Shown: positions 1 to 64,000 of the stretch, in pieces
Position numbering within the stretch: position 1 is the first letter of the stretch
Layout of the letters: each line of letters opens with the position of its first letter
Source: a virus
IMG/VR virus record: IMGVR_UViG_3300005253_000004
Span: 32,001-96,000 of that record
DNA length: 64,000 nt
Reading direction: 5' to 3' (one strand)
The notes under the pieces: model-generated
Told to the model about the DNA's origin: nothing
The model's input: only the letters and a program-made list of their open reading frames with translations
Database searches by the model: none
Made by a program: the position numbers and the translations under genes

Positions 1-493
1 AACCCCCCACTGTAGAAATTACCTTGCGAGTAATAAAGGTCATATCCCCCCTCGGCGACGATGCAAATATTGGGGTAGCGTTCATAGTCTTCTTCATGTA
101 CTCAGTAAAAGACGGCACTGTCTCCGGTATCTCTTTGTCTTGGACCCGAGCCCAGTGATGGACATCCATGAGAGAGGCTGCGGCCTCATAGCATTCGAAC
201 CAGTTCTTCTCTGTAGGTACGAGGTCATCTTCGATTATACAGCTAAAATGGTGTTGCCGCATGAGGTACAAGCAGCGGGTTTTATTACCACCAACCCCCA
301 TGTTCGGACCTCGGTAGTAGTGAACACCGGGAAACTCTCTGGTAACGAACTGCGGTGTAGAGTCAGTGCTACCATCATCTACCACGAACACGTCCGTGCC
401 ATTAGGAACCGTAGAGAGCACACCTTGAATCACCTCATCAATGTGTTCAACTCGGTTGTACGTGCTGATCGCTACTGCTCTAGTTGTCGTCAT
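1..493 (-). CDS. GT2-family glycosyltransferase (partial, runs off left edge)
   Basis: Not in ORF track; manual translation MTTTRAVAISTYNRVEHIDEVIQGVLSTVPNGTDVFVVDDGSTD...CIIEDDL has the GT-A signature (TYN, VVDDGSTD, EDD). Confidence 0.85.
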   Translation of the reverse strand, partial: MTTTRAVAISTYNRVEHIDEVIQGVLSTVPNGTDVFVVDDGSTDSTPQFVTREFPGVHYYRGPNMGVGGNKTRCLYLMRQHHFSCIIEDDLVPTEKNWFECYEAAASLMDVHHWARVQDKEIPETVPSFTEYMKKTMNATPIFASSPRGDMTFITRKVISTVGG

Positions 494-983
494 GTTCCCC
501 CTCGTCTCCCCCTTCGTCAGTGGCGACCGGCTTGCGGATTGCGGCTCGCCAGCGGGTGTCGTGATCGCCATTGCCATAGCAAGCGTACCCTACGCCCTTG
601 TTACACGTAGGGCATTCCACGGACCACGAGTTCACGCTCGCTGCTCGCTCGGTTTCGGCCGCGACGGCGAGGCGGCGGGCCTTATCCTGGGGGTGTTCAT
701 CGTTGGTCATGTACGAGAGCGAGCCCTCCACGTATTCCACCAGATCCCCCAGCGCCTCCACCAGCTTCGCGTTCTCTGCGCGGAGGCGGGTAGTCTCTTT
801 CTGCTCATCAAGAAAACTCTCGATTGCGTCAGTCACACTTTCGCCGAGCGCTCCGTTGTTCCCCCGCAGCCGCTCCACCTCGTCGGCAGCTTCACACTGC
901 CAGCACTCGCCGCCCTCCTCGCTCACGCAATTAAACGAGCGGTTGTGGTCTCGCAGCCGCGCAACCAGATCAACCTCGCTCAT
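480..983 (-). CDS. hypothetical protein (coiled coil plus CxxC motifs)
   Basis: 167 aa ORF, GGAG RBS, overlaps neighbours. Confidence 0.7.
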   Translation of the reverse strand: MSEVDLVARLRDHNRSFNCVSEEGGECWQCEAADEVERLRGNNGALGESVTDAIESFLDEQKETTRLRAENAKLVEALGDLVEYVEGSLSYMTNDEHPQDKARRLAVAAETERAASVNSWSVECPTCNKGVGYACYGNGDHDTRWRAAIRKPVATDEGGDEGEHDDN

Positions 984-1149
984 CGTCTCCCTCCTCTACC
1001 TCTATTGTATCCATATCTTCGCACTGATTCGTTAAGTATCGAAGAGCCGAGCCTACTACCTGCAGTGCCTCTTTGATATTATTGAACTTCCCTGGTGCCG
1101 CGTACTGAAAGGCACTCTCAATCTGTTTGGTCAGGTCTTCTTGAGTCAA
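970..1149 (-). CDS. small hypothetical protein (59 aa)
   Basis: Manual: TTG start overlapping upstream stop, [28 protein letters not shown]... Confidence 0.55.
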
Positions 1150-4100
1150 AACAGGTCTCCTATGATACTATTCCAGTTCTTCAGGTACTCCGTCGAGTCA
1201 GCCGATTCTGCTGCTGTCTTGAAGCCAGCCTCCACCAGAGTTTGTTTGTATTCTGTCTCTTGGTAGAGCGTATCAACGCACTTCGTAAGACCTTCAACGT
1301 CGCCTACCTTAGCGAGGAGACAGTTCTTTCCATCCTTCAAGAACTCGGCCCCGGTGTCGGTGGACACAATAGCGCATGCGCTGGACATAGCCTCCAACGT
1401 CATGCGCCCTAGCCCCTCGGTGTGAGACGCAATGATCCAGATGTCTACCTGCGCCATGATTTTAGCCATCTCTTCCCTGCTCGGGCTGAGTACGTAGTTC
1501 AACCAATCAGGTTTATTCTTAGCAAACTCGGGTACCTCACCTACACCCACCAACTGGAGTTTACTGGGGTACTTACGAGCCATAGCTTCCATAACTTGAA
1601 GCGCCTCAGTAGTTCCCTTGAGAGGATGCTGGTGGATCAGCGTTCCTATGGTGAGGCCAACCTCTTTGTCTCCGAATCTCCGACGGTTCGCTGTTGCACT
1701 GAACAGTTCATGCCCGTAGTGGTACCACCCTACCCGCTTGGCGTTCTTATGTGTCTTATACTCCCACCCCTCAGTCACCGTCTCACACGCTTCCTTCAAC
1801 CACTGCGTGCTTGTGGCTATGGCGTCCCACTCAAGGTTCAATGAGTCAGTTTCTAGTGACTGGAACCTAGGGTTGTGTGACAGCTTGAGCATGACCTTCT
1901 TCTGGATTTGCGACATCTCAAGGAATTCCTTGTTGTGCTCGTTGTCTGAATTTGAGATCAACAAGTCACAAGGCGGGATGTTCTGCCAGTCTACACGCAG
2001 CGGTACCTCACAGCTCTTCTGAATGCTCGGGGAGATATCGGTGTAGATAGAGTAGAGACACACATTGTGCCCTGCTTTTTGGAGCATATTGGCCGTGTTC
2101 AGGATGGTGGTGGGCCCACCATGCTTCCGTAGGTGAGGGGTGATGATTGCAATCTTCTTTGATTCTACCCTGAGGTCTAACTTCTTCTCTAGCAGCTTGA
2201 TGAAGTTGAGTACTCCCTGTTGCCTAGTCAGCTTTTGAACTGTCTTCTGCCCTGCTTCCCTGAGCTGGGCTAACCGCTTCGGCTCGTTGAACAAAAGGTT
2301 GTAAATCCTCTCTGCCATGACCTCAGGTACTGTCTTGTTGTTAAGGATGATAGCGTCAAGGTCGTGTGTTGCGTACTCCCTGATACCCTTGTTGTCCCAA
2401 CACACCGGTACCGCACCAGAGGCCATCGCCTCTAGGGATGGTAGCCCATAGCTGTGGTTCCTTGCGGGGTCAACGTAGATGTCTACCTCTGTCCCTAGAA
2501 CCTTAGCGAATCTCGTCTGAGGTAGGATGCCTAGCCCTATAATGTAGGGAGCGCCTTGCACTGAGTCGACTCCGTTAGCCAGAATCCGGACCTCCTTCTT
2601 ATTCTCTTTACAGAGCCTATGTATGTGACTACACAGTTCGACACCACGGTCATGACCCTTGAAGGGGTACACCTGATTGCCTAGAGATACCAGCACAGTA
2701 AGACGTTCGTCGCCCTCTTCTCTACCTTTGGGGAAGAACATCAGTTCGTCATACCCAGGGTTGATGGTGCCGTGTACCTTGTGAGACTTAGCCATCTTCT
2801 TCGCTGTCCACTTGCTGTTGGTAAAGGTGAAGTCAGCCAGCTTGTTAGCGTTCCTGATGGCGTCCTTTAACTGCTTGGAGGGTGCGATAGAGAGGTCGTC
2901 ACTCTGTGAGAAATGGATCGAGGTCAGCTTAGAGTTCCCGTGTGTCACCGCAGCTACCAGAGGCATCAGCTCTCCAGTACCAGCCACCACGATACCTTCC
3001 TTAAACACTCGGTCGTGGAAGTTGTTGACGAAGTCAGGTGTGCCTTCAAATACGATGGGTTCTGTTCGCAGTGAAGGCAACACGTTCTTCTTCATTTTAG
3101 GGTCCCTTTTAACATGAACGATCTTAGCCTCTACTCCTACCTCATTGAGGTGGTTGACGATGTCTGTAATCACCTTCATACCACCACAGTTCTCCGTGCT
3201 GTACACCACGAAGCAGATACGGTACGGCGGGTTCTCCTTCTTGATGATGTCTTCAGCGACAGGCGTCCTTAAGGTTGCTAAGGACTTACGGATGTCAAAG
3301 GACTGTTCCCAAACCTTGAACCCAGGCCAGATACTATGAAACCGGGCTGCCCCTGCTTTCCGGAACCCCATGTGTTCTTCCGCGCCCATCACACTGAACG
3401 AGGTTCCCCTCTCATGGAAGATGTAAGTGTCATCTGCGAGTACTGACTTCCAATTCGTCACCGCGCCTTTATGGACCCTAGTGATAGTTCTCATCCAATA
3501 ATCTGACTCCTCGCCGTAGGACACGTACCCCTCATCGAAGGTACCTATGTCATTCACTAGAGAGCGGGGTATGAAGAAGCAAAAGCCTGTGGGCATGACC
3601 TCCGGGTAGGAATGAGAAGACAGCTTCTCAAAGGCCCGGTTCATATCGTTGTAGTCGTAGCCCTCTTGGAGAGGGATATTGATGAGGGCGGTGTTGTTGG
3701 TGCAAGGGTTGATGATCTTGTTATGTTCTGGATCTGTCTCCATCGCCACCACCAGCTTGAAGAGCCAGCCCTTCGTGACCAGCACGTCTGAGTTGAGGAC
3801 GCAGATGTAGTCGTTCTCCCCTGCCTCGATGCCTCGGTTGACCGTAGCGGCAAAGCCTCGGTTCCTCTTGTTGAAGAGAACGGTGTGGTTGGGGTGCTCC
3901 GTAGCCCACTCCTTGAGCCATGTAGTGGTGCCCTTGTCAGGCGAGGCGTCGTCAACGAGGATGAGTTTGTAAGGCCAGCCTGTACGCTGGGCAATGGAAG
4001 CAAGACAAGGAGCTAAGACGTGGAGTCCACCGTACACCGGGATCACGATATCTACTGGCTTGACTCCCTTATACAGAATGTTAGAGAATGCCTTCATCTT

Positions 4101-4277
4101 GTTCTTGTTCGACTTCACCAAGGCGCTGTTAGCACCCAACACCTGATTACCTAGAGCCTGGATCTGTGACTGAAGCTCCTTGGGTACTGCCTGCATCTCC
4201 TCATCAAGCGAGGACACGAAGGCATCCACCTCCTCTTTAGTCTTACCTCTCCAGTTACCCTTCTTATCAAACGCCAT
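1146..4277 (-). CDS. multidomain glycosyltransferase (GT2 plus two GT4/GT-B modules)
   Basis: VIPVY, LVDDAS, NRGFA, LNSD (GT2); [13 protein letters not shown] and [13 protein letters not shown] (two GT4 C-terminal motifs); start re-called at MAFDKK with AAGGAG RBS. Confidence 0.9.
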
Positions 4278-4629
4278 ACTGCTCCTTAATCCGCTTGTCT
4301 TCTTCAGAGAGCACCGGCATCTCGGCGGTGGCGTTGCTCTGCCTTTCCTCTTCCTCCATCCGGGCCTCCTCTGCCCTGAGAGCAGCGTACCCCAAACCAT
4401 CCCGGTAGTCGTCGTACTTGTACGCGCCCTGGACTGAACGGCACTTTTTGAGGACTTCCATAAACAGCCAGCCGTCACAGTTCGACAGCTTGTGCCCTGT
4501 GATGGCATTGAACGCCGTCACACAGCGGGGGATGGTACGCTCCCCGTCGGGCTGGTCTCGCTCTTCACCCCTCTGGATGATAGTCTTCTTGGCGTCGTCA
4601 AATACAAACTCGATATGTTTTTGTCCCAT
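4267..4629 (-). CDS. DUF6378-like phage protein
   Basis: RG...M..LK..R......[12 protein letters not shown] pattern. Confidence 0.7.
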
Positions 4630-4638
4630 GCTCCCTCC

Positions 4639-5769
4639 TTAAACGTATGTGCCGCCTTGTGTCATGATAGGCTTCGGAGGCACCCATCCATCCTGGCGGG
4701 CCATCCTGTAAACCTCAGCCAAGGTTAGTGCTTTAGTAATGTGAGTTTCCTTACCCTTACCCTCACCCTCGGCCAGCTTAGAGTACAACGTATTTGCTTC
4801 TTTGGCACTAAGCGCATCGAATACGAGGTGCTGACACATCCGTCCAGGGCGGACAATCGCATCGTCGAGTTCCATCGTACCCGCGTTGGTCGTGGCTACG
4901 ATTCTGATGTCCATCATCTCACCAAGGAGGCCGTCTCCGAGGTTCAGCAACCCGCTGAGCTGACTCATTCCCGATGACTTCCTATTAGAGAGAGCCACGT
5001 CTGCATCTTCAAGAATGAATGTAATCGGCTTACCCTGGTCACGCCCGGTGCTCATCAGAATCGGCAGGATGGAGGGCCCAGACAGATCGGCGATCATATT
5101 GGAGCCAACGATAATGAAAGTAGACTCAACCGTAGACACCAAAGATCTAATCATGTAACTCTTACCCGTACCCGGTGCCCCTTGAAACAGCACAAGCCTA
5201 CCACAAGGCGTCTTAGTAGCGAGACACGCCTTCACATGCTCAAACCCTTTAATGACATTAGCCGAGTAGTTACAGGTGAGTATCTCTTGACTGAACTGTC
5301 CAAGAGCTGAAAGCCCCAAGCCGTTAGGGGTGCTAACCAGAGCAAGCACAGCATTCGAGGGAGGCGAGGTCTGGATCAAGCCCTTAAACTTGTCCTTGAT
5401 CTTATCGAATGTTTCCTGCTGGGTTGTCACCAGATCAAACTCGATGTGGTTCTTCTTATTTTTATCCTTGAACTTATGGATAAGCGCAGACAGATAAGAA
5501 GCATCGTCAACAAAGACGTATTGATTCTCGCTGTCGTTTTCTTGGAACGAGATGTGGGGTCCAAACAACGCAGTCAGTTGCTTAAGTGTCTCTTCTTTGT
5601 CTCCCCTACCCTCATGCATATACCTAAGTACTGGGGTTTCTCTCTTAAGGGCAGCATCCATCATAGCCTGATACTGAAAAAGAGATTCCATCCCGTACAT
5701 CTCCCGGGATACCTGCAGTCTTTTGTCAAGCTTCCCCAAGAGGGCTTTATCCACCGTGGTTTTACTCAT
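4639..5769 (-). CDS. AAA+ ATPase
   Basis: Walker A GAPGTGKS, Walker B FILEDAD, ATTN, second region of homology DDAIVRPGR. Confidence 0.9.
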   Translation of the reverse strand: MSKTTVDKALLGKLDKRLQVSREMYGMESLFQYQAMMDAALKRETPVLRYMHEGRGDKEETLKQLTALFGPHISFQENDSENQYVFVDDASYLSALIHKFKDKNKKNHIEFDLVTTQQETFDKIKDKFKGLIQTSPPSNAVLALVSTPNGLGLSALGQFSQEILTCNYSANVIKGFEHVKACLATKTPCGRLVLFQGAPGTGKSYMIRSLVSTVESTFIIVGSNMIADLSGPSILPILMSTGRDQGKPITFILEDADVALSNRKSSGMSQLSGLLNLGDGLLGEMMDIRIVATTNAGTMELDDAIVRPGRMCQHLVFDALSAKEANTLYSKLAEGEGKGKETHITKALTLAEVYRMARQDGWVPPKPIMTQGGTYV

Positions 5770-5787
5770 TCTCTCTCCTTAACCTCA

Positions 5788-5816
5788 ATTATAGCTTTTA
5801 TTTCAAACTTTTGCAA
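5788..5816 (-). promoter_or_regulatory. conserved phage promoter copy 1 (TTGCAA-N17-TATAAT)
   Basis: Minus strand TTGCAA AAGTTTGAAATAAAAGC TATAAT; near-identical copies at 15421, 23777, 57731. Confidence 0.85.
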
Positions 5817-5829
5817 CCCCGTCTGCGGG

Positions 5830-6150
5830 TCAAGAATCGTCGTATTCAATCTTTCTGATGGACCCATCAGTGAAGTCAATCAGCTCTCCGTCCTTGTAGT
5901 GGCGTTCCAGCACCTCAGCGAAGCAGGAAATATGAACCCTCCACTGCCCTGTTAACAGGAGATGCATGCCTGTATCAAAACCCACGAACTTCTTACAGGT
6001 GGCACAGCGAGGAGGCAACTTCTTCCGGGTATGGAGGGCCTTATCCTCTCCCATATGCCCAGACCCTGTCAATACTCTAAGGTCATCCTCAGTCTCATAG
6101 GCAGGAGTCTCATCCTCAGGCGTTATGAACCACTCCCTCCAGTTCCTCAT
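5830..6150 (-). CDS. hypothetical zinc-binding protein
   Basis: CxxC...HxxC; ATGA overlap with upstream gene. Confidence 0.65.
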   Translation of the reverse strand: MRNWREWFITPEDETPAYETEDDLRVLTGSGHMGEDKALHTRKKLPPRCATCKKFVGFDTGMHLLLTGQWRVHISCFAEVLERHYKDGELIDFTDGSIRKIEYDDS

Positions 6151-6566
6151 GGCCCGATTCGGTTGTTGAGCAAGACGATATGGTCGTACGCTTCCTGCAT
6201 GTTTCGGAAGATTTTATGAGAATGGTAGTGGCACCATGCGCTCAAGCGCATGCCTTCGGGAGCTACTACAACTACGTGTTTGTCCTTCATCCAAGCCAAT
6301 AAAATCTCCATGCTAGTCCCTACACTTATCTTCGTGTAGTTAACCAAGAGCACATCCGCTGCTTCGATGTCGAGCTTGTCTGCTTCAACAAGATCAGGCA
6401 ACACACTTTCTGGATCACTTCCGTAATCCTCAGACCTGTAAACCCTATCCGTTGGGTCGAGACATCTAATCCCAGCGTCGTTCAGATAACTCTTTGCATC
6501 CTCCCTCCACGTATTCATTTCTTCTTCAGTATAGCCGTCCATGGGTCCGCATAAATAGACTCTCAT
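6147..6566 (-). CDS. nucleoside 2-deoxyribosyltransferase-like / nucleotide N-hydrolase
   Basis: VYLCGPM, D..DI...D, SVGTSMEI motifs; start re-called. Confidence 0.85.
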   Translation of the reverse strand: MRVYLCGPMDGYTEEEMNTWREDAKSYLNDAGIRCLDPTDRVYRSEDYGSDPESVLPDLVEADKLDIEAADVLLVNYTKISVGTSMEILLAWMKDKHVVVVAPEGMRLSAWCHYHSHKIFRNMQEAYDHIVLLNNRIGP

Positions 6567-6579
6567 TTTAGTAGCCTCC

Positions 6580-7323
6580 TCAAATGCTGGCATCCTTTTC
6601 GTACCTCGATGCCGCTACTGTGTGGTACCTTCCACAATCTACACATTGAAACTGAATCTTTCTGTGCCCTTGTGCAGTCCGCCTACGTTTCGATACTGTT
6701 GTGTTTTCGTTACCACACTCAGGACAATCACTAACGAAGTCAGCGTAATGGCTCTTCGACTTCAGATAAGGTTTCATTTTAGCGAAGACCTCACTCTGAC
6801 TAATCACGTCGCCGTCACAATACGTTATCATGTCAACTAAAGCTGCTTTATCTTTGTTGAAAACAACGTCAACCCACAACTTTGAGCCACCTGTCTCTCT
6901 CTTCTTGGAGACACCAAGGTATTTGCTGATGTAATCAAGCGATGCACTGTCAAATCGAAATAGTTTCTTCGCTTCCTTGTATGTGTCGTAGGCTATAAAG
7001 TCTGGAGACATAGCGAGTCCGTGCTTGATAGCCCGTGTCCTAATCCACTTCAAATCAAACGAGTCTGAATTATGCCCGCAAATCTCATCAGCCTCTTGAA
7101 GTACTTTGATAAACTTCTTGATCATCACTTTATCATTCTGTTTACCATCCCACTGTAGGTGGTGAACTTTCTTATTATCCTCCCACTTCCAACTGACACA
7201 GATCATAGCTGGTTCTTTCAACTGATTCTTATACGACAGATTAATGTTATGACCGGGGCGCCACGCCCAAAATAAACCCGGAGCAACTTCGATATCATAA
7301 AACAATCTCTTTATACGTCTCAT
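6580..7323 (-). CDS. DnaQ/RNase H-like 3'-5' exonuclease with C-terminal zinc ribbon
   Basis: YDIE, GHNSDSFD, YCDGDV; CPEC...CVDC. Confidence 0.85.
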   Translation of the reverse strand: MRRIKRLFYDIEVAPGLFWAWRPGHNINLSYKNQLKEPAMICVSWKWEDNKKVHHLQWDGKQNDKVMIKKFIKVLQEADEICGHNSDSFDLKWIRTRAIKHGLAMSPDFIAYDTYKEAKKLFRFDSASLDYISKYLGVSKKRETGGSKLWVDVVFNKDKAALVDMITYCDGDVISQSEVFAKMKPYLKSKSHYADFVSDCPECGNENTTVSKRRRTAQGHRKIQFQCVDCGRYHTVAASRYEKDASI

Positions 7324-7925
7324 TTGTCCTCCTTATTCAAAATCTTCTGGGCGGGCCACGTTTCGAGGTAACACGCTGCTTTCCTTAAATGCTCAATGTT
7401 ATCTTTAAACTTACCGAGGGCACGATTGCATTGACCACAGAGCAGGCCGCGTATCCTGCCTCGTCGTTCTCTAGGATTACGTTTCTTCTCTCCTTTAGAA
7501 TGTAGATGGTCTACAGCTAGTCTGCGTTGGCCTTGTAAAGGCGTTTTACTACAAATCCAACAGCCACCACCTTGTGCTTCTAGTATTGCATCATACTCCG
7601 GTACTGTTATTCCAAAGTTACGATTAAGGTTATAGTCTCTTTGTTTGAAACCTGCATTGCCTTTAGTAAGAGCAGCGAGTTCTACTTTACAAGAGTTACA
7701 TCTTCCTTCGCACGGTTGCGGGCTCTTAACTTTTGTTTCATCTGTTAATTCTATATCACATCTAATACAATGTGACTTGCATCTAAGACAGAGATACTCA
7801 ATCACTCCTTTCGCTTTGTAGAACACCTTCTTACATCTTCGACATTTTCTGTTGCCAGCCCGTTCACGCTTAGACTTATTAACCTTAGCGATATGAACTT
7901 TAGTGCATTTAGACCCCTTAAGCAC
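7320..7925 (-). CDS. endonuclease VII-family nuclease
   Basis: FGIT..EY..L..Q...CWIC, LAVDH, RGLLCGQCNRALG. Confidence 0.9.
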   Translation of the reverse strand: MLKGSKCTKVHIAKVNKSKRERAGNRKCRRCKKVFYKAKGVIEYLCLRCKSHCIRCDIELTDETKVKSPQPCEGRCNSCKVELAALTKGNAGFKQRDYNLNRNFGITVPEYDAILEAQGGGCWICSKTPLQGQRRLAVDHLHSKGEKKRNPRERRGRIRGLLCGQCNRALGKFKDNIEHLRKAACYLETWPAQKILNKEDK

Positions 7926-8385
7926 AAGGCACCACCTTCACAAGGTTCTCACTAAGGCACTCACCGAACCGCTGTACAAACCAGCCGAAATCTGAGAACC
8001 CTACAACCTCGCTCCCGTCAGCGTCAAACTTAGAATCAGTGCCTCCGAACGCACCAACAAACGCACCAAAGTCTGCGAAACCTACGATCCCGTCATCATC
8101 GAAGTCTGCGTCCCACACCCACCGTACCTCCAGCTTCTCCCCCGGCTCAGACTCACTGGCCTCGTTTCTAGCGGTGTAGTAATAATCTGATTTAGTATGG
8201 CACCCGTCCCCTCGGTCACAGACATAGGCCAGAGGGTCGTCGTTTCTGCACACCTTTATGATATTGTCAGGGTGTACCAGTGTAGTGTCGTACGCATCGT
8301 TAGTGTACAGATCGTACTCCGTAGCGTTATCCACCAGCGGTAGCATGATTAACGCGCACAGAGTGTAGGCAAGCTCAACAATCAT
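7918..8385 (-). CDS. secreted protein with paired EF-hand/dockerin-like Ca-binding repeats
   Basis: Hydrophobic N-terminus; DFDDDGIVGFADF and DADGSEVVGFSDF repeats. Confidence 0.7.
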   Translation of the reverse strand: MIVELAYTLCALIMLPLVDNATEYDLYTNDAYDTTLVHPDNIIKVCRNDDPLAYVCDRGDGCHTKSDYYYTARNEASESEPGEKLEVRWVWDADFDDDGIVGFADFGAFVGAFGGTDSKFDADGSEVVGFSDFGWFVQRFGECLSENLVKVVPCA

Positions 8386-8660
8386 CTTGGTGTCTTCTCA
8401 TTGAAACACACATCAACTAAGTAGCGAACGCCCATAGCAGCAAGCTGCGTCGCTTCTTTCTCTTCATCACCTGTCTCTTCTTTATGAGGCCAATACGCTG
8501 CATCTCGAAACTCGATGAACTCTTCTTCTATTATCGCTACACCCTCATGGGCAGAGCGGAATGGAGGGAACTCCTCGCAAGCTCTGAGCAACTCAGCCCG
8601 CACATCAGAAAGAGCTATCTCAATTAGTGCCATCTTGTCTTTAGTCATAGTTACTCCCAC
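8382..8660 (-). CDS. MazG-like NTP pyrophosphohydrolase domain protein
   Basis: HEG..IIEEEF.E...EATQLAAM. Confidence 0.7.
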   Translation of the reverse strand: MGVTMTKDKMALIEIALSDVRAELLRACEEFPPFRSAHEGVAIIEEEFIEFRDAAYWPHKEETGDEEKEATQLAAMGVRYLVDVCFNEKTPR

Positions 8661-9241
8661 ACCCCATCAACGATCCCGTATTTCGGCATCTTCATTTTCT
8701 CCACTGGTAGCCACAGCTCATTCAACTTAGAAGGTAGCTCTCGCTTCCAGTAGTTCACTTTCTGATGTGTATGCTCAGCCATTGCTACGGCCCAGCGATC
8801 CCAACACATCTTGTTTGCAGCTACCTGTGCCTCTATTGTGTCGATGTTCTCGTCTGGGCTGTACCCGCCAATCATCTGATGCGCCATGAACAGACAGTTT
8901 CTAGAAGCGAGACGTTTATCTCCAGCTACCAGCAGTAAACCAGCAGCAGAGCATACCTCACCGATGCCAATGGTAATGATCTCGTTAGTACAGGCACGCA
9001 TCGCATCGTAGATAGCGAACATAGAAGACACTGTACCGCCTTCGCTATTGATCATGATGGTGATACCAGCCAAAGGATCGGTAATAGATAGATGCTGCAA
9101 GCTCATGATTACGTTCTCGGCCATCGAATCGTTGATTTCACCAAAGATATAAATGATGCGGTTGTCAAGATCTACCCCCCTGTCGAACATCATGTTCAAC
9201 TTGGCGAGTTCGGTATCAAGCTTAGGGACGCCTTTAGGCAA
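8651..9241 (-). CDS. clpP: ClpP protease subunit
   Basis: RIIYIFGEI, INSEGG, CSAAG (Ser), MAHQ (His), YGIVD. Confidence 0.9.
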   Translation of the reverse strand: MPKGVPKLDTELAKLNMMFDRGVDLDNRIIYIFGEINDSMAENVIMSLQHLSITDPLAGITIMINSEGGTVSSMFAIYDAMRACTNEIITIGIGEVCSAAGLLLVAGDKRLASRNCLFMAHQMIGGYSPDENIDTIEAQVAANKMCWDRWAVAMAEHTHQKVNYWKRELPSKLNELWLPVEKMKMPKYGIVDGVWE

Positions 9242-11045
9242 TGGAGGTTACCCCCTTCTCTTTCACGACATGCACTCGGTCATGTACTAAGTTCACTAAG
9301 TTATCCTCATTGGATATGAGTAGTACCGTTTTACCACCCTCACCACCGGACACTAGATGAGTGGTAATGAAGTTGATGATACGCTCGCAGTTCTCCGGGC
9401 TCTGATACAGGAAGGGCTCATCAAGGATCATGAACGAGGATGCCCCCTCCACCTGTATCCCCGCTAGATCTGAGAGAGCCATGCCCACTGCGAAACTGGT
9501 GAGCTGTTTCTCTGCTCCACTGAATAGTTCGAATACCTTACTGCCTGTGTCCGAGGCTGCGGTCACACAGAACTGGTCACGGGCATCGCCTGACTTCAGC
9601 AGCTTGACCGTACGAAACTTGACCTTGATCTGAGAGTTGTCCAAGTCACGGAGGTACTGGTTCGTCTGCCGCTCAAGGTAGGGGCACACCTGATTGAAGA
9701 TCATTGTCTTCAAGTCAGCACCAAAGGCGTTAGCCCAGAATCTGTAGTGTTCTCTCTCGTCTGCTAGTTTGATAACCCGAAGAGTCGCCTCCTCCTCTAG
9801 GGTCTGTTCTTCTTTCACCTGGGTATCAGCAGCGATGACGAGTTGAGCGAACGGGTTGCCGACGTTGGTGAATAACCTAATCTTCTCTTCCAGTACCGCC
9901 TTCTGGTCTTTAGTCTTGATGGTCGCTTCTAGCCCTTGAATCTCATGGCAGATCGCTATCATGGAGGCAGCGAGGTACTGCTTGGCTTCCTTCTCACCCC
10001 GCTCCGCGAGCAGCTCTTCTCGCTTAACCCTATCGTTCTTCAACGCTTCGGCGTTCAGCTCGACCCGATCTTTCGGTAGTGTCTGCTCACAGCTCGCGCA
10101 TACTTCAGGGCGTGCAGCACGACGGTCGATATCCCCTGTGAGGGTATCGATCTTGTACCCGAGGGAATTGATCGACTGACTCAACGCTCTTTCCAAAACA
10201 ACCTGCTCTTCTAGCGTTCTCGACGGCGTTGAAGGGATCGACTCCATCAGTGTCTCAATCTCCTCCTCGATGTTCTCGGTAATGAAAAGGATCTTATTCA
10301 ACTCCTTCTGTACTTGACTGAGTTCGACTGCGTTGTTAGTGTCCCACCCTGCTTCCTGTGACTGAAGGGTGTGGAGATGAGAGAGAGCGGTTCTCTCTCG
10401 CTCATGAGACATGCATCTCTCTGTCTCTGCTACTTCGACACGTTGCTCCACCAGCCGCAGCTCTTCCTTCGCCTTGTCTTTCCACTTCTCAAGAGAGTTG
10501 AGTGGGAGGATCTCTTCTATCACTGCCTTCTGCTCGCTACCCGGCAGCGCCAGAAAAGACCGCTCCCTCCCTTGCCCAAAGAAGTCCGATTGGATGAATG
10601 TTTTGTGGTCTCGCCCCAACAGTGCATTGATAAGCTCTTGGGTATCCTTCTCGTTCCTCTTGGATAAGTCCTGCCACTCTTCAAGACTAGGATCTCCTAT
10701 CGTACTCCACACAGTACGCAGCGACAGCACCAGAGAGTTAGGCTTGCGCGCCCGGTAGATCCTGTAGAGCTCCCCGTCTGTCCCTTCGAAGTGAAGGGTC
10801 ACGCCGCAGTGCTTGGCGTTCTTGATGCTGGTGTTGATGACATCGTCGGCCTTGATACCACTCACTGTCTTACCGTACATGCCCCAAGAGATACAGTGGT
10901 TAGCTACGCTGGACTTGCCGGCCATGTTCCCGTTGTTCTCATCGTTGCTCCACCCCGTGATCAGCACCAGCCCCTTGTCCTCGAGGTCGAGGTCGATGGT
11001 GCCAATCGAAAACACATTGTGGGCGTGTAAGTTTAGTAGCTTCAT
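9234..11045 (-). CDS. SbcC/Rad50/gp46-like recombination ATPase
   Basis: AGKS P-loop, coiled coil with CASC hook, FSGAEK signature, ILDEP. Confidence 0.9.
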   Translation of the reverse strand: MKLLNLHAHNVFSIGTIDLDLEDKGLVLITGWSNDENNGNMAGKSSVANHCISWGMYGKTVSGIKADDVINTSIKNAKHCGVTLHFEGTDGELYRIYRARKPNSLVLSLRTVWSTIGDPSLEEWQDLSKRNEKDTQELINALLGRDHKTFIQSDFFGQGRERSFLALPGSEQKAVIEEILPLNSLEKWKDKAKEELRLVEQRVEVAETERCMSHERERTALSHLHTLQSQEAGWDTNNAVELSQVQKELNKILFITENIEEEIETLMESIPSTPSRTLEEQVVLERALSQSINSLGYKIDTLTGDIDRRAARPEVCASCEQTLPKDRVELNAEALKNDRVKREELLAERGEKEAKQYLAASMIAICHEIQGLEATIKTKDQKAVLEEKIRLFTNVGNPFAQLVIAADTQVKEEQTLEEEATLRVIKLADEREHYRFWANAFGADLKTMIFNQVCPYLERQTNQYLRDLDNSQIKVKFRTVKLLKSGDARDQFCVTAASDTGSKVFELFSGAEKQLTSFAVGMALSDLAGIQVEGASSFMILDEPFLYQSPENCERIINFITTHLVSGGEGGKTVLLISNEDNLVNLVHDRVHVVKEKGVTSIA

Positions 11046-11377
11046 TTCTTCTCAATCAGTGCTATGGTCAAGCGGGTAACGACATTATCAAAAGAATCAG
11101 CCTTCCAATAGAAATCAGCAGGCGGGAACTTCTGCATCAACTGCGTTCGTACTTCTACCCAAAGAGTCACCGCTCGCGCGGCTTGTGCTTCGTCTTCAAG
11201 TGTCCGCTCCATAAACTCCTCTAAGAACTCAACAGATTTTGCTTGCATTTCCAGGAAGACAGCGCGCCAATCATCCTGCTTATCAGGAGGACAATTGATA
11301 ACCTTGACATGCTTACCTTTAGGAGTGTTATCACCGTTGGCGATATCAATTATTATAGTGTCTTCTTCGTTGCTCAT
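11042..11377 (-). CDS. hypothetical protein
   Basis: Start re-called at MSNEED (GAGGAG RBS). Confidence 0.65.
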   Translation of the reverse strand: MSNEEDTIIIDIANGDNTPKGKHVKVINCPPDKQDDWRAVFLEMQAKSVEFLEEFMERTLEDEAQAARAVTLWVEVRTQLMQKFPPADFYWKADSFDNVVTRLTIALIEKK

Positions 11378-11598
11378 TTCATTAAACTCCTCTCTTCTTC
11401 TATCTTTTCTATCTTTTCTATCTTTTCTATCTTTTCTACCGACAGTTTGCAAACACGAATAGATTCCACCTTTCGAGTTGTGCCAAACTTCTTCGCTGCC
11501 TCATAGAGACTAGTGGCTTGCACATGTTCTATACCCTTCTTCTTAATTCTAGCCTTCTGTTGCGACCAGCTAATTGAATAGATTTTAAACAGCTTCAT
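11374..11598 (-). CDS. small hypothetical protein with EKI repeats
   Basis: 74 aa ORF coupled to neighbours. Confidence 0.6.
   Translation of the reverse strand: MKLFKIYSISWSQQKARIKKKGIEHVQATSLYEAAKKFGTTRKVESIRVCKLSVEKIEKIEKIEKIEEERSLMK
11398..11438. repeat. 9-bp tandem repeat (TTCTATCTT) x4.5
   Basis: Direct reading; encodes (EKI)4. Confidence 0.95.
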
Positions 11599-11794
11599 TC
11601 TTTATATCTTTTATACTTACATCTACTTCAAACTTATCACTAATTGATATTGCAAGTATTTTCATTGAAGGGAAACGTACCTTACTTAAAACAAAAGCAT
11701 CTTCAAAAGTCTCAGCAAGAAGATTAAGTGAACGTTCGTTGTCTGTGTCATCAGCAGCATTTTCTATACGATACTTTACACTATACATCTTCAT
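11585..11794 (-). CDS. small hypothetical protein
   Basis: 69 aa, ATGA overlap, AT-rich. Confidence 0.6.
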   Translation of the reverse strand: MKMYSVKYRIENAADDTDNERSLNLLAETFEDAFVLSKVRFPSMKILAISISDKFEVDVSIKDIKNEAV

Positions 11795-12891
11795 TTCCTT
11801 AGCTCCTCTCCTATCTTTCTACGTTCAGGGGTTACTTCTTTCTGCTTTTCGTACTCTCTGATTGCATCGGGGATGTGGAGTTTGTCGCTACTAAGGGGTT
11901 GCAGCCGGTCAACCTCCTCTAGTTTCACGACAAACTCCACGGATCTTGCACCTGCCCCCGTAAACTCTTCTCGTAGTTCTTCTTGAGACGAGTGGTCGTA
12001 GTTAACGACTCGTATAAAATTCCCTTCGAACCAATCCTTCCTAAGGTTTTGACCCAAGGCTCCGAAACCCAAGGCACCGGCACTCCCTAAGTCCACGGTT
12101 ACGAACCTCGGAGCGTCAATCTTGATGAACTCCTGCTCGCCTGTGTCTGTATCATAGATGATGAAGCCTTTATCATCCCCCTCATCAGCCCAGTTCAATT
12201 GAAGCGGAGACCCTATGACCGTGGTCTTGTCCGTCACCTTCATATGTCCGTGATAATGCCCTGCGAATACATGCTGTATCCCATCAGGGATCATGTCCGT
12301 ATTGAACGCCGAGCCGGGTACGAACCCCGACTTCATAGGCACGCCGTCGATCCCAGCATGCATGAAGCAGATAGTAGGTAAACCGGCGAGGCCTTTGGAG
12401 TGTGTCTTTTCCTCTGCCTTCTTGAAGAACTCCTTGATTACCTCAACGTCCTCAGTGTAAGGCAGGTAGCTGAGCCGCCTAGGCAGACCATTGAACTCAT
12501 TGTGACCTTGCACATCCATGACGTTGACACCCAACGACTCTAGCCAGTGCATGGCGTGGGTGTTCATAGTCTTATCCGCTGTGTCGTGGTTGCCCACGAG
12601 AGCAGACGCATGGAAGGGTTTGTCGTGATACTGCATGATTGTCTCCCACCCCACGTACGCCACCCTCAACACACCGGCGTCTATCTTCCCATGGGTGTGG
12701 AACAGGTCACCACAGAACACAATCTCATCTACAGGGTTGTCTTTAAGGTAAGCACAGACCTGCTCAAACACCTTGAACCCATCAAGCAGCCTAGAGTTTA
12801 TACTCTTGAAGTTCCAAGGGTCGTAGTCCACTATACTGGACCCATAGACGTGGTTGTGAAGGTGAAGGTCGCTGAAGATTAGGATTCTCAT
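11791..12891 (-). CDS. SbcD/Mre11/gp47-like metallophosphoesterase nuclease
   Basis: SDLH, GDLFH, GNHD, GHYH motifs. Confidence 0.92.
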   Translation of the reverse strand: MRILIFSDLHLHNHVYGSSIVDYDPWNFKSINSRLLDGFKVFEQVCAYLKDNPVDEIVFCGDLFHTHGKIDAGVLRVAYVGWETIMQYHDKPFHASALVGNHDTADKTMNTHAMHWLESLGVNVMDVQGHNEFNGLPRRLSYLPYTEDVEVIKEFFKKAEEKTHSKGLAGLPTICFMHAGIDGVPMKSGFVPGSAFNTDMIPDGIQHVFAGHYHGHMKVTDKTTVIGSPLQLNWADEGDDKGFIIYDTDTGEQEFIKIDAPRFVTVDLGSAGALGFGALGQNLRKDWFEGNFIRVVNYDHSSQEELREEFTGAGARSVEFVVKLEEVDRLQPLSSDKLHIPDAIREYEKQKEVTPERRKIGEELRK

Positions 12892-12976
12892 AGTTGACTC
12901 AATTCAAGCGCGATGAAGAACAACCACAAGCACACCCACCATGCCCGAGAGTACATCTTATCGAACTGCTCGTCAG

Positions 12977-13321
12977 TCATATGGCCCTCTCCAGAAAGAC
13001 AAGTGTTGTTTCAATTCCATAGCTATGGAAGCGATAAAGCGCTTGGAGTCCTTGGGGTGCTGAAGTGTGGCACTGCTCACACACGATATCGTAGAGGGTA
13101 CCCTTCCCTTCTTCATTCTCGTAGTTAATGTAATAATGAGCCATCCTATACGTGTTGAAATTAGAACACTTATGAATGAAATAAGACTTCATGGTAGTGT
13201 TACTCCAAGAAGTTGGTATCCCATAAAGGCCCCAGCTTCCATCAACATAGAGTTCAAATTGCTTTATATTGCCTATATCTGACATCGTTTGGAAGAGGTT
13301 GAAACTGGTAGGTTTCCTCAT
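12977..13321 (-). CDS. paralogous Zn-finger family member
   Basis: DGSWGL..FIHKC..CEQCHTSAPQGLQALY. Confidence 0.75.
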   Translation of the reverse strand: MRKPTSFNLFQTMSDIGNIKQFELYVDGSWGLYGIPTSWSNTTMKSYFIHKCSNFNTYRMAHYYINYENEEGKGTLYDIVCEQCHTSAPQGLQALYRFHSYGIETTLVFLERAI

Positions 13322-14376
13322 TCAAGCCCCCGACCCCACCGAGTCATGCACCCATCCTCGATGCACCAATCGATCCACTCTGTATACGCCTTGTCGATCC
13401 CGCCCCGACTGAACACTACATCAGGCCAAGCAACCCTGGCGAACTCCTCATCGTATAGCTTGTAAGCCTGAGAGCCTTTCTTATGCTCCACCCATCCGGA
13501 CTTGATCGCGGCACGGAGTAGACTCTCAGTCGTGTCGAAGCCCACCGTGTTGAGCAGCGGGGTGTCCTGCACCTCAGGATAGTCTAATTGTGATCCTTTC
13601 AGCTTTTCTATTTTAAGGCTGATCTTCTGACCGAGCCGTTTGATCTTGTCCTTGTCCGTGATCCACCCTGCATGCTTCATCGAACAACGTACAGTAGCGG
13701 CAAGCTTGATGGAGTGCCCCCCAGAGGAGTCACTCTGCTTGGCGTACTTATTGGCTGTGATGTTGGCTGTCGCATGATTGATCATGAACAAGTTAATGTT
13801 GAGTCCAGCGATGTCAGGCTGGATACGACGGATACCACCACGGATAGTCTTGGCATCTTGTGCGATCTTCTCAATCTCGCCGATGGTCTTAGCCTTCATG
13901 CCTTCAGTAGCAGCGCCAGTAACAGAGTCAACCACAATGACCAGCGGCTTGCCATCGTTGTCTTCTTCTCTTGCCTCTAGGATGTACTGGATCTGTCGGA
14001 ACATGGCGTCTACTGAGTCGGGATCACCAATACCTAAATGATAGTCAGGGTCTACACCGCAGTCCATCGCTCGTAGTTCATCCCACGACTTCTCTGTATC
14101 AAGGAACCACGCGCTACCCCCCATACGCTGCGCTTCAGCGATGGCATGATAACCTAGTGTTGTCTTACCACTGTGCTCAAATCCGAATAATTCAACACAC
14201 CGGCCTGCAGGCCAGCCCGGTTTGCCCATGTTAAAATCTAATTCAGGCAAGCCAGTACGAATACTCCAGGGGATGTTACTCTTGATGTTGATGTCGCCCG
14301 GTTTGAACACGGCTGTGTTGGAATCTTTCTTTGTCTTCTTAGACACCGCTTTGAACATGTTGTCGAAGCTACCCAT
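13318..14376 (-). CDS. recA: RecA/UvsX recombinase
   Basis: GWPAGRCVELFGFEHSGKTT, VIVVDSV, SSGG; start re-called. Confidence 0.92.
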   Translation of the reverse strand: MGSFDNMFKAVSKKTKKDSNTAVFKPGDINIKSNIPWSIRTGLPELDFNMGKPGWPAGRCVELFGFEHSGKTTLGYHAIAEAQRMGGSAWFLDTEKSWDELRAMDCGVDPDYHLGIGDPDSVDAMFRQIQYILEAREEDNDGKPLVIVVDSVTGAATEGMKAKTIGEIEKIAQDAKTIRGGIRRIQPDIAGLNINLFMINHATANITANKYAKQSDSSGGHSIKLAATVRCSMKHAGWITDKDKIKRLGQKISLKIEKLKGSQLDYPEVQDTPLLNTVGFDTTESLLRAAIKSGWVEHKKGSQAYKLYDEEFARVAWPDVVFSRGGIDKAYTEWIDWCIEDGCMTRWGRGLE

Positions 14377-14389
14377 ATAATCTCCCAGC

Positions 14390-14434
14390 GGAAAAGCGGG
14401 GGTGGCCTCCGATTTCAGAGGCCCCACCCCCGCT
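14390..14434 (-). terminator. GC-rich hairpin with short U tail after SSB gene
   Basis: AGCGGGGGTGG..GGCCTCTGAAATCGGAGGCC..ACCCCCGCT TTT. Confidence 0.7.
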
Positions 14435-14439
14435 AGACC

Positions 14440-15174
14440 CTATTCTACCACAGCTTCCTGGGTAGCATTGTCCGACTTCGCGTACACATCCGCCAGCTCA
14501 TCATAAGAGAGCGGAGGGTATATCTCAGTCAGATCAGTGGGTTCACCGAAGTCCACGCCCTTCGCCGCGACCTGATCCACGATGTTGGAACGTGTAGGCA
14601 CGCCCATGACCGAGTACTCAGTATCGAACCGACCCTTGCCGGTGCGTGTGACCCGCAGCTCGACACCGTTGGTGATATTGGAGATGTCCCCCCAATCACC
14701 AGCCGGATCGTTGTCGAACTCCATGAACTGCTTGAACACCATCGACCCTGACTTGACAACGAAGATACCGTCAGCTAGAGTCTTGCCGTCCGGGCTACTG
14801 TATACACAGGCGTTGTACAAGTAGGCTTGTTTCGCGTACAGTTTCTTAGCCTTCTTGATGTTTATATCTCCCTTCGCCTCGTACAGTTCCTTACCTACCT
14901 CACAGATAGGACACTCGCTGTCGTCAATCGAAGTAGGACAAGTGACCGTCCCGTACTTCCCATCAGTCCTGAGCCCGTGCTCTTTGTACGCACGGAACCA
15001 CGACTTGGCTCCCTTGACCGGAGGGAGGATACGAAGATGGGTCATCCCCGCCTTCAGGAAGAGGGTCTTCCCATCGCCTCCATCTCTGATCTTCTTGGAC
15101 TCTTCATATGCCTCACGCTGAAAGTCCGGGTCCACCTCACCAAAGCCTGCGGGCAGGCCATTCTCATCTACCAT
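14440..15174 (-). CDS. gp32-like single-stranded DNA-binding protein
   Basis: LRILPP, H..CP...CPIC, G..L..TR.G....T.Y, acidic tail; next to recA. Confidence 0.8.
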   Translation of the reverse strand: MVDENGLPAGFGEVDPDFQREAYEESKKIRDGGDGKTLFLKAGMTHLRILPPVKGAKSWFRAYKEHGLRTDGKYGTVTCPTSIDDSECPICEVGKELYEAKGDINIKKAKKLYAKQAYLYNACVYSSPDGKTLADGIFVVKSGSMVFKQFMEFDNDPAGDWGDISNITNGVELRVTRTGKGRFDTEYSVMGVPTRSNIVDQVAAKGVDFGEPTDLTEIYPPLSYDELADVYAKSDNATQEAVVE

Positions 15175-15370
15175 TATCTTCCTCCTTATCTATGGATGTA
15201 GCAAGAATCCTTTCAATGTCAGCCACAGCCTCCCAGCGGGAATTGAACCCTATAGAAGGACCGTGGGTTTGTCCTGAAGAGTCAAGAAAAACCCAATGAA
15301 ACTGTCCTGCTTTCCCTTCGTAGGGGCCTCCGTAATCTTCGTAGATTTCTATCGATAATGCAATACCCAT
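15164..15370 (-). CDS. small hypothetical protein
   Basis: GAGGAG RBS, downstream of promoter. Confidence 0.65.
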   Translation of the reverse strand: MGIALSIEIYEDYGGPYEGKAGQFHWVFLDSSGQTHGPSIGFNSRWEAVADIERILATSIDKEEDNGR

Positions 15371-15420
15371 ATCTTCTCCTCATTCAGTATCGCCGTCGTT
15401 GGCGAATTGGTTATGCTCCA

Positions 15421-15449
15421 ATTATAGCTTTTCTTTCAAACTTTTGCAA
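15421..15449 (-). promoter_or_regulatory. conserved phage promoter copy 2
   Basis: TTGCAA AAGTTTGAAAGAAAAGC TATAAT. Confidence 0.85.
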
Positions 15450-15450
15450 C

Positions 15451-16161
15451 CTACTCCAATGGGCTATTTAGGACCCGAATCTCCTCCTTCTGCTTGTAGC
15501 ATAGGGCTATAGCCAGGGATGCCATCTCTCGCAGGGCCCTGTAGAAGCCATCAACCATGGTGTATTGAGCCTGTGCCTTGTATGAGGCGTGGCGGGCCTC
15601 AGTCACCTCATCCTGTATAGAGATATGCTCTCGGATGCCAGCCTCCGTGATCTTCAGCTTGTTCTGAGCAGCTTCGACCCTAAGTGCCTGTGCCACCTCA
15701 GCTTCTAGCACCTCCACATCGTTCTTCTTACGAGAGGTGTAGGCATGGCACTCGGCGGCTACTTCAGCGTAACGTGCAATACGCTTAGGTAACGCGCACA
15801 TGTCCTTGTTAAGGGTTTCATCGCTGAGAGCTAGGTCGCTGTCGATGTCTAGCTCCACTGCATTAGCGACCCACTGCCCGTCTTCTAAGTATTCTACTGT
15901 TACTTCAACCATTGAATTCTCCTTCAGTTGTGGATCAGAGGGTATAAAGACAACACAAGAATTGGGTAGTCTATCGTCCACTGTAATAGGAATCCCTTCA
16001 AAGGTACAGTCTGAGTTAATACCACCTACAGTTACCCCTATTGTTTCTTCGATCTCTTTACCAAGAGTCTCAGACACTACAATCTGGCTGAACTCCTGTT
16101 TTGGGTGGACTCGACACCACACCACTTGTTTTACATTACGAATCTTATCTTCCCAATTCAT
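15451..16161 (-). CDS. UvsY-like recombination mediator (C-terminal helical part; internal start at 15912)
   Basis: Long helical region with KITEAGI..I..DEV pattern; AAGGAG RBS before internal ATG 15912. Confidence 0.6.
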   Translation of the reverse strand: MNWEDKIRNVKQVVWCRVHPKQEFSQIVVSETLGKEIEETIGVTVGGINSDCTFEGIPITVDDRLPNSCVVFIPSDPQLKENSMVEVTVEYLEDGQWVANAVELDIDSDLALSDETLNKDMCALPKRIARYAEVAAECHAYTSRKKNDVEVLEAEVAQALRVEAAQNKLKITEAGIREHISIQDEVTEARHASYKAQAQYTMVDGFYRALREMASLAIALCYKQKEEIRVLNSPLE

Positions 16162-16171
16162 TTACTTCTCC

Positions 16172-16285
16172 TCATTTAGCGTTTAGCTCGGCCTCAGACC
16201 AGCTTTCCCCAACACCTACTTTCATGGTAAACCGCCAGTTGTTTAGCTGGGGTACGGGGCGGCTCGCTATCTCGCGTAACTTATC
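16172..16285 (-). pseudogene. diverged duplicate of the DNA polymerase 3' end (about 37 codons)
   Basis: DKLREIASRPVPQLNNWRFTMKVGVGESWSEAELNAK* versus intact DKLREIASRPVPQLNDWCFTMKVGIGQSWSEAELNAK*; preceded by in-frame TAA. Confidence 0.9.
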
Positions 16286-16295
16286 TTACCATGCC

Positions 16296-16520
16296 TTATC
16301 CGTAGCAGGGGTAGCACCTACTCCCCCCTGTCTCCTGTCCACAGTGGTAGCAGGTAGGAACACGATTCTCGTATTCTTTATGGATCTCTTCCCATCTATG
16401 CTTCAGTAAATCTTGCTGCCATTGTGGTAGTTTGTGGAACTCATTACATGCTCTCTCCACACCAGCCCAGAAGTCCCTGCTCTTCTTCGTACTCATGTCA
16501 CGCTTCAACTTACTTCGCAT
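16296..16520 (-). CDS. small Cys-rich hypothetical protein
   Basis: CYHC..CYPC; lies between the two pol 3' ends. Confidence 0.6.
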   Translation of the reverse strand: MRSKLKRDMSTKKSRDFWAGVERACNEFHKLPQWQQDLLKHRWEEIHKEYENRVPTCYHCGQETGGSRCYPCYG

Positions 16521-19077
16521 TGAGTTCGGCCTCCGACCAACTCTGCCCGATACCCACCTTCATGGTGAAGCACCAGTCATTTAGCTGGGGTACAGGGCGG
16601 CTCGCTATCTCACGTAGCTTATCCTCGAACCAGCCCAGGTGTTCGTTCTTCACCTCAAACAACCCGGAGTCATGCACCGTGATGATGAGGGCCGCTTCCT
16701 CTTCCGTCATGACGCCCGCCTTGATCTGCTCCTCAAGGTATACGTTCATGGCGTTGAGGGTACGGATGGTGACACTTGCGGCCGGTGACTGGATGGTGCC
16801 GTTCACCGCCTGTCGTTCAGCGTTCTCCCTCGCCCACTTATTGCCTGAGTTGAGGGTGCTGCCCATGTGCTTAACCCTACCGAACGGAGTGATGTGGATA
16901 CCAGCGTTGGCTGAGATCTCAGACACCGTGTTGATGAAGTACGTACCCGCAGCAGGGAACCGTTCGTCCAGCGCAGCGTACCCAGCCTGTATCATCTCCT
17001 TCGTCACAGGCCATTCGTTTCCTTCCAAGTCCATCCACGTCAGCTTCAACAGTGAGCGTCCTTCCACCGCACCGTACACCCTACTGAAGTTGACGGGCTT
17101 GGCGAGGTCACGGTTGTGAGCACAGACCTCATGATCCTCAAGCCCCACGAACTGAGCAGCCGTGGCCTTATGGATGTCCTGGCCTGACCGGAAGATCTCC
17201 ATCATGTTCTCGTCACCTGACTTGATGGCAAGGACGACCAGCTCGATCATGCTGTAGTCACCATACACAAGACTGTACCCTTCTTGGGCTATGAACATGT
17301 CCCTCAGGTTGCCCAAGCCTTTCTTGATACGCTCCCGATCAAGGCGAGGGATCTGGTGAAGGAAACCACACGAAGGCCGACCATTAACAGTACCATGCAG
17401 CAGCACACTGATCCTAGCTCTACCATCCGTAGCCCCGCTCATATCCTTGGCGTTGTTCATGTAGGTGCTGATCAACTTGGTGAGCGAGCGGTACCTCATG
17501 AACTCCTCCACTATGGGGAGCTTCTTGATGAGGGGTAGTAGCTTGGACTTGTCAGTACTGTAGCCTTTGGTGGTCTTGGGGGACTCTATATCCCTACCGT
17601 ACCCAGCCTGGATGATGGCCTTGGCTACGTCATCTGACTTGTCTCCGTTGAACTCAGGCCACGTCCGTTCCTTGAGGCTGACAGACAGCGCAGCCTGCTC
17701 CTTCATGAACTCCTTGGTCAGTGTGTCGATCACATCCGTAGACAGGCAGGTGCCTCTCCACTCAGCCTTCATCATGGTGCGGATGAAGGGATGCACCTCA
17801 TCCGTGTAGAGCTTCCACTGCTCCGGTAGCGCCTTCAGCCTGGAGTAGTACCGGCAGAACAAACGGTAGGTACTCTCAGCATCCTTGGCCCCATAGGGGT
17901 GGAGGATCTTATCAGGTACGTGGTCATAGGTGTTCCGTAGCACCCTGCCGTGGCCTGTGATGTCATGGACTCCCTTGCTGTAGTTGCCTGTGTTCAGCTC
18001 TAGGTCAGCGAGGTACTCAAGGTCATGCGGCGGGTGCTCCCAGAGGATGTGATGCATCAGCAGGGTGTCGAACAGGAAGCCCTTGGTCTCTATGCCGAGG
18101 TGTTTCCTCATCACGCACATGTCGTACTTGATGTTGTGGGCAACCTTCGGGATGTTGGGATCCTCAAAGATCTCCTTCAGCATCTCAATAACCATCTCTC
18201 TACCGTGGTGATCCCAAGTAGGCTTCAGCTTCCAGTCCGTGCCGTCCGGGTCATGGTTGTATAGCGGCAGCACCGCTACGGTACGCCTTGGTTGATCGTA
18301 CCCCCAGCAGAACTGCAAGCAGATTAGAGGTTGCTCGCTCCAAGGTAGGCCTCGTGACTCAGAGTCAAAGGCAAACATGCCTTTCTCTTTTATCTCCCCA
18401 ATCATCCAGGCCAGATCATATTTATCTTCGATCAGCTTGTAGTCCACGTCCTGCTGGTCAGGGTTAACGAGGCCACCCTCAACCACAGCCTTGGCGAGGA
18501 TCAGGTCCTTGACCATCGTGCCCTGGAGGCGAGGGTCAGGGTTCATATACAGGGCGTTAGGATCCGTCGTGACCATGAGCTTGTACACCTTGTCATTGGT
18601 GTCGTCATGAGGAAAAGCTTTCTCAATGATCTTCCCATGCAGCTTATTGACCCCACCCTCACCCATAAGATTAAAGGCTCTGAGGGTAGCTGCCCCCATG
18701 AGGATCACCACGTCCGGGTCGACGGCCTTCAGCTCATCGGCAAGGTGACCAGAACAAAACTTAATTTCCTGCACCGAAGGTGGGCGTTTTGGAGGACAGC
18801 ATTTTACCAATCCTGTCACGTAGACATCGCTGAGGGCTATGGTTGCGAGGTCCAAAAGCTCACCAAGCTTCTCGACGTTCCGCCCTTTACCTATAGTAAT
18901 GGTGTCCTTATTGTCCGGAGCCTTGACAACGACCATTATCTTGGTCTTAGAAGGGGGCTCAGGCTTTGCTGACGGCACCGTGTCGCATCTTCCTCCACTA
19001 CACTGGACCCACTTAGTCAACTCGCCCAATTTACAGGCTGGAGAGCCGCCTAGGGCTTTCTTACAGCTTTCTGTCAT
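16510..19077 (-). CDS. polA: family A DNA polymerase with N-terminal UDG-like domain
   Basis: VKCCPP..EIKFC..L..EL (family-4 UDG fold); FDSE, HNIKYD, YGAKDA (exo); DYSMIEL, KPVNFSRVYG, NGTIQS, VHDS. Confidence 0.93.
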   Translation of the reverse strand: MTESCKKALGGSPACKLGELTKWVQCSGGRCDTVPSAKPEPPSKTKIMVVVKAPDNKDTITIGKGRNVEKLGELLDLATIALSDVYVTGLVKCCPPKRPPSVQEIKFCSGHLADELKAVDPDVVILMGAATLRAFNLMGEGGVNKLHGKIIEKAFPHDDTNDKVYKLMVTTDPNALYMNPDPRLQGTMVKDLILAKAVVEGGLVNPDQQDVDYKLIEDKYDLAWMIGEIKEKGMFAFDSESRGLPWSEQPLICLQFCWGYDQPRRTVAVLPLYNHDPDGTDWKLKPTWDHHGREMVIEMLKEIFEDPNIPKVAHNIKYDMCVMRKHLGIETKGFLFDTLLMHHILWEHPPHDLEYLADLELNTGNYSKGVHDITGHGRVLRNTYDHVPDKILHPYGAKDAESTYRLFCRYYSRLKALPEQWKLYTDEVHPFIRTMMKAEWRGTCLSTDVIDTLTKEFMKEQAALSVSLKERTWPEFNGDKSDDVAKAIIQAGYGRDIESPKTTKGYSTDKSKLLPLIKKLPIVEEFMRYRSLTKLISTYMNNAKDMSGATDGRARISVLLHGTVNGRPSCGFLHQIPRLDRERIKKGLGNLRDMFIAQEGYSLVYGDYSMIELVVLAIKSGDENMMEIFRSGQDIHKATAAQFVGLEDHEVCAHNRDLAKPVNFSRVYGAVEGRSLLKLTWMDLEGNEWPVTKEMIQAGYAALDERFPAAGTYFINTVSEISANAGIHITPFGRVKHMGSTLNSGNKWARENAERQAVNGTIQSPAASVTIRTLNAMNVYLEEQIKAGVMTEEEAALIITVHDSGLFEVKNEHLGWFEDKLREIASRPVPQLNDWCFTMKVGIGQSWSEAELNAK

Positions 19078-19570
19078 CTGATCTCTCCTTCGTTCTTACC
19101 CTGTGGCAGTTGGAGCAGATTAGGTCACACTTAGCCACCTCTTCTTCTACCTCTTTAATAGTCTCCGGAGTAGCCCGCAGTGAGCCTTTTGTACCCACTC
19201 CGAACTTCTTAGTCTCTTCAGGACGGTGGTCAAAATCCATAGCACAGAAAGGAAGCACCCCACCGCAGTCAGCACAAGGTAAACCCTCGTACTTGTTGAT
19301 TAAATAACCTTGTATGTTCCTACGTTCTTCTCTATTCTTATCATGGTGACTTACTCTGTACTGTTTGGTACAAACGTGGCAGGCGCGTCGCTTCCACTTT
19401 CCCCTAATATCCTCAAAAGAATCAAGAGGTTTCTCAGTTTTGCACACCCTACAGAGTCGTACCCCTTCATTCTGAGCTTCCTCACGGCAGGAGTCAGAGC
19501 AGTATTTCTGCTTACTGTGACTGGTCTTGTACACTACGCAGCACTGATGGCAGCGTTTTTCTAGCTTCAC
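19061..19570 (-). CDS. HNH-type endonuclease
   Basis: CADC..MDFDH...EVAKCDLICSNCHRVRT; GTG start re-called. Confidence 0.8.
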   Translation of the reverse strand: MKLEKRCHQCCVVYKTSHSKQKYCSDSCREEAQNEGVRLCRVCKTEKPLDSFEDIRGKWKRRACHVCTKQYRVSHHDKNREERRNIQGYLINKYEGLPCADCGGVLPFCAMDFDHRPEETKKFGVGTKGSLRATPETIKEVEEEVAKCDLICSNCHRVRTKERSDDRKL

Positions 19571-19818
19571 TGCCCTCTCCTTCTCAGTTCTAGCCAAATA
19601 TGGAGCCTCAGGAAGGGCTTCAGCAGCCACCTCACCCACTTCAGCTTCGTTATAGTCCACGCTGTGCTGGCCTTAGAGGCCCGCTCATAAGTCCCTACTA
19701 CGGTCCCTGGTGTGAGCTTCCCACAATGAGGGCAACACCCGTGGCTACCCATCATCTGGTGGTACGACAGTTTCTTGTCGCACTCCATACAGAAGTATTC
19801 TTTCTTCCACCTACTCAT
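19567..19818 (-). CDS. zinc-ribbon protein
   Basis: CMEC..CPHC; start re-called at MSRWKK. Confidence 0.65.
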   Translation of the reverse strand: MSRWKKEYFCMECDKKLSYHQMMGSHGCCPHCGKLTPGTVVGTYERASKASTAWTITKLKWVRWLLKPFLRLHIWLELRRRGQ

Positions 19819-19988
19819 CCGCCTCTCTCCTCTGGGCAGCACCCACACCCACACTGGCATGCCTCATGGTCAGGGATTATCAGGCCACAAGTACACATAG
19901 GATCACGCTTACACTGGAGCCATTCGACACAGCGGCAGAAGTATTCCCCTGGGCTGGTGTATCTACAAGTAAGCTTAAGCTCGCTCAT
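19815..19988 (-). CDS. 57-aa Cys-rich metallothionein-like protein
   Basis: Manual: MSELKLTCRYTSPGEYFCRCVEWLQCKRDPMCTCGLIIPDHEACQCGCGCCPEERGG; ATGA-coupled at both ends. Confidence 0.7.
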   Translation of the reverse strand: MSELKLTCRYTSPGEYFCRCVEWLQCKRDPMCTCGLIIPDHEACQCGCGCCPEERGG

Positions 19989-20458
19989 CTGAGGACCGTA
20001 TCCAATAGAATATCTCTCTTCGCCACAATGAAAGAGCCGTCTTCAAACCCATAGGTCTCATCATACCTCGCCAACACGTACCCTTCAGTGTCTTGGGTTA
20101 TGATGACTCTGTAATATTCCACTGTCGTTGCACACACGTTATTATCAGCCATAGCCTGCGCCAGGACGGCCTCCTCTTCGTTCATCGGCGCCCCACCTCT
20201 CTGATAGGCTTCATGCTCAGTTATCAACCGCTGCCACAGATTGAGCTGCTTAACAGACGGAGCACCAAGGTCAGATGAAAAGCATAGCTCAGCCCCTGCT
20301 ACGATGATACCAGTGTCCTTGACGAAGGGCTTGTACTCCTGGCCCTTGACAGCAATAGGGCCTAGGATGAGAAGGCCTGAGATGAGGCCGAACAGTAAGA
20401 ACCATGACTCAAAAGATACCTTCGGTGCCCTGTGTTCTCGTAGTCTACTTCCGTTCAT
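19985..20458 (-). CDS. membrane-anchored hypothetical protein
   Basis: N-terminal hydrophobic helix; GGAGG RBS. Confidence 0.7.
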   Translation of the reverse strand: MNGSRLREHRAPKVSFESWFLLFGLISGLLILGPIAVKGQEYKPFVKDTGIIVAGAELCFSSDLGAPSVKQLNLWQRLITEHEAYQRGGAPMNEEEAVLAQAMADNNVCATTVEYYRVIITQDTEGYVLARYDETYGFEDGSFIVAKRDILLDTVLR

Positions 20459-20739
20459 TTTGTTACCTCCCTTTGCGGACGCGCTATCCACTTACCGTAG
20501 TCTGTGTCCCACACCCACCGTATGTTGCGCTGAGCCTGGACATCTTCCTCTCCTCTCATGATGCCGATCTCGATGTGATGCAGCAGTATCTTCGTTTCAA
20601 CAGTGCTGAGGCTGGGGATAGGGCCGAGGGTTTCGTCAACACAATCCTCAAGCCAACATTCAACTACTTGTCGGGCGATTTCCTTGTGTCTGTCGTCTCT
20701 CTTTCTTTTTATCTCTCGCCAAGGTGTGTGACCCGCCAT
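20455..20739 (-). CDS. hypothetical protein
   Basis: Start re-called at MAGHTPW (AAGGAG). Confidence 0.6.
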   Translation of the reverse strand: MAGHTPWREIKRKRDDRHKEIARQVVECWLEDCVDETLGPIPSLSTVETKILLHHIEIGIMRGEEDVQAQRNIRWVWDTDYGKWIARPQREVTK

Positions 20740-20902
20740 AATCTTTCTCCTTTTCATCGACATAAGTAATACAGTTTTTGCAAGGTTCATGACCACATGC
20801 TTTTGCTTCAACGTACACAGCACCCTCATAATGCTGCGGCCTGCTCGGGCATCGGCCCTTCCCCGGCCAGTAGTGTCTCTTGCATTCACAACAAACTGTC
20901 AT
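20660..20902 (-). CDS. small Cys-rich hypothetical protein
   Basis: Fills the gap after the 20915 gene; overlaps downstream gene. Confidence 0.45.
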   Translation of the reverse strand: MTVCCECKRHYWPGKGRCPSRPQHYEGAVYVEAKACGHEPCKNCITYVDEKEKDYGGSHTLARDKKKERRQTQGNRPTSS

Positions 20903-20914
20903 TCGCTGTCCCCG

Positions 20915-21103
20915 TCAGTCATCTTCAAGTAATACCTCAAGATACGTGACCCTGTCTTTAAGTGCCCCGATCTGCTGGACAAAGAACCAACATGTATCAC
21001 AGTACGGCCCAAGAGCAGGGGTTTCCCATGTACTGTAGTGGAAGTCGTCTCCGTTTTCTACTACGATCTTCCTATTGCATACATTACAGAATAGCATCCT
21101 CAT
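20915..21103 (-). CDS. small zinc-finger protein
   Basis: CNVC..CDTC. Confidence 0.65.
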   Translation of the reverse strand: MRMLFCNVCNRKIVVENGDDFHYSTWETPALGPYCDTCWFFVQQIGALKDRVTYLEVLLEDD

Positions 21104-21939
21104 AGTAACTCCTTCAGCTCTTCCTTCGTGTAGTCATCCGGCTGTCCTTTGATGTGGATGACCTTACTCTGTACGCCTAGCTCCTTCAGCTTGCGCTGTG
21201 CCTTCTGTGAGGCGTACTCAGTCCCTTGATCCCACAAGAAGGTGACATGGTTGATGCGGCTGTGTACGATCTTGTTAATAACAGTATCAGACAAATGAGA
21301 TCCGAACGTCGCAGTGGCATGAATGTCACGGAGCCACATGGAGACGAAGGAGTTTTCCACCAGCACAATATCACCCCACAACCTGCACTCTTCGAAGCCT
21401 AAAAGGTAATGGGTGATGGGGTGCCCACTGGCATAACGATAAGGCTTCTCACCTGCCTTGAACCAATCCTCAGGCGGGTTCTCCTTACGCACCCTGCGTG
21501 AGTTGTACTGCACCAGCACCCCGCCCTCATACACAGGGACATAGAGGCGGGTATCATCCTGGTGGATCCGGAACTTTTGAATATGATCCCAGGTCACACC
21601 CCTGTAGGCTAGGGCATCTACTGCCGTGTCGAGGCGCTCGATAGGCTTCGCTGCCTTAGGTAGAGCTACCGGCCTGGAGACCACGGTATCAATGACAGGA
21701 GTGACAGTAAAGCCTATGTGGTCAGGTGAGTACCCCACCTTGTCGATCAGCTTATCGAGGGGCCACGTCTCCCTGCACGAGGCACTATGGCAGTACCCAA
21801 CCTGTTTCTTCACATTGAAGTAACATGAGGGGTGCCCGCACTCAGGGCAGTCGAGCTGTAGTTCAGCCCCGTTCCTTTTGTTGACGGCGAAGGCAGTCAA
21901 CATCCAGGCTGTCACATCTGCGGTGCTGTAGTCGCTCAT
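21100..21939 (-). CDS. DnaG-like primase (Zn finger plus TOPRIM, divergent)
   Basis: CPEC..CHSASC; LVEN, TFGSHLS, FLWD, QPDD. Confidence 0.8.
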   Translation of the reverse strand: MSDYSTADVTAWMLTAFAVNKRNGAELQLDCPECGHPSCYFNVKKQVGYCHSASCRETWPLDKLIDKVGYSPDHIGFTVTPVIDTVVSRPVALPKAAKPIERLDTAVDALAYRGVTWDHIQKFRIHQDDTRLYVPVYEGGVLVQYNSRRVRKENPPEDWFKAGEKPYRYASGHPITHYLLGFEECRLWGDIVLVENSFVSMWLRDIHATATFGSHLSDTVINKIVHSRINHVTFLWDQGTEYASQKAQRKLKELGVQSKVIHIKGQPDDYTKEELKELL

Positions 21940-22021
21940 AGCGTCAAGAGACCTCCGCAGAGCACACCTAGTTCTGCTATGATGATTAGGAGCGTTATCC
22001 AGATATCTTTCAATGTAATAT

Positions 22022-22231
22022 TCACATCACACCTCCCTTAGGGGTTGGAGCCCCACCCTTAAACTTGAAGCTAGTCTTTGAAATCAATCGACGACACGGA
22101 GAGCAGCACTGCACCTCGTTGTCGTCTTGATCGGTGCCCAGCTTAGGGCATACAGTCAACGCATCCTCAGTGATCCTCTGCTCGATCTCAAACTCATGAC
22201 CAGAGTCACACCTGTAGTCATAGTACGACAT
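22022..22231 (-). CDS. FmdB-family zinc-ribbon protein
   Basis: YDYRCDSGHEFEI.Q....L..CP...RRLIS...F.FKG. Confidence 0.8.
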   Translation of the reverse strand: MSYYDYRCDSGHEFEIEQRITEDALTVCPKLGTDQDDNEVQCCSPCRRLISKTSFKFKGGAPTPKGGVM

Positions 22232-22505
22232 AGTCAGTCTCCCACTCTTCCATGTTCATAGGGGTTTCCCATGCGGTCAAGAGATAAAGCGCCATGATCC
22301 CTTCAGGTGGTGAGGCTTTACACCGCTGGCACCGCTAATATTTCCAATGCACGACCGAGCACTCACCCTTCTCAGGGTCCACCTCAAGCTGAAAACCCGC
22401 AGGGCATGCATCGTGGGTGATAAAGTGGAGCATGCCAGCTTCCCGCCGGTCTTTGAAGAGCGTCCACCCTTCTATCTCGATCAGCTTCTCGTACTTGTCG
22501 CTCAT
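22218..22505 (-). pseudogene. Zn-finger family member interrupted by in-frame TAG (22335-22337)
   Basis: MSDKYEKLIEIEGWTLF..ITHDAC..HWKY*RCQRCKASPPEGIMALYLLTAW. Confidence 0.8.
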
Positions 22506-22810
22506 CATCGTTCCTTTTGGTTCACTGTCATAGCTTCGTGCGCTTCCGCCGCAGCATCTATAAGACAGTCAGGCTCAACCTCGTGCTCATCATAGAGTTC
22601 CAGCTTGTCCAGCGGATCCAGAATGTCCTTCTCCATACCCTCATACATACAGAGAGGCCGGTGCCCTGCTGCGTTGTGCTTCTGGGCAAACAAGCGCCAC
22701 TCAAGGTCGAGGCTGGCCTTCTCTTCACGCCAAGGCTCTGTCTTCCTAACGATCCACCACTTGAGCTGCTCGAAGGCCCCTTTGAATACCCTACCCCACG
22801 CTACTCTCAT
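22505..22810 (-). CDS. hypothetical protein
   Basis: GAGGAG RBS, 101 aa. Confidence 0.65.
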   Translation of the reverse strand: MRVAWGRVFKGAFEQLKWWIVRKTEPWREEKASLDLEWRLFAQKHNAAGHRPLCMYEGMEKDILDPLDKLELYDEHEVEPDCLIDAAAEAHEAMTVNQKER

Positions 22811-22830
22811 CGCTTCTCCTCTCCTCTCCT

Positions 22831-23247
22831 CTATCCGTCCAGCCTATAAAAATAGTACATCATTTCGATCTCACCCGGTATCACTTTCCCGCAGAGTTCA
22901 CATGCCCCGTGACTGAGTTGACATTCCACCGTCCCGTCTACCCAACCACTGTTCTTCACCATTCCAAACTCAAGGTGCTTGTGGGTAATGAAGGCACCGC
23001 TGACCATCCAATCATCTACGTAAACGTCTGCCTCATCTAGTTCAGTCACAAACAGCCCACCATGACCGAGGTACGCCAATGCGTCAAGGTGTGTCTGTGC
23101 TCCGAGGAAGGTGTCACCTTCCTTAGGCATGCTCAGGATCACTTCCCTGTAGTAAGTCTCCATGTCTGTATACTGGATGCCGTTCCATTCTATCCACATG
23201 GCGGCTCCTTTACCTGACCCGATGTAAGAAACAGAAGTCCCCCTCAT
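22831..23247 (-). CDS. Zn-finger family member with N-terminal extension
   Basis: DDWMV..ITHKH..CELCGKVIPGEIEMMY. Confidence 0.7.
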   Translation of the reverse strand: MRGTSVSYIGSGKGAAMWIEWNGIQYTDMETYYREVILSMPKEGDTFLGAQTHLDALAYLGHGGLFVTELDEADVYVDDWMVSGAFITHKHLEFGMVKNSGWVDGTVECQLSHGACELCGKVIPGEIEMMYYFYRLDG

Positions 23248-23717
23248 GCTGACCTCTCGCCAGGACATGAGGGGGGTGTGTATGTATGGCGCCATTGAAC
23301 CCTGTACATAGGGCTTCCCTTCAATGGAGCACTAATCTCCGGTCCTGAAGCTTGGGACGGCCGTCCCTGAGAAGCTCGCTCTTTAGACCTGACGGCTCCC
23401 AGCAGCGTACCACTGGAAGTAACTGATCCCCTGAAGTTGAGTGGATAGTTCCGTTGCCCAGAATACAATATCCCCTCAGGGGGGAGATAGCTGGAGTCAT
23501 GTACCGCAGTACAATTATTCCTATTCCCAACTATCTCAATAGAGAACCACTGTTCTTGTTGTAGTTCTTCATGTTGTTGTTGTTTATGTTGTTGTTTACC
23601 TTTTGGTGTGCCCTCTGGGCGTGTTGGTCTGATTGTTACCCTTTTCGAGCCAGGAGCGTGGATCTCCCAGTCTCTAGGCGAGGGTGCGTCCCGACGCGAA
23701 AACCTAAATGCGTTCAT
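23244..23717 (-). CDS. hypothetical protein
   Basis: GGAGG RBS downstream of promoter; low-complexity Q stretch; internal structure uncertain. Confidence 0.45.
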   Translation of the reverse strand: MNAFRFSRRDAPSPRDWEIHAPGSKRVTIRPTRPEGTPKGKQQHKQQQHEELQQEQWFSIEIVGNRNNCTAVHDSSYLPPEGILYSGQRNYPLNFRGSVTSSGTLLGAVRSKERASQGRPSQASGPEISAPLKGSPMYRVQWRHTYTPPSCPGERSA

Positions 23718-23776
23718 ATCCTACCTCCCTTTGTTTGGAGCCTCCCTCCACAGGGACTCTCCCTTTCTTCTACTAC

Positions 23777-23805
23777 ATTATAGCTTATCTTTCAAACTTT
23801 TGCAA
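23777..23805 (-). promoter_or_regulatory. conserved phage promoter copy 3
   Basis: TTGCAA AAGTTTGAAAGATAAGC TATAAT. Confidence 0.85.
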
Positions 23806-23806
23806 C

Positions 23807-25207
23807 CTACCCTTTATTAGCCTTCGCTTTCTTCTGCGCTTGCAGCTCAGCAGGGGTGTACTTCCGCTTACGTGGGCCCTCATCAACCTCGCAAGTGTCT
23901 GCTTCTACTTCGTTATTCGTGATACTCATCCTGCTAAGGTCCACCTCAAGGAACACGCTCCGCTTGGAACGCTTGGCGAACCGCTGCTTGAGGTCAACCA
24001 GCTCCATCACGATCTCTTCATCGGATAGTTCTTGTTGCCGCATCCCAATGATGCAGGCTGCCTCTTGCAGATGCTTGACCGAACCTTGTGCCATCTCCAG
24101 GCTGAGAGGATCCCTCTTCTTCGGGTCCCTCCCGAACCCTGAGCGGTTGGTCTGCGCTGCTGTCCATACTAGTATGTTGTGGCGCTTCGCAAAACGGGAG
24201 AGATCACGGCTGATCGCACCCAGCCAATCCCATACCCTATCCCTACTGTACCCGGTATCACAAGGCCGCATCCTCTCGATGAAGTCCAGCACCAGCACGT
24301 CAGGCTTCCACCCGAGTAGGTTGACCCACTTCATCATCTCGGATTCGAGATCGTCCACGCTAACCTCTCGGTTTACCTCAGTAATCCGGAGCTTTTCATG
24401 TAACCCTTCTCGCCACTTCCGCTCCAGCTCTGGTGTGTACGCCACGCCTGGGTCATCGATGATGTCTTGCACCTTGACGCCTGTGATCTTAGACAGCACA
24501 CGTTCTGTCTGCTCCTCAAGCGACAACTCATTGGTGACCAGCCATACCCTGCGCTCCTCTACTGCGGACATCTTGTGCGCCATGTTCACCAGCATGCTGG
24601 ACTTACCATCCCCCGTGGGGGCCATTATGATACCGAGCTGCTTCGTTCGCAGCCCACCCCCTGTCCACTTGTCGATGACGTGGATCCCACACGGGATACG
24701 CACTAGCTCTGGTGTGAACCCATGGCTATCAATGAGGTTGTCGATGGCCTCGCGCACATCCATCGTCCTGTCCTCGTTCAGATCCCCATGCTTAGTGAGG
24801 AATCTGTACAAAGCTTTAAGCATGTCACCACCCTCAAGCTCCGCCTGCTTCTTCAAGAAACCTTGGTCTGCGCTCAATTCTTGGAAGTCACGCACCACAC
24901 CCGTATCCCTCGCCTTACCTAGCGTGTAGAGCTGGGTGGACCGGTCAGGTATGGTTTCTGTGATGCTGTCGAGTGCAGCTTTGTACCTCAAGTCGTACGC
25001 TTCCTTGTCTTTGTCTTCGAACACCTTGTGTAGTGTGTTGATGGACGGCTGCTCTCCGTGCTTTCGGGTGAAAGCAAAAAGCTCAGCCAGGATAGGTACC
25101 AGCTCAGAGGTGTTGAGCCACGAGGGCTTGAATGATGTCGCAAACTTGCGAGCGTCCTCCGGACGTGCGGTCAAGGCATAGAGGAAGGCCTTCTCATCGA
25201 ACTTCAT
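23807..25207 (-). CDS. DnaB/gp41-like replicative helicase
   Basis: APTGDGKS, TNELS, VLDF, TAAQTNR. Confidence 0.92.
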   Translation of the reverse strand: MKFDEKAFLYALTARPEDARKFATSFKPSWLNTSELVPILAELFAFTRKHGEQPSINTLHKVFEDKDKEAYDLRYKAALDSITETIPDRSTQLYTLGKARDTGVVRDFQELSADQGFLKKQAELEGGDMLKALYRFLTKHGDLNEDRTMDVREAIDNLIDSHGFTPELVRIPCGIHVIDKWTGGGLRTKQLGIIMAPTGDGKSSMLVNMAHKMSAVEERRVWLVTNELSLEEQTERVLSKITGVKVQDIIDDPGVAYTPELERKWREGLHEKLRITEVNREVSVDDLESEMMKWVNLLGWKPDVLVLDFIERMRPCDTGYSRDRVWDWLGAISRDLSRFAKRHNILVWTAAQTNRSGFGRDPKKRDPLSLEMAQGSVKHLQEAACIIGMRQQELSDEEIVMELVDLKQRFAKRSKRSVFLEVDLSRMSITNNEVEADTCEVDEGPRKRKYTPAELQAQKKAKANKG

Positions 25208-25482
25208 ACTAGGCTCCCTGCCGCTCTAGCGTAGTACGCTTTACCTACGTCTTTCTCTGAATTAAGGAGCAGCCAAACTATTACTATGCTCTCTGGCATA
25301 GAGAGACCACACTCATTACATTTTAAGTATGCAGGATTCATTGAGTGCCGTTTCCAGCTAGCCTCGCAGGCTAGGTGTGTAATTCCTGATCCTTGTTTTT
25401 TCCAATCTGCCCAACGAGGTTCTAGTATAGCCCACTCCCCTATCCTTATCAATTCTATTACATCTTTACCATTAGCTTTCAT
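25204..25482 (-). CDS. Zn-finger family member
   Basis: IGEWAI..ITHLAC..CNECGLSMPESIVIVW. Confidence 0.75.
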   Translation of the reverse strand: MKANGKDVIELIRIGEWAILEPRWADWKKQGSGITHLACEASWKRHSMNPAYLKCNECGLSMPESIVIVWLLLNSEKDVGKAYYARAAGSLV

Positions 25483-25542
25483 GCTTCCTCCTTGTACCGG
25501 GTCAAATATTTCCCATAGTGGTACACGTTTTCATGCTCGTCA

Positions 25543-25896
25543 ATTCGAGCGAATAAACTGTTTAGGTGTAGCCTCTGCTTACGGTAGATCTTCTTCGTTG
25601 TTCCACATGTACAAGTTATGGAAGCCTACTATCTCATCTGGCTCAGAGGTTTCGCACTGGCCGCACACCCTATCGTAGTATAAGCAAAACGACCACTCTT
25701 CTTCGCTAAACCTAGAGATATCCCCACCACAGCGGTGTTGAATGACTACCCACTTACCATACTTAGGGCCGCTATCTGGCGCCGTGGCACGCACCATCCG
25801 CCAGTCACCCTTTGTAAATAGTATTTCAAATACCAGTCTGGGTTCTACTTTCATTTCTTACCTTTCGATTCGAGCGGACACACTGTTTAGGTGTAG
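25543..25896. repeat. 29-bp imperfect direct repeat (25543-25571 and 25868-25896) flanking one gene
   Basis: ATTCGAGCGAATAAACTGTTTAGGTGTAG versus ATTCGAGCGGACACACTGTTTAGGTGTAG, 26/29 identical. Confidence 0.9.
25579..25854 (-). CDS. Zn-finger family member
   Basis: KGDWRM..IQHRC..CGQCETSEPDEIVGFHNL. Confidence 0.8.
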   Translation of the reverse strand: MKVEPRLVFEILFTKGDWRMVRATAPDSGPKYGKWVVIQHRCGGDISRFSEEEWSFCLYYDRVCGQCETSEPDEIVGFHNLYMWNNEEDLP

Positions 25897-25902
25897 GTTT
25901 AA

Positions 25903-26055
25903 TTAGGATCCTCCGTCGAAGCGCGCTTGACGCTGGTACCTACCACACCTCTTGCAGTACCGTTCTTGCACGATCGCCTTCGCATTGCTATCAACCATGT
26001 CCACTACAGTTATCTTGCTCCACTTAGCCCAGTCATGCCAGATCCAACACTTCAT
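25903..26055 (-). CDS. small C..HxW..CxRC protein (50 aa)
   Basis: Manual: MKCWIWHDWAKW...QERYCKRCGRYQ. Confidence 0.6.
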   Translation of the reverse strand: MKCWIWHDWAKWSKITVVDMVDSNAKAIVQERYCKRCGRYQRQARFDGGS

Positions 26056-26057
26056 GT

Positions 26058-27311
26058 TTACCCCTTTATACACACCAAAGCCTTAAGCGTGTGCTTGATC
26101 TTCACAAGATCCTTCTGTGCTGCCATGACAGCTTCGATGTCCTTGTAGCAGCCGGGTGTCTCATCTATCACATCCTTGTCCTTGCGGCACTCGACACCTT
26201 CAGTAGCCTTGATGTGGTCCTCTACTGTGAAGGTTCGCTTGGCTTCCGACCTCGACATAACTCGGCCAGCGCCGTGACTGCAAGAGTTGAAAGATAGAGG
26301 ATTACCCAGACCTTCCACAATGTAGCTCCGAGCGCCCATAGAACCAGGGATGATACCGAGATCACCAACCCTAGCACGAACGGCGCCCTTTCTTGTGACG
26401 AATACGTTCTTCCCATAGTGGTTCTCCTTCTGTACATAGTTGTGGTGGCAGTTGATCGCCGTATCTGCTGTAGTACCCACTTTGTGGGCATCCCAGTCCG
26501 CTCGGCGTCCAATCGCCGTGTACAGAGCGATCAGTGCCTGCTCCATCATGATGGCGCGGTTGGTGAGTGCGTAGTTCTGCGCCCACCCTACCGCCTCAAC
26601 GTAATCGTCGTGGTACTCTGTACCCTCAGGCAGGTACGCCAGATCCTTATTGGGCAAGTCGATGTTCCACGTCTCACACTCACCCTGTGCCAGCTTGATG
26701 AAGTGCGTGCCGATCCGATTCCCGATACCCCTGGAGCCTGAGTGGAGCATGCACCACACGTCATCGTTCTCATCAGCGCACACCTCGATGAAGTGGTTGC
26801 CGCCTCCTAGCGTGCCTAGCTGGTACAGTGGGTCACCAAACTGTTGGATACGTGGGTACTTGCACCCTATCTTGTCGAACCCACCACTCAACTCATTGTG
26901 CCAAAGCAGGCAGGCCGAGTTGGGGATGGTGTCCCGCCACCGCCCCTTGTCGGCGAGCCCGCCGTTGTCTGTCCTGCCGTGGGGTACAGCCGCCACGATT
27001 CCGTCGTAGATCCCCCGTCGGAACTCGTACACCTCGTCCAGCTTGATGGCGGGGATGCGCTGGGCCACCATACCACACCCAATGTCCACACCTACCGCAG
27101 CGGGGATGATCGCCTTCTTCGTAGCGATGACGCTACCTACAGTGGAACCCGTGCCCCAGTGTGCATCAGGCATGACAGCCAAGTGCTTGTGAATGAAGGG
27201 GAGTTGAGCTGTTTGACGTAGCTGTATCTCAGCCTTGATGTCTAGCTCCACGCCATCCACCCATGCCTTGATCGGAACCTTCTGCTTGTTACCAGTTAGC
27301 ACTCGCATCAT
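26058..27311 (-). CDS. rtcB: RtcB RNA ligase
   Basis: MPDAH, VGVDIGCG, GTLGGGNHFIE, HSGSRG, HHNY, RKGA, PGSMG, HGAGR. Confidence 0.96.
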   Translation of the reverse strand: MMRVLTGNKQKVPIKAWVDGVELDIKAEIQLRQTAQLPFIHKHLAVMPDAHWGTGSTVGSVIATKKAIIPAAVGVDIGCGMVAQRIPAIKLDEVYEFRRGIYDGIVAAVPHGRTDNGGLADKGRWRDTIPNSACLLWHNELSGGFDKIGCKYPRIQQFGDPLYQLGTLGGGNHFIEVCADENDDVWCMLHSGSRGIGNRIGTHFIKLAQGECETWNIDLPNKDLAYLPEGTEYHDDYVEAVGWAQNYALTNRAIMMEQALIALYTAIGRRADWDAHKVGTTADTAINCHHNYVQKENHYGKNVFVTRKGAVRARVGDLGIIPGSMGARSYIVEGLGNPLSFNSCSHGAGRVMSRSEAKRTFTVEDHIKATEGVECRKDKDVIDETPGCYKDIEAVMAAQKDLVKIKHTLKALVCIKG

Positions 27312-27318
27312 ACTCTCC

Positions 27319-27585
27319 TTATACTGTATCTTCTTTGTTGTCCCACATCATTAAGTTGTGGAAGCCTATCATCTCTTTAGGCTCAAGCATCTTGCAGCAG
27401 CTACATCGCCGATTACTATGATAACAAAGTGACCACCCATTATCACTAAATAGCTTCTCTTCATATACACTTGAGTCACAACGATGTTGAACAATGAGCC
27501 ACTGCCCGTAGCCTCCCGGTCGTGTTACACGGACTAATCGAAAGTCACCTTTATCAACCAGTATGTTAAACTTGTAACTCATCAC
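27319..27585 (-). CDS. Zn-finger family member
   Basis: KGDFRL..VQHRC..CSCCKMLEPKEMIGFHNL; close paralog of 25579. Confidence 0.8.
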   Translation of the reverse strand: MMSYKFNILVDKGDFRLVRVTRPGGYGQWLIVQHRCDSSVYEEKLFSDNGWSLCYHSNRRCSCCKMLEPKEMIGFHNLMMWDNKEDTV

Positions 27586-28541
27586 ATGTCATCCCTTGAA
27601 CGCCACCCTAACCAAACCGGGAACCGAGGCTTCGCTGTCTCTCCGCTTGGCTGATGCTTGTACTTAGCGATGTACCCTATGTAGATCTGCTTGTTATTCC
27701 ACCATTCTTTGCGTTGCTTTTTCGTCACTCCCTTCATGGTGCCTATAGAGAACTCGATGCCTGTCTTGAGGTCACGACACAGCCACTTGCCGAGGTGCCC
27801 GTTGGGTACCTTGCCTGCCTTGGCGCTGGACCTCTCCGATCTACCATGAGCATTGGTTTTCTTGGGGTTGGTGTTGGTACACATCTCTTCAAACCCAATG
27901 ATCTCTGCCTCATCATCTTGGAAATGCTTGTACTTACCCATACCACCATGAGTCATAGTGCTGCGACCGTGGAGATACACATGTCCTTGCCTTGCGATGA
28001 CCCCTTCATACCCCTCGTCCACACACTTGTTCCAATACTTCATGAATCCTTCAGAATCAAAGACAAGGGTTGGTTTTACCAACTTGATGCACGCTGGCTT
28101 AGGCCTGGGCAGCTTGTCCAACTGCTTCACTCTCTGGTTATAGAAGTCAGGGTTATCATAGATATCGAACACGTAGTAGATAAAGTCAGGCTCACCCTCT
28201 ACCTTCATGATAGGACCGGAGGACTCACCGAATGTCTTGGCACCCTTGATGAACAGCTCACCATCCATGCCCTCTACCCCGTACTCTTCCAGCACCTTGC
28301 GGATGTGGAGGTTGGGGATGGGCTTGAGTTTGAAGCTCATAGGTGTCCCGTTTGGGTACGTGACACACCGGATCCCGTCAATCTTGGGGGTGCATAGCGA
28401 TGGGTACTGCACGTCTACCTTAGGGTCACGAATGGTAAACGGTTTCATAGGCCTGAAGGGGCCTTGTAGTTCTGCTTCTGTCTTGTTTACCGGCTTCCTG
28501 TACTTGGGCTTGTACTTCTTGAACGTCTTAGACTTTTTCAC
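27582..28541 (-). CDS. ATP-dependent DNA ligase
   Basis: KIDGIR, DGEL, YVFD, EGVI, PRFP. Confidence 0.92.
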   Translation of the reverse strand: MKKSKTFKKYKPKYRKPVNKTEAELQGPFRPMKPFTIRDPKVDVQYPSLCTPKIDGIRCVTYPNGTPMSFKLKPIPNLHIRKVLEEYGVEGMDGELFIKGAKTFGESSGPIMKVEGEPDFIYYVFDIYDNPDFYNQRVKQLDKLPRPKPACIKLVKPTLVFDSEGFMKYWNKCVDEGYEGVIARQGHVYLHGRSTMTHGGMGKYKHFQDDEAEIIGFEEMCTNTNPKKTNAHGRSERSSAKAGKVPNGHLGKWLCRDLKTGIEFSIGTMKGVTKKQRKEWWNNKQIYIGYIAKYKHQPSGETAKPRFPVWLGWRSRDDM

Positions 28542-28815
28542 TTTTATCTATCTCCTTCCAATTCATCATAGCCACCAGCCCTACGATTTCTTTAGGCACG
28601 GGTTTTTGACACTCCCAGCATCTATCCTCTTTATTAGGTTCCGCGTCCTGCCACTCCCAACACCAGTGAGCCTCCTCCCCATCGAATCTAAAGCCACACC
28701 CTACTATATGCTCACCATAGATTGTAGCATTATCATCATCATCCCCGCTGTGGTGGTACTTAACTACCGCCCACCCTTTTATGTCAGGCACTAAAATCTC
28801 TCTCGCAGAGCGCAT
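28528..28815 (-). CDS. Zn-finger family member
   Basis: KGWAV..EH..C..CWECQKPVPKEIVGL. Confidence 0.75.
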   Translation of the reverse strand: MRSAREILVPDIKGWAVVKYHHSGDDDDNATIYGEHIVGCGFRFDGEEAHWCWEWQDAEPNKEDRCWECQKPVPKEIVGLVAMMNWKEIDKSEKV

Positions 28816-29510
28816 CAGTCCACCACAAAGCCAGTGCTGTCACCTCTGGCACGGCCCCTTGCGAGTAGTCCTACGATGGACTCCTTAGGGTCACGGAACC
28901 TGAAGTCATGCTCCATACCACTGATTACCTTGTGACCCCAGAACTTCTCAGGGATCTCCTCTCTGAATACCACAGCCACGTTGCCGCCGTAGTAGAGGAT
29001 CCTCCCTACTTGTTGGGGTGTGGTGTGTTCATTGAAGCTGTAGGTGAGGTAGTAGTTGGGTGGGAAGCTGTTCTCGTTGAGATACTTGAACATCCTCTTG
29101 CGCCCCTTGGTGTAGTCGTAGAACTGGATGTTGGGGAGGGCTTCCATGTCGATGTAATCTTCCCATTGGATGTCACTTGTACCATTCAGCCTAGCTACTG
29201 GGGTGTACCCCTTCTTGATAGCCCGTGCCTCAAGGTTGATGAGTTCCCCAACCAACCTGTCTGTGTACCCTTGCCTATCCTTGAAGAACTCTCGCGTCTT
29301 GCGGATGCGCGCAGCTTGCACCATACGCATGGCGCCCCGGCCAGCGGTGTATAGGCAAGACTCACGGCACCCTGGTGTTGAGTGTGGGCACATGGTGTGC
29401 TTTCCATCAGCCACCTTGTCGGGCGCGAGGTACTGTATCACTGCTTCGTAGCCGAACTCGTCTAGCATCTTCACTGTCTTAGCGTTTGATCTACTGTTGC
29501 TGAGTAGCAT
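28815..29510 (-). CDS. gp88-like phage protein (Cys cluster)
   Basis: CPHSTPGCRESCL.AGRG, RLNGTSDI.W, FYDYTK. Confidence 0.75.
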   Translation of the reverse strand: MLLSNSRSNAKTVKMLDEFGYEAVIQYLAPDKVADGKHTMCPHSTPGCRESCLYTAGRGAMRMVQAARIRKTREFFKDRQGYTDRLVGELINLEARAIKKGYTPVARLNGTSDIQWEDYIDMEALPNIQFYDYTKGRKRMFKYLNENSFPPNYYLTYSFNEHTTPQQVGRILYYGGNVAVVFREEIPEKFWGHKVISGMEHDFRFRDPKESIVGLLARGRARGDSTGFVVD

Positions 29511-29519
29511 TGGCTGCTC

Positions 29520-29975
29520 CTATATGACGTGCTTCCAAGTTTTGCGTTGTTTGATACGTCCTATTACACCGTGACTCACTCTATAATCTTTGGCCATTAC
29601 ACGCTGCGATCTAGGATCACAGCGGATAGCCTTTACTTGTGTTTCGGTGAGTTTTGCTCTCCCACTTCGAATTCCACGCGCTGGCCGACGACGCCCTTTA
29701 TTTACCATGTCTGTCATGTTGTCAGCTTGTGTTCCTAAGAACAGATGTGAGGGTCTCACGCAAGGTGGGTTGTCGCAGGTATGTAAGACACACAGCCCTT
29801 CAGGAATATCATAGCTCATTGCGTAAGATACACGGTGAGCCTGATGTTTTCGATCCTTAAGCCAAAACGTACCATACCCATTAGGATTATAGTAAGCCTG
29901 CCATTCCCAGCATCCTGATCCTTTTTGTACCTTGTTCCAGAATCTTTTCCAATCTTTAGTCCCTCTCTTTAACAT
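29520..29975 (-). CDS. HNH homing endonuclease
   Basis: CWEW..GYG..AHRVS..VLHTCDNPPCVRPSHL..N..D. Confidence 0.9.
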   Translation of the reverse strand: MLKRGTKDWKRFWNKVQKGSGCWEWQAYYNPNGYGTFWLKDRKHQAHRVSYAMSYDIPEGLCVLHTCDNPPCVRPSHLFLGTQADNMTDMVNKGRRRPARGIRSGRAKLTETQVKAIRCDPRSQRVMAKDYRVSHGVIGRIKQRKTWKHVI

Positions 29976-31425
29976 CGAACCCCTCCTCCTCCCATATTTT
30001 CTTCCTTGCGGCCGAGTGTCGCTTCAAGATCGCTCCCGTCTGATCATTAAAGTCTATTACCAAAACCTCATGTTTCCCTGCTGCTTTTCTCAAGCCTCGG
30101 CCAATCTTCTGAAGCGCTGCCACTTTGGACTTCCCACCTCCAGCCAAGATGAGGGTGCGTAGGTTGGGTATATCCACACCCTCTTCGTAAATACCTGTCG
30201 CAATTATAGCACTTATTTTCCCAGATTGCAAGTCAGCTATCCCTTTGGTTCTATCCTTGTTCTTTGTAGCCCCGTTATGAACTGCTGGAACTGGAATCCC
30301 CTTATTTATCGCCATTCTTCGGAGGATACTTGCATGTCCTAATCTAGATGTCATCACTAGTGCAGGCTTCGGACACTTGACCAGCTCCTCTATGATTCTC
30401 TTGTTCCTGTTCAAGTTCAGTACGATGGCATGGTCGTAGACATCAGGCCAGCTTTTTGGGCGTCCGATATCTGGCATCTTAATTATCACCACCCTAGGCG
30501 GCGTAAGGTAGCCAGCTTTGATGAGCCGTTCATTGGTAATATGAGCGAGTCTGTCACCAGTACACCCCATGAGGAGCTGGTTGCTGTACTCGTCCTTCAA
30601 GAACGGAGTCGCAGTGAGTCCAAATCTATAGTAAGCACGGCGGAATTGCCGAGACACCGAAACAAGCTGATTACCCACCGCTATCTTGCTGGCTGCGAGG
30701 TGAGCCTCATCGAAGAAGATCTGCTCTGCCCCAAGGAACTGTTTAATTTTCTCGTTGTCACCCTCTTTGAAGAGCCTATCTAGTGTCTGCACCGTAGCTA
30801 CAGTAACTCCTGACGTGTTAGGATCAAACACTCCGTCGCCTATCTGCCCTGTGTCTATGCCGTACTTCTTGAACCTTTCCCTTGCCTGGGTAACGAGGTG
30901 CTTACGATGTACTATAAACATGGTGGGTACTGGTATCGCTTGGCATAAGGCTACAGCCAGCTCAGTCTTACCGCCTCCCGTAGCTATCTGAAGCACACCT
31001 TGAGGCCAGTGGTACCCTGCGGTAGTGCCCATGAATACTTTGTTGTTCACCGCAGCAAGAAAGGCATCGGCTTGGTAATCTCTTAGAGGTACGCTATACT
31101 CATAGCTAGGCATCTGCGGCCTATGCCTTAGGTCGTTGAAGGTGAAGGGCATCGTAGCCAGTGCTGCCAGCTCTGCGTGGATGTAGGGTAACAACCCTGT
31201 AGGAAAGAAGGCACTACCATTGCTAGGGTGTGGCTTACTGAGGATGCTTGTGCGTCCATCCCATCCTTTTGCTCCCTTGGTCTGGAGCCATAGCTTGTGT
31301 TGCCTCATGTACCGGGCACCAGGGGCCATCGTCTTGACAGCCTCCCGTACCTGAGCATACATCTCTAGCTCACCGTCACCTTCTGGCTTGACCAGGGCTA
31401 TGGTGTTGTCGAATTCAATCAGCAT
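29956..31425 (-). CDS. superfamily 2 helicase (UvsW-like)
   Basis: LRDYQ, ATGGGKT, DEAH, GLTATP, EGVDIP, QKIGRGLR. Confidence 0.92.
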   Translation of the reverse strand: MLIEFDNTIALVKPEGDGELEMYAQVREAVKTMAPGARYMRQHKLWLQTKGAKGWDGRTSILSKPHPSNGSAFFPTGLLPYIHAELAALATMPFTFNDLRHRPQMPSYEYSVPLRDYQADAFLAAVNNKVFMGTTAGYHWPQGVLQIATGGGKTELAVALCQAIPVPTMFIVHRKHLVTQARERFKKYGIDTGQIGDGVFDPNTSGVTVATVQTLDRLFKEGDNEKIKQFLGAEQIFFDEAHLAASKIAVGNQLVSVSRQFRRAYYRFGLTATPFLKDEYSNQLLMGCTGDRLAHITNERLIKAGYLTPPRVVIIKMPDIGRPKSWPDVYDHAIVLNLNRNKRIIEELVKCPKPALVMTSRLGHASILRRMAINKGIPVPAVHNGATKNKDRTKGIADLQSGKISAIIATGIYEEGVDIPNLRTLILAGGGKSKVAALQKIGRGLRKAAGKHEVLVIDFNDQTGAILKRHSAARKKIWEEEGFDVKERD

Positions 31426-31696
31426 CTGTCTCCGATCCCCATCGTTGAAGTTTTAGTAGCCCCACGATCCCATCGGACGGAGCTGCATTACACACATTAC
31501 ATTGTGGGGAGTTATCTTCTACGTTCACCGCGTTTGTACCTAAAGTACACCGATGTATGATGTGATACCTACCACTCATGTCTGCTGGTGTTCTTTTGTA
31601 GAGGCACCATAACCCTTCTTCAAACAGGATGGCTCTATCCGCAGATTCCGCACCACTGCGGTGCGGTGGACTAAAGATGTCTTTAAGCTTTATCAT
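31415..31696 (-). CDS. Zn-finger family member
   Basis: EGLWCL..IIHRC..CNVCNAAPSDGIVGL. Confidence 0.8.
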   Translation of the reverse strand: MIKLKDIFSPPHRSGAESADRAILFEEGLWCLYKRTPADMSGRYHIIHRCTLGTNAVNVEDNSPQCNVCNAAPSDGIVGLLKLQRWGSETDAD

Positions 31697-31994
31697 TTAG
31701 TGCCCACCTTGCAAGCGTTATGTAACCTTCCATCTCATCAGGCACACGCTCACCGCATCGCCCGCACTTCCATGTACTTCGGAAAGAGGGTCCGTCAGCA
31801 GCGTCAACAACCACACAGTACCATCGCTCGCCATGTTGGTGGTACCTCCTACTTGTTACTATTGCTTTGCCGGTGTTCAAGACTAGCTGCCAATCTCCTT
31901 GGATAACGGGGGTAGACCCGGGCCACAGTATGACGTCTGCTTCGTATAGTTTTCCTAGGTCATCCCTTCTAGACCACGTATTTCTAGTTGTCAT
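31683..31994 (-). CDS. Zn-finger family member
   Basis: QGDWQL..YHQH..CGRCGERVPDEMEGY. Confidence 0.8.
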   Translation of the reverse strand: MTTRNTWSRRDDLGKLYEADVILWPGSTPVIQGDWQLVLNTGKAIVTSRRYHQHGERWYCVVVDAADGPSFRSTWKCGRCGERVPDEMEGYITLARWALNDKA

Positions 31995-32355
31995 CTACCG
32001 CCCACCTTGCGAGGTTGATGTAGCCTTCCATCTCTTCGGGCACTTGCTCGCTGCAATGCCCACACTTCCACTTATCCTCCCCTGGATAATCTTCCTTGGG
32101 TGATGATGATTTAAAGTAAGAGATTACAGTGTACCATCGCTTACCATGCCTGTGGTATTGCCTGTACCTTAATCTTTTGCCGGGGTAGACACATAGCTTC
32201 CAGTCACCTTGGATTATAGGCGTAGCGTTACTCTGGTGGTACTTCTCCGCCTCATGATCCTCTCTCTTCAAAGGGTCTTTGCGGTACGCCTTCCTTGACC
32301 TCGGGTGCCTGTCATTTGTCGGTGCCACAGACCCTGCGACGGACTTCGTTTTCAT
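31984..32355 (-). CDS. Zn-finger family member (tandem paralog of 31683)
   Basis: QGDWKL..YHRH..CGHCSEQVPEEMEGY. Confidence 0.8.
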   Translation of the reverse strand: MKTKSVAGSVAPTNDRHPRSRKAYRKDPLKREDHEAEKYHQSNATPIIQGDWKLCVYPGKRLRYRQYHRHGKRWYTVISYFKSSSPKEDYPGEDKWKCGHCSEQVPEEMEGYINLARWAVDDN

Positions 32356-32774
32356 GTCTTCTCCAGCTTAGCCTTGACTGCGATCAGTTCTTTGTTGAGT
32401 CTGGTTTGTGTCCGTTGCAGTTTGGTTTTGGCTGTCGCTTTCTTCTTCGCTACGTTGTGTTTGGTGATCTCCTTCTTGTACTTCACCTGCCATGCTTTAT
32501 ATGATTTGTATTCGATCTTGTACTCTTGTAGTTTCTCTTCGTAGATTTCCCTTGACTGCGGCGGTGCGGTTAGGCAAAACTCTGAGCCGCTATAGCATCT
32601 GTAATCTACCTCAATCTTTATGTCTTTTGAGTCCACCTCTGGGTTCTCGTTCTTGAACTTCTCGACAGCCACCAGTAGCTTGGGGAGCGAGATACAATCT
32701 TCACCCAAGCCCACGTCTACCTCTGTCGGCTTGGTCGGCTTCTTCGGTCGGTTACGCATCTTGAAACTACTCAT
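32352..32774 (-). CDS. basic coiled-coil hypothetical protein
   Basis: 140 aa, coupled. Confidence 0.65.
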   Translation of the reverse strand: MSSFKMRNRPKKPTKPTEVDVGLGEDCISLPKLLVAVEKFKNENPEVDSKDIKIEVDYRCYSGSEFCLTAPPQSREIYEEKLQEYKIEYKSYKAWQVKYKKEITKHNVAKKKATAKTKLQRTQTRLNKELIAVKAKLEKT

Positions 32775-33459
32775 CAGTTGGCTCCCTCATAATCCTGTAC
32801 TGTTTGGTTGTGACTGCTTGCTTCACCTTGTTGGTGATAGCAGCCTTCGTATCCTTGCCTTTGCCCATGCCCTCCAGTGCCTCGGCCATCGTGTTCTGCC
32901 CTTCGACCAGCTTCTCCATACCCTTAGGCACCCAATCATGGGTGATGACATACCTCATACACGTAGCTACGTCGGTCAGCCTTGTGTTGAGCCGCTGCTT
33001 TAGCATGTCTATCTTGCCTTGAGGTTGCCCGTCCCTTACCGCTACGAACAACTCTTCACAACAGTCAGCGAAGCTATCAAGCCCGGTGATATCCTGTCGT
33101 AGCTTGCGTGTACTTCGGTACTCCTGCTTACAGGGCGCACACACTACGATGAGGTTGTCAGGTCGTGCCTCACCACCCACCTTGAGTGGTACGTAGAACA
33201 TCAGCCGTGCTGCGTTCAACGTCGCCCTGCCTAGATAGCTGAGGCGTGTGTCGCAGAACACACACTTGCCACGGTACTGGTGGAAGCACGCTTCTGCGTC
33301 TGACACCTTGATCTTTTCATACGTCTGCCATAGCTTGTCCTTCCCTGTCACCTTGGAGTACGCCTTCTCTATCTCGTTGTTGATCTCCTCTATGCCGTGC
33401 TTCAGGAAGGGTGTGTTCAACCTCTTAGGTACACGCCTTGTCCGTTTCTTAGCCTCCAT
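32767..33459 (-). CDS. degenerate HNH-like domain protein
   Basis: CVFC..VPLKVGG..PDNLIVVCAPC, lacking the catalytic His. Confidence 0.65.
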   Translation of the reverse strand: MEAKKRTRRVPKRLNTPFLKHGIEEINNEIEKAYSKVTGKDKLWQTYEKIKVSDAEACFHQYRGKCVFCDTRLSYLGRATLNAARLMFYVPLKVGGEARPDNLIVVCAPCKQEYRSTRKLRQDITGLDSFADCCEELFVAVRDGQPQGKIDMLKQRLNTRLTDVATCMRYVITHDWVPKGMEKLVEGQNTMAEALEGMGKGKDTKAAITNKVKQAVTTKQYRIMREPTDE

Positions 33460-33796
33460 ACTGTAGTACCTCCCAGTTCTGAAACTTCCACACCGCTATC
33501 ATGCCCTCGGGTATCTCTTTGGTGCAGCGCCAGCAATGTGAGCTGTCGTCGGGGTATACCACTACTTGATACACGTAGTTACCTCTCTTATGTGGGTAAG
33601 GTTCCTGCCCCTCGTACCCATTAGGGTAACACACATGCTTGAGCAGCGAGTAGTATTTACTCCGACTTGACCTGAAGCTTTGTCCTTCTTCCGGCTGACG
33701 TAGCTTTTCGATAGTCCAGTCTCCATCGTTAAGTAGCACTTCCGCATCAGCTTGCGCGTCTCGCGCTGCCATGTAGTTAACGAAGGGCTTAATCAT
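33449..33796 (-). CDS. Zn-finger family member
   Basis: DGDWTI..LKHVC..CWRCTKEIPEGMIAVW. Confidence 0.8.
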   Translation of the reverse strand: MIKPFVNYMAARDAQADAEVLLNDGDWTIEKLRQPEEGQSFRSSRSKYYSLLKHVCYPNGYEGQEPYPHKRGNYVYQVVVYPDDSSHCWRCTKEIPEGMIAVWKFQNWEVLQYGG

Positions 33797-33798
33797 AC

Positions 33799-34041
33799 CT
33801 ATACCTTTGCGTCGTGCAACACATCCGTTCCAGCATGGACGACCAGCTCAAGCTGTGTTGCATTGAGGAACACACCAGCTTCATCTACGTCCTCGTTCAA
33901 CTTGGAGTGGATTACTACTAGGTAGTTGCCCAACTTACTTGAGTAATAAATCACTACCTTCTCTGCTCCGTTGAAGTTCTCCGATGTAGCCTTGTGGTTG
34001 TACCCAGGGGGTACTTCGTACTTGTTAATGTCACCCATCAT
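33799..34041 (-). CDS. hypothetical protein
   Basis: 80 aa, coupled. Confidence 0.6.
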   Translation of the reverse strand: MMGDINKYEVPPGYNHKATSENFNGAEKVVIYYSSKLGNYLVVIHSKLNEDVDEAGVFLNATQLELVVHAGTDVLHDAKV

Positions 34042-34472
34042 GCACCTCTTTTGAACGGTTTGTGTAATGAAGTTGAATGAATACCTGCTGGTTTGTTACA
34101 ATCACACTGATCGAAGTCGGAGTCACCTTCCTCTGGTTCGATTTCTATAGGGCAATGACAATCCTCAACGATTGACCCTTTGTCGAACTCCATCGTCCTG
34201 TACTTCAGGTCAACGTCACCGTTTTCTTCGATCTTCTCGTCCTCATAAGGCGCAGCCTTCTGTCTGTCGAACTCAGCGATAGTACCAAGGAGCACACCTC
34301 TGATACTTGCAATGGTATCATAGCACGGGACACTTTTGAACCATCGAGCTACGATCATGTAGATCACATAGGTAACGTGCCCTGCCGAATACCCGTGCTC
34401 ATCCAGTACGAGGCATAGATCATCTAGCCTCTCATCATACTCTTGCCTATAATCTTGTGTGATATACGGCAT
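34038..34472 (-). CDS. DUF6899-like phage protein
   Basis: MPYI...R...G.V.Y...APYEDEKIEENGDV. Confidence 0.7.
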   Translation of the reverse strand: MPYITQDYRQEYDERLDDLCLVLDEHGYSAGHVTYVIYMIVARWFKSVPCYDTIASIRGVLLGTIAEFDRQKAAPYEDEKIEENGDVDLKYRTMEFDKGSIVEDCHCPIEIEPEEGDSDFDQCDCNKPAGIHSTSLHKPFKRGA

Positions 34473-34795
34473 TAGATATAGTTACCTCCTATGTTTGCTT
34501 GCTTGGTGTCTGCTGGTGGTGCCGGTGCCGCTGCCCTCGCTGCCATAGCCTGAAGGTCTGTCATGCTGATTGGTCTCCCGCCAGCACCAGCGCCACCCAT
34601 CAGAGCGGACAAGGGTATCCCAAAGGCACCCTCCTCACTGTCATCCTCGCTTACTTTTTCTGTCACCGTCTTGATGTTGTTGTAGATCACCACCAGCATC
34701 ACCAGTATGCCGGTAACAATTACACCAGCACCGAAGCCGAGCAGTCCTGCCATGATCCAGGTATTTAGTGCTACCACAGTCGTTTGACCTCCCAT
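34472..34795 (-). CDS. single-pass membrane protein
   Basis: Hydrophobic segment near N-terminus. Confidence 0.65.
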   Translation of the reverse strand: MGGQTTVVALNTWIMAGLLGFGAGVIVTGILVMLVVIYNNIKTVTEKVSEDDSEEGAFGIPLSALMGGAGAGGRPISMTDLQAMAARAAAPAPPADTKQANIGGNYI

Positions 34796-36033
34796 AGATC
34801 CTTGATTTTAGCCAAGGCTGTCTTTTCAATCTTTCGTATGCTTTCTCTGCTGTAATCCTTACCACCGTACACTGACATAAGCAGCGGGCCTATCTCCTTC
34901 AGTGCCTTAGGCACCCTGTCCGCTGGATCATGGAAGTATCGAAGTGATATGATCTGGAACTCTATCGTATCTAGGTTGTCTTGAAGTAACTCAAGCAGTT
35001 GCTCCTTCCTATCCTGTGTTTGGATCAGCTCCGTGACATCGGGGTCATCGTTGCTAAGCATCTCACCGATGGTGGTAGGGTTGTTCTTATTACGGTTAAA
35101 GGGTTGATCCAAGTGGATGTAGTTGCTCATGAGTATCTTAATGAGTTCGTCTATCTCTTTAACTGTGAAGGTATTGCTGTCTACCAAGACACCCTTCTCT
35201 TTTTGAATCTTGTTCGCCTCGTTGGTCAGTGCATACAAGTTAAGGTTGTCACTCTCCAGCAGCTCATACGCCTTGACTACGATGAGTATCCTACCCATTT
35301 TGTTTCGAGGTACACGCACCAACCTACTGTTGTTCAGTATCCATTCCTGTATCAATCGCTCGCCTCTGCTGTAGGCGTAGGTACATAGCTTCACTCGCTT
35401 CCCTTCAGGTGTTTGGAAGCAAGGATCATACTTGCGTATGGATTCAAGGAAGTACATCTGTACCTCTTGCACCGCATCGTTTTCATCAACACTCAAGATG
35501 CTAGATGAACTGCTGTTTGCTATCTCATGTGCTGCCATGAGCATGGAGCGGAGCAGCGTGTCCTCTATCTTCGCTACCTCAGCCTGCATACGGGCTAGGA
35601 TCTTGGTGGGAGTCACTAGCTTCACCATCTCAGAGTAGCAGTACTCGGAGGGTAGCATATCAAAGATGAAGTGACTTGCTGCTCGATGCCCAGCAGGGTT
35701 ACGTGTTCCTAGGCGCTGAAGTATACCCTCCATCTCTGTTTCTAGCTGAGCACTTAGCCCCTTCACTCTGGTATTGAAGCGAGCACACAGCTTGGCTACT
35801 GATCGGCCTTCTGCCTTTGTTTGCCGGTATAGATCTAGGTACCATTGCCTGCACTTTCTCTTGGAGAGGATGTACATGCGTAGCTTTTGTCGTGCTATCG
35901 TGTACTCGTAGACCAGTCTGATCTCTTCTCCTTCGGTGAGGTATACTTGGTTGCGTCCTACCTCCTGATACTGTCGATACTTGTAGTGGTTCTTGTGACT
36001 GTCGTACTGCCCTGTATCAGCGTTCACACTCAT
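34771..36033 (-). CDS. sigma-70-family RNA polymerase sigma factor (divergent)
   Basis: DAVQE..ESIRKYDP..KLCTYA (region 2), SRLVRVP, HLDQP, LRY..LKEIG..SRESIRKIEKTALAKI (region 4). Confidence 0.88.
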   Translation of the reverse strand: MSVNADTGQYDSHKNHYKYRQYQEVGRNQVYLTEGEEIRLVYEYTIARQKLRMYILSKRKCRQWYLDLYRQTKAEGRSVAKLCARFNTRVKGLSAQLETEMEGILQRLGTRNPAGHRAASHFIFDMLPSEYCYSEMVKLVTPTKILARMQAEVAKIEDTLLRSMLMAAHEIANSSSSSILSVDENDAVQEVQMYFLESIRKYDPCFQTPEGKRVKLCTYAYSRGERLIQEWILNNSRLVRVPRNKMGRILIVVKAYELLESDNLNLYALTNEANKIQKEKGVLVDSNTFTVKEIDELIKILMSNYIHLDQPFNRNKNNPTTIGEMLSNDDPDVTELIQTQDRKEQLLELLQDNLDTIEFQIISLRYFHDPADRVPKALKEIGPLLMSVYGGKDYSRESIRKIEKTALAKIKDLWEVKRLW

Positions 36034-37043
36034 AGTTTAATCCTATTGACTTTGGAGTCAAGTTTGTACCAGCTATCCAACTTTTGTTTGTTATCCCAAT
36101 CCTCTTTGTTTGTGATAATGCCTTTTACAAACACACCTTCCGAGGTTCGGAGGATAGCGCCGGTTCTCTCATATCTGGTGGCGTTGAGCGAATACCTGTT
36201 CTTCTTGATTGTCAATCCTTTGTACTCTGGAGGTACCCTCGTCGTGAGTGCATTACATGTCTCATTCCAGGTATCCCGAGCATCAAGGTAACCCTTAGCT
36301 CGACTGTCGAGCGAACTATCAAGCAGTTCTGGATAAGGAACCAGTGTTTGAATGGTGCAATCCGGACTGCCACCGGCGTAAATGGAACAATCTTCAAGCT
36401 TGTACCCGTGCTCAAGTGGATTAACAGGGCCACTAAGTACCTTGAGGATAGAGTCATCTAACGCAGGTGGTTGGAACCCAACAGGCTGCTTGTGTGCCCA
36501 CCAGATACCACACAGTTGTACTGCTCCCGGCGGATCCTTTATCAGTTCTTTAGCTTCGCTGATGGTGGCTGCCCTTGCTGGGATCGCATCCAACTCACTG
36601 AATGTGTTGACACCTTCCCATAGCACTACAGCATCTTTGACCCCCTTCTTTCTGTATAGGAGGTAGGGTTTGTCTCCTATCTCAATGAGCATTTCATTAT
36701 CATTGAAATCAATGACACCTGAGGCTAGGAGTTCACCGTCAGCCTCGTTTAGCACTGTAGCAGGTAGCTTGGGTGAGGGGTAGGTGTCCAGTACTTTATT
36801 CATTCTGTATGTAAAGCAACTCGTATTATGCGAATGAAAGAAACTCACACGCTCTTTAGCGGTGTCTAGGTTGATGGCAATGAGGTCATTGCCACTAGGT
36901 CTACCATAATTAGTCGTTGCTCGCACCAGTACCTTACAATGGTCACCATCAAGCACACGGTAGGTACCATGCACTCTCTTCCTTCCAAGCTTGCCCTGTA
37001 GGAAGGCTTGAATGAAAGTAATCGTTGTCCATTTAGTAGCCAT
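36030..37043 (-). CDS. hypothetical protein
   Basis: Long ORF; start re-called at MATKW (GGAGG). Confidence 0.75.
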   Translation of the reverse strand: MATKWTTITFIQAFLQGKLGRKRVHGTYRVLDGDHCKVLVRATTNYGRPSGNDLIAINLDTAKERVSFFHSHNTSCFTYRMNKVLDTYPSPKLPATVLNEADGELLASGVIDFNDNEMLIEIGDKPYLLYRKKGVKDAVVLWEGVNTFSELDAIPARAATISEAKELIKDPPGAVQLCGIWWAHKQPVGFQPPALDDSILKVLSGPVNPLEHGYKLEDCSIYAGGSPDCTIQTLVPYPELLDSSLDSRAKGYLDARDTWNETCNALTTRVPPEYKGLTIKKNRYSLNATRYERTGAILRTSEGVFVKGIITNKEDWDNKQKLDSWYKLDSKVNRIKL

Positions 37044-37044
37044 T

Positions 37045-37275
37045 CTATCTACCTCCGATTTCAACGGTGGGCTCATCCGGCTGATGCTCAGCACCACACG
37101 CTATGCACACTAGCACCTCGGAATTTTCCTTAGTTTCCGTGGGGTTGAACCATTTGGTCAGCTCTACCTGTGTCTCTTTCGGCTTGTTGTTTTTCTTCTC
37201 GTCCGTTGTACCTCCGCAGAAGTGGGTTACTTTCTCATCCATTGAAAACCAATCACTAAGCACAGCTTCACTCAT
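37045..37275 (-). CDS. small zinc-binding protein (HxC..CxxC, possible divergent family member)
   Basis: VTHFCGG..CIACG. Confidence 0.6.
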   Translation of the reverse strand: MSEAVLSDWFSMDEKVTHFCGGTTDEKKNNKPKETQVELTKWFNPTETKENSEVLVCIACGAEHQPDEPTVEIGGR

Positions 37276-37676
37276 GTCAACTCCTGTTGTCCTTTCCATT
37301 CGGCTATGGCTGCTAGTACCTGCTCTCTGTCAATCGACTCAGGTTCTATCGCTGAGTCGTTCCAGATGTCTCGGAGATGCCCGTTGTAGACAAAATCTAG
37401 GATTTCATTCGAAGGGTCCACGAAGTACTCATCGTCCGTGGCTTTGTTGTAGTTGAGCAAACTAAACCCTGAGATCATGCTGTTGGGTATACCAGCACCA
37501 CAACAGCGACACATCGGAAACTCACGGTTCAAGTTTACGATGTAGGCATCACCCTCACGGCCGCTGAAGCGGCAGTTGTGCAGGATGACGGGTCCCTCGT
37601 CCGTGGGGTGGTCCTCAAGCTGCCAGTCTCCATCGACTTGAAGGACTTCACCTGTACCAGGTTCATTTCTACTCAT
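37272..37676 (-). CDS. Zn-finger family member
   Basis: DGDWQL..ILHNC..CRCCGAGIPNSMISGF. Confidence 0.8.
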   Translation of the reverse strand: MSRNEPGTGEVLQVDGDWQLEDHPTDEGPVILHNCRFSGREGDAYIVNLNREFPMCRCCGAGIPNSMISGFSLLNYNKATDDEYFVDPSNEILDFVYNGHLRDIWNDSAIEPESIDREQVLAAIAEWKGQQELT

Positions 37677-37966
37677 TTCATTATGTCCCCATTCTGTAGC
37701 TTGAACAACGCCACGATACTAGGTGGCATTCGCTCAGCGCAGTAAGGACACGCTGTCTTATTACTGTGATGCTCTATCAGCATCCGACAAGGAGCGCTAG
37801 ACACTTTACAGTCGTGTGATATGACTGACTGCCATCCCTCTGTGTCAGCCCAAGAGGTGGGGTGGGGCTTGTGTAGCCCCCACTTTCCTTCCTCGAATAG
37901 AACTTCAGTCGCCTTGATGGCTTCCTTGTGACTGTCTGCCTTCAATGAAAGACCAGAGAGGCTCAC
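37673..37966 (-). CDS. Zn-finger family member
   Basis: EGKWGL..ISHDC..CPYCAERMPPSIVALF. Confidence 0.8.
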   Translation of the reverse strand: MSLSGLSLKADSHKEAIKATEVLFEEGKWGLHKPHPTSWADTEGWQSVISHDCKVSSAPCRMLIEHHSNKTACPYCAERMPPSIVALFKLQNGDIMK

Positions 37967-39180
37967 AACGTCAGGTCCACCTTGACCTTGGTTCCGAACG
38001 GCACGCTATGCCCCTCGTATCCAGGTGGGTGAGCCCAGAGTACTGGGAACTCAGGCGGTATCGGAGGGAACGATGTCTCTAGGTCAGTGAAGGCGATCAC
38101 CATACCTACCTTGTCACGGCTTTCTTCCACCTTCTCAAAGACATCAACGTGTGAGGTGCCACCCCGTGTGGCCTTGATCTTCTTGATGGTGTTGAGGTCA
38201 TACTCTTCTACGTGGTAGCACTCAACGTCATGGAAGTAGATCTTGAGGAACTGACACCCTGTCTCTCTCAGGATACCGGAGCATTCCGATACGAACTGAG
38301 ACAGGTTGTCATCACTGATAGACCCAGAGGTGTCGATCATTATGATGGCACCGTTGGGGCTACGTGTCCTTGAAGGGAGCTTCATCCCGAATGCACGGGA
38401 CCGCCTGTTGTCACGATGGTAGCTGTATCTACCACGGAACATCGAGGTAGCCTGCCTTCGGAGGTACTCCTTCCATGTTACGCTGGGTCTGCGGATATCA
38501 GCCAAGAAATCATCAGCAAATCCAGGGCACTTACCCCTGTTCTTTGCATTGATAGCGGCGGCGATAACGTGTTGCTTCCACTTCTCCACCGTCTCGCTGT
38601 CTATCTTCGCACCATGCAAAGCACCCGAGGTACAGCCACGATCACCAACTTGGCTACCGGGTTTGACATCAGGGCCTTCGCCCCCTTTCCCGTCTTTGTG
38701 CGGGCAATCACCAAAGGCTTTCTGATCCTCTGGGTTTTGGATCAGATGGTAATAGATCTGCTCCGTGGTCTTGCCTTTGTACTTCTCCATGAGTTCATCG
38801 GTGATGTTCTTCTTGCTCACCTTGGACTGTGTCATCCCTGCATCAACGAGGATACTATCCACCTTGATATCAGCAGCGATATTCCACACCTGATGGTTGC
38901 CGCCGTTAGGAAACCGGACGGTGCATCGCTGAACAAGGTGTAGCACTTCGTGCGCGAGTTCAAACATGACTTCTTGGGTCGAAGTCATCTTCTTTATCCA
39001 GTCAGGATGGTACCACATGTTACCTTTATGATCCACGCAGGTAGTACCCACCCCTGCTGTCTTACTCTCGTGGAAAACCATTCGCATTACTAATTCTCCG
39101 AAGAAAGGAAAGGCCATCAACAATTGCATGCGGGCCTTAGTTAGTTTCTCTCTCGGATCGTCGGTGTCAATCTTCTTCAT
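37963..39180 (-). CDS. DUF2201-type metallopeptidase plus VWA domain protein
   Basis: AHEVLH (HExxH), WNIAAD, IDTSGSI (MIDAS), GGT, FTD. Confidence 0.9.
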   Translation of the reverse strand: MKKIDTDDPREKLTKARMQLLMAFPFFGELVMRMVFHESKTAGVGTTCVDHKGNMWYHPDWIKKMTSTQEVMFELAHEVLHLVQRCTVRFPNGGNHQVWNIAADIKVDSILVDAGMTQSKVSKKNITDELMEKYKGKTTEQIYYHLIQNPEDQKAFGDCPHKDGKGGEGPDVKPGSQVGDRGCTSGALHGAKIDSETVEKWKQHVIAAAINAKNRGKCPGFADDFLADIRRPSVTWKEYLRRQATSMFRGRYSYHRDNRRSRAFGMKLPSRTRSPNGAIIMIDTSGSISDDNLSQFVSECSGILRETGCQFLKIYFHDVECYHVEEYDLNTIKKIKATRGGTSHVDVFEKVEESRDKVGMVIAFTDLETSFPPIPPEFPVLWAHPPGYEGHSVPFGTKVKVDLTL

Positions 39181-39342
39181 ACTTTACCCTTTCCCTTAGG
39201 ATTAGCTATCAGACCCTAGTTCAGTTAAAACCCTTAAACTTTTGATCTCAGCGAGGGCCTCTTCACACTCTTGACGTAGTAGTGAGAGCGCTCTTCCGTC
39301 GCTTGTTTGATAAGACCCTCTAGCTTTTCTATGATGTCCATG

Positions 39343-39612
39343 TTACTTCTCCCACTCAAGTAGTTTCTCGAAGCCTTGCATTTCCTTTGGTGCCTCGGCT
39401 CTACACCTCGAACACACAGGCATAAGGACTAGCTGTCTAATCCAGGTCTCTTCGTGTTTGTGATACACCCTGTAGTAGCTATCACGTCCTGTTATTACTG
39501 TCCCAACTCTATCATATCCAACTCTATCATATAGCTCATAAAGCCTCCACTGTTCTGTCTCATCCTCAACGACTATCTTAGGGACATTGGGTACCTCTTT
39601 ACCTTGTCTCAT
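39343..39612 (-). CDS. Zn-finger family member
   Basis: EQWRL..VYHKH..CSRCRAEAPKEMQGF. Confidence 0.8.
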   Translation of the reverse strand: MRQGKEVPNVPKIVVEDETEQWRLYELYDRVGYDRVGTVITGRDSYYRVYHKHEETWIRQLVLMPVCSRCRAEAPKEMQGFEKLLEWEK

Positions 39613-39848
39613 ACCTTTCCTCTATCCCATGACATTAGGTTCATAAAGCCTTGCATCTCCTTTGGTGGTAGCTCACCACAAGTATTGCATGAACCAGGGT
39701 GCCAATCCTCAGCGTAGTCGCGATCACAACGTGACCAAGACCCTCTGTGGCCACCAACTCTACTATGCCAGTGCATAATATAGAGGAGGCCTGACCCCGA
39801 TGTTGCTGTGTGTAGCCTCCAATCACCTTGTCGTACCAAGGCAGGCAC
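39609..39848 (-). CDS. Zn-finger family member
   Basis: QGDWRL..IMHWH..CNTCGELPPKEMQGF. Confidence 0.8.
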   Translation of the reverse strand: MPALVRQGDWRLHTATSGSGLLYIMHWHSRVGGHRGSWSRCDRDYAEDWHPGSCNTCGELPPKEMQGFMNLMSWDRGKV

Positions 39849-39849
39849 G

Positions 39850-40107
39850 TTACCGCTTCCAATTCGTAAGGTTCAGAAACCCTTGTGTCTCAATAGGGAC
39901 AGGCTCAGAACAATCCTGACAGTGGGTTGGACCACACCTAGCTAAGTACGGAGGTCCGTTACGACCACCACCATACCTATCATCATGCCTATGCCACACG
40001 GCATAGTAATCGGTGGGGCTCTTACATATAACCCACTCATCCTTGTCTAGCACCACCTCAGATTGTGACCAAGGTAGTGTATAGTACAGAGCCACAGTGT
40101 TTGCCAT
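39850..40107 (-). CDS. Zn-finger family member
   Basis: DEWVI..VWHRH..CQDCSEPVPIETQGF. Confidence 0.8.
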   Translation of the reverse strand: MANTVALYYTLPWSQSEVVLDKDEWVICKSPTDYYAVWHRHDDRYGGGRNGPPYLARCGPTHCQDCSEPVPIETQGFLNLTNWKR

Positions 40108-40108
40108 C

Positions 40109-41257
40109 CTATGTTCCACTGTTAGCGAGGTACGAGCCGTACTCAGCATACATTAGTTTGAAGTATTTATTCTTAGCTGCCTTCACCCTGTCCGCCTCAC
40201 TCAATTTACTGAGTGCGATGATGGTTGCCATCTTGGCGATGAGCAACCCGAACTCAGCCTCCAGCTCGGGGCGCAGCACATACTGGAGTGCCTTGCTCCA
40301 CTTATTCCAGTTCTCCTCGATGTTGATGTGATGCTCAAGTGCAGAGATCGTAGCGTACAACACATCAACCTCTGTCTTGGGCGGGATCGGAGCGTTCGCC
40401 GGGTCCTTGCAGATAACCTCGGGAGCGATCAGCTTGGTCGTGTTGTTGGCGAAGGCAGAGAACGCAATCCCGACACCCGAACCGATGCAACCAACGGCTG
40501 TCTTGTAGAGCCACTCACCTGCGACACCACCCTTCGGATCCATCTTGTACATGGCCTTGCTCATCATCTCCCAAGTCCTCGGCGTAGCAAAGGCTTTCTC
40601 TGCTGCTGCGAGCTTGACCACCTCGGCAAAGGTGTTCAGACATTGAGGCATTCTCCGAATGAAGGCAGTAATCAGGGGGTTGATATGGTTATCAATCGCC
40701 CACTCCAACCACGAGTCTACGTCTGTCTTGGCGTAGTAATGCTTCATCCGATTAGCTAGAGCCATCGGCATCTCAAATGCCGCTGACTTGTCCTCGACCC
40801 TGTTCCCCGCAGCTATGATATAGACGTTATCACGGAGCTGAAGGTTCCCTACTTTCTTCTCACCGAACACCTTGAAGCAGGCAGCCTGTGTCTGCTCATG
40901 CCCTGTCACGATGTCATCAAAGAAGATAACCATCTTCTTCTTCTGCCATTCGGGAGGTGCCTCGGTGCTGGCATGGTACGCCCAGATGGGAGCGAGGATC
41001 CGAGTAGCCACAGCCTCACCCTTGTGCTTGTACTCAAACGGCACACCACTGATATCGGTGGGCTCCGAGCATCCAGCGAGAACCAGCACGATCTCATGCG
41101 GATCCTCTTTCCTTGAGAACACAGCCTTGGTTGCCTCGGTCTTGCCAATACCGGGAGGACCCCAGATCATAGTGGCAAACTCAGGCCCTAGCCTGTACAC
41201 GATGTCAAGGATCTCACTCACATTCTGCTGGCAGATTTCCTGTCCTGCTGTTCCCAT
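40109..41257 (-). CDS. MoxR-like AAA+ ATPase (partner of VWA protein)
   Basis: WGPPGIGKT, IFFDD, IIAAGNR, ALANR, TPRTW. Confidence 0.9.
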   Translation of the reverse strand: MGTAGQEICQQNVSEILDIVYRLGPEFATMIWGPPGIGKTEATKAVFSRKEDPHEIVLVLAGCSEPTDISGVPFEYKHKGEAVATRILAPIWAYHASTEAPPEWQKKKMVIFFDDIVTGHEQTQAACFKVFGEKKVGNLQLRDNVYIIAAGNRVEDKSAAFEMPMALANRMKHYYAKTDVDSWLEWAIDNHINPLITAFIRRMPQCLNTFAEVVKLAAAEKAFATPRTWEMMSKAMYKMDPKGGVAGEWLYKTAVGCIGSGVGIAFSAFANNTTKLIAPEVICKDPANAPIPPKTEVDVLYATISALEHHINIEENWNKWSKALQYVLRPELEAEFGLLIAKMATIIALSKLSEADRVKAAKNKYFKLMYAEYGSYLANSGT

Positions 41258-41258
41258 T

Positions 41259-41501
41259 TTACTTCTCCTCTTTGGTGTTGTTGTTGAAGCGTGATTCGTC
41301 TGCTGCGTCCATGAAACCTACACCACCTGGGGGCATGTTACCCCATAGGTACTCGGTTATTTCTTCTGCGGTGTCACCAGGTATACCTATAGAAATCACA
41401 TACCTTTTTACTTGCTCTGGCTTTCGTTTCATTGCGGCCTTTACGAGGTTACTTAGCATGTCTTTAGTCATTGCTTTACCCGATGGTTTAAATCTACTCA
41501 T
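41259..41501 (-). CDS. hypothetical protein
   Basis: 80 aa, GGAGG RBS. Confidence 0.6.
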   Translation of the reverse strand: MSRFKPSGKAMTKDMLSNLVKAAMKRKPEQVKRYVISIGIPGDTAEEITEYLWGNMPPGGVGFMDAADESRFNNNTKEEK

Positions 41502-41794
41502 GTTCCTCCTTCGAGCCCCCAGTTTCTTAAGCGTACAACTGCTTGTATCCCATCAGGTACAGGCGCCTCGCAATGCAAACAAATTGGATCGCAATCTATC
41601 TCCCAACAATACTCACCATAGTAGAATTTAGGGTCGCCGGGTGCAGGCTTATTAGGGTTGTAGCTAAGAGTACACGCTTCATGCGATCCATAAACGTGCT
41701 GTGTTCTGTAATCGGTTCCGCTGTCGTGTATGACAGCCCATCCTTCAGACTCAAGGAGCAACTCTTCTTTGTCTAACAACTCAATTGCCTTCAT
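41498..41794 (-). CDS. Zn-finger family member
   Basis: EGWAV..SHEAC..CLHCEAPVPDGIQAVV. Confidence 0.8.
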   Translation of the reverse strand: MKAIELLDKEELLLESEGWAVIHDSGTDYRTQHVYGSHEACTLSYNPNKPAPGDPKFYYGEYCWEIDCDPICLHCEAPVPDGIQAVVRLRNWGLEGGT

Positions 41795-41796
41795 GG

Positions 41797-42147
41797 TTAC
41801 TTCCCCACATCTGAGAGTAGGACGTAGTGTACCAACTCCTTGAAGGCATCACTCATCTCACTCAGTTCTTTCTGACAGTCACACAGTTCCTCTCCAGGTT
41901 CTTCGCTGGAGTCTTTGGAACACGCTGATACCCCTGCTCTACCGTACCTGTGGGAATCCCAATCCTTTGCTGACACCACCTTGAGGGTGGTCGTGCTGAT
42001 GCTGTCACCTTCAAAGACATCGAGAATCTTGAGTACAGTGCCGGGTTCAAGCACATCGTTGGTTGTCACGACGGCGGGGTAATAGATATACATGGTGTTC
42101 GTACCCGGCCTGATCTTCCTCGGTCGCTGTAGTAACGATAGGTTCAT
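41797..42147 (-). CDS. hypothetical protein
   Basis: 116 aa, GGAG RBS. Confidence 0.65.
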   Translation of the reverse strand: MNLSLLQRPRKIRPGTNTMYIYYPAVVTTNDVLEPGTVLKILDVFEGDSISTTTLKVVSAKDWDSHRYGRAGVSACSKDSSEEPGEELCDCQKELSEMSDAFKELVHYVLLSDVGK

Positions 42148-42177
42148 TGGTTTTTCTCCATTCGCTCGACATACAGC

Positions 42178-42528
42178 TTACTTGATTTCGGGCAGGTTGT
42201 CAAGTCCACCTCCCTTGGTGTCGTACTGTAGGCTATAGAGTGTAACCCCAAAGAGGTTCGTCTCCTCTTTGAGTACACCCTTAGCTATGTACTCGTCCTT
42301 GATGATGGTGAACTCCTTGCTGGTGCAACCGCAATGCTTTCGTATGTCCTCCTCGTCAAGAGCAGCACCTCCACCCTTGACAACCACCGCCTCCAAGAAC
42401 ATGTACCTGTTGAACACACCGTGTGTGATAGCCGGAGGCATCGCCTTCATCAGCCCTTCGATTGCCTCAGTCACCACCGGGTTGAGGGTAGGTCCTTGGC
42501 ACGCCTCTGCTTCTGCTCGTTCACTCAT
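42178..42528 (-). CDS. hypothetical protein (possible winged helix)
   Basis: Helical pattern ..IAKGVL..Y.L. Confidence 0.6.
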   Translation of the reverse strand: MSERAEAEACQGPTLNPVVTEAIEGLMKAMPPAITHGVFNRYMFLEAVVVKGGGAALDEEDIRKHCGCTSKEFTIIKDEYIAKGVLKEETNLFGVTLYSLQYDTKGGGLDNLPEIK

Positions 42529-42803
42529 CCCGACACCTCAAGGCAGTACTGGTACAAGGGGCGCTGCCGTTGGTTGGTATGCATCCTACCCGTGCCGACC
42601 TTGCGTGCCTTACGGTCACGGGACTCAGCCCTTGCGTTCTCTTTTTCCAAGAGATTAGAAACAAGCGCATGACCTATCGGGATCTCGGTTGCCGGATCCT
42701 CCTCTCCGTAGTGGTCGATGTACCTGTGTGTGGGCATCTGATGTATCTTCTTGCACACCCGACACCGCCTTGTAACATAGACACGGAACTTAACTTTCGT
42801 CAT
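42525..42803 (-). CDS. hypothetical protein
   Basis: CRVC; GGGAG RBS. Confidence 0.6.
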   Translation of the reverse strand: MTKVKFRVYVTRRCRVCKKIHQMPTHRYIDHYGEEDPATEIPIGHALVSNLLEKENARAESRDRKARKVGTGRMHTNQRQRPLYQYCLEVSG

Positions 42804-42830
42804 GTCGTTCTCCCTTTCTGTGGTTGTACC

Positions 42831-42995
42831 TTACACCTTCTTAGGATAGAAGTGATCTCGTAGATCAAACTTATCATCCTCATCGCAATGCTTCTGCCAA
42901 TGGAAATCACACACACTAACACACCGAGTGCGCTTTTTGAAGGCAGCGTACTCTAAGTAGAAGAATCGTCTACACCTCTTAACATCACAGTTCAT
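42831..42995 (-). CDS. small Cys/His protein
   Basis: MNCDVKRC..VCDFHW. Confidence 0.55.
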   Translation of the reverse strand: MNCDVKRCRRFFYLEYAAFKKRTRCVSVCDFHWQKHCDEDDKFDLRDHFYPKKV

Positions 42996-43222
42996 TGTCC
43001 CTTCTCTCTGTTCTTCTTGATTAGTTTGTTGGCGTAGTCTTGAAACCACTCAGCCCATTCTTCATCCTCGACCCAAGTATGGTCCTCTTCACGTTGGGCA
43101 ACGTGGAGGCAGAACATATTGAATACTGAGTCCACTTCAGGCTCAGACTCAAGGCAAAACTCCAACAAATCCAACACCTTACGCCGGTGCTTGTCCATCA
43201 AGGGCTTGCGTGTGATACTCAT
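42992..43222 (-). CDS. hypothetical protein
   Basis: 76 aa, coupled. Confidence 0.6.
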   Translation of the reverse strand: MSITRKPLMDKHRRKVLDLLEFCLESEPEVDSVFNMFCLHVAQREEDHTWVEDEEWAEWFQDYANKLIKKNREKGQ

Positions 43223-43313
43223 AGCACTGTACTACACAGCGCACCTGCTATAGCGATGAACGCCAACTCCCCGAGGAGTATGATCCAACCACTCGCTCGC
43301 TGTAGTCTACTCA

Positions 43314-43538
43314 TCACACATCCCCTCTGAATGATGCTGACTTTTCCCACTCAACAGCCACCTCAACGATGGACCCTGCATCAATACCACCAGCAAGACG
43401 CTGCGCTTCCTTGCAATGCCCATGCCCGCTGAAGATGAGCTTCTTTAGTTGCTGTTCATTGGTACGCTTGCCCCGCTCAGCTTGTCGTGCCTCTGCTGCT
43501 GTGCGTCGTGCCTCCTTAGCAACTCTACCTTTTCTCAT
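43314..43538 (-). CDS. hypothetical protein
   Basis: 74 aa, basic. Confidence 0.6.
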   Translation of the reverse strand: MRKGRVAKEARRTAAEARQAERGKRTNEQQLKKLIFSGHGHCKEAQRLAGGIDAGSIVEVAVEWEKSASFRGDV

Positions 43539-43722
43539 CGTCCTCGTCCTTTCTTGTCTCTACGCTGTGAAGTATCTCTTTCTGTAGGCTATCGGGCTGT
43601 GTCACCTTGCGTACCCGGCGTAGCCCTGCCTCATCGGGGCGTCCGATCTTGCGTGCTATCTGCTCGTCAGTCATCCCTTTCAGTGCCATCTTCTTGATCC
43701 GCTCGTCGGTTTGATTGAACAT
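43525..43722 (-). CDS. small helix-turn-helix protein
   Basis: IKKMALKGMTDEQIARKIGR. Confidence 0.7.
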   Translation of the reverse strand: MFNQTDERIKKMALKGMTDEQIARKIGRPDEAGLRRVRKVTQPDSLQKEILHSVETRKDEDDEKR

Positions 43723-44041
43723 CTTTCTCCTCCGCAACCCGCATCGCCTGTGTCAGCTCAAGTTCGACCTCTTTCATGGTAGCATGGAAAGCTTCGGTTG
43801 CTTCCTTGATCCTCTGCTCTTGGTCATTGGTGAGCTTCACGCTGACTTTATTGGTGCTTTTGTTTTTGAGGGCTTTGCGTGCCTTGTACACCCACCACAT
43901 AACACACGCAGCCATTGCGATAGCCCAGCCTGTGCTTGGGTCCTCGTCGCTCAACTGCAAGACCATAGCCAGTAGGCACCACACCGCTGCGAACAGCGCA
44001 CCTTGGAATGTTTCGAACCATGTAAAAAACCTGTGAAACAT
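43667..44041 (-). CDS. two-TM membrane protein
   Basis: Two hydrophobic helices then coiled coil. Confidence 0.65.
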   Translation of the reverse strand: MFHRFFTWFETFQGALFAAVWCLLAMVLQLSDEDPSTGWAIAMAACVMWWVYKARKALKNKSTNKVSVKLTNDQEQRIKEATEAFHATMKEVELELTQAMRVAEEKDVQSNRRADQEDGTERDD

Positions 44042-44045
44042 TACG

Positions 44046-44216
44046 TCACTCCTCTTTGTCTGTCAAAGCAAGCACGTCTGTCACGTACCTAAGGCACGAT
44101 GGGTGGTGATCGTTGATACAACCAACATCATCGCATCCGTTTACTCTGCTCTTGAAGCACGCTATTACACCCAAGAGACAGGTTCGTATCGCTTTGTACT
44201 TCTCTTTGTCTGTCAT
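44046..44216 (-). CDS. small hypothetical protein
   Basis: Start re-called at MTDKEKY. Confidence 0.5.
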   Translation of the reverse strand: MTDKEKYKAIRTCLLGVIACFKSRVNGCDDVGCINDHHPSCLRYVTDVLALTDKEE

Positions 44217-44319
44217 ATACTTATGCCGCCTGTGATTCGGGTGAACATTGATGTGATCTGCTCTGCGTAATGGACATGAGCAAGCCACCCTAGTACTACT
44301 CCGACGATCAGTCTTAGCA

Positions 44320-44730
44320 TTACTTATCTCCTTCCTCTTTGAATGTGAACGAGTAGCTCTTGCCATCGACAATGCACAGTGCTTCCTTTTCCTTCTTCTT
44401 CTGCTCCTTTAGGTGCTTGGCGAGGCTCTTGTCGTATGCCTTCTTGTTCTTGCTGGTCCACTCAACGAGGTAGTCCACCACATCGAGTGCCGAGTGGCAG
44501 CACGCATTACAGACATGGTGTCTTTCCAGATTCCACTGGTTGTTTGGGTGCGTCCACGAGCAGTACCTAGTGGGTCCGACCTCCCACTGAGCCATGAAGT
44601 ATGTCTCGTCACGCAACCAATCTTGGCACCGCTCACACTGGACCCAGTATTTCTCTTTCTCCTTCCACTCCGACTGGTTGATCTCTTTGATCTCGGCCGC
44701 TTGGTGATGCCGTGTGTCTAGTCTCATCAC
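44320..44730 (-). CDS. zinc-binding hypothetical protein
   Basis: CERC..CNAC. Confidence 0.65.
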   Translation of the reverse strand: MMRLDTRHHQAAEIKEINQSEWKEKEKYWVQCERCQDWLRDETYFMAQWEVGPTRYCSWTHPNNQWNLERHHVCNACCHSALDVVDYLVEWTSKNKKAYDKSLAKHLKEQKKKEKEALCIVDGKSYSFTFKEEGDK

Positions 44731-44961
44731 TTCTCCTCATTGGACAACGAGCCATCGCTCTTGCTCATGTAACAGTCACCGATGGCCTTCATCGGTGCGT
44801 AACACCACGCGCATGGTTGGTTGTTCTTCACGCATTGTGCCTCATGGTGGCATTCAGTGCAATGTATTGTCATACTACCTCCGTGCTGTGACGGTAAAGA
44901 ACAACCAAGATACCAAAACAATTCCTACAAAATGATACCACTCCATAGCGTACTCCAGTGA

Positions 44962-45030
44962 CTATGATGCTTCATGCAGCATAGACCAATGGCTACAAGG
45001 CCCGGAGACCCCGTGCCATTGAGCTATGCT
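44962..45030 (-). ncRNA. intercistronic structured RNA element A, copy 1
   Basis: AGCATAG-CT-CAATGGC..GCCATTG-GT-CTATGCT plus alternative CTATG..CATAG hairpin. Confidence 0.7.
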
Positions 45031-45031
45031 A

Positions 45032-45418
45032 CTAGCTGGCCTTGAAAGTACCGGCCTTGTTCTTCGTGCCCATCACCACAAAGCTCGGAACGTGCTCAGA
45101 CTGGATACTCCAAGCACCTTCGCTCTTTGAGAAACGAGCCTTGCCTCGGCCAGATGCACCGAAGCGGATCTTCTTGATCTCTTTCAGCACGGCCTCGGCC
45201 TCCGGGTTACCCCGAGGTGAACCGAGCGGCATGTCATTGGAGTCCACGAACTCCATGAATACGTACTCCGTGCCGTACTCGTCGCTGTTCTTGTCGTTCC
45301 GGTACCCGATGACTCGTCCGAAACTCCCTTTGGACTTCGGGCTTTCGCTCTTCTTGATGAAGGCTTCGAGGCGAGCGAGTTCCGCTTTCTGCTGCTTGAG
45401 TGTCATCTTCTTGGGCAT
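45032..45418 (-). CDS. early protein, paralog of 51305 and 51882 (HARP/DUF5710-like GxARW..WS motif)
   Basis: KKIRFGASGRGKARFSKSEGAWSI shared with two paralogs. Confidence 0.75.
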   Translation of the reverse strand: MPKKMTLKQQKAELARLEAFIKKSESPKSKGSFGRVIGYRNDKNSDEYGTEYVFMEFVDSNDMPLGSPRGNPEAEAVLKEIKKIRFGASGRGKARFSKSEGAWSIQSEHVPSFVVMGTKNKAGTFKAS

Positions 45419-45430
45419 TTGGATCTCCTA

Positions 45431-45541
45431 TTGAGGGCCTCTAGTGTGGCACTATGCCTCACTAGCTAACCCTCAGCGTGCTGGTCCCATTGACCAACAC
45501 ATCCATTGAGGCACACCACCTCAATGAATCTGCCGGTCGAT
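45431..45541 (-). promoter_or_regulatory. structured 5' leader with two long hairpins
   Basis: TCGACCGGCAGATTCATTGAGG/CCTCAATGGATGTGTTGGTCAA and TGAGGG..CTAGTG/CACTAG..CCCTCA stems. Confidence 0.6.
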
Positions 45542-45549
45542 CTGCCTAC

Positions 45550-45578
45550 ATTTTGACATAACTTGAGCAGGTTGTCAA
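45550..45578 (-). promoter_or_regulatory. sigma-70 promoter TTGACA-N17-CAAAAT
   Basis: Perfect -35, 17-bp spacer, TG-extended -10, directly before the structured leader. Confidence 0.65.
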
Positions 45579-45719
45579 CTCACCTCCTTAGCATTACAGT
45601 CAGTGCAAGTGTGCTTCCTCCCTGTCCAATGATAGTAGCAGCCAACGGAACAGATAAAATCATACCTTCTGACCGGATAGAATACCCACGGATACTGAAG
45701 GACCTTCATAAACGACACC

Positions 45720-45950
45720 TCAGCCAGTATCATACGCACCCTTCCTTCGTACCACGTTGTGCATCGTCACACCAGACACCTTGTAATGGGTGGCTAGGGC
45801 CTTGAGTGTAGTACCCTCGACGAAGAACTCCTTGCGGCACCGAGCCACCTGTGAGGGTGTCAGCTTCTTTCCCTTGTCTTTGGAACTCATGTTCTTGTTC
45901 AGACCAAGCAAGTGCATGGCTTCTCCTATTTCGATGGGCTTGTGTCTCAT
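45720..45950 (-). CDS. helix-turn-helix protein
   Basis: KLTPSQVARCR..TLKALATHYKVSGVTMHNVVRRK. Confidence 0.7.
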   Translation of the reverse strand: MRHKPIEIGEAMHLLGLNKNMSSKDKGKKLTPSQVARCRKEFFVEGTTLKALATHYKVSGVTMHNVVRRKGAYDTG

Positions 45951-46286
45951 TTCAGCTCCTTCAGTCGTCGTTCATGTTACGGCCACAGAATATACGCAGC
46001 CACCAAGGCTTGCGAAGCTTCTTGAACACCGCTCTACCACAAGCGCAGTGCCAATCTACCCAGTGCCAATCTACCCACCACCCAGGCCACCGCTCTCTCA
46101 AGGATCTGACTATTCTCTCCGCCGGTTCAGCAGTTAGATAATCATAGAACAGTACCTCTCCAGCCATGTAAACGGAGTTCTTACAAGGTTTGTACTTTTG
46201 TGCCTTGTCATAATCATGCGCTGCACACAAGCACTCGACGTTGCAGCTTACATCCTCCGATAGATTGTGTCTCATTTCAGCTCCTT
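45940..46286. repeat. 22-bp perfect direct repeat (45940-45961, 46265-46286) covering RBS and first codons
   Basis: TTGTGTCTCATTTCAGCTCCTT twice. Confidence 0.9.
45961..46275 (-). CDS. hypothetical protein
   Basis: MRHNLS..; 15-bp internal duplication (WVDWH x2) at 46046-46075. Confidence 0.6.
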   Translation of the reverse strand: MRHNLSEDVSCNVECLCAAHDYDKAQKYKPCKNSVYMAGEVLFYDYLTAEPAERIVRSLRERWPGWWVDWHWVDWHCACGRAVFKKLRKPWWLRIFCGRNMNDD

Positions 46287-46409
46287 TCTTACAGTACACT
46301 GAGTAGCAAGCAGGCTAGCACACCTAGTAATGCGGCGCGTAGCCGTAGTATTGTATCTCGGTTCTTGAATCTTTCTCCTATGACCTCAAGCAACTGTTCA
46401 TCGCTCATT

Positions 46410-46598
46410 TTAGCTCCTTTTACACACTCTGGAGAAGCATAGCTTAGCAGACGAGGACAGTCCTCGTTGCGTAGAGTCAGTGCAGACCTTGCCTCTCTCA
46501 TAGGTGATGATGTTGCCTAATCTTTGGTTCTCTTCGATGTCGAGGCAGCAGCCTGAAATCCAAGGCAGCAGCAGCAGTACAACGATCAGGTATCTCAC
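46410..46598 (-). CDS. small lipoprotein-like protein
   Basis: GTG start; MRYLIVVLLLLPWISGC lipobox-like. Confidence 0.55.
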   Translation of the reverse strand: MRYLIVVLLLLPWISGCCLDIEENQRLGNIITYERGKVCTDSTQRGLSSSAKLCFSRVCKRS

Positions 46599-46894
46599 TA
46601 TGTCTCCTCGTTCTCGCAACGGTTGCCATACCAAACCAACTCTTGCATTCCTATTACTTGGTCGGGTGCTGACTCTCCGCACACCTGACAAGACCAGCCC
46701 TCCTTGAAATCGTAGTTGCAGTAGGCATACACAGAGTCTACTGAGTTGGCTTCGGTACATCTTGCATCATTAATGTGCTTGTGTCTAGCACCAGCATTCC
46801 ATTGGCGTCCCATGTGCCGATACCTATGGATCACCCAGTTATCTTCCAAATCTAGGTAGGTATCCTCTATAAAGCTTTTGAAGTGCCTGCTCAC
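46598..46894 (-). CDS. Zn-finger family member
   Basis: EDNWVI..RHKH..CQVCGESAPDQVIGM. Confidence 0.8.
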   Translation of the reverse strand: MSRHFKSFIEDTYLDLEDNWVIHRYRHMGRQWNAGARHKHINDARCTEANSVDSVYAYCNYDFKEGWSCQVCGESAPDQVIGMQELVWYGNRCENEET

Positions 46895-47061
46895 TGTATC
46901 TCCAAATCATTCCAATGAAAGTTCGGATGACATGCCAAGATACCAGCACGGTACGCCAACACTATGGCATCATCCATGTCACACTCCAAAGCAGCTAGAT
47001 TCTGTTTTGCTACCTCTGCCTTGAGTTGTTTGATCTTTGCTGCCAGTGTGTCGTTGTCCAT
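46891..47061 (-). CDS. small hypothetical protein
   Basis: Start re-called at MDNDTL. Confidence 0.55.
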   Translation of the reverse strand: MDNDTLAAKIKQLKAEVAKQNLAALECDMDDAIVLAYRAGILACHPNFHWNDLEIQ

Positions 47062-47062
47062 G

Positions 47063-47311
47063 TTACTTCTCCCATGCACACAGGTTGATGAGCCCTTTGA
47101 AATGCTCGGGTATCTCAGCCATGCATACACTACATTGGACTTCACGCTTCAAAGCAGCCCCGTAGCACAGCGTGTCACAGTGGTGTAGATAATACCATGC
47201 TTCGTTGGATGGTGGATACTTTGTATCTCGGGTATACTTTATTATACCCCAACCATCAACCAATGGTGTCTTAGTAAAAACTAAGCCGGTTACGACAAGA
47301 CCATGAGTCAT
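47063..47311 (-). CDS. Zn-finger family member
   Basis: DGWGI..YLHHC..CSVCMAEIPEHFKGL. Confidence 0.8.
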   Translation of the reverse strand: MTHGLVVTGLVFTKTPLVDGWGIIKYTRDTKYPPSNEAWYYLHHCDTLCYGAALKREVQCSVCMAEIPEHFKGLINLCAWEK

Positions 47312-47493
47312 TCAGTCACCTCGATCTTAGCTACACGGTGCCAGAACACAGCACCGTACCTTTGCTTAGCCCCTTCGGCTAGCCACACATGGGCTTGGCC
47401 CTCGTTCTTGAACCCCGACTCGATGATGACCTGAGTACAAGTCACCTCGCCGGTAACATCCTTGTCCTCCAGAGTGAAGATTACTTTAGCCAT
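47308..47493 (-). CDS. small hypothetical protein
   Basis: MAKVIFTL; coupled. Confidence 0.55.
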   Translation of the reverse strand: MAKVIFTLEDKDVTGEVTCTQVIIESGFKNEGQAHVWLAEGAKQRYGAVFWHRVAKIEVTE

Positions 47494-47758
47494 CACTGAC
47501 CCCTTTGGCACCTGCCATGAGCAGCACCATCAAGCCTTGTATCTCATCAGGCACGGGCTCTTCGCAGTAGTAACAAACACACGGATCGTCGGAGGTGAAC
47601 CATGCGTAGCTTCCAGGTCGAACAGTTGTGTTTTTGGATAGCTTACGTACCTTACTGTAAACTTTGAGGTCACACTTATGGTTTGCATAGTACTCAAACA
47701 GGTGCTCTTCTTCGTTATTTATGATGTTCCAATTACCTAGAGTAAACAAGGCCATCAC
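47486..47758 (-). CDS. Zn-finger family member
   Basis: LGNWNI..ANHKC..CYYCEEPVPDEIQGL. Confidence 0.8.
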   Translation of the reverse strand: MMALFTLGNWNIINNEEEHLFEYYANHKCDLKVYSKVRKLSKNTTVRPGSYAWFTSDDPCVCYYCEEPVPDEIQGLMVLLMAGAKGVSDG

Positions 47759-48001
47759 CTGTCTCCTACCCCCTGTTGAGGTACTCGGCCATAGCTAAGG
47801 CACCTACCTCATCGTCCCATTTGTCATACACCACCAAGCCACCCGTTGTATCATCTTGAAGCACAACAAGGTACTTGTTGGCTCCCGTTGCCACCTTGAC
47901 CGTCAACACGTAGTACTCCATGTTACCTCCTTTGTTGACCTGTATTCTACGAAATTGGCCCGTCTAGTACGAATACAGTGGCCTGTCGTACAGGCATGTC
48001 A

Positions 48002-48352
48002 TCAAACTTCTCCATGCTGTTCAATCACAGTGTTGATAACCAACAAGTCACCCTCAGCACGGAGCTTGCTACCCTCAGCATAGAGCTTTTCACCCTCAGC
48101 ACGGAGCTTGCTACCCTCAGCATGGAGGTTTTCACCCTCAGCATAGAGCTTGCTCCCCTCAGCATGGAGGTTTTCACCCTCAGCATAGAGCTTGCTCCCC
48201 TCAGCATGGAGGTTTTCACCCTCAGCATAGAGCTTGCTCCCCTCAGCACGGAGCTTGCTACCCTCAGCATAGAGCTTGCTCCCCTCAGCATAGAGCTTGC
48301 TCCCCTCAGCACGGAGGTTTTCACGTCGTTTCTTTGCTTCTTTGATTGTCAT
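48002..48352 (-). CDS. heptad-repeat protein (xxLxAEG x13)
   Basis: AGGAG RBS; 13 heptads. Confidence 0.75.
   Translation of the reverse strand: MTIKEAKKRRENLRAEGSKLYAEGSKLYAEGSKLRAEGSKLYAEGENLHAEGSKLYAEGENLHAEGSKLYAEGENLHAEGSKLRAEGEKLYAEGSKLRAEGDLLVINTVIEQHGEV
48050..48322. repeat. 21-bp tandem repeat array, about 13 units
   Basis: CCCTCAGCAxxGAG units; variants SKLY/SKLR/ENLH. Confidence 0.95.
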
Positions 48353-48786
48353 GTTATCTCCTATGTTGTACTACAGCAGCTCGCAAGGGAACACCCCTTA
48401 CGGCAGAGTGCTACGGTACTCTGAGATGTCGAACGACATCGCAAGGTAGAAAAACCCAGCGACCACAGCTATGAACACCGCCATCGCAACCCTCACTACC
48501 ACCTACCTCTGACCAGCCCTCGGGACAGGCTGTAGTTCGGATGCACCAGTGTCGGGCTCTTGTCGTTCTCCAAGTACAACCAGATACCCTTGCTACCCTT
48601 GGGACCTCTGGTTGCCAGTCTCAGGGCCTTCTTGAACCACATCGCTTCGATTTGTTTCATGTTACCTCCGTCTTATCCATGAGTCTCTTCAGACTCTTGA
48701 GTTTGCGTATTGCTACCTCTATGCAAGCCCACAGTATAGCAGCAGCACCAACAAATACACCAAGACTAAAACAAAACCAGTCCATG

Positions 48787-49068
48787 TCAGCTCTGTACTA
48801 CATGCTTACAATGGCAGCAACCCTCGGCCTTCACCTCGGATGCCGCTGGGTCGCGCAGGAACTTAGCCCTGGGGCGTTCTATCACGGTGACGTAGTAGGA
48901 CATTGATCCTTTGCTTCCAATACCAGGATCACCAGGATCACCAGAGTCCTCACGTTCCCTCATGTTCTTGACCATGCGGTTCCGGCACTTGTCGGCCGCT
49001 TGGTAGTTATCGAACGGTCCGAGTATGTTGACTCCGGTCCACGTTTGACTTACAATTACATGCTTCAT
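48787..49068 (-). CDS. hypothetical protein
   Basis: AGGAG RBS; GPF...A motif. Confidence 0.65.
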   Translation of the reverse strand: MKHVIVSQTWTGVNILGPFDNYQAADKCRNRMVKNMREREDSGDPGDPGIGSKGSMSYYVTVIERPRAKFLRDPAASEVKAEGCCHCKHVVQS

Positions 49069-49083
49069 TGTGTACTCCTGTGG

Positions 49084-49138
49084 CTATGATGCCTCATGCA
49101 CCATAGACCAATGGCCGAAGCCATTGAGCTAGGGTGCA
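49084..49138 (-). ncRNA. intercistronic structured RNA element A, copy 2
   Basis: TGCACC-CTAG-CT-CAATGGC-TTCG-GCCATTG-GT-CTAT-GGTGCA, with a cUUCGg tetraloop. Confidence 0.75.
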
Positions 49139-49140
49139 AC

Positions 49141-49398
49141 TCAGCTCCTATATATTGAGTCCAACGTCACGTTCACCACCATTTCAATTTTCTCTGCCTT
49201 CTCAGGTGTTACCCCCAAGAGCCCTTCAAACTCCGTGAAACCATAGCCTATGCCTGTCCTGAACGATACCTCTTCATTGAACACGATGCCCAACGCAGAC
49301 CCGTCGCTCTTCAGCGTCATCATAGCCATATCCAGACCGTCAAGCCACCAGCCATCTGGTAGGCTAGGCTTACAGGTACGACGTACTCCTTGCTTCAT
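49141..49398 (-). CDS. hypothetical protein
   Basis: AGGAGG RBS. Confidence 0.6.
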   Translation of the reverse strand: MKQGVRRTCKPSLPDGWWLDGLDMAMMTLKSDGSALGIVFNEEVSFRTGIGYGFTEFEGLLGVTPEKAEKIEMVVNVTLDSIYRS

Positions 49399-49416
49399 TG
49401 GAGCCTCCTTGCTAGT

Positions 49417-49470
49417 CTCCTGTCAAAGGAAAGGTAGAAAACTGACCGTAAAAGCCCACTATGAGCCCAA
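49417..49470 (-). promoter_or_regulatory. intergenic element B copy 1 (others at 49865, 50520, 51108)
   Basis: TACGGTCAGTTTTCTACCTTTCCTTTGACAGGAG; similar sequence precedes four RBSs. Confidence 0.65.
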
Positions 49471-49471
49471 G

Positions 49472-49678
49472 TCAGCTACCTTCCCTGATGATACGCTTGT
49501 TCTCAGCGTCCCACTTGGCAACAGCCGTCTCAGCCTCGTCGAGCGCGTGCTTCACCAATGTGTGTAGCTCTGTGGGTAGTAGAGTCCAAGGATCCTCAGA
49601 TACCACCCATTCAGGGTCACAGAACAGCTTTGACTCAGCCTTCATCACTACCAGCTTAAACCTCTGCTTGGCGGGCAT
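49472..49678 (-). CDS. hypothetical protein
   Basis: GAGGAGG RBS. Confidence 0.6.
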   Translation of the reverse strand: MPAKQRFKLVVMKAESKLFCDPEWVVSEDPWTLLPTELHTLVKHALDEAETAVAKWDAENKRIIREGS

Positions 49679-49908
49679 GGTACCTCCTCAGGTCCTCATA
49701 GAGCCTCACCAAACGTGCCTTCGACGCTATCAGCGCCGCGATCTCAACCTTCAAGGCTTTGATATCCTTATCCAACATGGTACCTCCTATGCTTCGTCCA
49801 CGCCCAGATCTCGGTTATGCCACCCACAACCACAATCAGTGCTAGTACCATCAATCAATCAATCCTCCTGTCAAAGAAAACGTAACAAACTAACCGTAAC
49901 AACCCCTA

Positions 49909-50091
49909 CTAGACCCACCCCCTCAATACCCTAAGCTGGGACAAGCACACTTCTCTGTTCCTATAGGCCAGAGCTAACTGCTGCTCTCTCACCCCAGCGA
50001 TGCACAGTCGAACGTCCTGCCAGTAATCAATGCCTCTGCTGAACCACTTTACACCCATCAGAAGCTCTCGGATCAGGCTGTCGTGCATCAT
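49909..50091 (-). CDS. hypothetical protein
   Basis: AAGGAGG RBS. Confidence 0.55.
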   Translation of the reverse strand: MMHDSLIRELLMGVKWFSRGIDYWQDVRLCIAGVREQQLALAYRNREVCLSQLRVLRGWV

Positions 50092-50129
50092 GGTGCCTCC
50101 TTATCACCTCCCTGAGTCATTGAGCTATG

Positions 50130-50513
50130 TTATAGGAGACCCTTCAACTGTTCCATCAGGAACAATCTCGGAGCGAGGATGATCTTTGCCACGGTGAACA
50201 GACAGACAAGGAACCCAGCAAGCGTAGCCCCACCACCGAAGAGCCCCAGCATGAAGGCAAAGCACGGATCTTCGCCGTTCTTTGATGTATCGAGGATGCG
50301 CCACAGCTTCACAGTTGCGTACATCACACCACCAAACGCCAAGCCCCAGAACACACTCCAGACTCCGTTGTAGAACAAACTGTAGGTCAGGATCTCTTGG
50401 ACCAGCAGCGGAGCCTGCTCCACTACGAAGCTCTCCGTTGATTCCACATACTCCATGACCTTGGCGATGGCCTCGCCGCCTTGTACCAGCAGTTTCTCAG
50501 TGACCTCGTTCAT
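50130..50513 (-). CDS. two-TM membrane protein
   Basis: EQAPLLVQEIL..TM..TM..KIILAPRLFL. Confidence 0.75.
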   Translation of the reverse strand: MNEVTEKLLVQGGEAIAKVMEYVESTESFVVEQAPLLVQEILTYSLFYNGVWSVFWGLAFGGVMYATVKLWRILDTSKNGEDPCFAFMLGLFGGGATLAGFLVCLFTVAKIILAPRLFLMEQLKGLL

Positions 50514-50582
50514 TTTGTACTCCTATGGCAAAGAAAACCAAAATTACATTAAAAACCCCTAGTACCCACTAAGAGCCCAATG

Positions 50583-50792
50583 CTACTTCTCGACGAAGAT
50601 CTGGCCCCGACTGTCAACCAGAAGCCCCGTCACTGTCTCATTGACCCCTGCGACAAGGCGTACTACGTTGCTGTTGTTCGTGAATGCCAGCACAAGGTAC
50701 CCATTGACAATCACATTCACACCTAGAGCCGTGTTCTCCAGCTCCACCTTACCCAGAGGCTCTGCTACCTCTTCCTTCGTTACGAATCTCAT
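50583..50792 (-). CDS. hypothetical protein
   Basis: AGGAG RBS. Confidence 0.65.
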   Translation of the reverse strand: MRFVTKEEVAEPLGKVELENTALGVNVIVNGYLVLAFTNNSNVVRLVAGVNETVTGLLVDSRGQIFVEK

Positions 50793-50807
50793 AATACTCT
50801 CCTGTGG

Positions 50808-50938
50808 CTATGATACCTCATGCATCATAGACCAAGAACACAGAGCCAAAGCAAGCATACTCGGAGTCACTCAAGCAACAACGCTCCACTTGAGGCTAGC
50901 CTTTCGCCCTTCGACCCTGCGCCCTTGGTCTATGCTGC
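50808..50938 (-). ncRNA. structured RNA element A, copy 3 (30-bp stem with G-U pairs and inner domain)
   Basis: GCAGCATAGACCAAGGGCGCAGGGTCGAAG pairs with CTTTGGCTCTGTGTTCTTGGTCTATGATGC; 6 of 7 deviations are G-U wobbles. Confidence 0.8.
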
Positions 50939-51154
50939 TCAGATCAATTGTCGAGCTTCTCCTCTGTGCCGTGCTCCATGTATAGCTTATACGCTTGGTT
51001 ATGGACCAAATGGAACGCCCATAAGCCAGCCAAAGGCCCAGGTAACACCGCTGATAACGACTACATTGATGAAAGACACCGGATTTCCGAACTCGTACAT
51101 GTTCAATCTCCTATGGCAAAGGAAAAGCAGAAAACTGACCGTAAATACCCCTAC

Positions 51155-51212
51155 AACATAGACCAAAGGCTACAGAGCCTCTAGTACCGCCTCTGCGCCC
51201 TTGAGCTATGTT
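51155..51212 (-). ncRNA. structured RNA element A, copy 4
   Basis: AACATAG-CT-CAAGGGC-GCAGAG..CTCTGT-A-GCCTTTG-GT-CTATGTT. Confidence 0.7.
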
Positions 51213-51304
51213 ACTTCGGGGGTCAGCCTAACCTCCCATGAGGTATTCTAGCCCTCTGATGGCTGTGTAGACTATGACTCCGAGGCATATGATCTCGAAG
51301 AGAC

Positions 51305-51598
51305 TCAAGACCCGAACACGGTGCCCTTGAGAGCCGATGCCTTGATGCTCCAGAGGCTATCCTCGCGGCACCAACGCGCTTTGCCCCGTGACGAAGCGCC
51401 GTAGCGGATCGCCTTGAGCTGCTTACGCAGCTTCAGGTCGTCCTTGGGGATGCTGACGAACACGTACCGCTCACCGTAGGCCTCGGTGTTCTTTGCGTTC
51501 TCAGTGATAACGATGCCATTGTCCTTGCCAGCAGCGGCTATGACGGCATTGAGCTTCTTCAGCTCTTTGTGTGCTGCCTTCAGTTCGGTCTTGGTCAT
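51305..51598 (-). CDS. early protein, paralog of 45032 and 51882
   Basis: MTKTELK..KAIRYGASSRGKARWCREDSLWSI. Confidence 0.75.
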   Translation of the reverse strand: MTKTELKAAHKELKKLNAVIAAAGKDNGIVITENAKNTEAYGERYVFVSIPKDDLKLRKQLKAIRYGASSRGKARWCREDSLWSIKASALKGTVFGS

Positions 51599-51831
51599 TA
51601 TGTCTCCTTTTTAGTGAACCCCAAGTTGATCTCTCTGTCCCATCGTTGCTTCGTGAGCCTACGATGTTGTCGCTCTGCTACCGCGACCCTGTGCTGTTGA
51701 GCCTCCACCGCAGCTTTCAGAGTCTCCAGCTTGGTGCTTTGTACCTCGATCCTGGCTTCTTGGCGTCTGAGGTTGTCACACGCTCTGACGTACAAGTCCA
51801 TAGGGCTTTCTCTCTTGGAGAGTTTATACAT
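51598..51831 (-). CDS. coiled-coil hypothetical protein
   Basis: AGGAGG RBS. Confidence 0.65.
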   Translation of the reverse strand: MYKLSKRESPMDLYVRACDNLRRQEARIEVQSTKLETLKAAVEAQQHRVAVAERQHRRLTKQRWDREINLGFTKKET

Positions 51832-51881
51832 TTAGGCCTCCTGTGGCCTTGGACAAGGGGGCGAAAGGTCAATGAATCCGG

Positions 51882-52178
51882 TTACTTGCCGAACACGGTG
51901 CCTTCAAGGGCCGAAGTCAAGACGCTCCAGGCAACTTCGTCCTTGTTCCAGCGGGCCTTACCGTGCGCAAACCGGCCCCAACGCAGCGCCTTGATCTGCT
52001 TACGCAGCTCCGTGGAGGTCTTGGGGATCTTCACGAAGCTATAATCACCGAATTCGGCGTTCTTCGCGTTGACGTAGACCTCGATCTCCGTGTTGCCTTC
52101 GGCAATCTCGTGCTTTGCGATGAAGGCATTGAGTCGTTTGAGGTCAGCCTTAGCCTTGCGCAGTTCTGTCTTGGTCAT
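51882..52178 (-). CDS. first gene of early operon, paralog of 51305 and 45032
   Basis: MTKTELR..GKARWNKDEVAWSV; AGGAG RBS; start re-called. Confidence 0.75.
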   Translation of the reverse strand: MTKTELRKAKADLKRLNAFIAKHEIAEGNTEIEVYVNAKNAEFGDYSFVKIPKTSTELRKQIKALRWGRFAHGKARWNKDEVAWSVLTSALEGTVFGK

Positions 52179-52241
52179 TATGTTCTCCTGTCGGGGTATA
52201 GTGTTACCGTAGCAGCGGACTGCCCGCCGCTCGACAAAACG

Positions 52242-52270
52242 AGTATCGCACGTCAAGTCGAGAAAGTCAA
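52242..52270 (-). promoter_or_regulatory. strong early sigma-70 promoter TTGACT-N17-GATACT
   Basis: Same hexamers as the T7 A1 promoter, 17-bp spacer, TG extension. Confidence 0.75.
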
Positions 52271-52825
52271 ATCCTCAACAAAATCAACTACTTACACGAC
52301 CGACTTGCCGGTTCATACATGGTAAACCCCCCGCTAAGCTGCTGTTAATAACACTTTTTAGTGATACTGTTTAGTACTGATAATACCCTAGACAGGACGT
52401 GGGGTTACAGCAATAGTGCTTCAATGCCGTGGAGTTACAGCCTTGAGTACCTACTACTGTTTCCAAGGGGGGGGTGGGTCTATTGGTGTTGCCATCAGCT
52501 TAATATATCCAACTAGATCGCGGGGTTAGCCCAATCTGTGTAGTTTTAGACCCTTTTTGCTCTTTATGTGCTTTAATTAGACCGGTCATTCGCAAGAATG
52601 CCTTTATTTACGTGTACTTAGCCTTATTCCTTAGTGTATACCCACAAGAACCCAGAGGACAAGAGGTCTAGAGAGCCTAAGTAGTGGTTATAACGTACAC
52701 ATGGGGGTTTATGGTGGTAGTAGGGGTGTTTATGGTAAGTGTTCGTTGTTTCTTACGAATCTCTTGACTTGGTTGAGTCCGGACTCGGGTATCAGACCCC
52801 CGAAAAGGGGCCATTTAGGTGTTAT
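52271..52825. other. about 550-bp non-coding region with short repeats and a G run (candidate genome end or origin)
   Basis: No ORF; CGTGG(G/A)GTTACAGC x2 and related motifs; G run near 52467. Confidence 0.5.
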
Positions 52826-53140
52826 TTAGGGGGCTTTTTGAGCAATTTGCATTATGGCGTACGCATGTTCTGATTCGAGCATCAAATACAAACATTCCAG
52901 CTCCTCCGGAGGCGATCTCAGACAGCGGGAGCAAGCCCAGCAGGGATCGGGGTGTCTTGCTCTCATGGGGAACTCGGCGTTCAAGTACAATACTAGTAGG
53001 TACTCAAGGCCCCCTTTGAGCACCGGTTGGCACAGGTGGTACATGTGGTGTAACCCCGAAACACTCGAAACACTCGATTTCGCTATCACCCAGTCGTTCA
53101 TTTCGAGCTTGATTTTTAGTCTGGAGCCGTCTTTAGTCAT
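52826..53140 (-). CDS. Zn-finger family member (tandem array)
   Basis: NDWVI..MYHLC..CSRCLRSPPEELECL. Confidence 0.8.
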   Translation of the reverse strand: MTKDGSRLKIKLEMNDWVIAKSSVSSVSGLHHMYHLCQPVLKGGLEYLLVLYLNAEFPMRARHPDPCWACSRCLRSPPEELECLYLMLESEHAYAIMQIAQKAP

Positions 53141-53382
53141 GCTCCCTCCTTCAAGAACCAGAACATGGCCTGGATGCCCTCCGGAGGAGCCTCCCTACAT
53201 GCGAAACACGGGATACCCCGGTAGCAAAGACCGTAAACGAACGGATGCCATTCCAAATCGCTTCCGCATTTATGCCTACTGCAGGAACCACGGCATCTAT
53301 GCTCGATGCTGATCGCCCGGATGGAGTTCAAATTGCGCCAGGCAAGCCGGAATGCCCCGATAGTGATTAGAGGCTCAGTCAT
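53137..53382 (-). CDS. Zn-finger family member (tandem array)
   Basis: GAFRL..IEHRC..CFACREAPPEGIQAMF. Confidence 0.85.
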   Translation of the reverse strand: MTEPLITIGAFRLAWRNLNSIRAISIEHRCRGSCSRHKCGSDLEWHPFVYGLCYRGIPCFACREAPPEGIQAMFWFLKEGA

Positions 53383-53653
53383 TTTCCCTCCTAGAGTCCA
53401 TATCTCCGGTCAGCATGACAAACAGCGCCTGAAGACCCTCAGGGACACGGGAGTGACATTGCGTGCAAGGATATTGGAAGTACCGATAGATGTCTCGCCG
53501 AGCTGTCCACCACGAATGTTCACAGTTATGCCACAGATAATACAAGTAAGGGGTTCCTTGCTGGTGTTCTGGCGTTCCTTCTGTTTGCTCGTACAGCCCC
53601 CACCCTGCTTCAAAGGCGATGGGGTCAGGTTGCGGTTTCGGTTCAGTATCCAT
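53375..53653 (-). CDS. Zn-finger family member (tandem array)
   Basis: EAGWGL..LWHNC..CTQCHSRVPEGLQALF. Confidence 0.85.
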   Translation of the reverse strand: MDTEPKPQPDPIAFEAGWGLYEQTEGTPEHQQGTPYLYYLWHNCEHSWWTARRDIYRYFQYPCTQCHSRVPEGLQALFVMLTGDMDSRREND

Positions 53654-53656
53654 AGT

Positions 53657-53878
53657 CTACTCCTCCTTCATGAATAAGAGCATCACTTGGATACTGTCCG
53701 GAGCTCTCTCTTGACAATTCCGACAAGGGCGATGACAAAGGCTAGGGGTTCCGCTAAACCCTTCCCATCGGTCCTTACACCGGTGCTCGATGAACCACCA
53801 GTCATATCCGCCCTTGTACCTGTACCGGGATAATCGGAAGTTTCCATATTCAAAGCGGACCGTTTTGTAGTCAGCCAT
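53657..53878 (-). CDS. Zn-finger family member (tandem array)
   Basis: GNFRL..IEHRC..CRNCQERAPDSIQVML. Confidence 0.85.
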   Translation of the reverse strand: MADYKTVRFEYGNFRLSRYRYKGGYDWWFIEHRCKDRWEGFSGTPSLCHRPCRNCQERAPDSIQVMLLFMKEE

Positions 53879-54110
53879 TGGGCTCTTCCTTCATAATCCA
53901 GAATATCGCTTGAAGGCCGTCTGAGGGACGACTCTTACACCAAGAGCACTTCCACCCCCGCGCCTGGACGCTGAAGATACGTCCGCGCCAGCAACCTTCA
54001 TCGTCGTGGCCTTCTGGCACGGGGCACTTGTGCTCTAGGTACGTGTGCCGCATTATTGTCCCCATGTGCCGGCGGACCAGTCGGTAATCATTGTCAGTTT
54101 TGAGAACCAT
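53871..54110 (-). CDS. Zn-finger family member (tandem array)
   Basis: NDYRL..LEHKC..CSWCKSRPSDGLQAIF; start re-called. Confidence 0.8.
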   Translation of the reverse strand: MVLKTDNDYRLVRRHMGTIMRHTYLEHKCPVPEGHDDEGCWRGRIFSVQARGWKCSWCKSRPSDGLQAIFWIMKEEPNG

Positions 54111-54124
54111 CAAGGTCGCCTCAA

Positions 54125-54550
54125 TCAGTAGGCCCTTCCTAAGGGGAGTAAAACCCCGCCTGACCAAGGCCCAAATGTACCCGGCGGGTCGTCTTCTTCC
54201 ACGCGCCTGCGCAGTTCCAGGACTTCGCTTACCTCCAAGGAGGTGTTGTCCGGCTCCAGCAGGCACCAGACAGCAACGATGCTTGCGGGTGGAACTGCGA
54301 AGCAGTTCTCGCAGTGCCAGTTGGGCTTGATCTTCCGGGTCCCGTTGATAGAGAAGTCAGACCCTATGTCGGCTCGGTACTCACAGAGGTACATATCCCA
54401 TTCAGTCTTTTCGCACTGGTGCCAGAGCCCATGCGTGGTGAACCTGTTATGATACTGGAGGATCCTCCACCGGCCTCGTTTGAGCTTCTCAGCACCGTAC
54501 TCTGTTTCGATGTACTCTGCTTGGGACTTCCATACGCCTTTCAGACTCAT
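54125..54550 (-). CDS. Zn-finger family member (tandem array)
   Basis: RGRWRI..LWHQC..CENCFAVPPASIVAVW; start re-called. Confidence 0.8.
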   Translation of the reverse strand: MSLKGVWKSQAEYIETEYGAEKLKRGRWRILQYHNRFTTHGLWHQCEKTEWDMYLCEYRADIGSDFSINGTRKIKPNWHCENCFAVPPASIVAVWCLLEPDNTSLEVSEVLELRRRVEEDDPPGTFGPWSGGVLLPLGRAY

Positions 54551-54813
54551 GACCCCTCCATCAAGAACCAGAAACACGCCTGAAGCCCTTCGGCGGGGCG
54601 TTCTTTGCATAAGGGGCATTCCGTGCCTCGGTTGCCGGTCGTGTAGATCATCCCACGCCATTGTTCTTCCCATTTAAGGCCAGCAACAGAGCACTTGTGC
54701 TCGATGAGGATTACTGCGGGGAGATACACGGCGCCCATCCCGGTTTGACGGGTGTACTGGCGAATTCGCCATCTGTCGATCTGGAGGTGGACTGTCGATC
54801 CGAGGTCACTCAT
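54547..54813 (-). CDS. Zn-finger family member (tandem array)
   Basis: DRWRI..IEHKC..CPLCKERPAEGLQACF. Confidence 0.85.
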   Translation of the reverse strand: MSDLGSTVHLQIDRWRIRQYTRQTGMGAVYLPAVILIEHKCSVAGLKWEEQWRGMIYTTGNRGTECPLCKERPAEGLQACFWFLMEGS

Positions 54814-55049
54814 GGCTTCATATCCCCTGTCATCAGGACGAACATTGCTTGGATCCCTTCGGGGACTGCTTTATGACACCAACCACAAGGGTGGTGTAGC
54901 CCTCTATACCTATACCGAGTAGCCACTAAGCCAGTGGTGTCTAGACATACGTGATGAAGAAAGTGACTCATTTGCCAGCTAGGGCTCTGGTCTTGTGTGA
55001 CGCAGAGGTCCCAGGTATCCTCAGACCAGATGACGTCTTTGGTCTTCAT
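54810..55049 (-). CDS. Zn-finger family member (tandem array)
   Basis: DTWDL..LHHVC..CGWCHKAVPEGIQAMF. Confidence 0.85.
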   Translation of the reverse strand: MKTKDVIWSEDTWDLCVTQDQSPSWQMSHFLHHVCLDTTGLVATRYRYRGLHHPCGWCHKAVPEGIQAMFVLMTGDMKP

Positions 55050-55429
55050 GGCTTGTACTCCCAGATCTGTCCAGGCTGCCCGATCGGTGTGCCACTACCC
55101 ATGTAGAAGAAACCCCCTGGGACTAGGTAGAGGTAGTTCGAGGAGTAGAAGGGTGAGAGCTCTTCTTGGTACTGGGGTTCTTCTAGGAGGTCGAAGTTCT
55201 TCAGCTTCCATAATCCCATGATCGAGTCCGGGATATCTGCTCCACAATGCATACAGGTCTGCATCGTCTTCATTTCCCAGGTGCTGATCGGCTTGTACTG
55301 GAGCAGAAAGTTCCACTTCCATTTGCACTTGTGATAAACTGTATCGAACATATCCTCGTACCCAGGGATACCCTTGATGATCCAGCCTTGATCCTTAAAT
55401 AGAACTCCTTCGTCACGCAAGCGACTCAT
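55046..55429 (-). CDS. Zn-finger family member (tandem array)
   Basis: DQGWII..VYHKC..CMHCGADIPDSIMGLW. Confidence 0.85.
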   Translation of the reverse strand: MSRLRDEGVLFKDQGWIIKGIPGYEDMFDTVYHKCKWKWNFLLQYKPISTWEMKTMQTCMHCGADIPDSIMGLWKLKNFDLLEEPQYQEELSPFYSSNYLYLVPGGFFYMGSGTPIGQPGQIWEYKP

Positions 55430-55701
55430 CCGTGCTCCTGCCCGTATCGCACCAGCTCCCAAAACCCAACCAGCTCAGTAGGAACGTCGGCGCAACAGTG
55501 GCTACAGCGTGGGTCGCCTTGAGGGTCATGTATCATGTTGGCATCCTTCTTCCACACGCTGGAGCATCGATGCCACAATGTGGCAGTCGGTTGCCTCGCT
55601 CTGCCCTTCGACGGCGGGCCTAAGTATTCATCGTTGATGATGAAGAACCCATCATCCTCCCACAGGATTTTCCGATCGAGAAACTTAGGCACGGTAGTCA
55701 C
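55426..55701 (-). CDS. Zn-finger family member (tandem array)
   Basis: DDGFFI..LWHRC..CSHCCADVPTELVGFW. Confidence 0.85.
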   Translation of the reverse strand: MTTVPKFLDRKILWEDDGFFIINDEYLGPPSKGRARQPTATLWHRCSSVWKKDANMIHDPQGDPRCSHCCADVPTELVGFWELVRYGQEHG

Positions 55702-56052
55702 TCAAAACGGCATGCCGCGCAGCGAATCGGCCCAAGGATCCGGCTCCGAAGCGTCTGCTATTTCATTTGTACTGCGGTCCCAGTCTAGCATGATGTAGGC
55801 CCCGGTTAGTCCTTCGGGGCTGAGAGCGTTGCACATCGTGCAGCGCCAGCCCTGCTCATCCGGACTAGAATCGAAGCTCCTCCACGCGCCGTACCTGCAC
55901 TCATAGATGGTACGGTGCTTGACGAGTTCTTCATCGCCGTAGTCATCGCAGTTGTGCCAGATCCGGACGTCCTTGCTCAATGCACTTTTCAGTAGCCGAA
56001 ACCGACCTTCTCGCATCAGCATTTGCATGTATGCCCTAGGTTGGTGCGTCAT
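55702..56052 (-). CDS. Zn-finger family member (tandem array)
   Basis: EGRFRL..IWHNC..CTMCNALSPEGLTGAY. Confidence 0.85.
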   Translation of the reverse strand: MTHQPRAYMQMLMREGRFRLLKSALSKDVRIWHNCDDYGDEELVKHRTIYECRYGAWRSFDSSPDEQGWRCTMCNALSPEGLTGAYIMLDWDRSTNEIADASEPDPWADSLRGMPF

Positions 56053-56327
56053 CCTAGCATAGCCTCCATATGTGTCATCTGCCATAAAGCTTGGATACTC
56101 TCGGGGATTTCTTCTTCGCACAACCCACAGCGAGGGGTGTTCTTCATGTTATCAGAGTGGACTACGAGTTCTTTTCGATCATCCTTAGGGCATTCATGAA
56201 GCACGATAGGTGCCTCGGAAAGGTGCTTCCACTTCACACCCCACTTAGTGGGTGCGAGGAGTTTCCACGTTCCTTCTTGGATTATAGGCGTATCGTTGTA
56301 CAAGTAGCGATCATCTTCTAGTCCCAT
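56049..56327 (-). CDS. Zn-finger family member (tandem array)
   Basis: EGTWKL..VLHEC..CGLCEEEIPESIQALW. Confidence 0.85.
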   Translation of the reverse strand: MGLEDDRYLYNDTPIIQEGTWKLLAPTKWGVKWKHLSEAPIVLHECPKDDRKELVVHSDNMKNTPRCGLCEEEIPESIQALWQMTHMEAMLG

Positions 56328-56339
56328 GGGTTCTTCCCT

Positions 56340-56546
56340 TTATCGCTTCTGGGGGCCTTCCGGCACCTTGAGGATGGTCCTGCTTTTGTCTAGCTTGCAG
56401 CCCTCGTCACAGTGGAACTTCATACTTTTTCTGCCGAACAGTTTCACGGCCTTCACAGGCTTATTGTGATTCCGACAGTAACGTATTTTCGAAAACCCTG
56501 CCGCACTCGGAAGGACTGTTCTCGGATTGCGCATTCGTTTACCCAT
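56340..56546 (-). CDS. small basic Cys/His protein
   Basis: CRNH..CDEGC; GGAGG RBS. Confidence 0.6.
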   Translation of the reverse strand: MGKRMRNPRTVLPSAAGFSKIRYCRNHNKPVKAVKLFGRKSMKFHCDEGCKLDKSRTILKVPEGPQKR

Positions 56547-56719
56547 TACCCCTCCGTAGGCTCCTTAATTCTGCGTTGGATCTCTCTGCGAATATCAGCC
56601 ACTATATACCCGCTACCCGAGTCGTCGTTGAAATAATCCTCATTGTCGTCTATGTATTCTATAAGTTCCTTCAGCTCGGCTTTGACTGCCATCTCTGCCG
56701 CGTATCTATTAATTCCCAT
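56546..56719 (-). CDS. small hypothetical protein
   Basis: Start re-called at MGINRY (AGGAG). Confidence 0.6.
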   Translation of the reverse strand: MGINRYAAEMAVKAELKELIEYIDDNEDYFNDDSGSGYIVADIRREIQRRIKEPTEG

Positions 56720-56727
56720 GGTGTCTC

Positions 56728-57057
56728 CTATGAGATTGGTGCTTCGTAAAGTCTGACTGCCATCGCAATGCCTTTGTCGAGAACGAACCCACACCCTTCA
56801 CACCAATACATCGGGCCGTCGTTGTTCTCGCGGAGCGTCATCTCTTTGTAGTCTTCTCGTCCTTCGCAGTGGTGGACGAGCATTTCGTGCGGAACTGTGT
56901 TGTACTTAACGAGGTACACGTTTTCGGCTATTTTCTTCACCGAAGATTCCGTCTTTTGCGTCTCTTCTTTGGAAGGGACTCGTTGGTAAACGGTGTCACC
57001 CTGACCGAAGAACGCGGGGCGAGCACGACGAATGATGCGAGCTATACCTTCCTTCAT
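56728..57057 (-). CDS. divergent Zn-finger family member
   Basis: LVHHC..CEGCGFVLDKGIAMAV. Confidence 0.7.
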   Translation of the reverse strand: MKEGIARIIRRARPAFFGQGDTVYQRVPSKEETQKTESSVKKIAENVYLVKYNTVPHEMLVHHCEGREDYKEMTLRENNDGPMYWCEGCGFVLDKGIAMAVRLYEAPIS

Positions 57058-57413
57058 AGCTCCTCCTCCATGATGATGATCCCTTTGATCCCATCAGAGA
57101 GGGTTTTCTCACAGCGACGGCACTTACCGTAGATGCTGATACCTCCTCCTTTGGTCTTGTAATACTCTACCCATGACGGAGCCCTGATCCTATCGTCGTC
57201 ACAGGCATGTGCCAATCGAGACCCTAGATCGTATTGTAGGGCCCTCCATGACGCGAACGAAAACCAGAGCGGGGAGTTCCTAGCAACGACGTTCAGCCGA
57301 GTGTACTCCTTCTGGACCCTCTCTACGATGACAGGCTTCGGGCACCAGTACCAGTCATCAATCTGAGGCCACATCTCTTTGCGGATGAGCGTTTTCCGAT
57401 GGTAGCTTCTCAA
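57054..57413 (-). CDS. divergent Zn-finger family member
   Basis: LAHAC..CRRCEKTLSDGIKGII; TTG start re-called. Confidence 0.65.
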   Translation of the reverse strand: MRSYHRKTLIRKEMWPQIDDWYWCPKPVIVERVQKEYTRLNVVARNSPLWFSFASWRALQYDLGSRLAHACDDDRIRAPSWVEYYKTKGGGISIYGKCRRCEKTLSDGIKGIIIMEEEL

Positions 57414-57724
57414 GCTAATCCCTCGTCGCCTGTCCCTAAGCCATCGCTCCAGATGGCTCGAAGTCCATTTTCGTCTTCTGAGTCCCATATTTCTTTGCAT
57501 CCTGTACAGTAATACCAGCCGTGAGTAAAGTCCCATCGGACCCTTTCAGTCAGGATCACCCATGTTGAGGGGTCCCCTGTATCTAAATCTTGCTCACAGA
57601 TATGCAGAAGGGGCTGTACCCCCTCGTTATCATGCAGGTTCGGATCTCTGACAAACCACGCATCCTTAGGGAGTTCCTTGACTGGAACCTTGTAAACACC
57701 AGTACCCTCTATCCATTCTTCCAT
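57410..57724 (-). CDS. divergent Zn-finger family member, probably leaderless
   Basis: DAWFV..LLHIC..CTGC..NGLRAIW; ATG 7 nt after -10 box. Confidence 0.7.
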   Translation of the reverse strand: MEEWIEGTGVYKVPVKELPKDAWFVRDPNLHDNEGVQPLLHICEQDLDTGDPSTWVILTERVRWDFTHGWYYCTGCKEIWDSEDENGLRAIWSDGLGTGDEGLA

Positions 57725-57730
57725 ATCTTC

Positions 57731-57759
57731 ATTATAGCTTTTCTTTCAAACTTTTGCAA
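57731..57759 (-). promoter_or_regulatory. conserved phage promoter copy 4
   Basis: TTGCAA AAGTTTGAAAGAAAAGC TATAAT. Confidence 0.85.
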
Positions 57760-57770
57760 CCCCCGAAAGC

Positions 57771-57799
57771 TTGCAATTTTCTGCGGGATAAGCTATAAT
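57771..57799 (+). promoter_or_regulatory. divergent promoter TTGCAA-N17-TATAAT
   Basis: TTGCAA TTTTCTGCGGGATAAGC TATAAT at the strand switch. Confidence 0.8.
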
Positions 57800-57806
57800 G
57801 GTATAC

Positions 57807-57845
57807 GTGCAAAGAAAAAGGAGAATTCCTATAATTAAGTAGGAG
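57807..57845 (+). promoter_or_regulatory. rightward promoter, AATTCCTATAATTA(A/G)GTAGGAG class
   Basis: GTGCAA-N17-TATAAT; motif repeated near 60013. Confidence 0.65.
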
Positions 57846-58201
57846 CAACGATATCCACCCAGGAGACTCCAGTCTCCCTGCTTCGCGAGGACGTGCCAAT
57901 CTAGAGGTACGGTCATGGGACAGCCCAGCAGAGTTTACCTCGCGCAGCCTTTTAGGAGAATCATGATACTCTTTTTCAAATACTGGATCGAAGTCCTGAA
58001 ACTGACCAAGGATCAGGCGTATAGGGTGCTCTACAGGTTCGTCCGGTTTTCGGCAGGTACAAAGGAAGATGACGTTGTATAGGAGGCAACTCGTATGCTT
58101 AACGAACTTCAACTCAGAAGAAGGAGGTGATCTTTGTTTACGGGCCGTGGTGGCTCCGTGTACAGGTCACCATGGTCCGCCCCTCGGGGCACAGGGAGAA
58201 T

Positions 58202-58678
58202 ATGAGTGATCAAGTAGTCCGTTATGAGACGGAAGAAGAGTACATCGAATATACAAATCATCGCCGCTGGCTCGCTACTGGTACACTGGTATCCTTCCCT
58301 GATTGGGCCAAGGATCCGGATGCTTACTGGAACGCGCACGCTGCCTACATACAGAAGCACCCCACCGCTGTCTTAGAGATGTGGACGCTGCTTCATAAAG
58401 AGCACATTGACCCCGGCACAGGCGAACTCCTCAGTCAAGACTGCAGTTATACCACTCTTGCGTATGAAAATCTTGAGATAGGGAAAGTTTCTAGACAGCT
58501 CGTCAGAGACAACGAGCTGTCGGATCCAGGTACCCCTGTGTCTATAGAGTTTAGCGACATCAAAGAAGCACAGAAAATGAGAGCGTTTCTGATGCAAGGA
58601 ACGCCAGGATATTATTACGATATTAAGCATCGGGTGGGTGTGGCTATCATAGACAGGGAGACCAAAAATGCTGAATAA
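58202..58678 (+). CDS. hypothetical protein
   Basis: Start re-called at MSDQVV (GGGAG). Confidence 0.7.
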   Translation: MSDQVVRYETEEEYIEYTNHRRWLATGTLVSFPDWAKDPDAYWNAHAAYIQKHPTAVLEMWTLLHKEHIDPGTGELLSQDCSYTTLAYENLEIGKVSRQLVRDNELSDPGTPVSIEFSDIKEAQKMRAFLMQGTPGYYYDIKHRVGVAIIDRETKNAE

Positions 58679-59108
58679 AATGTTGAAGAGGTTTTGGGCT
58701 AAGGTTAAACAAGGACCTGGATGCTGGGAGTGGCAGGCTGTCTGTTTTCCCGATGGGTATGGTGCTTTTAGATTGAAAGGTTCGATGCAAGGTGCTCATC
58801 GTGTGTCTTATGCGATGGGGCATGATATTCCCAAAGGTATGTGTGTCTTACATACCTGCGATAACAGACTATGCGTAAGGCCCTCACATTTGTTCTTAGG
58901 AACAAAAGCCGACAACATGGCTGACAGAGACGCCAAAGGGCGGCAAGCAAGAGGGGTTCATAACGGAAAAGCAAAGCTTACTGAAGCACAAGTGAGAAGT
59001 ATCCGCTCTGATCTTAGATCGCTGCGTGTGATAGCCGAAGATTATGAGGTGTTTCATACCACAATAGGATGCATTAAACGACGTGAAACCTGGAAGCACG
59101 TCAACTGA
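58668..59108 (+). CDS. HNH homing endonuclease (paralog of 29520)
   Basis: CWEW..AHRVSYAM..VLHTCDNRLCVRPSHL. Confidence 0.9.
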   Translation: MLNKMLKRFWAKVKQGPGCWEWQAVCFPDGYGAFRLKGSMQGAHRVSYAMGHDIPKGMCVLHTCDNRLCVRPSHLFLGTKADNMADRDAKGRQARGVHNGKAKLTEAQVRSIRSDLRSLRVIAEDYEVFHTTIGCIKRRETWKHVN

Positions 59109-59138
59109 AAGAGGCTGTTGTTGACAAGGAGATCAAAG

Positions 59139-59885
59139 ATGATGGGTAATTTGTTTAAGAAAGAACTGACGAAAATGGCAGAGGACCAAACCTTTAATGT
59201 CGCCGCACCCGGTGCCTACTACACCTCCACAGGGAACGACCCGAACAGGAGTCACGGTGCTGTGGTCGCCAACATCCATACCAAGCACGGAAAAGGCTTC
59301 TGGTCTCATATCCAGATCCATGCAGATGATTTCATTCAATATAAGCTGTTTAACGGGGTACGTCTCGGGATGCTTCTATACAAACTAAAGCTCCATGAGC
59401 CTCGGGATGAAGAAGGTTTACGCCCTGACTGGCACTACATCAAGAATCAAGAGAATGCTAACGCGAAGCTGGAGGCTACTCTTGGGAAGACCTTCCTAGC
59501 AATTGATGAAGATATCTCCGAATGGGCTGCTAAGGAGCAAGAAGGCAAAGGCCATAGAAAATTCATCAAAAGCATCGCCAAAACGGATCCGGAGAACCTG
59601 AAGATGATCGCTGGACTGAAGGACCTCCACGATGGGATGGAGGCCCCGTTGGGGGACCACAACCCGGAGAATTCCCAGCCTATGTCGAGCGGCACTGTCC
59701 CGACTATTACTGGACCGGTTTCCGCCGGAGTGGTCTATAACTACCAGCCACAGCCCGCTGGGTTATCCGTGGGATCAGAAACTCTTATCTCGGTAGACCC
59801 TGAGAGTAACGTCACGCTCGGCGACGGTATGAAGAAAGCTATCAGGGACGTGCTAGACGAACCTGAGACTGGCAAGGCTCCATAA
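59139..59885 (+). CDS. hypothetical protein
   Basis: AAGGAG RBS, about 248 aa. Confidence 0.75.
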   Translation: MMGNLFKKELTKMAEDQTFNVAAPGAYYTSTGNDPNRSHGAVVANIHTKHGKGFWSHIQIHADDFIQYKLFNGVRLGMLLYKLKLHEPRDEEGLRPDWHYIKNQENANAKLEATLGKTFLAIDEDISEWAAKEQEGKGHRKFIKSIAKTDPENLKMIAGLKDLHDGMEAPLGDHNPENSQPMSSGTVPTITGPVSAGVVYNYQPQPAGLSVGSETLISVDPESNVTLGDGMKKAIRDVLDEPETGKAP

Positions 59886-59995
59886 AGGGGCCCGAAGGGC
59901 GCGCCCTGCGTAAAGGGTGCAGTGCGAAGATGGAGTCGCTACCCCATCTTAGGACCGTAAGACCTCCTTGGCTATTGGTACGCTGGGGAGGTTTC

Positions 59996-60034
59996 TGGCA
60001 TTTAAGGTAGAAAATTCCTATAATTAGGTAGGAG
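59996..60034 (+). promoter_or_regulatory. rightward promoter, second copy of AATTCCTATAATTA.GTAGGAG
   Basis: TGGCAT-N17-TATAAT then RBS. Confidence 0.65.
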
Positions 60035-60041
60035 GGTTGTT

Positions 60042-60389
60042 ATGAGTAAGACCAGTAAAATCGCTGTTTTAGATGAACGAAATGCCGAAGTGCTTGTAGA
60101 GCTTATTTGCGGTCCAAACATTAGCGAGACACTGAGAATTCAAGCTATGTCTAAGTTGACCGAATCTAATAAAGACGACACGTTTTTTACCACCATGTTC
60201 AAAGAGAAATTGGATTGGGGGAAATGCCCCCACTGCAGCCATGAAAACTTCTGGCTGACGCCCGAAGACCAAAGCAATCAGATGGGCTGGGTGAGCCACA
60301 AAGAAGACAAGCGAGTGCCTGAAAATACGGATGCAAAGTCGTGTCCTCTTTACGAACAAGCTTGCAAAAAGAAGCGGATAGTAACGTGA
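60042..60389 (+). CDS. zinc-binding hypothetical protein
   Basis: CPHC..CP....C. Confidence 0.7.
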   Translation: MSKTSKIAVLDERNAEVLVELICGPNISETLRIQAMSKLTESNKDDTFFTTMFKEKLDWGKCPHCSHENFWLTPEDQSNQMGWVSHKEDKRVPENTDAKSCPLYEQACKKKRIVT

Positions 60390-60961
60390 AATCTGCTTCT
60401 CAAAAACAGAGAGAGTATGCTGAGCGGCACCCTGAGAGAATAAAAGAGTATCGTAAACAATGGATAGAATCAGGTCGTTCTGCGGAATATCAGCGGCGGT
60501 GGAAGAAACAGAACCCTGAGAGTCACAAAAAGAACATGGATCGTTATAACGGTTCAGAGAAATCTAAGGCGTGTCAGAAAAGATACAACGATAATAATAA
60601 AGAAAAACGTAGAGCAGTAGGTCGACGCTGGTACCAGAAAAACAAAGAAAAAGCTAAGGCTCGTTCTGCTACTTATTTCAAGACACCAAAAGGCAGATTG
60701 GTGAAACGGGCATGTGATAACAAACGTAGAGGAGCAGGAGGCACCTTCACAGCCGAGGACATCAAAGATTTATACGCGACCCAGGGAGGTCGCTGTTACT
60801 ACTGTAGTGTTGAGATAGAAAGTGGGTACCACATCGAACATATGACTCCTTTGAGCAGAGGGGGAAGAAACGATGTGTCTAATATCTGTCTAGCTTGTGC
60901 GCCTTGCAACTTGCAGAAGCACACAAAGACGGCAGAAGAGTTCAAAGGAGAACAGAAATGA
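60386..60961 (+). CDS. HNH endonuclease with basic helical N-terminus
   Basis: CYYC..HIEHMTPLSRGG.N..SNICLACAPCNLQK. Confidence 0.9.
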   Translation: MKSASQKQREYAERHPERIKEYRKQWIESGRSAEYQRRWKKQNPESHKKNMDRYNGSEKSKACQKRYNDNNKEKRRAVGRRWYQKNKEKAKARSATYFKTPKGRLVKRACDNKRRGAGGTFTAEDIKDLYATQGGRCYYCSVEIESGYHIEHMTPLSRGGRNDVSNICLACAPCNLQKHTKTAEEFKGEQK

Positions 60962-61164
60962 AGAAAGGATTTCTCGCAGGATTGGTAGTGCTGGTGTTTG
61001 CGCTTGGGGGTTGTGGGACCCTCAGTTTTGGTCAGTTGGGTAGCGCCTTCTCGAAAGTAGGCGATGTGCTGTCTGATGAGTGCGCAGATGTTCCTACAAG
61101 CGAGGTTAAAAACTGCCTTGCGGCCCTCAAGGACAAGGTGACAGAAGACGAAGCGGTAGAGTAA
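60958..61164 (+). CDS. small lipoprotein
   Basis: MKKGFLAGLVVLVFALGGC lipobox. Confidence 0.75.
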   Translation: MKKGFLAGLVVLVFALGGCGTLSFGQLGSAFSKVGDVLSDECADVPTSEVKNCLAALKDKVTEDEAVE

Positions 61165-61165
61165 C

Positions 61166-61543
61166 ATGCTCGCAGAGCTAAGTATAGGCATAGCCTTAGG
61201 GTGCTTGGTCCATATGCCTAACTTCTGCTTAAAGGATGACGTGCGTATTAATGGTGCTCACCTTGACCCAGTGATGGTTCGGATCATCGATGTGGCCCGT
61301 GAAACAGCACCAATGTTGGAGAAGGGTACTGTCTGGATCACCAGCGCGAACGATAGCGAACATATGGAAGGTTCATTACATTTTAAGAATCGAGCCTTTG
61401 ATATTCGGATTAAGAATATTATCGGTGATGTTAAACACGAAGCAAGGTTATGGGCTGAGCGTATGCAGGTTTTATTGGGTGATAACTACGATGTACTACT
61501 GGAAAAGACCCACCTACATATTGAGTGGGACCCCAAGGAGTAA
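61166..61543 (+). CDS. peptidase M15-like endolysin
   Basis: ITS..D..H...SLH...AFDIR...HLHIEWD; hydrophobic N-terminus. Confidence 0.8.
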   Translation: MLAELSIGIALGCLVHMPNFCLKDDVRINGAHLDPVMVRIIDVARETAPMLEKGTVWITSANDSEHMEGSLHFKNRAFDIRIKNIIGDVKHEARLWAERMQVLLGDNYDVLLEKTHLHIEWDPKE

Positions 61544-61545
61544 CA

Positions 61546-61803
61546 ATGGTAAACGGAAATGGGTGGGTAAAACCGGTATTGATTGGGGTCGCTGTTCTTG
61601 TCTTAGCTTCGGCCGTTATTGGTAGTACTACGAATACGATTGCCAACTCGATAGGTCGGCGTGGGTTAGAAGTCGAAGTCAGCGCCATCAAAGAAGATGT
61701 TGACGAACAGAAAGAAGCAGTCAGAAGCATCCCTGTGATGGCTTCGCAGATTAAGGACATTAAAGCTGACGTTGGTAAGATCTTGGAGGAGCTAAGAAAA
61801 TGA
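61546..61803 (+). CDS. single-TM coiled-coil protein (holin or spanin candidate)
   Basis: TM then coiled coil, adjacent to endolysin. Confidence 0.6.
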   Translation: MVNGNGWVKPVLIGVAVLVLASAVIGSTTNTIANSIGRRGLEVEVSAIKEDVDEQKEAVRSIPVMASQIKDIKADVGKILEELRK

Positions 61804-61988
61804 ACGAACTGGAACTCACACAGAAGCTCCGAGAAAAGTACGTAGGAGACCTACCGAAGGCACACAAAGAGCGGAGTGTTGAGGATGCGCTGCAGGAGGC
61901 GCTAGACAACACCACCCCAGAGCGCGCAGGGGCACCGAATCAAAGCCACTATGCGTTTGAAGGTGATGACGAACTGGAGTGGATTTAA
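61800..61988 (+). CDS. hypothetical protein
   Basis: GGAGG RBS, coupled. Confidence 0.6.
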   Translation: MNELELTQKLREKYVGDLPKAHKERSVEDALQEALDNTTPERAGAPNQSHYAFEGDDELEWI

Positions 61989-62251
61989 TGATAAAAGAAC
62001 AAGACGAAGACCGAATCTCAAAAGGATTACTCGGAACGGCTGCGAACGCCTACGAACCCTCGTACAACACTCTGTCTAACCCTTACAACACACAAGCTAC
62101 GCGGGATGTGTCAGCAGGCAAGAGCGGCATCGTAGGGAATGCTAAAGCTGGTGACAAGGTGTACAACCCCGATACTGCTGTTCGGAAGAAGATCTCGCAG
62201 AAGATAAAACAACGTCATAAGAGATTCGTCAAGGAGCAAAAACGTGGCTAA
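61988..62251 (+). CDS. hypothetical protein
   Basis: TAATG-coupled. Confidence 0.6.
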   Translation: MIKEQDEDRISKGLLGTAANAYEPSYNTLSNPYNTQATRDVSAGKSGIVGNAKAGDKVYNPDTAVRKKISQKIKQRHKRFVKEQKRG

Positions 62252-62606
62252 CACGAAGGCTAGGGTTAAGGCGTTGTTGAGAGGGCCTACCGCTATAGGG
62301 TCTACTTCTAGCAACCTATTCACGAACGCCACTACAATGCAAGGTACCCTTTTAAGAGGGAGAAGCGCAAACACCGGTGGATACTCTAAAAGTAAACAGA
62401 CTGACCCGTGGAGCCTCGCAGCCCCAAGAAAAAGAGAAACAAGCGGCTATTCTTCTCCATATACAAACGAATTCGATTACACAGAGAACCGTGCGCGTGA
62501 AGCAGAGCGAATTAAGAATACACCTGCAACTACCACTGAGGAATTTCTGAAACAGAAGAAAAAGAAGACGGTTTTGAGTAAGCTGAATACGAATACAAAA
62601 CCGTAG
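62244..62606 (+). CDS. hypothetical protein
   Basis: AAGGAG RBS, GTG start. Confidence 0.6.
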   Translation: MANTKARVKALLRGPTAIGSTSSNLFTNATTMQGTLLRGRSANTGGYSKSKQTDPWSLAAPRKRETSGYSSPYTNEFDYTENRAREAERIKNTPATTTEEFLKQKKKKTVLSKLNTNTKP

Positions 62607-62621
62607 CATGGCGAGGGAGAT

Positions 62622-64000
62622 ATGCCGAACAAGAGTACGACAAAGAACGCTCCGCGTAAGAAGGCGAAGCTAAAAGCATCTGAGAAGAAGTTCGCGGAGC
62701 TGATGGTCCTCGATAAGATGGGGTGCATCGAAGCCGCACGCTTGGCGTTCGGGTGGCCTTGCGAGCCTAAGTCGTCCACTGCACAGAAAGCCGTTAATCT
62801 TAACCGCGCCCAGCGGATCATCAAATACAAATTCCAAATAGCCCAGAAGCTTGACCAAGAAGTCACTGCTCAGCAGGTGTTGTCTGATACGTCGAATATT
62901 GAGTTCGACAGCCTGCGGCAGTTCATTTACCGCCGCCTGGAGGGTATCCGAGACGACCCCAACGCCCATGGGAACAGCCGCTTCAAGGCTATCGCCGCTC
63001 TGGAGAAGATGGTAGACCCTAGTGCAGATGTGAACCTCATCCTCATGTGGGTGGACATGATGTGGCGGGCTTCCATGGCGCACTGCCCTTGCTGCCACAA
63101 GACCTTTCCTTTGCGACATATCAAGAACGAGAAACTCAACAAGTTTCGTGAAGACGTGGACTTGGCTCCAGACGAAGAGGCGGAGACTCTGCTTGACCGC
63201 CGCATGACCATCCTAACTAGAGCTGATAACCGGAAGAAGCCACACCCCGGACAGATTATAGCACTCAACGCTCCAGAGCGCAACATCGCGGGCCTCGGGC
63301 CTGCGAGGTGTGGCAAATCGCTATTGCTCGCTATGTTCGCCTTGTTGGCGTTCTTGATCCCTGGCGTGGAGGTGTGGATCCTGGCCCGTATCTATGCTGA
63401 TGCCGCTTCTGAGGTGGAATACCTCGACAAGTTCTTGAACACCCTGTTCTTTCCGTACACAAAACACATTATCACCCGCAGGTACGATAGCAAGACCGAG
63501 GAGCTGACCCTTGAATCTAAGTGGGGCTCCGTGCTGAAGATCAAATCAGCTAAAGCCAAGGGATCCATCTCTGGTAGGGAACTGGAGCTAGCGTTGGTCG
63601 CTGAGCCCGGTTGGGTACCAGATGACATATATAATCACCTCCGAGCGCGGATGACGTCCCGGTTGGGCAGGACGCTGCTCTTCGGTACTCCGCAGGGTTT
63701 CGGCGGGATCCTTGGCAGGTTCACACAGATGACCGGGAAAGACGGGCAAGGGCGAGCACGGCGGATACCTACCAACGAGCGTACTATTGAAGCAGGGTGC
63801 CCTTGGAACATCTCTCTTCTCAAGTACAGTATGGATCCTACAGAGAACCCTGAGTACGTCGCTTCTGAGCTGGCGGCGGCACGGCAGGAATTAACGGAGT
63901 CGGAGTTCGCCTCGGAGTTTGAAGGGTTGATGGCGTCTGCGGAAGGTGCGATCTTCGCTCAGCTTCAAGAACGCCATATGACAGTGATACCCCGTGACCT
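62622..64000 (+). CDS. terL: terminase large subunit with TerS-like N-terminal extension (partial)
   Basis: Not in ORF track; open to window end: PHPGQ, GPARCGKS (Walker A), GRELELALVAE (Walker B), FGTPQG, ENP. Confidence 0.9.
   Translation, partial: MPNKSTTKNAPRKKAKLKASEKKFAELMVLDKMGCIEAARLAFGWPCEPKSSTAQKAVNLNRAQRIIKYKFQIAQKLDQEVTAQQVLSDTSNIEFDSLRQFIYRRLEGIRDDPNAHGNSRFKAIAALEKMVDPSADVNLILMWVDMMWRASMAHCPCCHKTFPLRHIKNEKLNKFREDVDLAPDEEAETLLDRRMTILTRADNRKKPHPGQIIALNAPERNIAGLGPARCGKSLLLAMFALLAFLIPGVEVWILARIYADAASEVEYLDKFLNTLFFPYTKHIITRRYDSKTEELTLESKWGSVLKIKSAKAKGSISGRELELALVAEPGWVPDDIYNHLRARMTSRLGRTLLFGTPQGFGGILGRFTQMTGKDGQGRARRIPTNERTIEAGCPWNISLLKYSMDPTENPEYVASELAAARQELTESEFASEFEGLMASAEGAIFAQLQERHMTVIPRD

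Follow-up and report, generated by a model that had tools for sequence, protein, structure and literature searches.

In the window examined here, a stretch of 64,000 nucleotides spanning positions 32,001-96,000 of the record IMGVR_UViG_3300005253_000004 (119,470 bp as a whole, complete, with terminal repeats), an uncultivated tailed phage of marine sediment encodes about 35 copies of one small domain family: namely, 31 strong members, two supported members, and two candidates (Table 1). All of these ORFs are on the minus strand, opposite to that used on the terminase side, and every copy lies in the early/replication arm, in the company of genes for PolA, RecA-like, gp32-like, DnaB, RtcB, ligase, helicase, and MoxR/VWA proteins. 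Fifteen of the copies (13 strong and two borderline) form a tandem array at 52826-57724. A preliminary description of this DNA had named 20 copies individually and counted 15 more in the array; indeed, all of them carry the motif set that it described.

Table 1. Members of the family and the promoter-like element in the window (G001, sister genome)
Feature	Coordinates	Strand	Score (bits)	Remarks
Member	12977..13321	-	58.9	Directly downstream of RecA/UvsX-like gene; external HMM E 5e-12; G001 orthologue 57.5% identical
Member, probable pseudogene	22215..22508	-	41.3 (22260-22508)	In-frame TAG (22335-22337) just 5' of CxxC
Divergent member	22831..23295	-		Domain at C-terminus of 154-aa ORF; HxH replaces HxC; external HMM E 2e-4; motif recognised by eye
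Member	25204..25482	-	46.6	Upstream of DnaB-like helicase gene; external HMM E 5e-12
Member, first AlphaFold model	25579..25854	-	64.2	pLDDT 81
Member	27319..27585	-	64.1	Flanked by ligase and RtcB genes; 46% identity with 25579-25854
Member	28528..28815	-	51.4
Member	31415..31696	-	61.8	Upstream of SNF2/ResIII helicase gene
Member	31683..31994	-	52.4	Tandem duplicate of 31984-32355 (46% identity); without G001 orthologue
Member, HxH variant	31984..32355	-	52.8	Without G001 orthologue
Member	33449..33796	-	63.4	External HMM E 4e-24
Member	37272..37676	-	49.0	75-residue acidic C-terminal extension
Member	37673..37966	-	56.1	Downstream of DUF2201 metallopeptidase/VWA gene
Member, HxH variant	39343..39612	-	38.8	Between MoxR-like AAA and DUF2201 genes
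Member	39609..39848	-	49.7
Member, HxH variant	39850..40149	-	42.9
Member	41498..41794	-	52.0
Member	46598..46894	-	52.5
Member	47063..47311	-	44.6
Member	47486..47758	-	53.9
Member	52826..53140	-	53.5	Last gene of tandem array
Member	53137..53382	-	55.2	Best paralogue 54547-54813
Member	53375..53653	-	59.7	Best paralogue 54810-55049
Member, second AlphaFold model	53657..53878	-	58.6	73 aa, essentially bare domain; pLDDT 93.4, pTM 0.80
Member	53871..54266	-	62.8	Listed GTG start probably too far upstream
Member	54125..54673	-	61.7	N- and C-terminal extensions
Member	54547..54813	-	57.0
Member	54810..55049	-	57.7
Member	55046..55462	-	58.4	65-residue C-terminal extension
Member	55426..55701	-	55.7
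Member	55702..56121	-	61.0	G001 orthologue 81.6% identical
Member	56049..56327	-	56.1
Candidate divergent member	56728..57057	-		HHC ... CxxC, without Pro; E 0.04 only; motif recognised by eye
Member	57054..57536	-	37.3	Domain at C-terminus of 160-aa ORF
Candidate divergent member	57410..57724	-		First gene of leftward arm; ATG 7 nt after -10 box; E 0.07-0.11; motif recognised by eye
Promoter-like 29-mer	57731..57759	-		TTGCAA-N17-TATAAT; heads tandem array; conserved

An HMM iterated from the window itself converged on 31 ORFs (37-64 bits, E 7e-11 to 3e-19), and the first ORF below them scored 14 bits. When an external HMM, derived from 153 proteins none of which is encoded in the window, was applied to the 605 ORFs of the window, 32 were matched, namely the same 31 and 22831-23295; shuffled window ORFs gave no match (best E 0.15). 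The paralogous family is thus genuine and of very large size, far beyond chance. A search of the whole genome also gave 32 matches, the 32nd being 22260-22508; every one was within the window, and no copy was found in the remaining 55 kb. The pattern CxxC-x3-6-P[EDQ] matched the window ORFs 19 times on the minus strand and never on the plus strand. The ORF at 37045-37299 matches this pattern but is not a member of the family.

In the search against Pfam and PHROG, no family matched two or more of the 31 strong members and none at E <0.01; the Pfam zinc-ribbon models were significant for none of the 31, the PDB sequence search returned no family match, and Foldseek found no PDB chain at E<=1e-3 with either of two predicted structures. 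The domain, 65-75 residues long, is previously undescribed; the preliminary description had not recognised the family either. The same window also contains a true Zn_ribbon_8 ORF (22022-22231), which matches its own model.

Among the 31 strong members, the conserved columns are L13, G17, W19, L/I21, H37, C39, W47, C64, C67, P72, E/D73, I/L/M75, G/A77, L81, and W84. H37, C64, and C67 are present in all 31 and P72 in 27, while column 39 is Cys in 27 of 30 and His in the other three. In the alignment, this H, C, C, C set contains the sole invariant or nearly invariant residues, with no sign of a catalytic signature, and would fit a structural zinc site; the Cys-to-His swap at column 39, a change tolerated by a metal ligand, is consistent with such a role. 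Among paralogues, the segments between the motifs are very unlike in both length and sequence, as had been noted before, and the distance from HxC to CxxC is 16-36 residues in those 28 members for which a regular expression placed both motifs. Two members modelled separately with AlphaFold share one topology, a beta-sheet followed by a CxxC loop and a C-terminal helix, and the sheet is four-stranded in the better model (53657..53878). Each gene encodes one domain in which the predicted strand 3 ends with a His and a Cys (or His) that, together with the CxxC pair, probably hold zinc, which would staple the helix region to the antiparallel sheet.

Given that the conserved residues are putative zinc ligands or are hydrophobic or small, they are best regarded as builders of the scaffold. 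The preliminary description had proposed, furthermore, a common partner to which the conserved C-terminal helix would dock. In such an adaptor library, the constant helix would bring all paralogues to one shared effector while the variable surface recruits targets, as in F-box/PRANC proteins; candidate effectors are a protease or chaperone of the host, or the phage pair of MoxR-like AAA+ (40109-41257) and DUF2201 metallopeptidase/VWA (37963-39180) proteins, whose genes are flanked or separated by five members. Indeed, the conserved helix columns (75, 77, 78, 79, 81, 82, and 84) are spread over more than one face of the helical wheel. Their hydrophobic or small character is, however, expected equally from packing on the sheet and CxxC loop of a 70-residue domain, and no conserved polar surface residue was found among the alignment columns. 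Docking on a common partner thus gained no support, and we consider an adaptor library distinctly unlikely.

Regulators are frequent among the small zinc proteins of phages, and the family might instead consist of nucleic-acid-binding zinc proteins, either regulators of transcription or translation or readers of (modified) DNA, which control phage or host genes. In VIA-align, the top rows for the second model were 6acv (Z 5.5; rmsd 3.5 over 66 residues) and 2y8f (Z 5.0), followed lower by a T5 PC4-like ssDNA binder (Z 3.9), 3vyq (Z 3.4), and 6c1a (Z 3.3), and the first model matched 2y8f at Z 4.4. These weak neighbors include methyl-CpG-binding (MBD) folds (6acv, 3vyq, and 6c1a); nonetheless, all Z values are below 7-8, the stated level typical of unrelated best matches. 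Like our models, the MBD and PH-like/EVH1/Ran-binding folds combine a small antiparallel sheet with a C-terminal helix cap, but they have no zinc site and share only 4-7% sequence identity. While some members are basic (pI 8.5-10.3), acidic or neutral ones predominate: the net charge is -1 or lower in 17 of 31 and +2.7 or higher in five, two of these high values being probably overestimates caused by over-long N-termini. The family hence lacks the uniformly basic character of a generic DNA binder, and no conserved basic residue was found among the alignment columns. Some 35 regulators in a 119-kb phage would, moreover, be unprecedented, and we consider nucleic-acid binding unlikely.

The best-paralogue identity has a median of 34%, which suggests old duplications in a lineage-specific family. 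In the sister genome G001 (complete, 119,599 bp; PolA 87% identical), 28 copies were found by genome search and 29 by our HMM, and 21 of our 31 members have a reciprocal-best orthologue there, with a median identity of 61.9%. The corresponding identity is 75.9% for other ORFs of 50-150 aa in the same arm (Mann-Whitney p 0.011 versus the family) and 85.5% for those >150 aa (p 8e-5). Gene-wide dN/dS over the 21 orthologue pairs of these two genomes is 0.16-0.46 (median 0.32), compared with 0.14 for conserved ORFs of at least 200 aa. The orthologues therefore diverge faster than their neighbors and yet are under purifying selection, each paralogue keeping its own sequence. Between the orthologues of the two genomes, scaffold columns are 83% identical, the remaining match columns 57.5%, and internal insertions 59%, so that the paralogue-specific parts are also maintained. 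The loops called hypervariable in the preliminary description are accordingly so among paralogues but not between orthologues. No gene-wide positive selection, which an arms-race repertoire might show, was detected in any of the 21 pairs (dN/dS <0.5).

These selection data disfavor the view that the genes are neutral or selfish filler, small ORFs without specific function that persist through ongoing duplication or gene conversion. Such a view could draw on the 10 members having no orthologue in G001 despite the closeness of PolA, and also on the nonsense codon in 22215..22508; TAG is a normal stop here, accounting for 11 of the 56 stop codons in conserved ORFs of at least 200 aa. The paralogues are, however, old, and the DNA repeats between them in the window are 60-81% identical over 27-45 nt with no exact patch beyond a 12-nt seed reported; we regard filler as highly improbable.

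The 15-gene array begins 7 nt past the promoter-like 29-mer, whose copy there stands back to back with one on the plus strand (57771-57799). The 29-mer occurs six times in the window and not once in 100 shuffles, and an identical 29-mer is present in G001. Since it also stands 5' of replication genes at 5788, 15421, and 23777, it is no marker of a separate immediate-early class. T4 internal proteins, which are variable but share a constant targeting element, raise the alternative that the members are packaged in the virion and injected with the DNA; a constant motif, a variable remainder, and rapid turnover do resemble the hyperplastic loci of internal proteins. The confinement of all copies to the replication/early arm, away from the terminase side, leaves little room for this idea, and the conserved part is the entire fold instead of a short leader, making packaging very improbable.

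We are evenly balanced on the reading that we prefer, that an old, lineage-specific zinc-domain family has been turned into a repertoire of specialised, non-enzymatic binders for early host takeover or counter-defence. The surface outside the scaffold, three length-variable loops, and optional tails distinguish the paralogues but are kept by orthologues; from this we infer that each paralogue would act as a binder with its own target. All copies lie in the early/replication arm, and 15 of them are arrayed next to a sigma-70-like promoter; they would be expressed early, and their position and turnover make an anti-defence or host-takeover role plausible as the most likely use.

Small zinc proteins of the classical phage types (zinc ribbons, Lar, Ogr/Delta, and TraR/DksA) are likewise short and contain structural zinc, which is putative in the present family, and the zinc site of T4 gp32 has the same Cys3His ligand set. 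The putative ligands here are nonetheless HxC and CxxC, separated by 16-36 residues and set on a predicted four-strand sheet, and not two CxxC knuckles. Poxvirus ankyrin/PRANC and ASFV MGF proteins, which interact with the host and turn over between relatives, are alike in concept in that one scaffold is amplified to tens of copies per virus genome, but they belong to eukaryotic viruses with other folds and much larger genomes. According to the source on AcrID1 (PMC11065993), 26 of 35 homologues are encoded by four rudiviruses of Sulfolobus, with family identity down to 7.3%. As described there, that family resembles ours in having several diverged small-protein paralogues close together in one viral genome, very low pairwise identity, and early genes that have a highly conserved promoter sequence in common, early expression being inferred in the phage. 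It differs in being an unrelated protein of archaeal viruses with far fewer copies per genome than about 35 and with demonstrated anti-CRISPR activity, while any such counter-defence role of the phage family is putative; no link to AcrID1 was found by sequence or fold. The arthropod zinc-finger-associated domain (ZAD; PMC7913770) is another small zinc-stabilised domain (putatively so here) with fast lineage-specific expansion and diversification. ZAD is, however, a eukaryotic N-terminal dimerisation module on C2H2 arrays, whereas the phage domain stands alone, and no homology between the two was detected.

The family extends beyond our phage and G001: 946 representative proteins among 1.84 billion searched match at E<=1e-3. 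The distant G003, a 49-kb fragment, has 16 copies by genome search and 19 by our HMM, and only 57054..57536 has a clear orthologue there (55%). Small metagenome contigs are dense arrays; those of 7.0, 2.0, and 1.3 kb have 11, 6, and 5 domain matches, respectively.

The pattern CxxC-x3-6-P[EDQ], applied as a regular expression to the ORFs of the window, matched 19 minus-strand ORFs but not a single plus-strand one. An iterated HMM, which was seeded with 18 of these 19 ORFs and converged after one round, aligned 31 ORFs into one family, all on the minus strand and with scores of 37–64 bits, the next-best ORF scoring 14 bits. Because this HMM came from the window itself, a second one was built only from 153 metagenomic proteins, none of which comes from the window; it recovered all 31 ORFs together with 22831-23295 (32 of the 605 window ORFs, again all on the minus strand) and had no match among the same 605 ORFs when shuffled (best E, 0.15). 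In a six-frame search of the whole genome, furthermore, there were 32 matches, every one of them within the window, and the 32nd was 22260-22508, the frame of which is interrupted by a TAG immediately ahead of the CxxC. Recoding of TAG in this interrupted copy was rejected: TAG serves normally as a stop here, ending 11 of the 56 conserved ORFs of at least 200 aa and 3 of the 31 family genes, and the copy is therefore probably a pseudogene. Two other ORFs, 56728-57057 and 57410-57724, were below significance, yet the motif set is visible in them by eye. All 20 of the members that the preliminary description had listed individually are indeed members, and its count of 15 genes in the array at 52826-57724 is reached once these two borderline ORFs are included. 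Not taken as members were 37045-37299, a match to the regular expression with E of 0.8 by the HMM, and also 16296-16520 (E, 0.003–0.045) and 19567-19860, in which CxxC pairs are present and the scaffold is absent.

The conserved columns of the family are L, G-x-W, L/I, H-x-C, W, C-x-x-C, P-[E/D], [I/L/M], [G/A], L, and W, the rest being variable, and this per-column profile reproduces the motif string proposed earlier. HxC and CxxC are 16–36 residues apart in the 28 members in which both motifs were located by regular expression. Three of the putative metal ligands are invariant (H, C, and C; 31/31 each), and at the fourth position 27 of 30 members have C and 3 have H; the same invariance was observed in an alignment of 149 sequences. 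His replaces the Cys of HxC in four members, or five with 22831-23295. Two members were modelled separately, namely 25579-25854 from the alignment of 31 sequences (pLDDT 81, pTM 0.70) and the 73-residue 53657-53878 from that of 149 sequences (pLDDT 93.4, pTM 0.80), and they are predicted to fold alike, with strands, a long loop bearing CxxC, and a C-terminal helix. In the latter model, a four-strand meander (residues 4-11, 14-20, 26-34, and 37-42) is followed by the helix (61-72); strand 3 ends with the invariant His and the following Cys, and CxxC precedes the helix-capping Pro. These residues would probably hold a single structural zinc, ligated as Cys3His or Cys2His2. A predicted complex of two copies with two zinc ions scored 0.01, which gives no verdict for or against a homodimer.

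Known families were searched for both by sequence and by fold. With the 31 members, Pfam-A (2025 copy) at E ≤ 10 returned eight families, each matched by one member, with the best E of 0.015 and none near the gathering cut-off, and the outcome was the same in a scan of ten members alone; PHROG v4 returned 13 PHROGs, again by one member each (best E, 0.01), and ten members alone had likewise yielded no PHROG family. An HNH or beta-beta-alpha-Me nuclease was rejected, as none of the 31 members matches the HNH models and the invariant polar residues are only H, C, C, and C, whereas this class requires a catalytic His plus Asn/His beyond the zinc ligands. A zinc ribbon or two-knuckle finger was also rejected; that class requires a pair of beta-hairpins, each with a CxxC (or CxxH) knuckle, but the alignment has a single CxxC, along with one HxC (or HxH) where a strand ends, and the only zinc-ribbon match was zinc_ribbon_16 with a single member of the 31 (E, 0.042). 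Genuine HNH ORFs and a genuine zinc-ribbon ORF of the window match their own models, but the family members do not (see the table). Among the sequences of solved structures in the PDB, the 31-sequence profile matched best to de novo designed TIM barrels, over 17 residues (E, 0.0042), and the best E with the 149-sequence profile was 0.27. Foldseek recognised no known fold at E ≤ 1e-3, either for both models in the PDB or for the first model in BFVD. In a wide VIA-align search, the best Z was 4.4 for the first and 5.5 for the second model, where unrelated best hits are typically at Z 7–8 by the tool's own statement; the MBD fold (6acv; Z 5.5, rmsd 3.5 A, 66 aligned residues, 4% identity), a Ran-binding domain (2y8f; Z 5.0 and 4.4), and EVH1 domains (Z 3.6–4.2) are all below this stated background. 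The PH-like superfold is a seven-strand sandwich with a C-terminal helix; the family models have four strands only. The best feature scores in the ESM Atlas, 0.86 and 0.75 (the latter "TreK"), were both within the range of shuffled proteins.

Features of the window (window coordinates)
Feature	Position	Strand	Remark
Family-A DNA polymerase	16510-19077	-	N-terminal UDG-superfamily domain (residues 44-181, E 6e-11)
RecA/UvsX-like, gp32-like, DnaB-like helicase		-	arm replication genes
RtcB, DNA ligase, SNF2/ResIII helicase		-	arm genes
SbcC-like, SbcD-like, endonuclease VII		-	arm genes
MoxR-like AAA, DUF2201 metallopeptidase/VWA, large glycosyltransferase		-	arm genes
AAA protein	4639-5769		
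MoxR-like AAA (40109-41257) / DUF2201 metallopeptidase/VWA (37963-39180) pair	37963-41257	-	three family members between, two directly downstream
Terminase large subunit	starts 62622		opens the opposite arm
HNH ORF	58668-59108	+	HNH_3, E 6e-11; between strand switch and terminase gene
HNH ORF	60341-60961	+	HNH_5, E 7e-11; between strand switch and terminase gene
Zn_ribbon_8 (FmdB-like) ORF	22022-22231	-	34.3 bits, cut-off 34.4; unrelated to family; adjoins TAG-interrupted member
29-mer	5788-5816	-	
29-mer	15421-15449	-	
29-mer	23777-23805	-	
29-mer	30203-30231	-	within SNF2 helicase gene
29-mer	57731-57759	-	heads the array; TTGCAA-N17-TATAAT
29-mer	57771-57799	+	back-to-back, divergent with 57731-57759
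25-nt direct repeat with TATAAT	57821-57845, 60010-60034	+	92% identical
21-nt-unit tandem repeat	48009-48366		about 17 copies, 65-96% identity
Dispersed direct repeats	44941-51213		53, 41 and 23 nt; 3-4 copies each; 70-87% identical
121-nt direct repeat	16165-16285, 16503-16623		80% identical

Relatives of the family were sought by a profile search of 1.84 billion proteins, in which 946 representatives of 65–192 residues were retrieved at E ≤ 1e-3, none on contigs above about 120 kb. The named matches are called only "hypothetical protein", so that no homologue has a name pointing to anti-defence activity, and none of them has a Pfam domain. A related PolA was found on 16 viral contigs (15 at 61–87% identity and one at 27%). 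When five related records were searched with the family, the complete 119,599-bp sister genome (G001) gave 28 matches by genome search and 29 by the family HMM, a 49-kb fragment (G003) gave 16 and 19, respectively, and three further fragments gave 1–5 each; also, metagenome contigs of 6,988, 1,993, and 1,296 bp have 11, 6, and 5 domain hits. The multi-copy state is hence kept in relatives, and the high copy numbers in G001, the 49-kb fragment, and the small contigs indicate that the expansion is a trait of the lineage rather than a peculiarity of a single assembly. More than one domain per protein was seen in one case only, a 192-aa protein with two family domains fused in tandem (P0001; 5404-5991 of the metagenome contig L028, 7 kb in length with 11 domain hits); no longer or fused forms were found among proteins of 320–2000 aa, which is weak evidence by the tool's own account. 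Among GenBank phages, there was no match to a family member by tblastn, to a terminase fragment at 1e-10, or to 20 kb by megablast, and PolA identity was 26% at most; therefore, no cultured relative was found. Public runs with this DNA are three from a single study, all of DNA and labelled marine sediment metagenome; they may be its source, and no RNA run is among them. As to the host, the window has no tRNA genes, and a PolA scan of genome contigs was uninformative, its one match being the PolA of a Patescibacteria MAG at 27% identity.

Within the genome, the paralogues are old: identity to the best paralogue has a median of 34%, and only three pairs reach 46–49%. Two reciprocal best-paralogue pairs, 53137/54547 and 53375/54810, agree with duplication of a two-gene block. 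Recent gene conversion between paralogues was rejected, as no long identical DNA patches between them were found in the window, the repeats that they share being 60–81% identical over merely 27–45 nt. Of the 31 members, 21 can be paired with a reciprocal-best orthologue in G001, which leaves 10 without one; the more distant G003 has a clear orthologue for one member only. The family orthologues in G001 are 61.9% identical (median), as compared to 75.9% for the other 50–150-aa ORFs of the same arm, i.e., the minus-strand early/replication arm that holds all family copies (Mann-Whitney p, 0.011), and 85.5% for arm ORFs above 150 aa (p, 8e-5); this comparison used a minus-strand-only gene set with family ORFs forced in, and the reciprocal-best table includes shadow ORFs, its median of 80% being only rough.

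Fast-evolving in this comparison, the family is nonetheless under purifying selection, with Nei-Gojobori dN/dS of 0.16–0.46 (median 0.32) in the 21 orthologue pairs, some of which approach saturation given dS of 0.4–2.0; the value is 0.14 for 47 conserved ORFs of at least 200 aa, a control set that may still contain a few shadow ORFs. Identity in the orthologue pairs is 83% at scaffold columns, 57.5% at other match columns, and 59% in internal insertions. The loops, which had been called hypervariable, thus differ strongly from one paralogue to the next, yet orthologues retain them, and this is the pattern that specialised, individually useful genes would show. It also counts against the members being neutral filler, which we regard as highly unlikely.

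The conserved residues are the metal ligands, an aromatic/aliphatic core, a glycine turn, and a helix cap, and nothing conserved looks catalytic from the alignment. We propose that the domain would be a non-enzymatic binding module, the specificity of which would reside in the paralogue-specific surface and loops, and that it would be expressed from the early/replication arm to serve in host takeover or counter-defence; this is the best-supported reading, and to it as a whole we give an even chance. Binding of nucleic acids by the members is an unlikely alternative, and the family is not uniformly basic. It is very improbable that the members are packaged proteins. The preliminary description had the conserved helix dock on a common partner, but such a partner is not needed to account for conservation of the helix, and we consider this idea rather doubtful. 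An extension of it, somewhat more of a long shot, is an adaptor library, in which a zinc-stapled scaffold with a constant docking helix would feed about 35 recognition surfaces into a single effector, and many host proteins would be captured, remodelled, or destroyed. Candidate effectors would be the phage's MoxR-like AAA+ and metallopeptidase/VWA pair, the genes of which are interleaved with five members, or a host protease. If true, such a library would be a bacterial-virus counterpart of the F-box or PRANC substrate-receptor families and could hit defence proteins among many host proteins at once.

The multigene families of poxviruses and ASFV offer a conceptual parallel to this family. To our knowledge, tailed phages of this size rarely give so much of the genome to one small domain; the family takes up about 8% of the genome and about 31 of the approximately 112 arm ORFs of at least 50 aa. 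A full-text literature search turned up no paper on a comparable zinc-domain expansion in a tailed phage. The closest documented parallel found is the AcrID1 family of rudiviruses, in which several small, diverged homologues sit together in a genome and share an early promoter; its sequence is unrelated, and its copies are far fewer (PMC11065993). ZAD domains are a parallel in concept only. Viral multigene families for host interaction are of a known kind, and the protein domain itself is new to the databases searched: it is without a relative in Pfam, PHROGs, and the PDB, yet its fold is predicted at very high confidence, and it combines purifying selection with an expansion kept in related phages and with metagenomic sequences that form at least 946 clusters. 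Should the copies be specialised binders, they would form a ready-made natural library on a zinc scaffold of about 70 residues, could yield new proteins for host takeover or counter-defence, and would provide a tractable case of how a virus diversifies a single fold towards many targets. For structure determination, the 73-residue member 53657-53878 would be well suited.

The record is 119,470 bp with direct terminal repeats and is rated 100% complete, the window corresponding to bases 32001-96000. Family members are placed singly or in twos and threes among the replication genes, stops and starts often overlapping, and the remaining ones are packed as the array. The promoter-like 29-mer at the head of the array (TTGCAA-N15-GCTATAAT) occurs in six copies in the window versus none in 100 shuffles. 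A looser expression finds 10 promoter-like sites genome-wide and 10 in G001, and the exact consensus 29-mer of 15421 and 57731 is present identically in G001. The first ATG of the array (57724) is 7 nt past the -10 hexamer, a distance also seen in G001 (promoter, 33309-33337; ATG, 33344); as this gap has no room for a ribosome-binding site, the mRNA of the first array gene may be leaderless. Since the same type of promoter precedes replication genes, it does not alone define an immediate-early class.

Several repeats were also noticed. The 25-nt repeat with TATAAT may be a second promoter class for rightward genes. In the small-gene block between the replication region and the array, the dispersed repeats may be regulatory or intergenic elements. 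The 21-nt-unit tandem repeat lies within overlapping ORFs and would encode a 7-residue peptide repeat, and the 121-nt repeat flanks ORF 16296-16520 and adjoins the PolA start.

Follow-up and report, generated by a model that had tools for sequence, protein, structure and literature searches.

A repeated, structured RNA leader element among early genes of an uncultured marine sediment phage and its possible role in RNA processing and module exchange

Introduction

Why does the same hairpin-forming sequence recur between successive early genes of a phage, and does it act as an RNA signal, as a DNA joint or as both? The locus that raises this question lies in the 119-kb genome (119,470 bp) of an uncultured phage from marine sediment, of which one stretch of 64,000 nucleotides (the window) was analysed. 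A first-pass annotation had read the sequence, here termed element A, as RNA processing sites or a cleavage-triggered translational switch. For phage T7, host RNase III is described as cutting polycistronic RNAs at specific sites (PMC6938266) and the R1.1 substrate as receiving a single cut (PMC4858673), while B. subtilis RNase III sites in early mRNA of phage SP82 are cited in PMC4838370.

Results

Genomic and transcriptional setting

All copies of element A likely belong to one transcription unit that would start at a candidate sigma-70-like promoter (TTGACT, 17 nt, TG-GATACT; 52242..52270, minus strand). This candidate, a consensus match only, sits at the end of a non-coding stretch of about 650 nt, and its region is kept in the metagenome contig L136 at 90%. 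The phage encodes its own sigma factor, sigma-70-like candidate promoters were found by consensus match, and no single-subunit RNA polymerase was detected among the ten large proteins scanned; on these grounds a T7-like phage was rejected. The DNA polymerase of the window has SPO1-like Bacillus phages among its best matches, remotely (25-29% identity).

Four copies and their architecture

The window holds four full copies of element A (w1 to w4) and one truncated copy on the minus, mRNA-sense strand, all where the first-pass annotation had placed them, its position numbers being the low-coordinate ends. The repeat structure that it proposed is real and far above chance in three kinds of test. 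A 14-mer arm pattern (at most one mismatch) gave 8 matches against 1.10 expected, a number reached in 0 of 100 shuffles; a 17-mer downstream motif gave 3 matches against 0.04 expected; and a covariance model run on the 119,470-bp genome returned exactly the four places w1 to w4, with 76.0 (w4), 72.4 (w1), 49.2 (w3) and 43.5 bits (w2) on the sense strand and 26.1, 29.0, 28.0 and 27.3 bits on the opposite strand.

Each full copy forms a hairpin (hairpin 1) that begins at its 5' end with foot segment X (GUANCAUAG). A conserved C-U mismatch separates this foot from a conserved 8-pair box (UCAANGGC / GCCNUUGG), above which follow a bulged base, a 6-pair inner stem and a top of free form that spans 4 to about 80 nt; the strand then returns and ends in X' (CUAUGNUGC). 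Among the four copies the spacing of the conserved arms takes values of 4, 21, 26 and 81 nt, which corrects the earlier range of 4 to about 60 nt for the loop inserts.

In w1 (44976..45032, minus strand), the 5' foot, CAUAG (45028-45024), has CUAUG (44984-44980) as its partner, further pairs form outside it, and the fold (-45.6 kcal/mol) has 24 pairs, 5 of them G-U. The shortest form, w2 (49097..49138, minus strand; foot-to-foot span 49133-49102), has the foot CCUAG, an outer stem UGCAC/GUGCA and only 15-18 pairs, and carries the UUCG tetraloop noted earlier directly on its 8-pair box. The long form, w3 (50822..50938, minus strand; span 50934-50826), has the reported G-U-rich stem of about 30 pairs below a branched top, and an A-U pair where the other copies usually have the C-U mismatch; its whole fold (-61.9 kcal/mol) counts 44 pairs including 11 G-U, and a strand comparison gave -55.0 kcal/mol for the sense strand versus -29.9 for the complement. 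Copy w4 (51153..51214, minus strand; span 51210-51157) folds at -49 kcal/mol. Fold z-scores for w1 to w4 were -3.97, -2.28, -3.80 and -3.57 on the minus strand and -1.31, -2.42, -1.07 and -1.27 on the plus strand.

Strong intergenic hairpins of this kind could be transcription terminators or attenuators. A U-rich sequence (element B, described below) follows the hairpin in w4 and in the related copies gb and L136a, and a scan flags a terminator-like site within w4; that site, however, is a piece of the inner stem and not the whole hairpin. The same scan found no U-run after w1, w2 or w3, where a second hairpin and the ribosome binding site come at once, and we consider termination very improbable.

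Covariation and the folded strand

Twelve copies from about five genomes and contigs were aligned; since these sources are few and some are close kin, copy counts are not independent events. In hairpin 1, 96.4% of 221 cells are paired, compared with 20-55% in slid registers, and 5 of 19 pairs show both-sided (compensatory) change. The covariation score of 0.239 was reached in 0 of 500 shuffles (0.121 +/- 0.017), so that the covariation among homologs that the first-pass annotation had named as a check was found. Apparent conservation of the arms is inflated, because 9 of the 12 copies were found with, or used to define, the arm-fixing pattern, and the foot gives no covariation signal because its five pairs never vary. 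The outer pairs had been described as co-varying, which is general only in part: the foot-adjacent pair is present in 6 of 12 copies, the three farther out in 10, 12 and 11.

In all 12 copies the sense strand gives the better fold of the two, the G-U pairs numbering 43 versus 7 on the complement, in agreement with the earlier assignment of the minus-strand RNA as the folded strand; covariance-model scores are 43-84 bits on the sense strand and 21-40 bits on the other. Compensatory changes and this G-U asymmetry together reveal selection on the folded sense strand, beyond mere repetition of the DNA. The stem has at least 19 pairs, about two helical turns, in 11 of 12 copies. Rfam returned no match, in line with the suggestion of an unlisted RNA motif, and the data support element A as a real, strand-specific, structured RNA element outside all Rfam families.

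RNase III is not known to require sequence conservation as strong as that of the near-invariant 8-pair box, and this excess hints at a partner that reads sequence. A phage or host RNA-binding protein, for example one that represses translation, promotes antitermination or cuts the RNA as a dedicated endonuclease, might read the CAUAG:CUAUG foot, the C-U mismatch and the 8-pair box. Such a site would suit near-invariant sequence at paired positions below a top left free to range from 4 to 81 nt, and in contig L135, a more distant relative, the hairpin feet are built from 8-nt units in tandem, each with CAUAG / CUAUG, which resembles a repeated recognition unit. Genes of a small basic paralog family lie upstream of two of the four copies in each full genome, but the link is weak (the gene before the L135 copy gave E 0.041 and a probability of 1.3% in profile comparison), the ten small neighbouring proteins held no RNA-binding or nuclease family, and gene conversion among copies could equally yield the conservation. 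We regard a dedicated protein site as quite unlikely.

A second hairpin at a fixed distance from the start codon

In 9 of the 12 copies X' is followed by a 5-nt loop, a second copy of X (GYAUCAUAG) and then the Shine-Dalgarno sequence. The 3' foot of these copies can therefore pair alternatively with a near-repeat of the 5' foot, as had been proposed for w1, w2 and w3, and the arrangement is kept in relatives. The resulting hairpin (hp2) of w1 (44962..44984, minus strand) consists of CUAUGCUGC, the 5-nt loop and GCAUCAUAG, with CUAUG shared between both hairpins; next comes the Shine-Dalgarno UGGAG, and the start codon (44946-44944) lies 33 nt past CUAUG. The distance is also 33 nt in w2 (hp2 at 49084..49106, minus strand, part of the minimum-energy fold; start codon 49068) and in w3 (50808..50830, minus strand, 9 of 9 pairs; start codon 50792). 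Across the nine copies with hp2, 29-33 nt separate X' from the start codon (L136b read by eye).

The upstream side is variable, with the stop codon 0 to 94 nt from the foot. The first-pass annotation had w1, w2 and the half copy start right after a stop codon, and the distances are short in w1 (3 nt past the stop of the 128-aa gene 45418-45032), w2 (foot 7 nt past stop codon 49143-49141, the element itself beginning 2-3 nt past it) and the half copy (0 nt), but long in w3 (64 nt) and w4 (94 nt past the stop of the 97-aa gene 51598-51305). Element A is tied to the downstream start codon and not to upstream stop codons, and the fixed spacing places it in the leader of the downstream gene.

Alignment of the nine hp2 sequences pairs 88.9% of 99 cells, with almost all changes wobble-compatible; covariation was not above shuffles (175 of 500 reach it with nine copies). 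In all nine copies the freed 3' part folds to hp2, with energies of -10 to -18 kcal/mol, and for the eight copies with a usable figure the energy difference between the closed state and the hp2 state ranges from -1.7 to +7.2 kcal/mol.

Four of these eight have near-equal state energies (-1.7 to 0.0), as would suit a bistable X / X' / X leader that toggles in cis and needs no endonuclease. A ribosome terminating on the upstream gene, or a helicase, would open the 5' foot and let X' shift to the downstream X. The shift would make the ribosome binding site, 3-5 nt away, more or less accessible and so provide translational coupling or standby control; alternatively, the hairpin would simply block exonucleases. 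The variable base of X' finds a partner in the downstream X in 8 of 9 copies, and in the upstream X in just 4; the start codon stands at a fixed distance, and w1, w2, the half copy and the copies of contigs L133 and L135 have a stop codon 0-12 nt ahead of the foot. Stops are, however, 64-94 nt away in w3, w4 and the related copy ga, and a tRNA gene intervenes in the copy gd. The Shine-Dalgarno is covered by at most about 2 pairs in either state, which leaves no clear on/off logic, and three copies have no hp2. Uncut switching is, in our judgement, unlikely.

Element B and the half copy

Element A occurs in two forms, followed either by hp2 or by element B; the latter takes the place of hp2 in three of the twelve copies, so hp2 is not obligatory. 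At w4, element B (51104..51152, minus strand) is a U-rich leader whose last letters, ...CCUUUGCCAUAGGAG, stand close ahead of the start codon at 51100. Element B also occurs without element A, at about 50575-50517, 49925-49860 and 49480-49412.

The half copy (50116..50129, minus strand) is a 5' arm only (CAUAGCUCAAUGAC), which adjoins stop codon 50132-50130 of a 127-aa gene and has no fold above chance (z = -1.10). It is the relic of a full copy, because in contig L133 a homolog of the 127-aa gene (38% identity, E 7e-20) is followed by a full element A plus hp2.

Relatives and gene-module shuffling

Related copies were found only in one sister phage genome (G001), which has four copies like the source genome, and in three metagenome contigs (L133, L135 and L136); a search of one genome each of 185,579 species gave a single match at chance level. 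Synteny of the window with G001 and L136 breaks at A copies. The G001 copy ga is a mosaic in which a w4-like body stands between the upstream flank and the downstream part of w3, with two tandem CATAG as a result. At the foot of gd, G001 has a tRNA-His gene between CATAG and GATAG, which ends 6 nt before gd and is absent at the matching place in the window. The genes after w2 and gc share 30% of residues and those after w3 and ga 48%, and the elements are, by this comparison, apparently better conserved than the genes downstream of them. The copies, and the CATAG foot especially, are by this comparison joints of module gain, loss and swap between related phages, which on the favoured reading is a side effect. 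These break points, the relic status of the half copy and the two forms of the element were absent from the first-pass annotation.

Could the repeat then act mainly at the DNA level, as a recombination joint or selfish repeat spread by recombination, with any RNA role secondary? The models would be T4 PeSLs or, more boldly, folded single-strand recombination sites. The synteny breaks, the mosaic ga, the tRNA-His gene at gd and the half-copy relic all fit, and both phage genomes encode an Xer-like tyrosine recombinase. That enzyme is generic, at 60 bits against a 265-bit integron-integrase cut-off, and lies about 25 kb from the element; deletion or circle joints at the copies were not seen in three DNA runs (contigs only, a weak test). 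Compensatory changes and the G-U asymmetry speak for selection on the folded sense strand, and the start-codon spacing points to a leader function, which makes a mainly DNA-level role distinctly unlikely.

The tRNA-His gene before gd also bears on a tRNA-derived or tRNA-like element that would be a substrate of tRNA-processing enzymes; the phage encodes an RtcB RNA ligase, and the 5' arm of element A presumably resembles the D-arm of many tRNAs. Yet ARAGORN detected neither tRNA nor tmRNA, be it in the window or across the whole genome, Rfam searched up to E 5 gave nothing tRNA-like, and the element folds into one long hairpin and not into a cloverleaf. Such an origin is hardly credible.

Discussion

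The best explanation, which we hold tentatively and at somewhat less than even confidence, is that element A is a sense-strand RNA leader cassette, portable among early cistrons, that combines a processing and stability signal of the host RNase III type with a recombination joint. We infer the RNase III role from the length of the stem, the location of the element between cistrons and the parallel with T7 and SP82. The long hairpin in the polycistronic early transcript would be a processing signal for the host double-strand-specific RNase III; a gene for an RNase III of the phage's own was looked for and not found, so the host enzyme would act. A 3'-side cut near the mismatch would leave the upper hairpin as a protective 3' end of the upstream RNA. 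The cut would also free X' to pair with the downstream X, and the downstream mRNA would then begin with the resulting hairpin, placed 3-5 nt ahead of the ribosome binding site, which would stabilise that mRNA and keep the site open. The short stem of w2 (15-18 pairs) counts against RNase III. The earlier interpretation is, overall, partly supported.

Like the T7 R-sites, of which R1.1 is described in the sources cited, element A consists of repeated, related hairpins between cistrons of a long phage transcript, with a stem of about two turns interrupted by a conserved internal mismatch, where one cut by a host enzyme would give the upstream RNA a hairpin at its 3' end (PMC6938266, PMC4858673). 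Unlike them, it has no sequence likeness to R-sites and no Rfam match, cleavage is here only proposed, its top ranges from 4 to 81 nt, and it has a built-in second partner for the 3' foot and a fixed distance to the start codon; the phage itself is unrelated to T7 and would use host polymerase with its own sigma factor. A second comparison is with the SP82-type system, in which a large phage with conserved early-mRNA hairpins uses host polymerase with phage sigma factors. The remote match of the window DNA polymerase to SPO1-like Bacillus phages fits this likeness, which is one of description.

T4-type PeSLs, described as a sigma-70 promoter plus a terminator stem-loop (PMC2839356, PMC4122927), are likewise small repeated regulatory cassettes between non-essential early ORFs, to which insertions, deletions and replacements between close relatives map. 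Element A differs from PeSLs in having no promoter-like site inside any copy (scan) and no U-run, and in its RNA-level covariation and fusion to the ribosome binding site. In the integron attC site a single strand folds on itself: the paired foot is conserved, an unpaired spacer and a second conserved box follow, one base is extra-helical, and the length of the top varies greatly. Element A has the same layout and sits among small co-oriented ORFs that are gained and lost as units; however, it has no core-site motifs, no integron integrase was found, and it precedes its ORF at a fixed start-codon distance whereas attC follows its ORF. REP and BIME sequences are bacterial extragenic palindromes that can protect upstream mRNA and affect translation. 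Copies of element A are also imperfect palindromes after stop codons, but there are four only, all in one operon, and a Y1/RAYT transposase gene was looked for and not found.

T7 can grow without RNase III, as PMC6938266 describes, so such sites can be dispensable. Hairpin processing signals in phage early mRNA are already known, and on the favoured reading, a portable leader cassette processed by host RNase III, element A would add a new example.

Detection of element A and its relatives

The repeated intercistronic hairpin proposed in the first-pass annotation (element A) was located in all four copies on the minus strand, namely w1 (45028-44980), w2 (49133-49102), w3 (50934-50826) and w4 (51210-51157), by sequence reading and by pattern searches; the 5' half copy (50129-50116), which follows a 127-aa gene, was found as well. 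The arm pattern occurs eight times against 1.1 expected, a count reached in none of 100 shuffles, and a 17-nt motif behind w1-w3 occurs three times against 0.04 expected. A covariance model (R1) built from 11 copies returned exactly four places in the phage genome (G000) and four in that of a sister phage (G001); genome-wide, the copies are restricted to 76.9-83.2 kb. Fold z-scores at the copies range from -2.3 to -4.0 on the minus strand and from -1.1 to -2.4 on the plus strand. The Rfam search that had been suggested gave no match at the gathering score over the 64 kb, which places the motif outside Rfam, and within 44850-52900 the only matches were to two miRNA models at chance level (E about 0.5). 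Element A is a real, strand-specific RNA hairpin family that is supported by covariation and absent from Rfam.

Relatives were collected from IMG/VR with a neighbouring ATPase as bait, which yielded G001 (complete, 119,599 bp, protein 97% identical), carrying four copies (ga, gb, gc and gd), and a 16.6-kb fragment (G002) carrying none. A neighbouring protein family used as bait in IMG/VR returned G001 only, and the exact gapped arm pattern returned no further virus contig. Five stretches of metagenome contigs matched the gapped pattern, three of which (L133, L135 and L136) are related. The other two (L134 and L137) are identical in sequence and fit the pattern, but they resemble an A/T-flanked terminator and have a low score (26.5 bits), and were judged an unrelated chance match. 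R1 also detected a copy that the pattern did not require (L136:2161-2261, 59.8 bits) and diverged hairpins in L135. Searching IMG/VR with the bare 14-mer arm gave at least 118 stretches, and none of the loci fetched has the partner arm, so that these were set aside as chance or tRNA-like matches. Among bacterial genomes (one for each of 185,579 species), the gapped arm pattern matched a single Clostridia metagenome-assembled genome; as this match does not form the hairpin, it gives no clue to the host. In the collections searched, element A is confined to a small clade of uncultured marine-sediment phages.

Structure and covariation of the main stem

Element A is short, at about 85 nt, and twelve copies of it were aligned. 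The main stem (hairpin 1) starts with the 5' foot GUANCAUAG, followed by a C-U mismatch that is an A-U pair in w3, an 8-pair box (UCAANGGC / GCCNUUGG) whose first pair is U-G in 11 of the 12 copies, a bulged base on the 3' side and an inner stem of six pairs. The top is just a UUCG loop in w2 and reaches about 80 nt, with branches of its own, in w3, gb and L136b (one of two copies on L136); the stem closes on the 3' foot CUAUGNUGC. In 10-12 of the 12 copies, CAUAG / CUAUG makes up the foot. The 5' arm UAGCUCAAUGG (45028-45015 and the other 5' arms) is reminiscent of the D-arm found in many tRNAs, but none of the tools supported a fold of that type; a tRNA or tRNA-like element was rejected, since neither ARAGORN nor the Rfam tRNA models recognized a cloverleaf.

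Pairs are formed in 96.4% of 221 alignment cells of hairpin 1, compared with 20-55% in slid registers. Nine of the 12 copies either helped to define the arm-fixing pattern or were detected with it, so that independent information comes from the variable positions and from w2, w3 and L136b. The predicted covariation among homologs was borne out: both sides change at five of the 19 pairs, with a covariation score of 0.239 (shuffles 0.121 +/- 0.017) that none of 500 shuffles reached. The middle box pair occurs as U-A, A-U, G-U or G-C; at the final pair of the box, 10 copies have C-G and L136b has A-U. Two pairs of the inner stem switch between G-C and A-U. The five foot pairs are invariant and therefore uninformative on covariation either way. 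Co-varying outer pairs had been noted; beyond the foot, three further pairs are present (in 10, 12 and 11 of the 12 copies, respectively), while the foot-adjacent pair is present in only six of 12. Overall, the stem comprises 19-44 pairs in 11 copies and 15 in w2. The assignment of the minus-strand RNA as the folded strand also stands, as the sense RNA is the more stable in all 12 copies and has 43 G-U pairs versus 7 on the complement. The sense strand carries a selected fold.

The more distant L135, which shares just two short BLASTN matches with G000, has one canonical copy and, in addition, four very stable inter-cistronic hairpins (L135:937-1160, 1373-1483, 2762-2882 and 4261-4345; z = -5.5 to -8.2). 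Their feet consist of two to four tandem 8-nt units, every one of which has CAUAG in the 5' strand and CUAUG in the 3' strand. From these tandem units the CAUAG:CUAUG duplex seems to be the core of the family, with the 8-pair box as a feature of one branch. The register of these feet could slip by 8 nt. A 16-mer taken from them retrieved 18 stretches from IMG/VR, none of them related. Such tandem units, together with the invariant foot and box, would suit a site for a sequence-specific RNA-binding protein or nuclease, a reading that we consider quite unlikely.

A second hairpin shares the 3' foot

The first-pass annotation had noted that the 3' CUAUG could alternatively pair with a downstream repeat, and this arrangement is kept in nine of the 12 copies. 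In these, the 3' foot is followed by a loop of 4-6 nt and then by GYAUCAUAG, a near-repeat of the 5' foot, so that a second hairpin (hp2) of nine pairs uses the same CUAUG as hairpin 1. Two G before CUAUG can additionally pair with CC or UC after CAUAG (six and seven of nine copies). Of the 99 cells in the alignment of the nine hp2 copies, 88.9% are paired. The changes are one-sided and wobble-compatible (U-A to U-G, G-C to G-U), with one double change, and covariation did not exceed that of shuffles (175/500); hp2 is therefore conserved and plausible, not proven by covariation. In the 3' foot, base N varies; it pairs with its downstream partner in eight of nine copies and with its upstream partner in four.

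When the 5' arm was removed in silico, the remainder folded into hp2 in nine of nine copies (-10 to -18 kcal/mol). In the full element, w1, w3, ga and L135 prefer the closed form, by 2.4-7.2 kcal/mol, and the closed and hp2 forms lie within 1.7 kcal/mol of each other in gc, gd, L133 and L136b. For w2, the forced-pair energy is unreliable and was left out, since it imposes a non-standard pair; by the minimum-energy folding, its two forms differ by 0.3 kcal/mol. The copies with near-equal forms speak for a leader that stays uncut and is bistable, reacting to translation upstream of it, a reading that we regard as unlikely. A three-state model, with the downstream CAUAG also masking the start codon, fits w1 alone and was dropped. 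The TATCAT-like hexamer in hp2 was considered as part of a promoter, but there is no usable -35 at the right spacing and the promoter scan did not flag it.

Element A as part of the downstream leader

The start codon is located 33 nt downstream of CUAUG in w1, w2, w3, ga and gc; the other distances are 32 nt (L133), 30 nt (gd and L136b) and 29 nt (L135). Copies 1 and 2 and the half copy had been described as starting right after a stop codon, which holds at one end of the range: the gap between stop codon and foot spans 0 to 94 nt, and in gd a tRNA gene lies in between. With a fixed gap to the start codon and a variable one to the stop codon, element A belongs to the leader of the downstream gene. 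All copies are intergenic, co-oriented and located downstream of one promoter-like site (52270-52242), from which a continuous transcript is inferred. None of 15 promoter-like sites in 43000-59500 falls within element A or hp2, and a sigma-70 promoter within the copies was rejected on that ground. Likewise, an intrinsic terminator was discarded, as a G+C-rich hairpin with an immediate U-run is lacking: no U-run was found after w1-w3, and only an inner fragment of w4 was flagged as terminator-like.

In w4, gb and L136a (the other copy on L136), hp2 is replaced by another repeated leader, element B, which consists of GGUACUAGGGGUAUUUACNGUNAGUUU, a U-rich run and CUUUG[A/C]CAUAGGAG, and ends at the ribosome binding site before the start codon. 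Element B either follows element A or stands alone behind small hairpins. On the minus strand of the window it is located at 51152-51104, approximately 50575-50517, 49925-49860 and 49480-49412, and it is also present in G001 and L136. It is U-rich and terminator-like in shape, without a clear promoter or canonical terminator. A third leader motif, AAGGCCACA[G/A]GAGG, was observed at 51850-51837 and in G001 at about 40455-40475 and 41085-41105, where it is preceded by a small GGAGAGCG..CUCUCC hairpin; its CCACAGGAG part also occurs after hp2 in w2, w3 and ga.

The phage and its genome

The virus record comprises 119,470 bp with an exact end repeat of 121 bp and a G+C content of 50.8%, and its genes between about 29 and 90 kb are encoded on the minus strand. 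Large proteins encoded in the window include a family-A DNA polymerase, a DnaB-like helicase, an SbcC-like nuclease, an RtcB-type RNA ligase (26058-27311) and a sigma factor; a single-subunit RNA polymerase was not found among the ten largest proteins scanned. Megablast against GenBank phages revealed no close DNA relative. Identity of the DNA polymerase to those of GenBank phages does not exceed 25-29%, SPO1-like Bacillus phages ranking among its best matches, and the 127-aa protein encoded before the half copy has no match among GenBank phages. DNA of the phage is present in three DNA runs of one marine-sediment study, possibly its source; no RNA run is among those listed as containing it. 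ARAGORN detected zero tRNA genes in the window or in the whole of G000. A search for an RNase III or dsRNA-binding domain in G000 and G001 was negative, with RNase III detected in eight of 14 control genomes. The Y1 (RAYT) transposase family (PF01797) has no match in the phage.

Both phages encode a Xer-like tyrosine recombinase of 264 aa next to an HNH-like protein, at 108194-108679 of G000 (outside the window, some 25 kb from the element A copies) and 13001-13474 of G001. Such a recombinase is unexpected given the lytic-type gene content; dimer resolution, integration or another function are candidate roles.

Several further features of the early region were observed. Ahead of the promoter-like site of the operon, about 650 nt are non-coding (52830-52185, minus strand); this stretch is kept in G001 (77%) and L136 (90%), lacks an Rfam match and may be an origin, a regulatory region or a novel RNA. 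At least eight small paralogous ORFs of 79-127 aa occupy 57700-52850 and 47755-47486 (minus strand) and share a C-terminal motif made up of CxxC, a few residues and P[ED]G[IL]QA[ML]F, which looks like a zinc-ribbon-like early gene family that arose by tandem expansion. The gene at 48352-48002 (minus strand) consists of tandem repeats of a short peptide unit (..EGSKLYAEG..); the contigs of all three DNA runs end here and depth goes up, and the repeat number may be variable or collapsed. At 47055, one contig in each of the three runs matches upward and diverges into unlike sequence below. This suggests a co-occurring strain with a different module, joined at an intergenic boundary without element A.

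Element A copies are break points in a mosaic early region

The genes behind w3 and ga are homologous (48% identity, E 3e-18), as are those behind w2 and gc (30% identity, E 4e-13). In the latter pair, BLASTN finds no similarity between the coding DNAs, whereas the preceding elements can be aligned over the arms and hp2. The elements are thus more alike than the coding DNA, and have been kept so by either selection or gene conversion.

Compared with G001 and L136, the early region is a mosaic in which element A copies are the break points. The window has the order 97-aa gene, w4 with element B, 33-aa ORF, w3 with hp2 and a gene X, and G001 has a homologous gene, ga with hp2 and gene X. Here, ga carries the upstream flank of w3 ending in GCAGCATAG; behind this come a second CATAG and a body resembling that of w4. 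Element B is found behind the gene that precedes w2 (49398-49141) in G001, and in L136 this gene adjoins the homolog of 48660-48496, with w2 and the two genes behind it absent. Both w1 and gd are situated after homologous 128-aa genes and before different genes; between the 128-aa gene and gd, exactly at the foot and between CATAG and GATAG, ARAGORN places a tRNA-His (GUG) gene with an encoded CCA end (L126:1925-2000, a stretch of G001). The half copy is a relic, given that the L133 homolog of the preceding 127-aa gene (38% identity, E 7e-20) is followed by a full element A and hp2.

These break points would also be expected if element A were mainly a recombination joint at the DNA level, an improbable reading that has to be weighed beside the fold selected on the sense strand. 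At the copies, the DNA contigs of the three runs show neither deletion or circle joints nor indels or variants, although rare variants stay hidden in contigs.

Proposed function and comparison with known systems

Most likely, the function of element A is mRNA processing and stabilisation with built-in refolding, with the element also being a recombination joint. RNase III processing can turn on translation of a T7 gene, and 5'-terminal hairpins protect bacterial mRNAs. More specifically, we tentatively interpret element A as a processing and stabilisation signal for a host RNase III-type enzyme, by analogy with such systems. A stem of at least 19 pairs in 11 of 12 copies and the conserved internal mismatch fit RNase III substrates, and since the phage encodes neither RNase III nor a dsRNA-binding domain, the host enzyme would act. 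It would cut the 3' strand of hairpin 1 near the mismatch; the upstream RNA would then have the upper hairpin at its 3' end, and the released CUAUGNUGC would be able to fold into hp2 at the 5' end created by the cut.

The processing signals of T7 and SP82 are the closest systems in predicted mode of action, and element A has the stem of about two turns on the mRNA-sense strand that is expected of them. In T7, specific hairpins of the polycistronic RNAs are sites of RNase III cleavage (PMC6938266), a single bond is cut in the T7 R1.1 substrate to give products of 47 and 13 nt (PMC4858673), and SP82 early mRNA has RNase III sites (cited in PMC4838370). In evolutionary behaviour, the T4-type PeSL cassettes are closest (PMC2839356, PMC4122927): the indels and replacements that distinguish close relatives fall at the cassettes, as they do at element A. 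A PeSL, however, combines a sigma-70-like early promoter inside the cassette with a terminator stem-loop; element A has neither and is therefore not a PeSL.

Integron attC sites share with element A a conserved foot, an unpaired spacer, a second box, an extra-helical base, a variable top and an association with small co-oriented ORFs. This likeness invites the view of the early region as a cassette array with element A as its folded single-strand joint, that is, integron-like early-gene shuffling in a lytic-type phage. Portable units (hairpin, hp2, ribosome binding site and ORFan gene) would be exchanged at the CATAG foot, possibly through the Xer-like recombinase or a foot-reading nuclease, and the hairpin would double as a bistable switch between 5' foot, 3' foot and downstream near-repeat (X/X'/X) that sets the fate of the cassette mRNA. 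We give this view very little credence. The element A hairpin precedes its ORF, whereas that of attC follows it, and no integron integrase was found, the Xer-like recombinase of the phage being generic, with 60 bits against the 265-bit cut-off of the integron-integrase model. The inverse-core and core motifs of attC are, we assume, absent from the CAUAG / CUAUG foot. REP elements and the REPtron differ from element A in having a Y1 transposase and many chromosomal copies, compared with no Y1 and one chance-level bacterial match here. As prior descriptions, the literature and Rfam yielded only the work on T7, SP82 and PeSLs, a search from which unpublished status cannot be concluded.

With element A, an unlisted RNA motif supported by covariation is added from a lineage of phages without a cultured relative, whose polymerase is at most about 29% identical to those of GenBank phages. 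If cut or opened once, the inter-cistronic hairpin would become a 5'-terminal hairpin of the next message, and the built-in second partner of the 3' foot at a fixed distance from the start codon would be a step beyond the classical T7 sites. The same repeats mark swaps of ORFan modules and, in one case, of a tRNA gene. Element A thereby connects RNA punctuation to genome plasticity, a link that PeSLs provide in T4-type phages by a different route.
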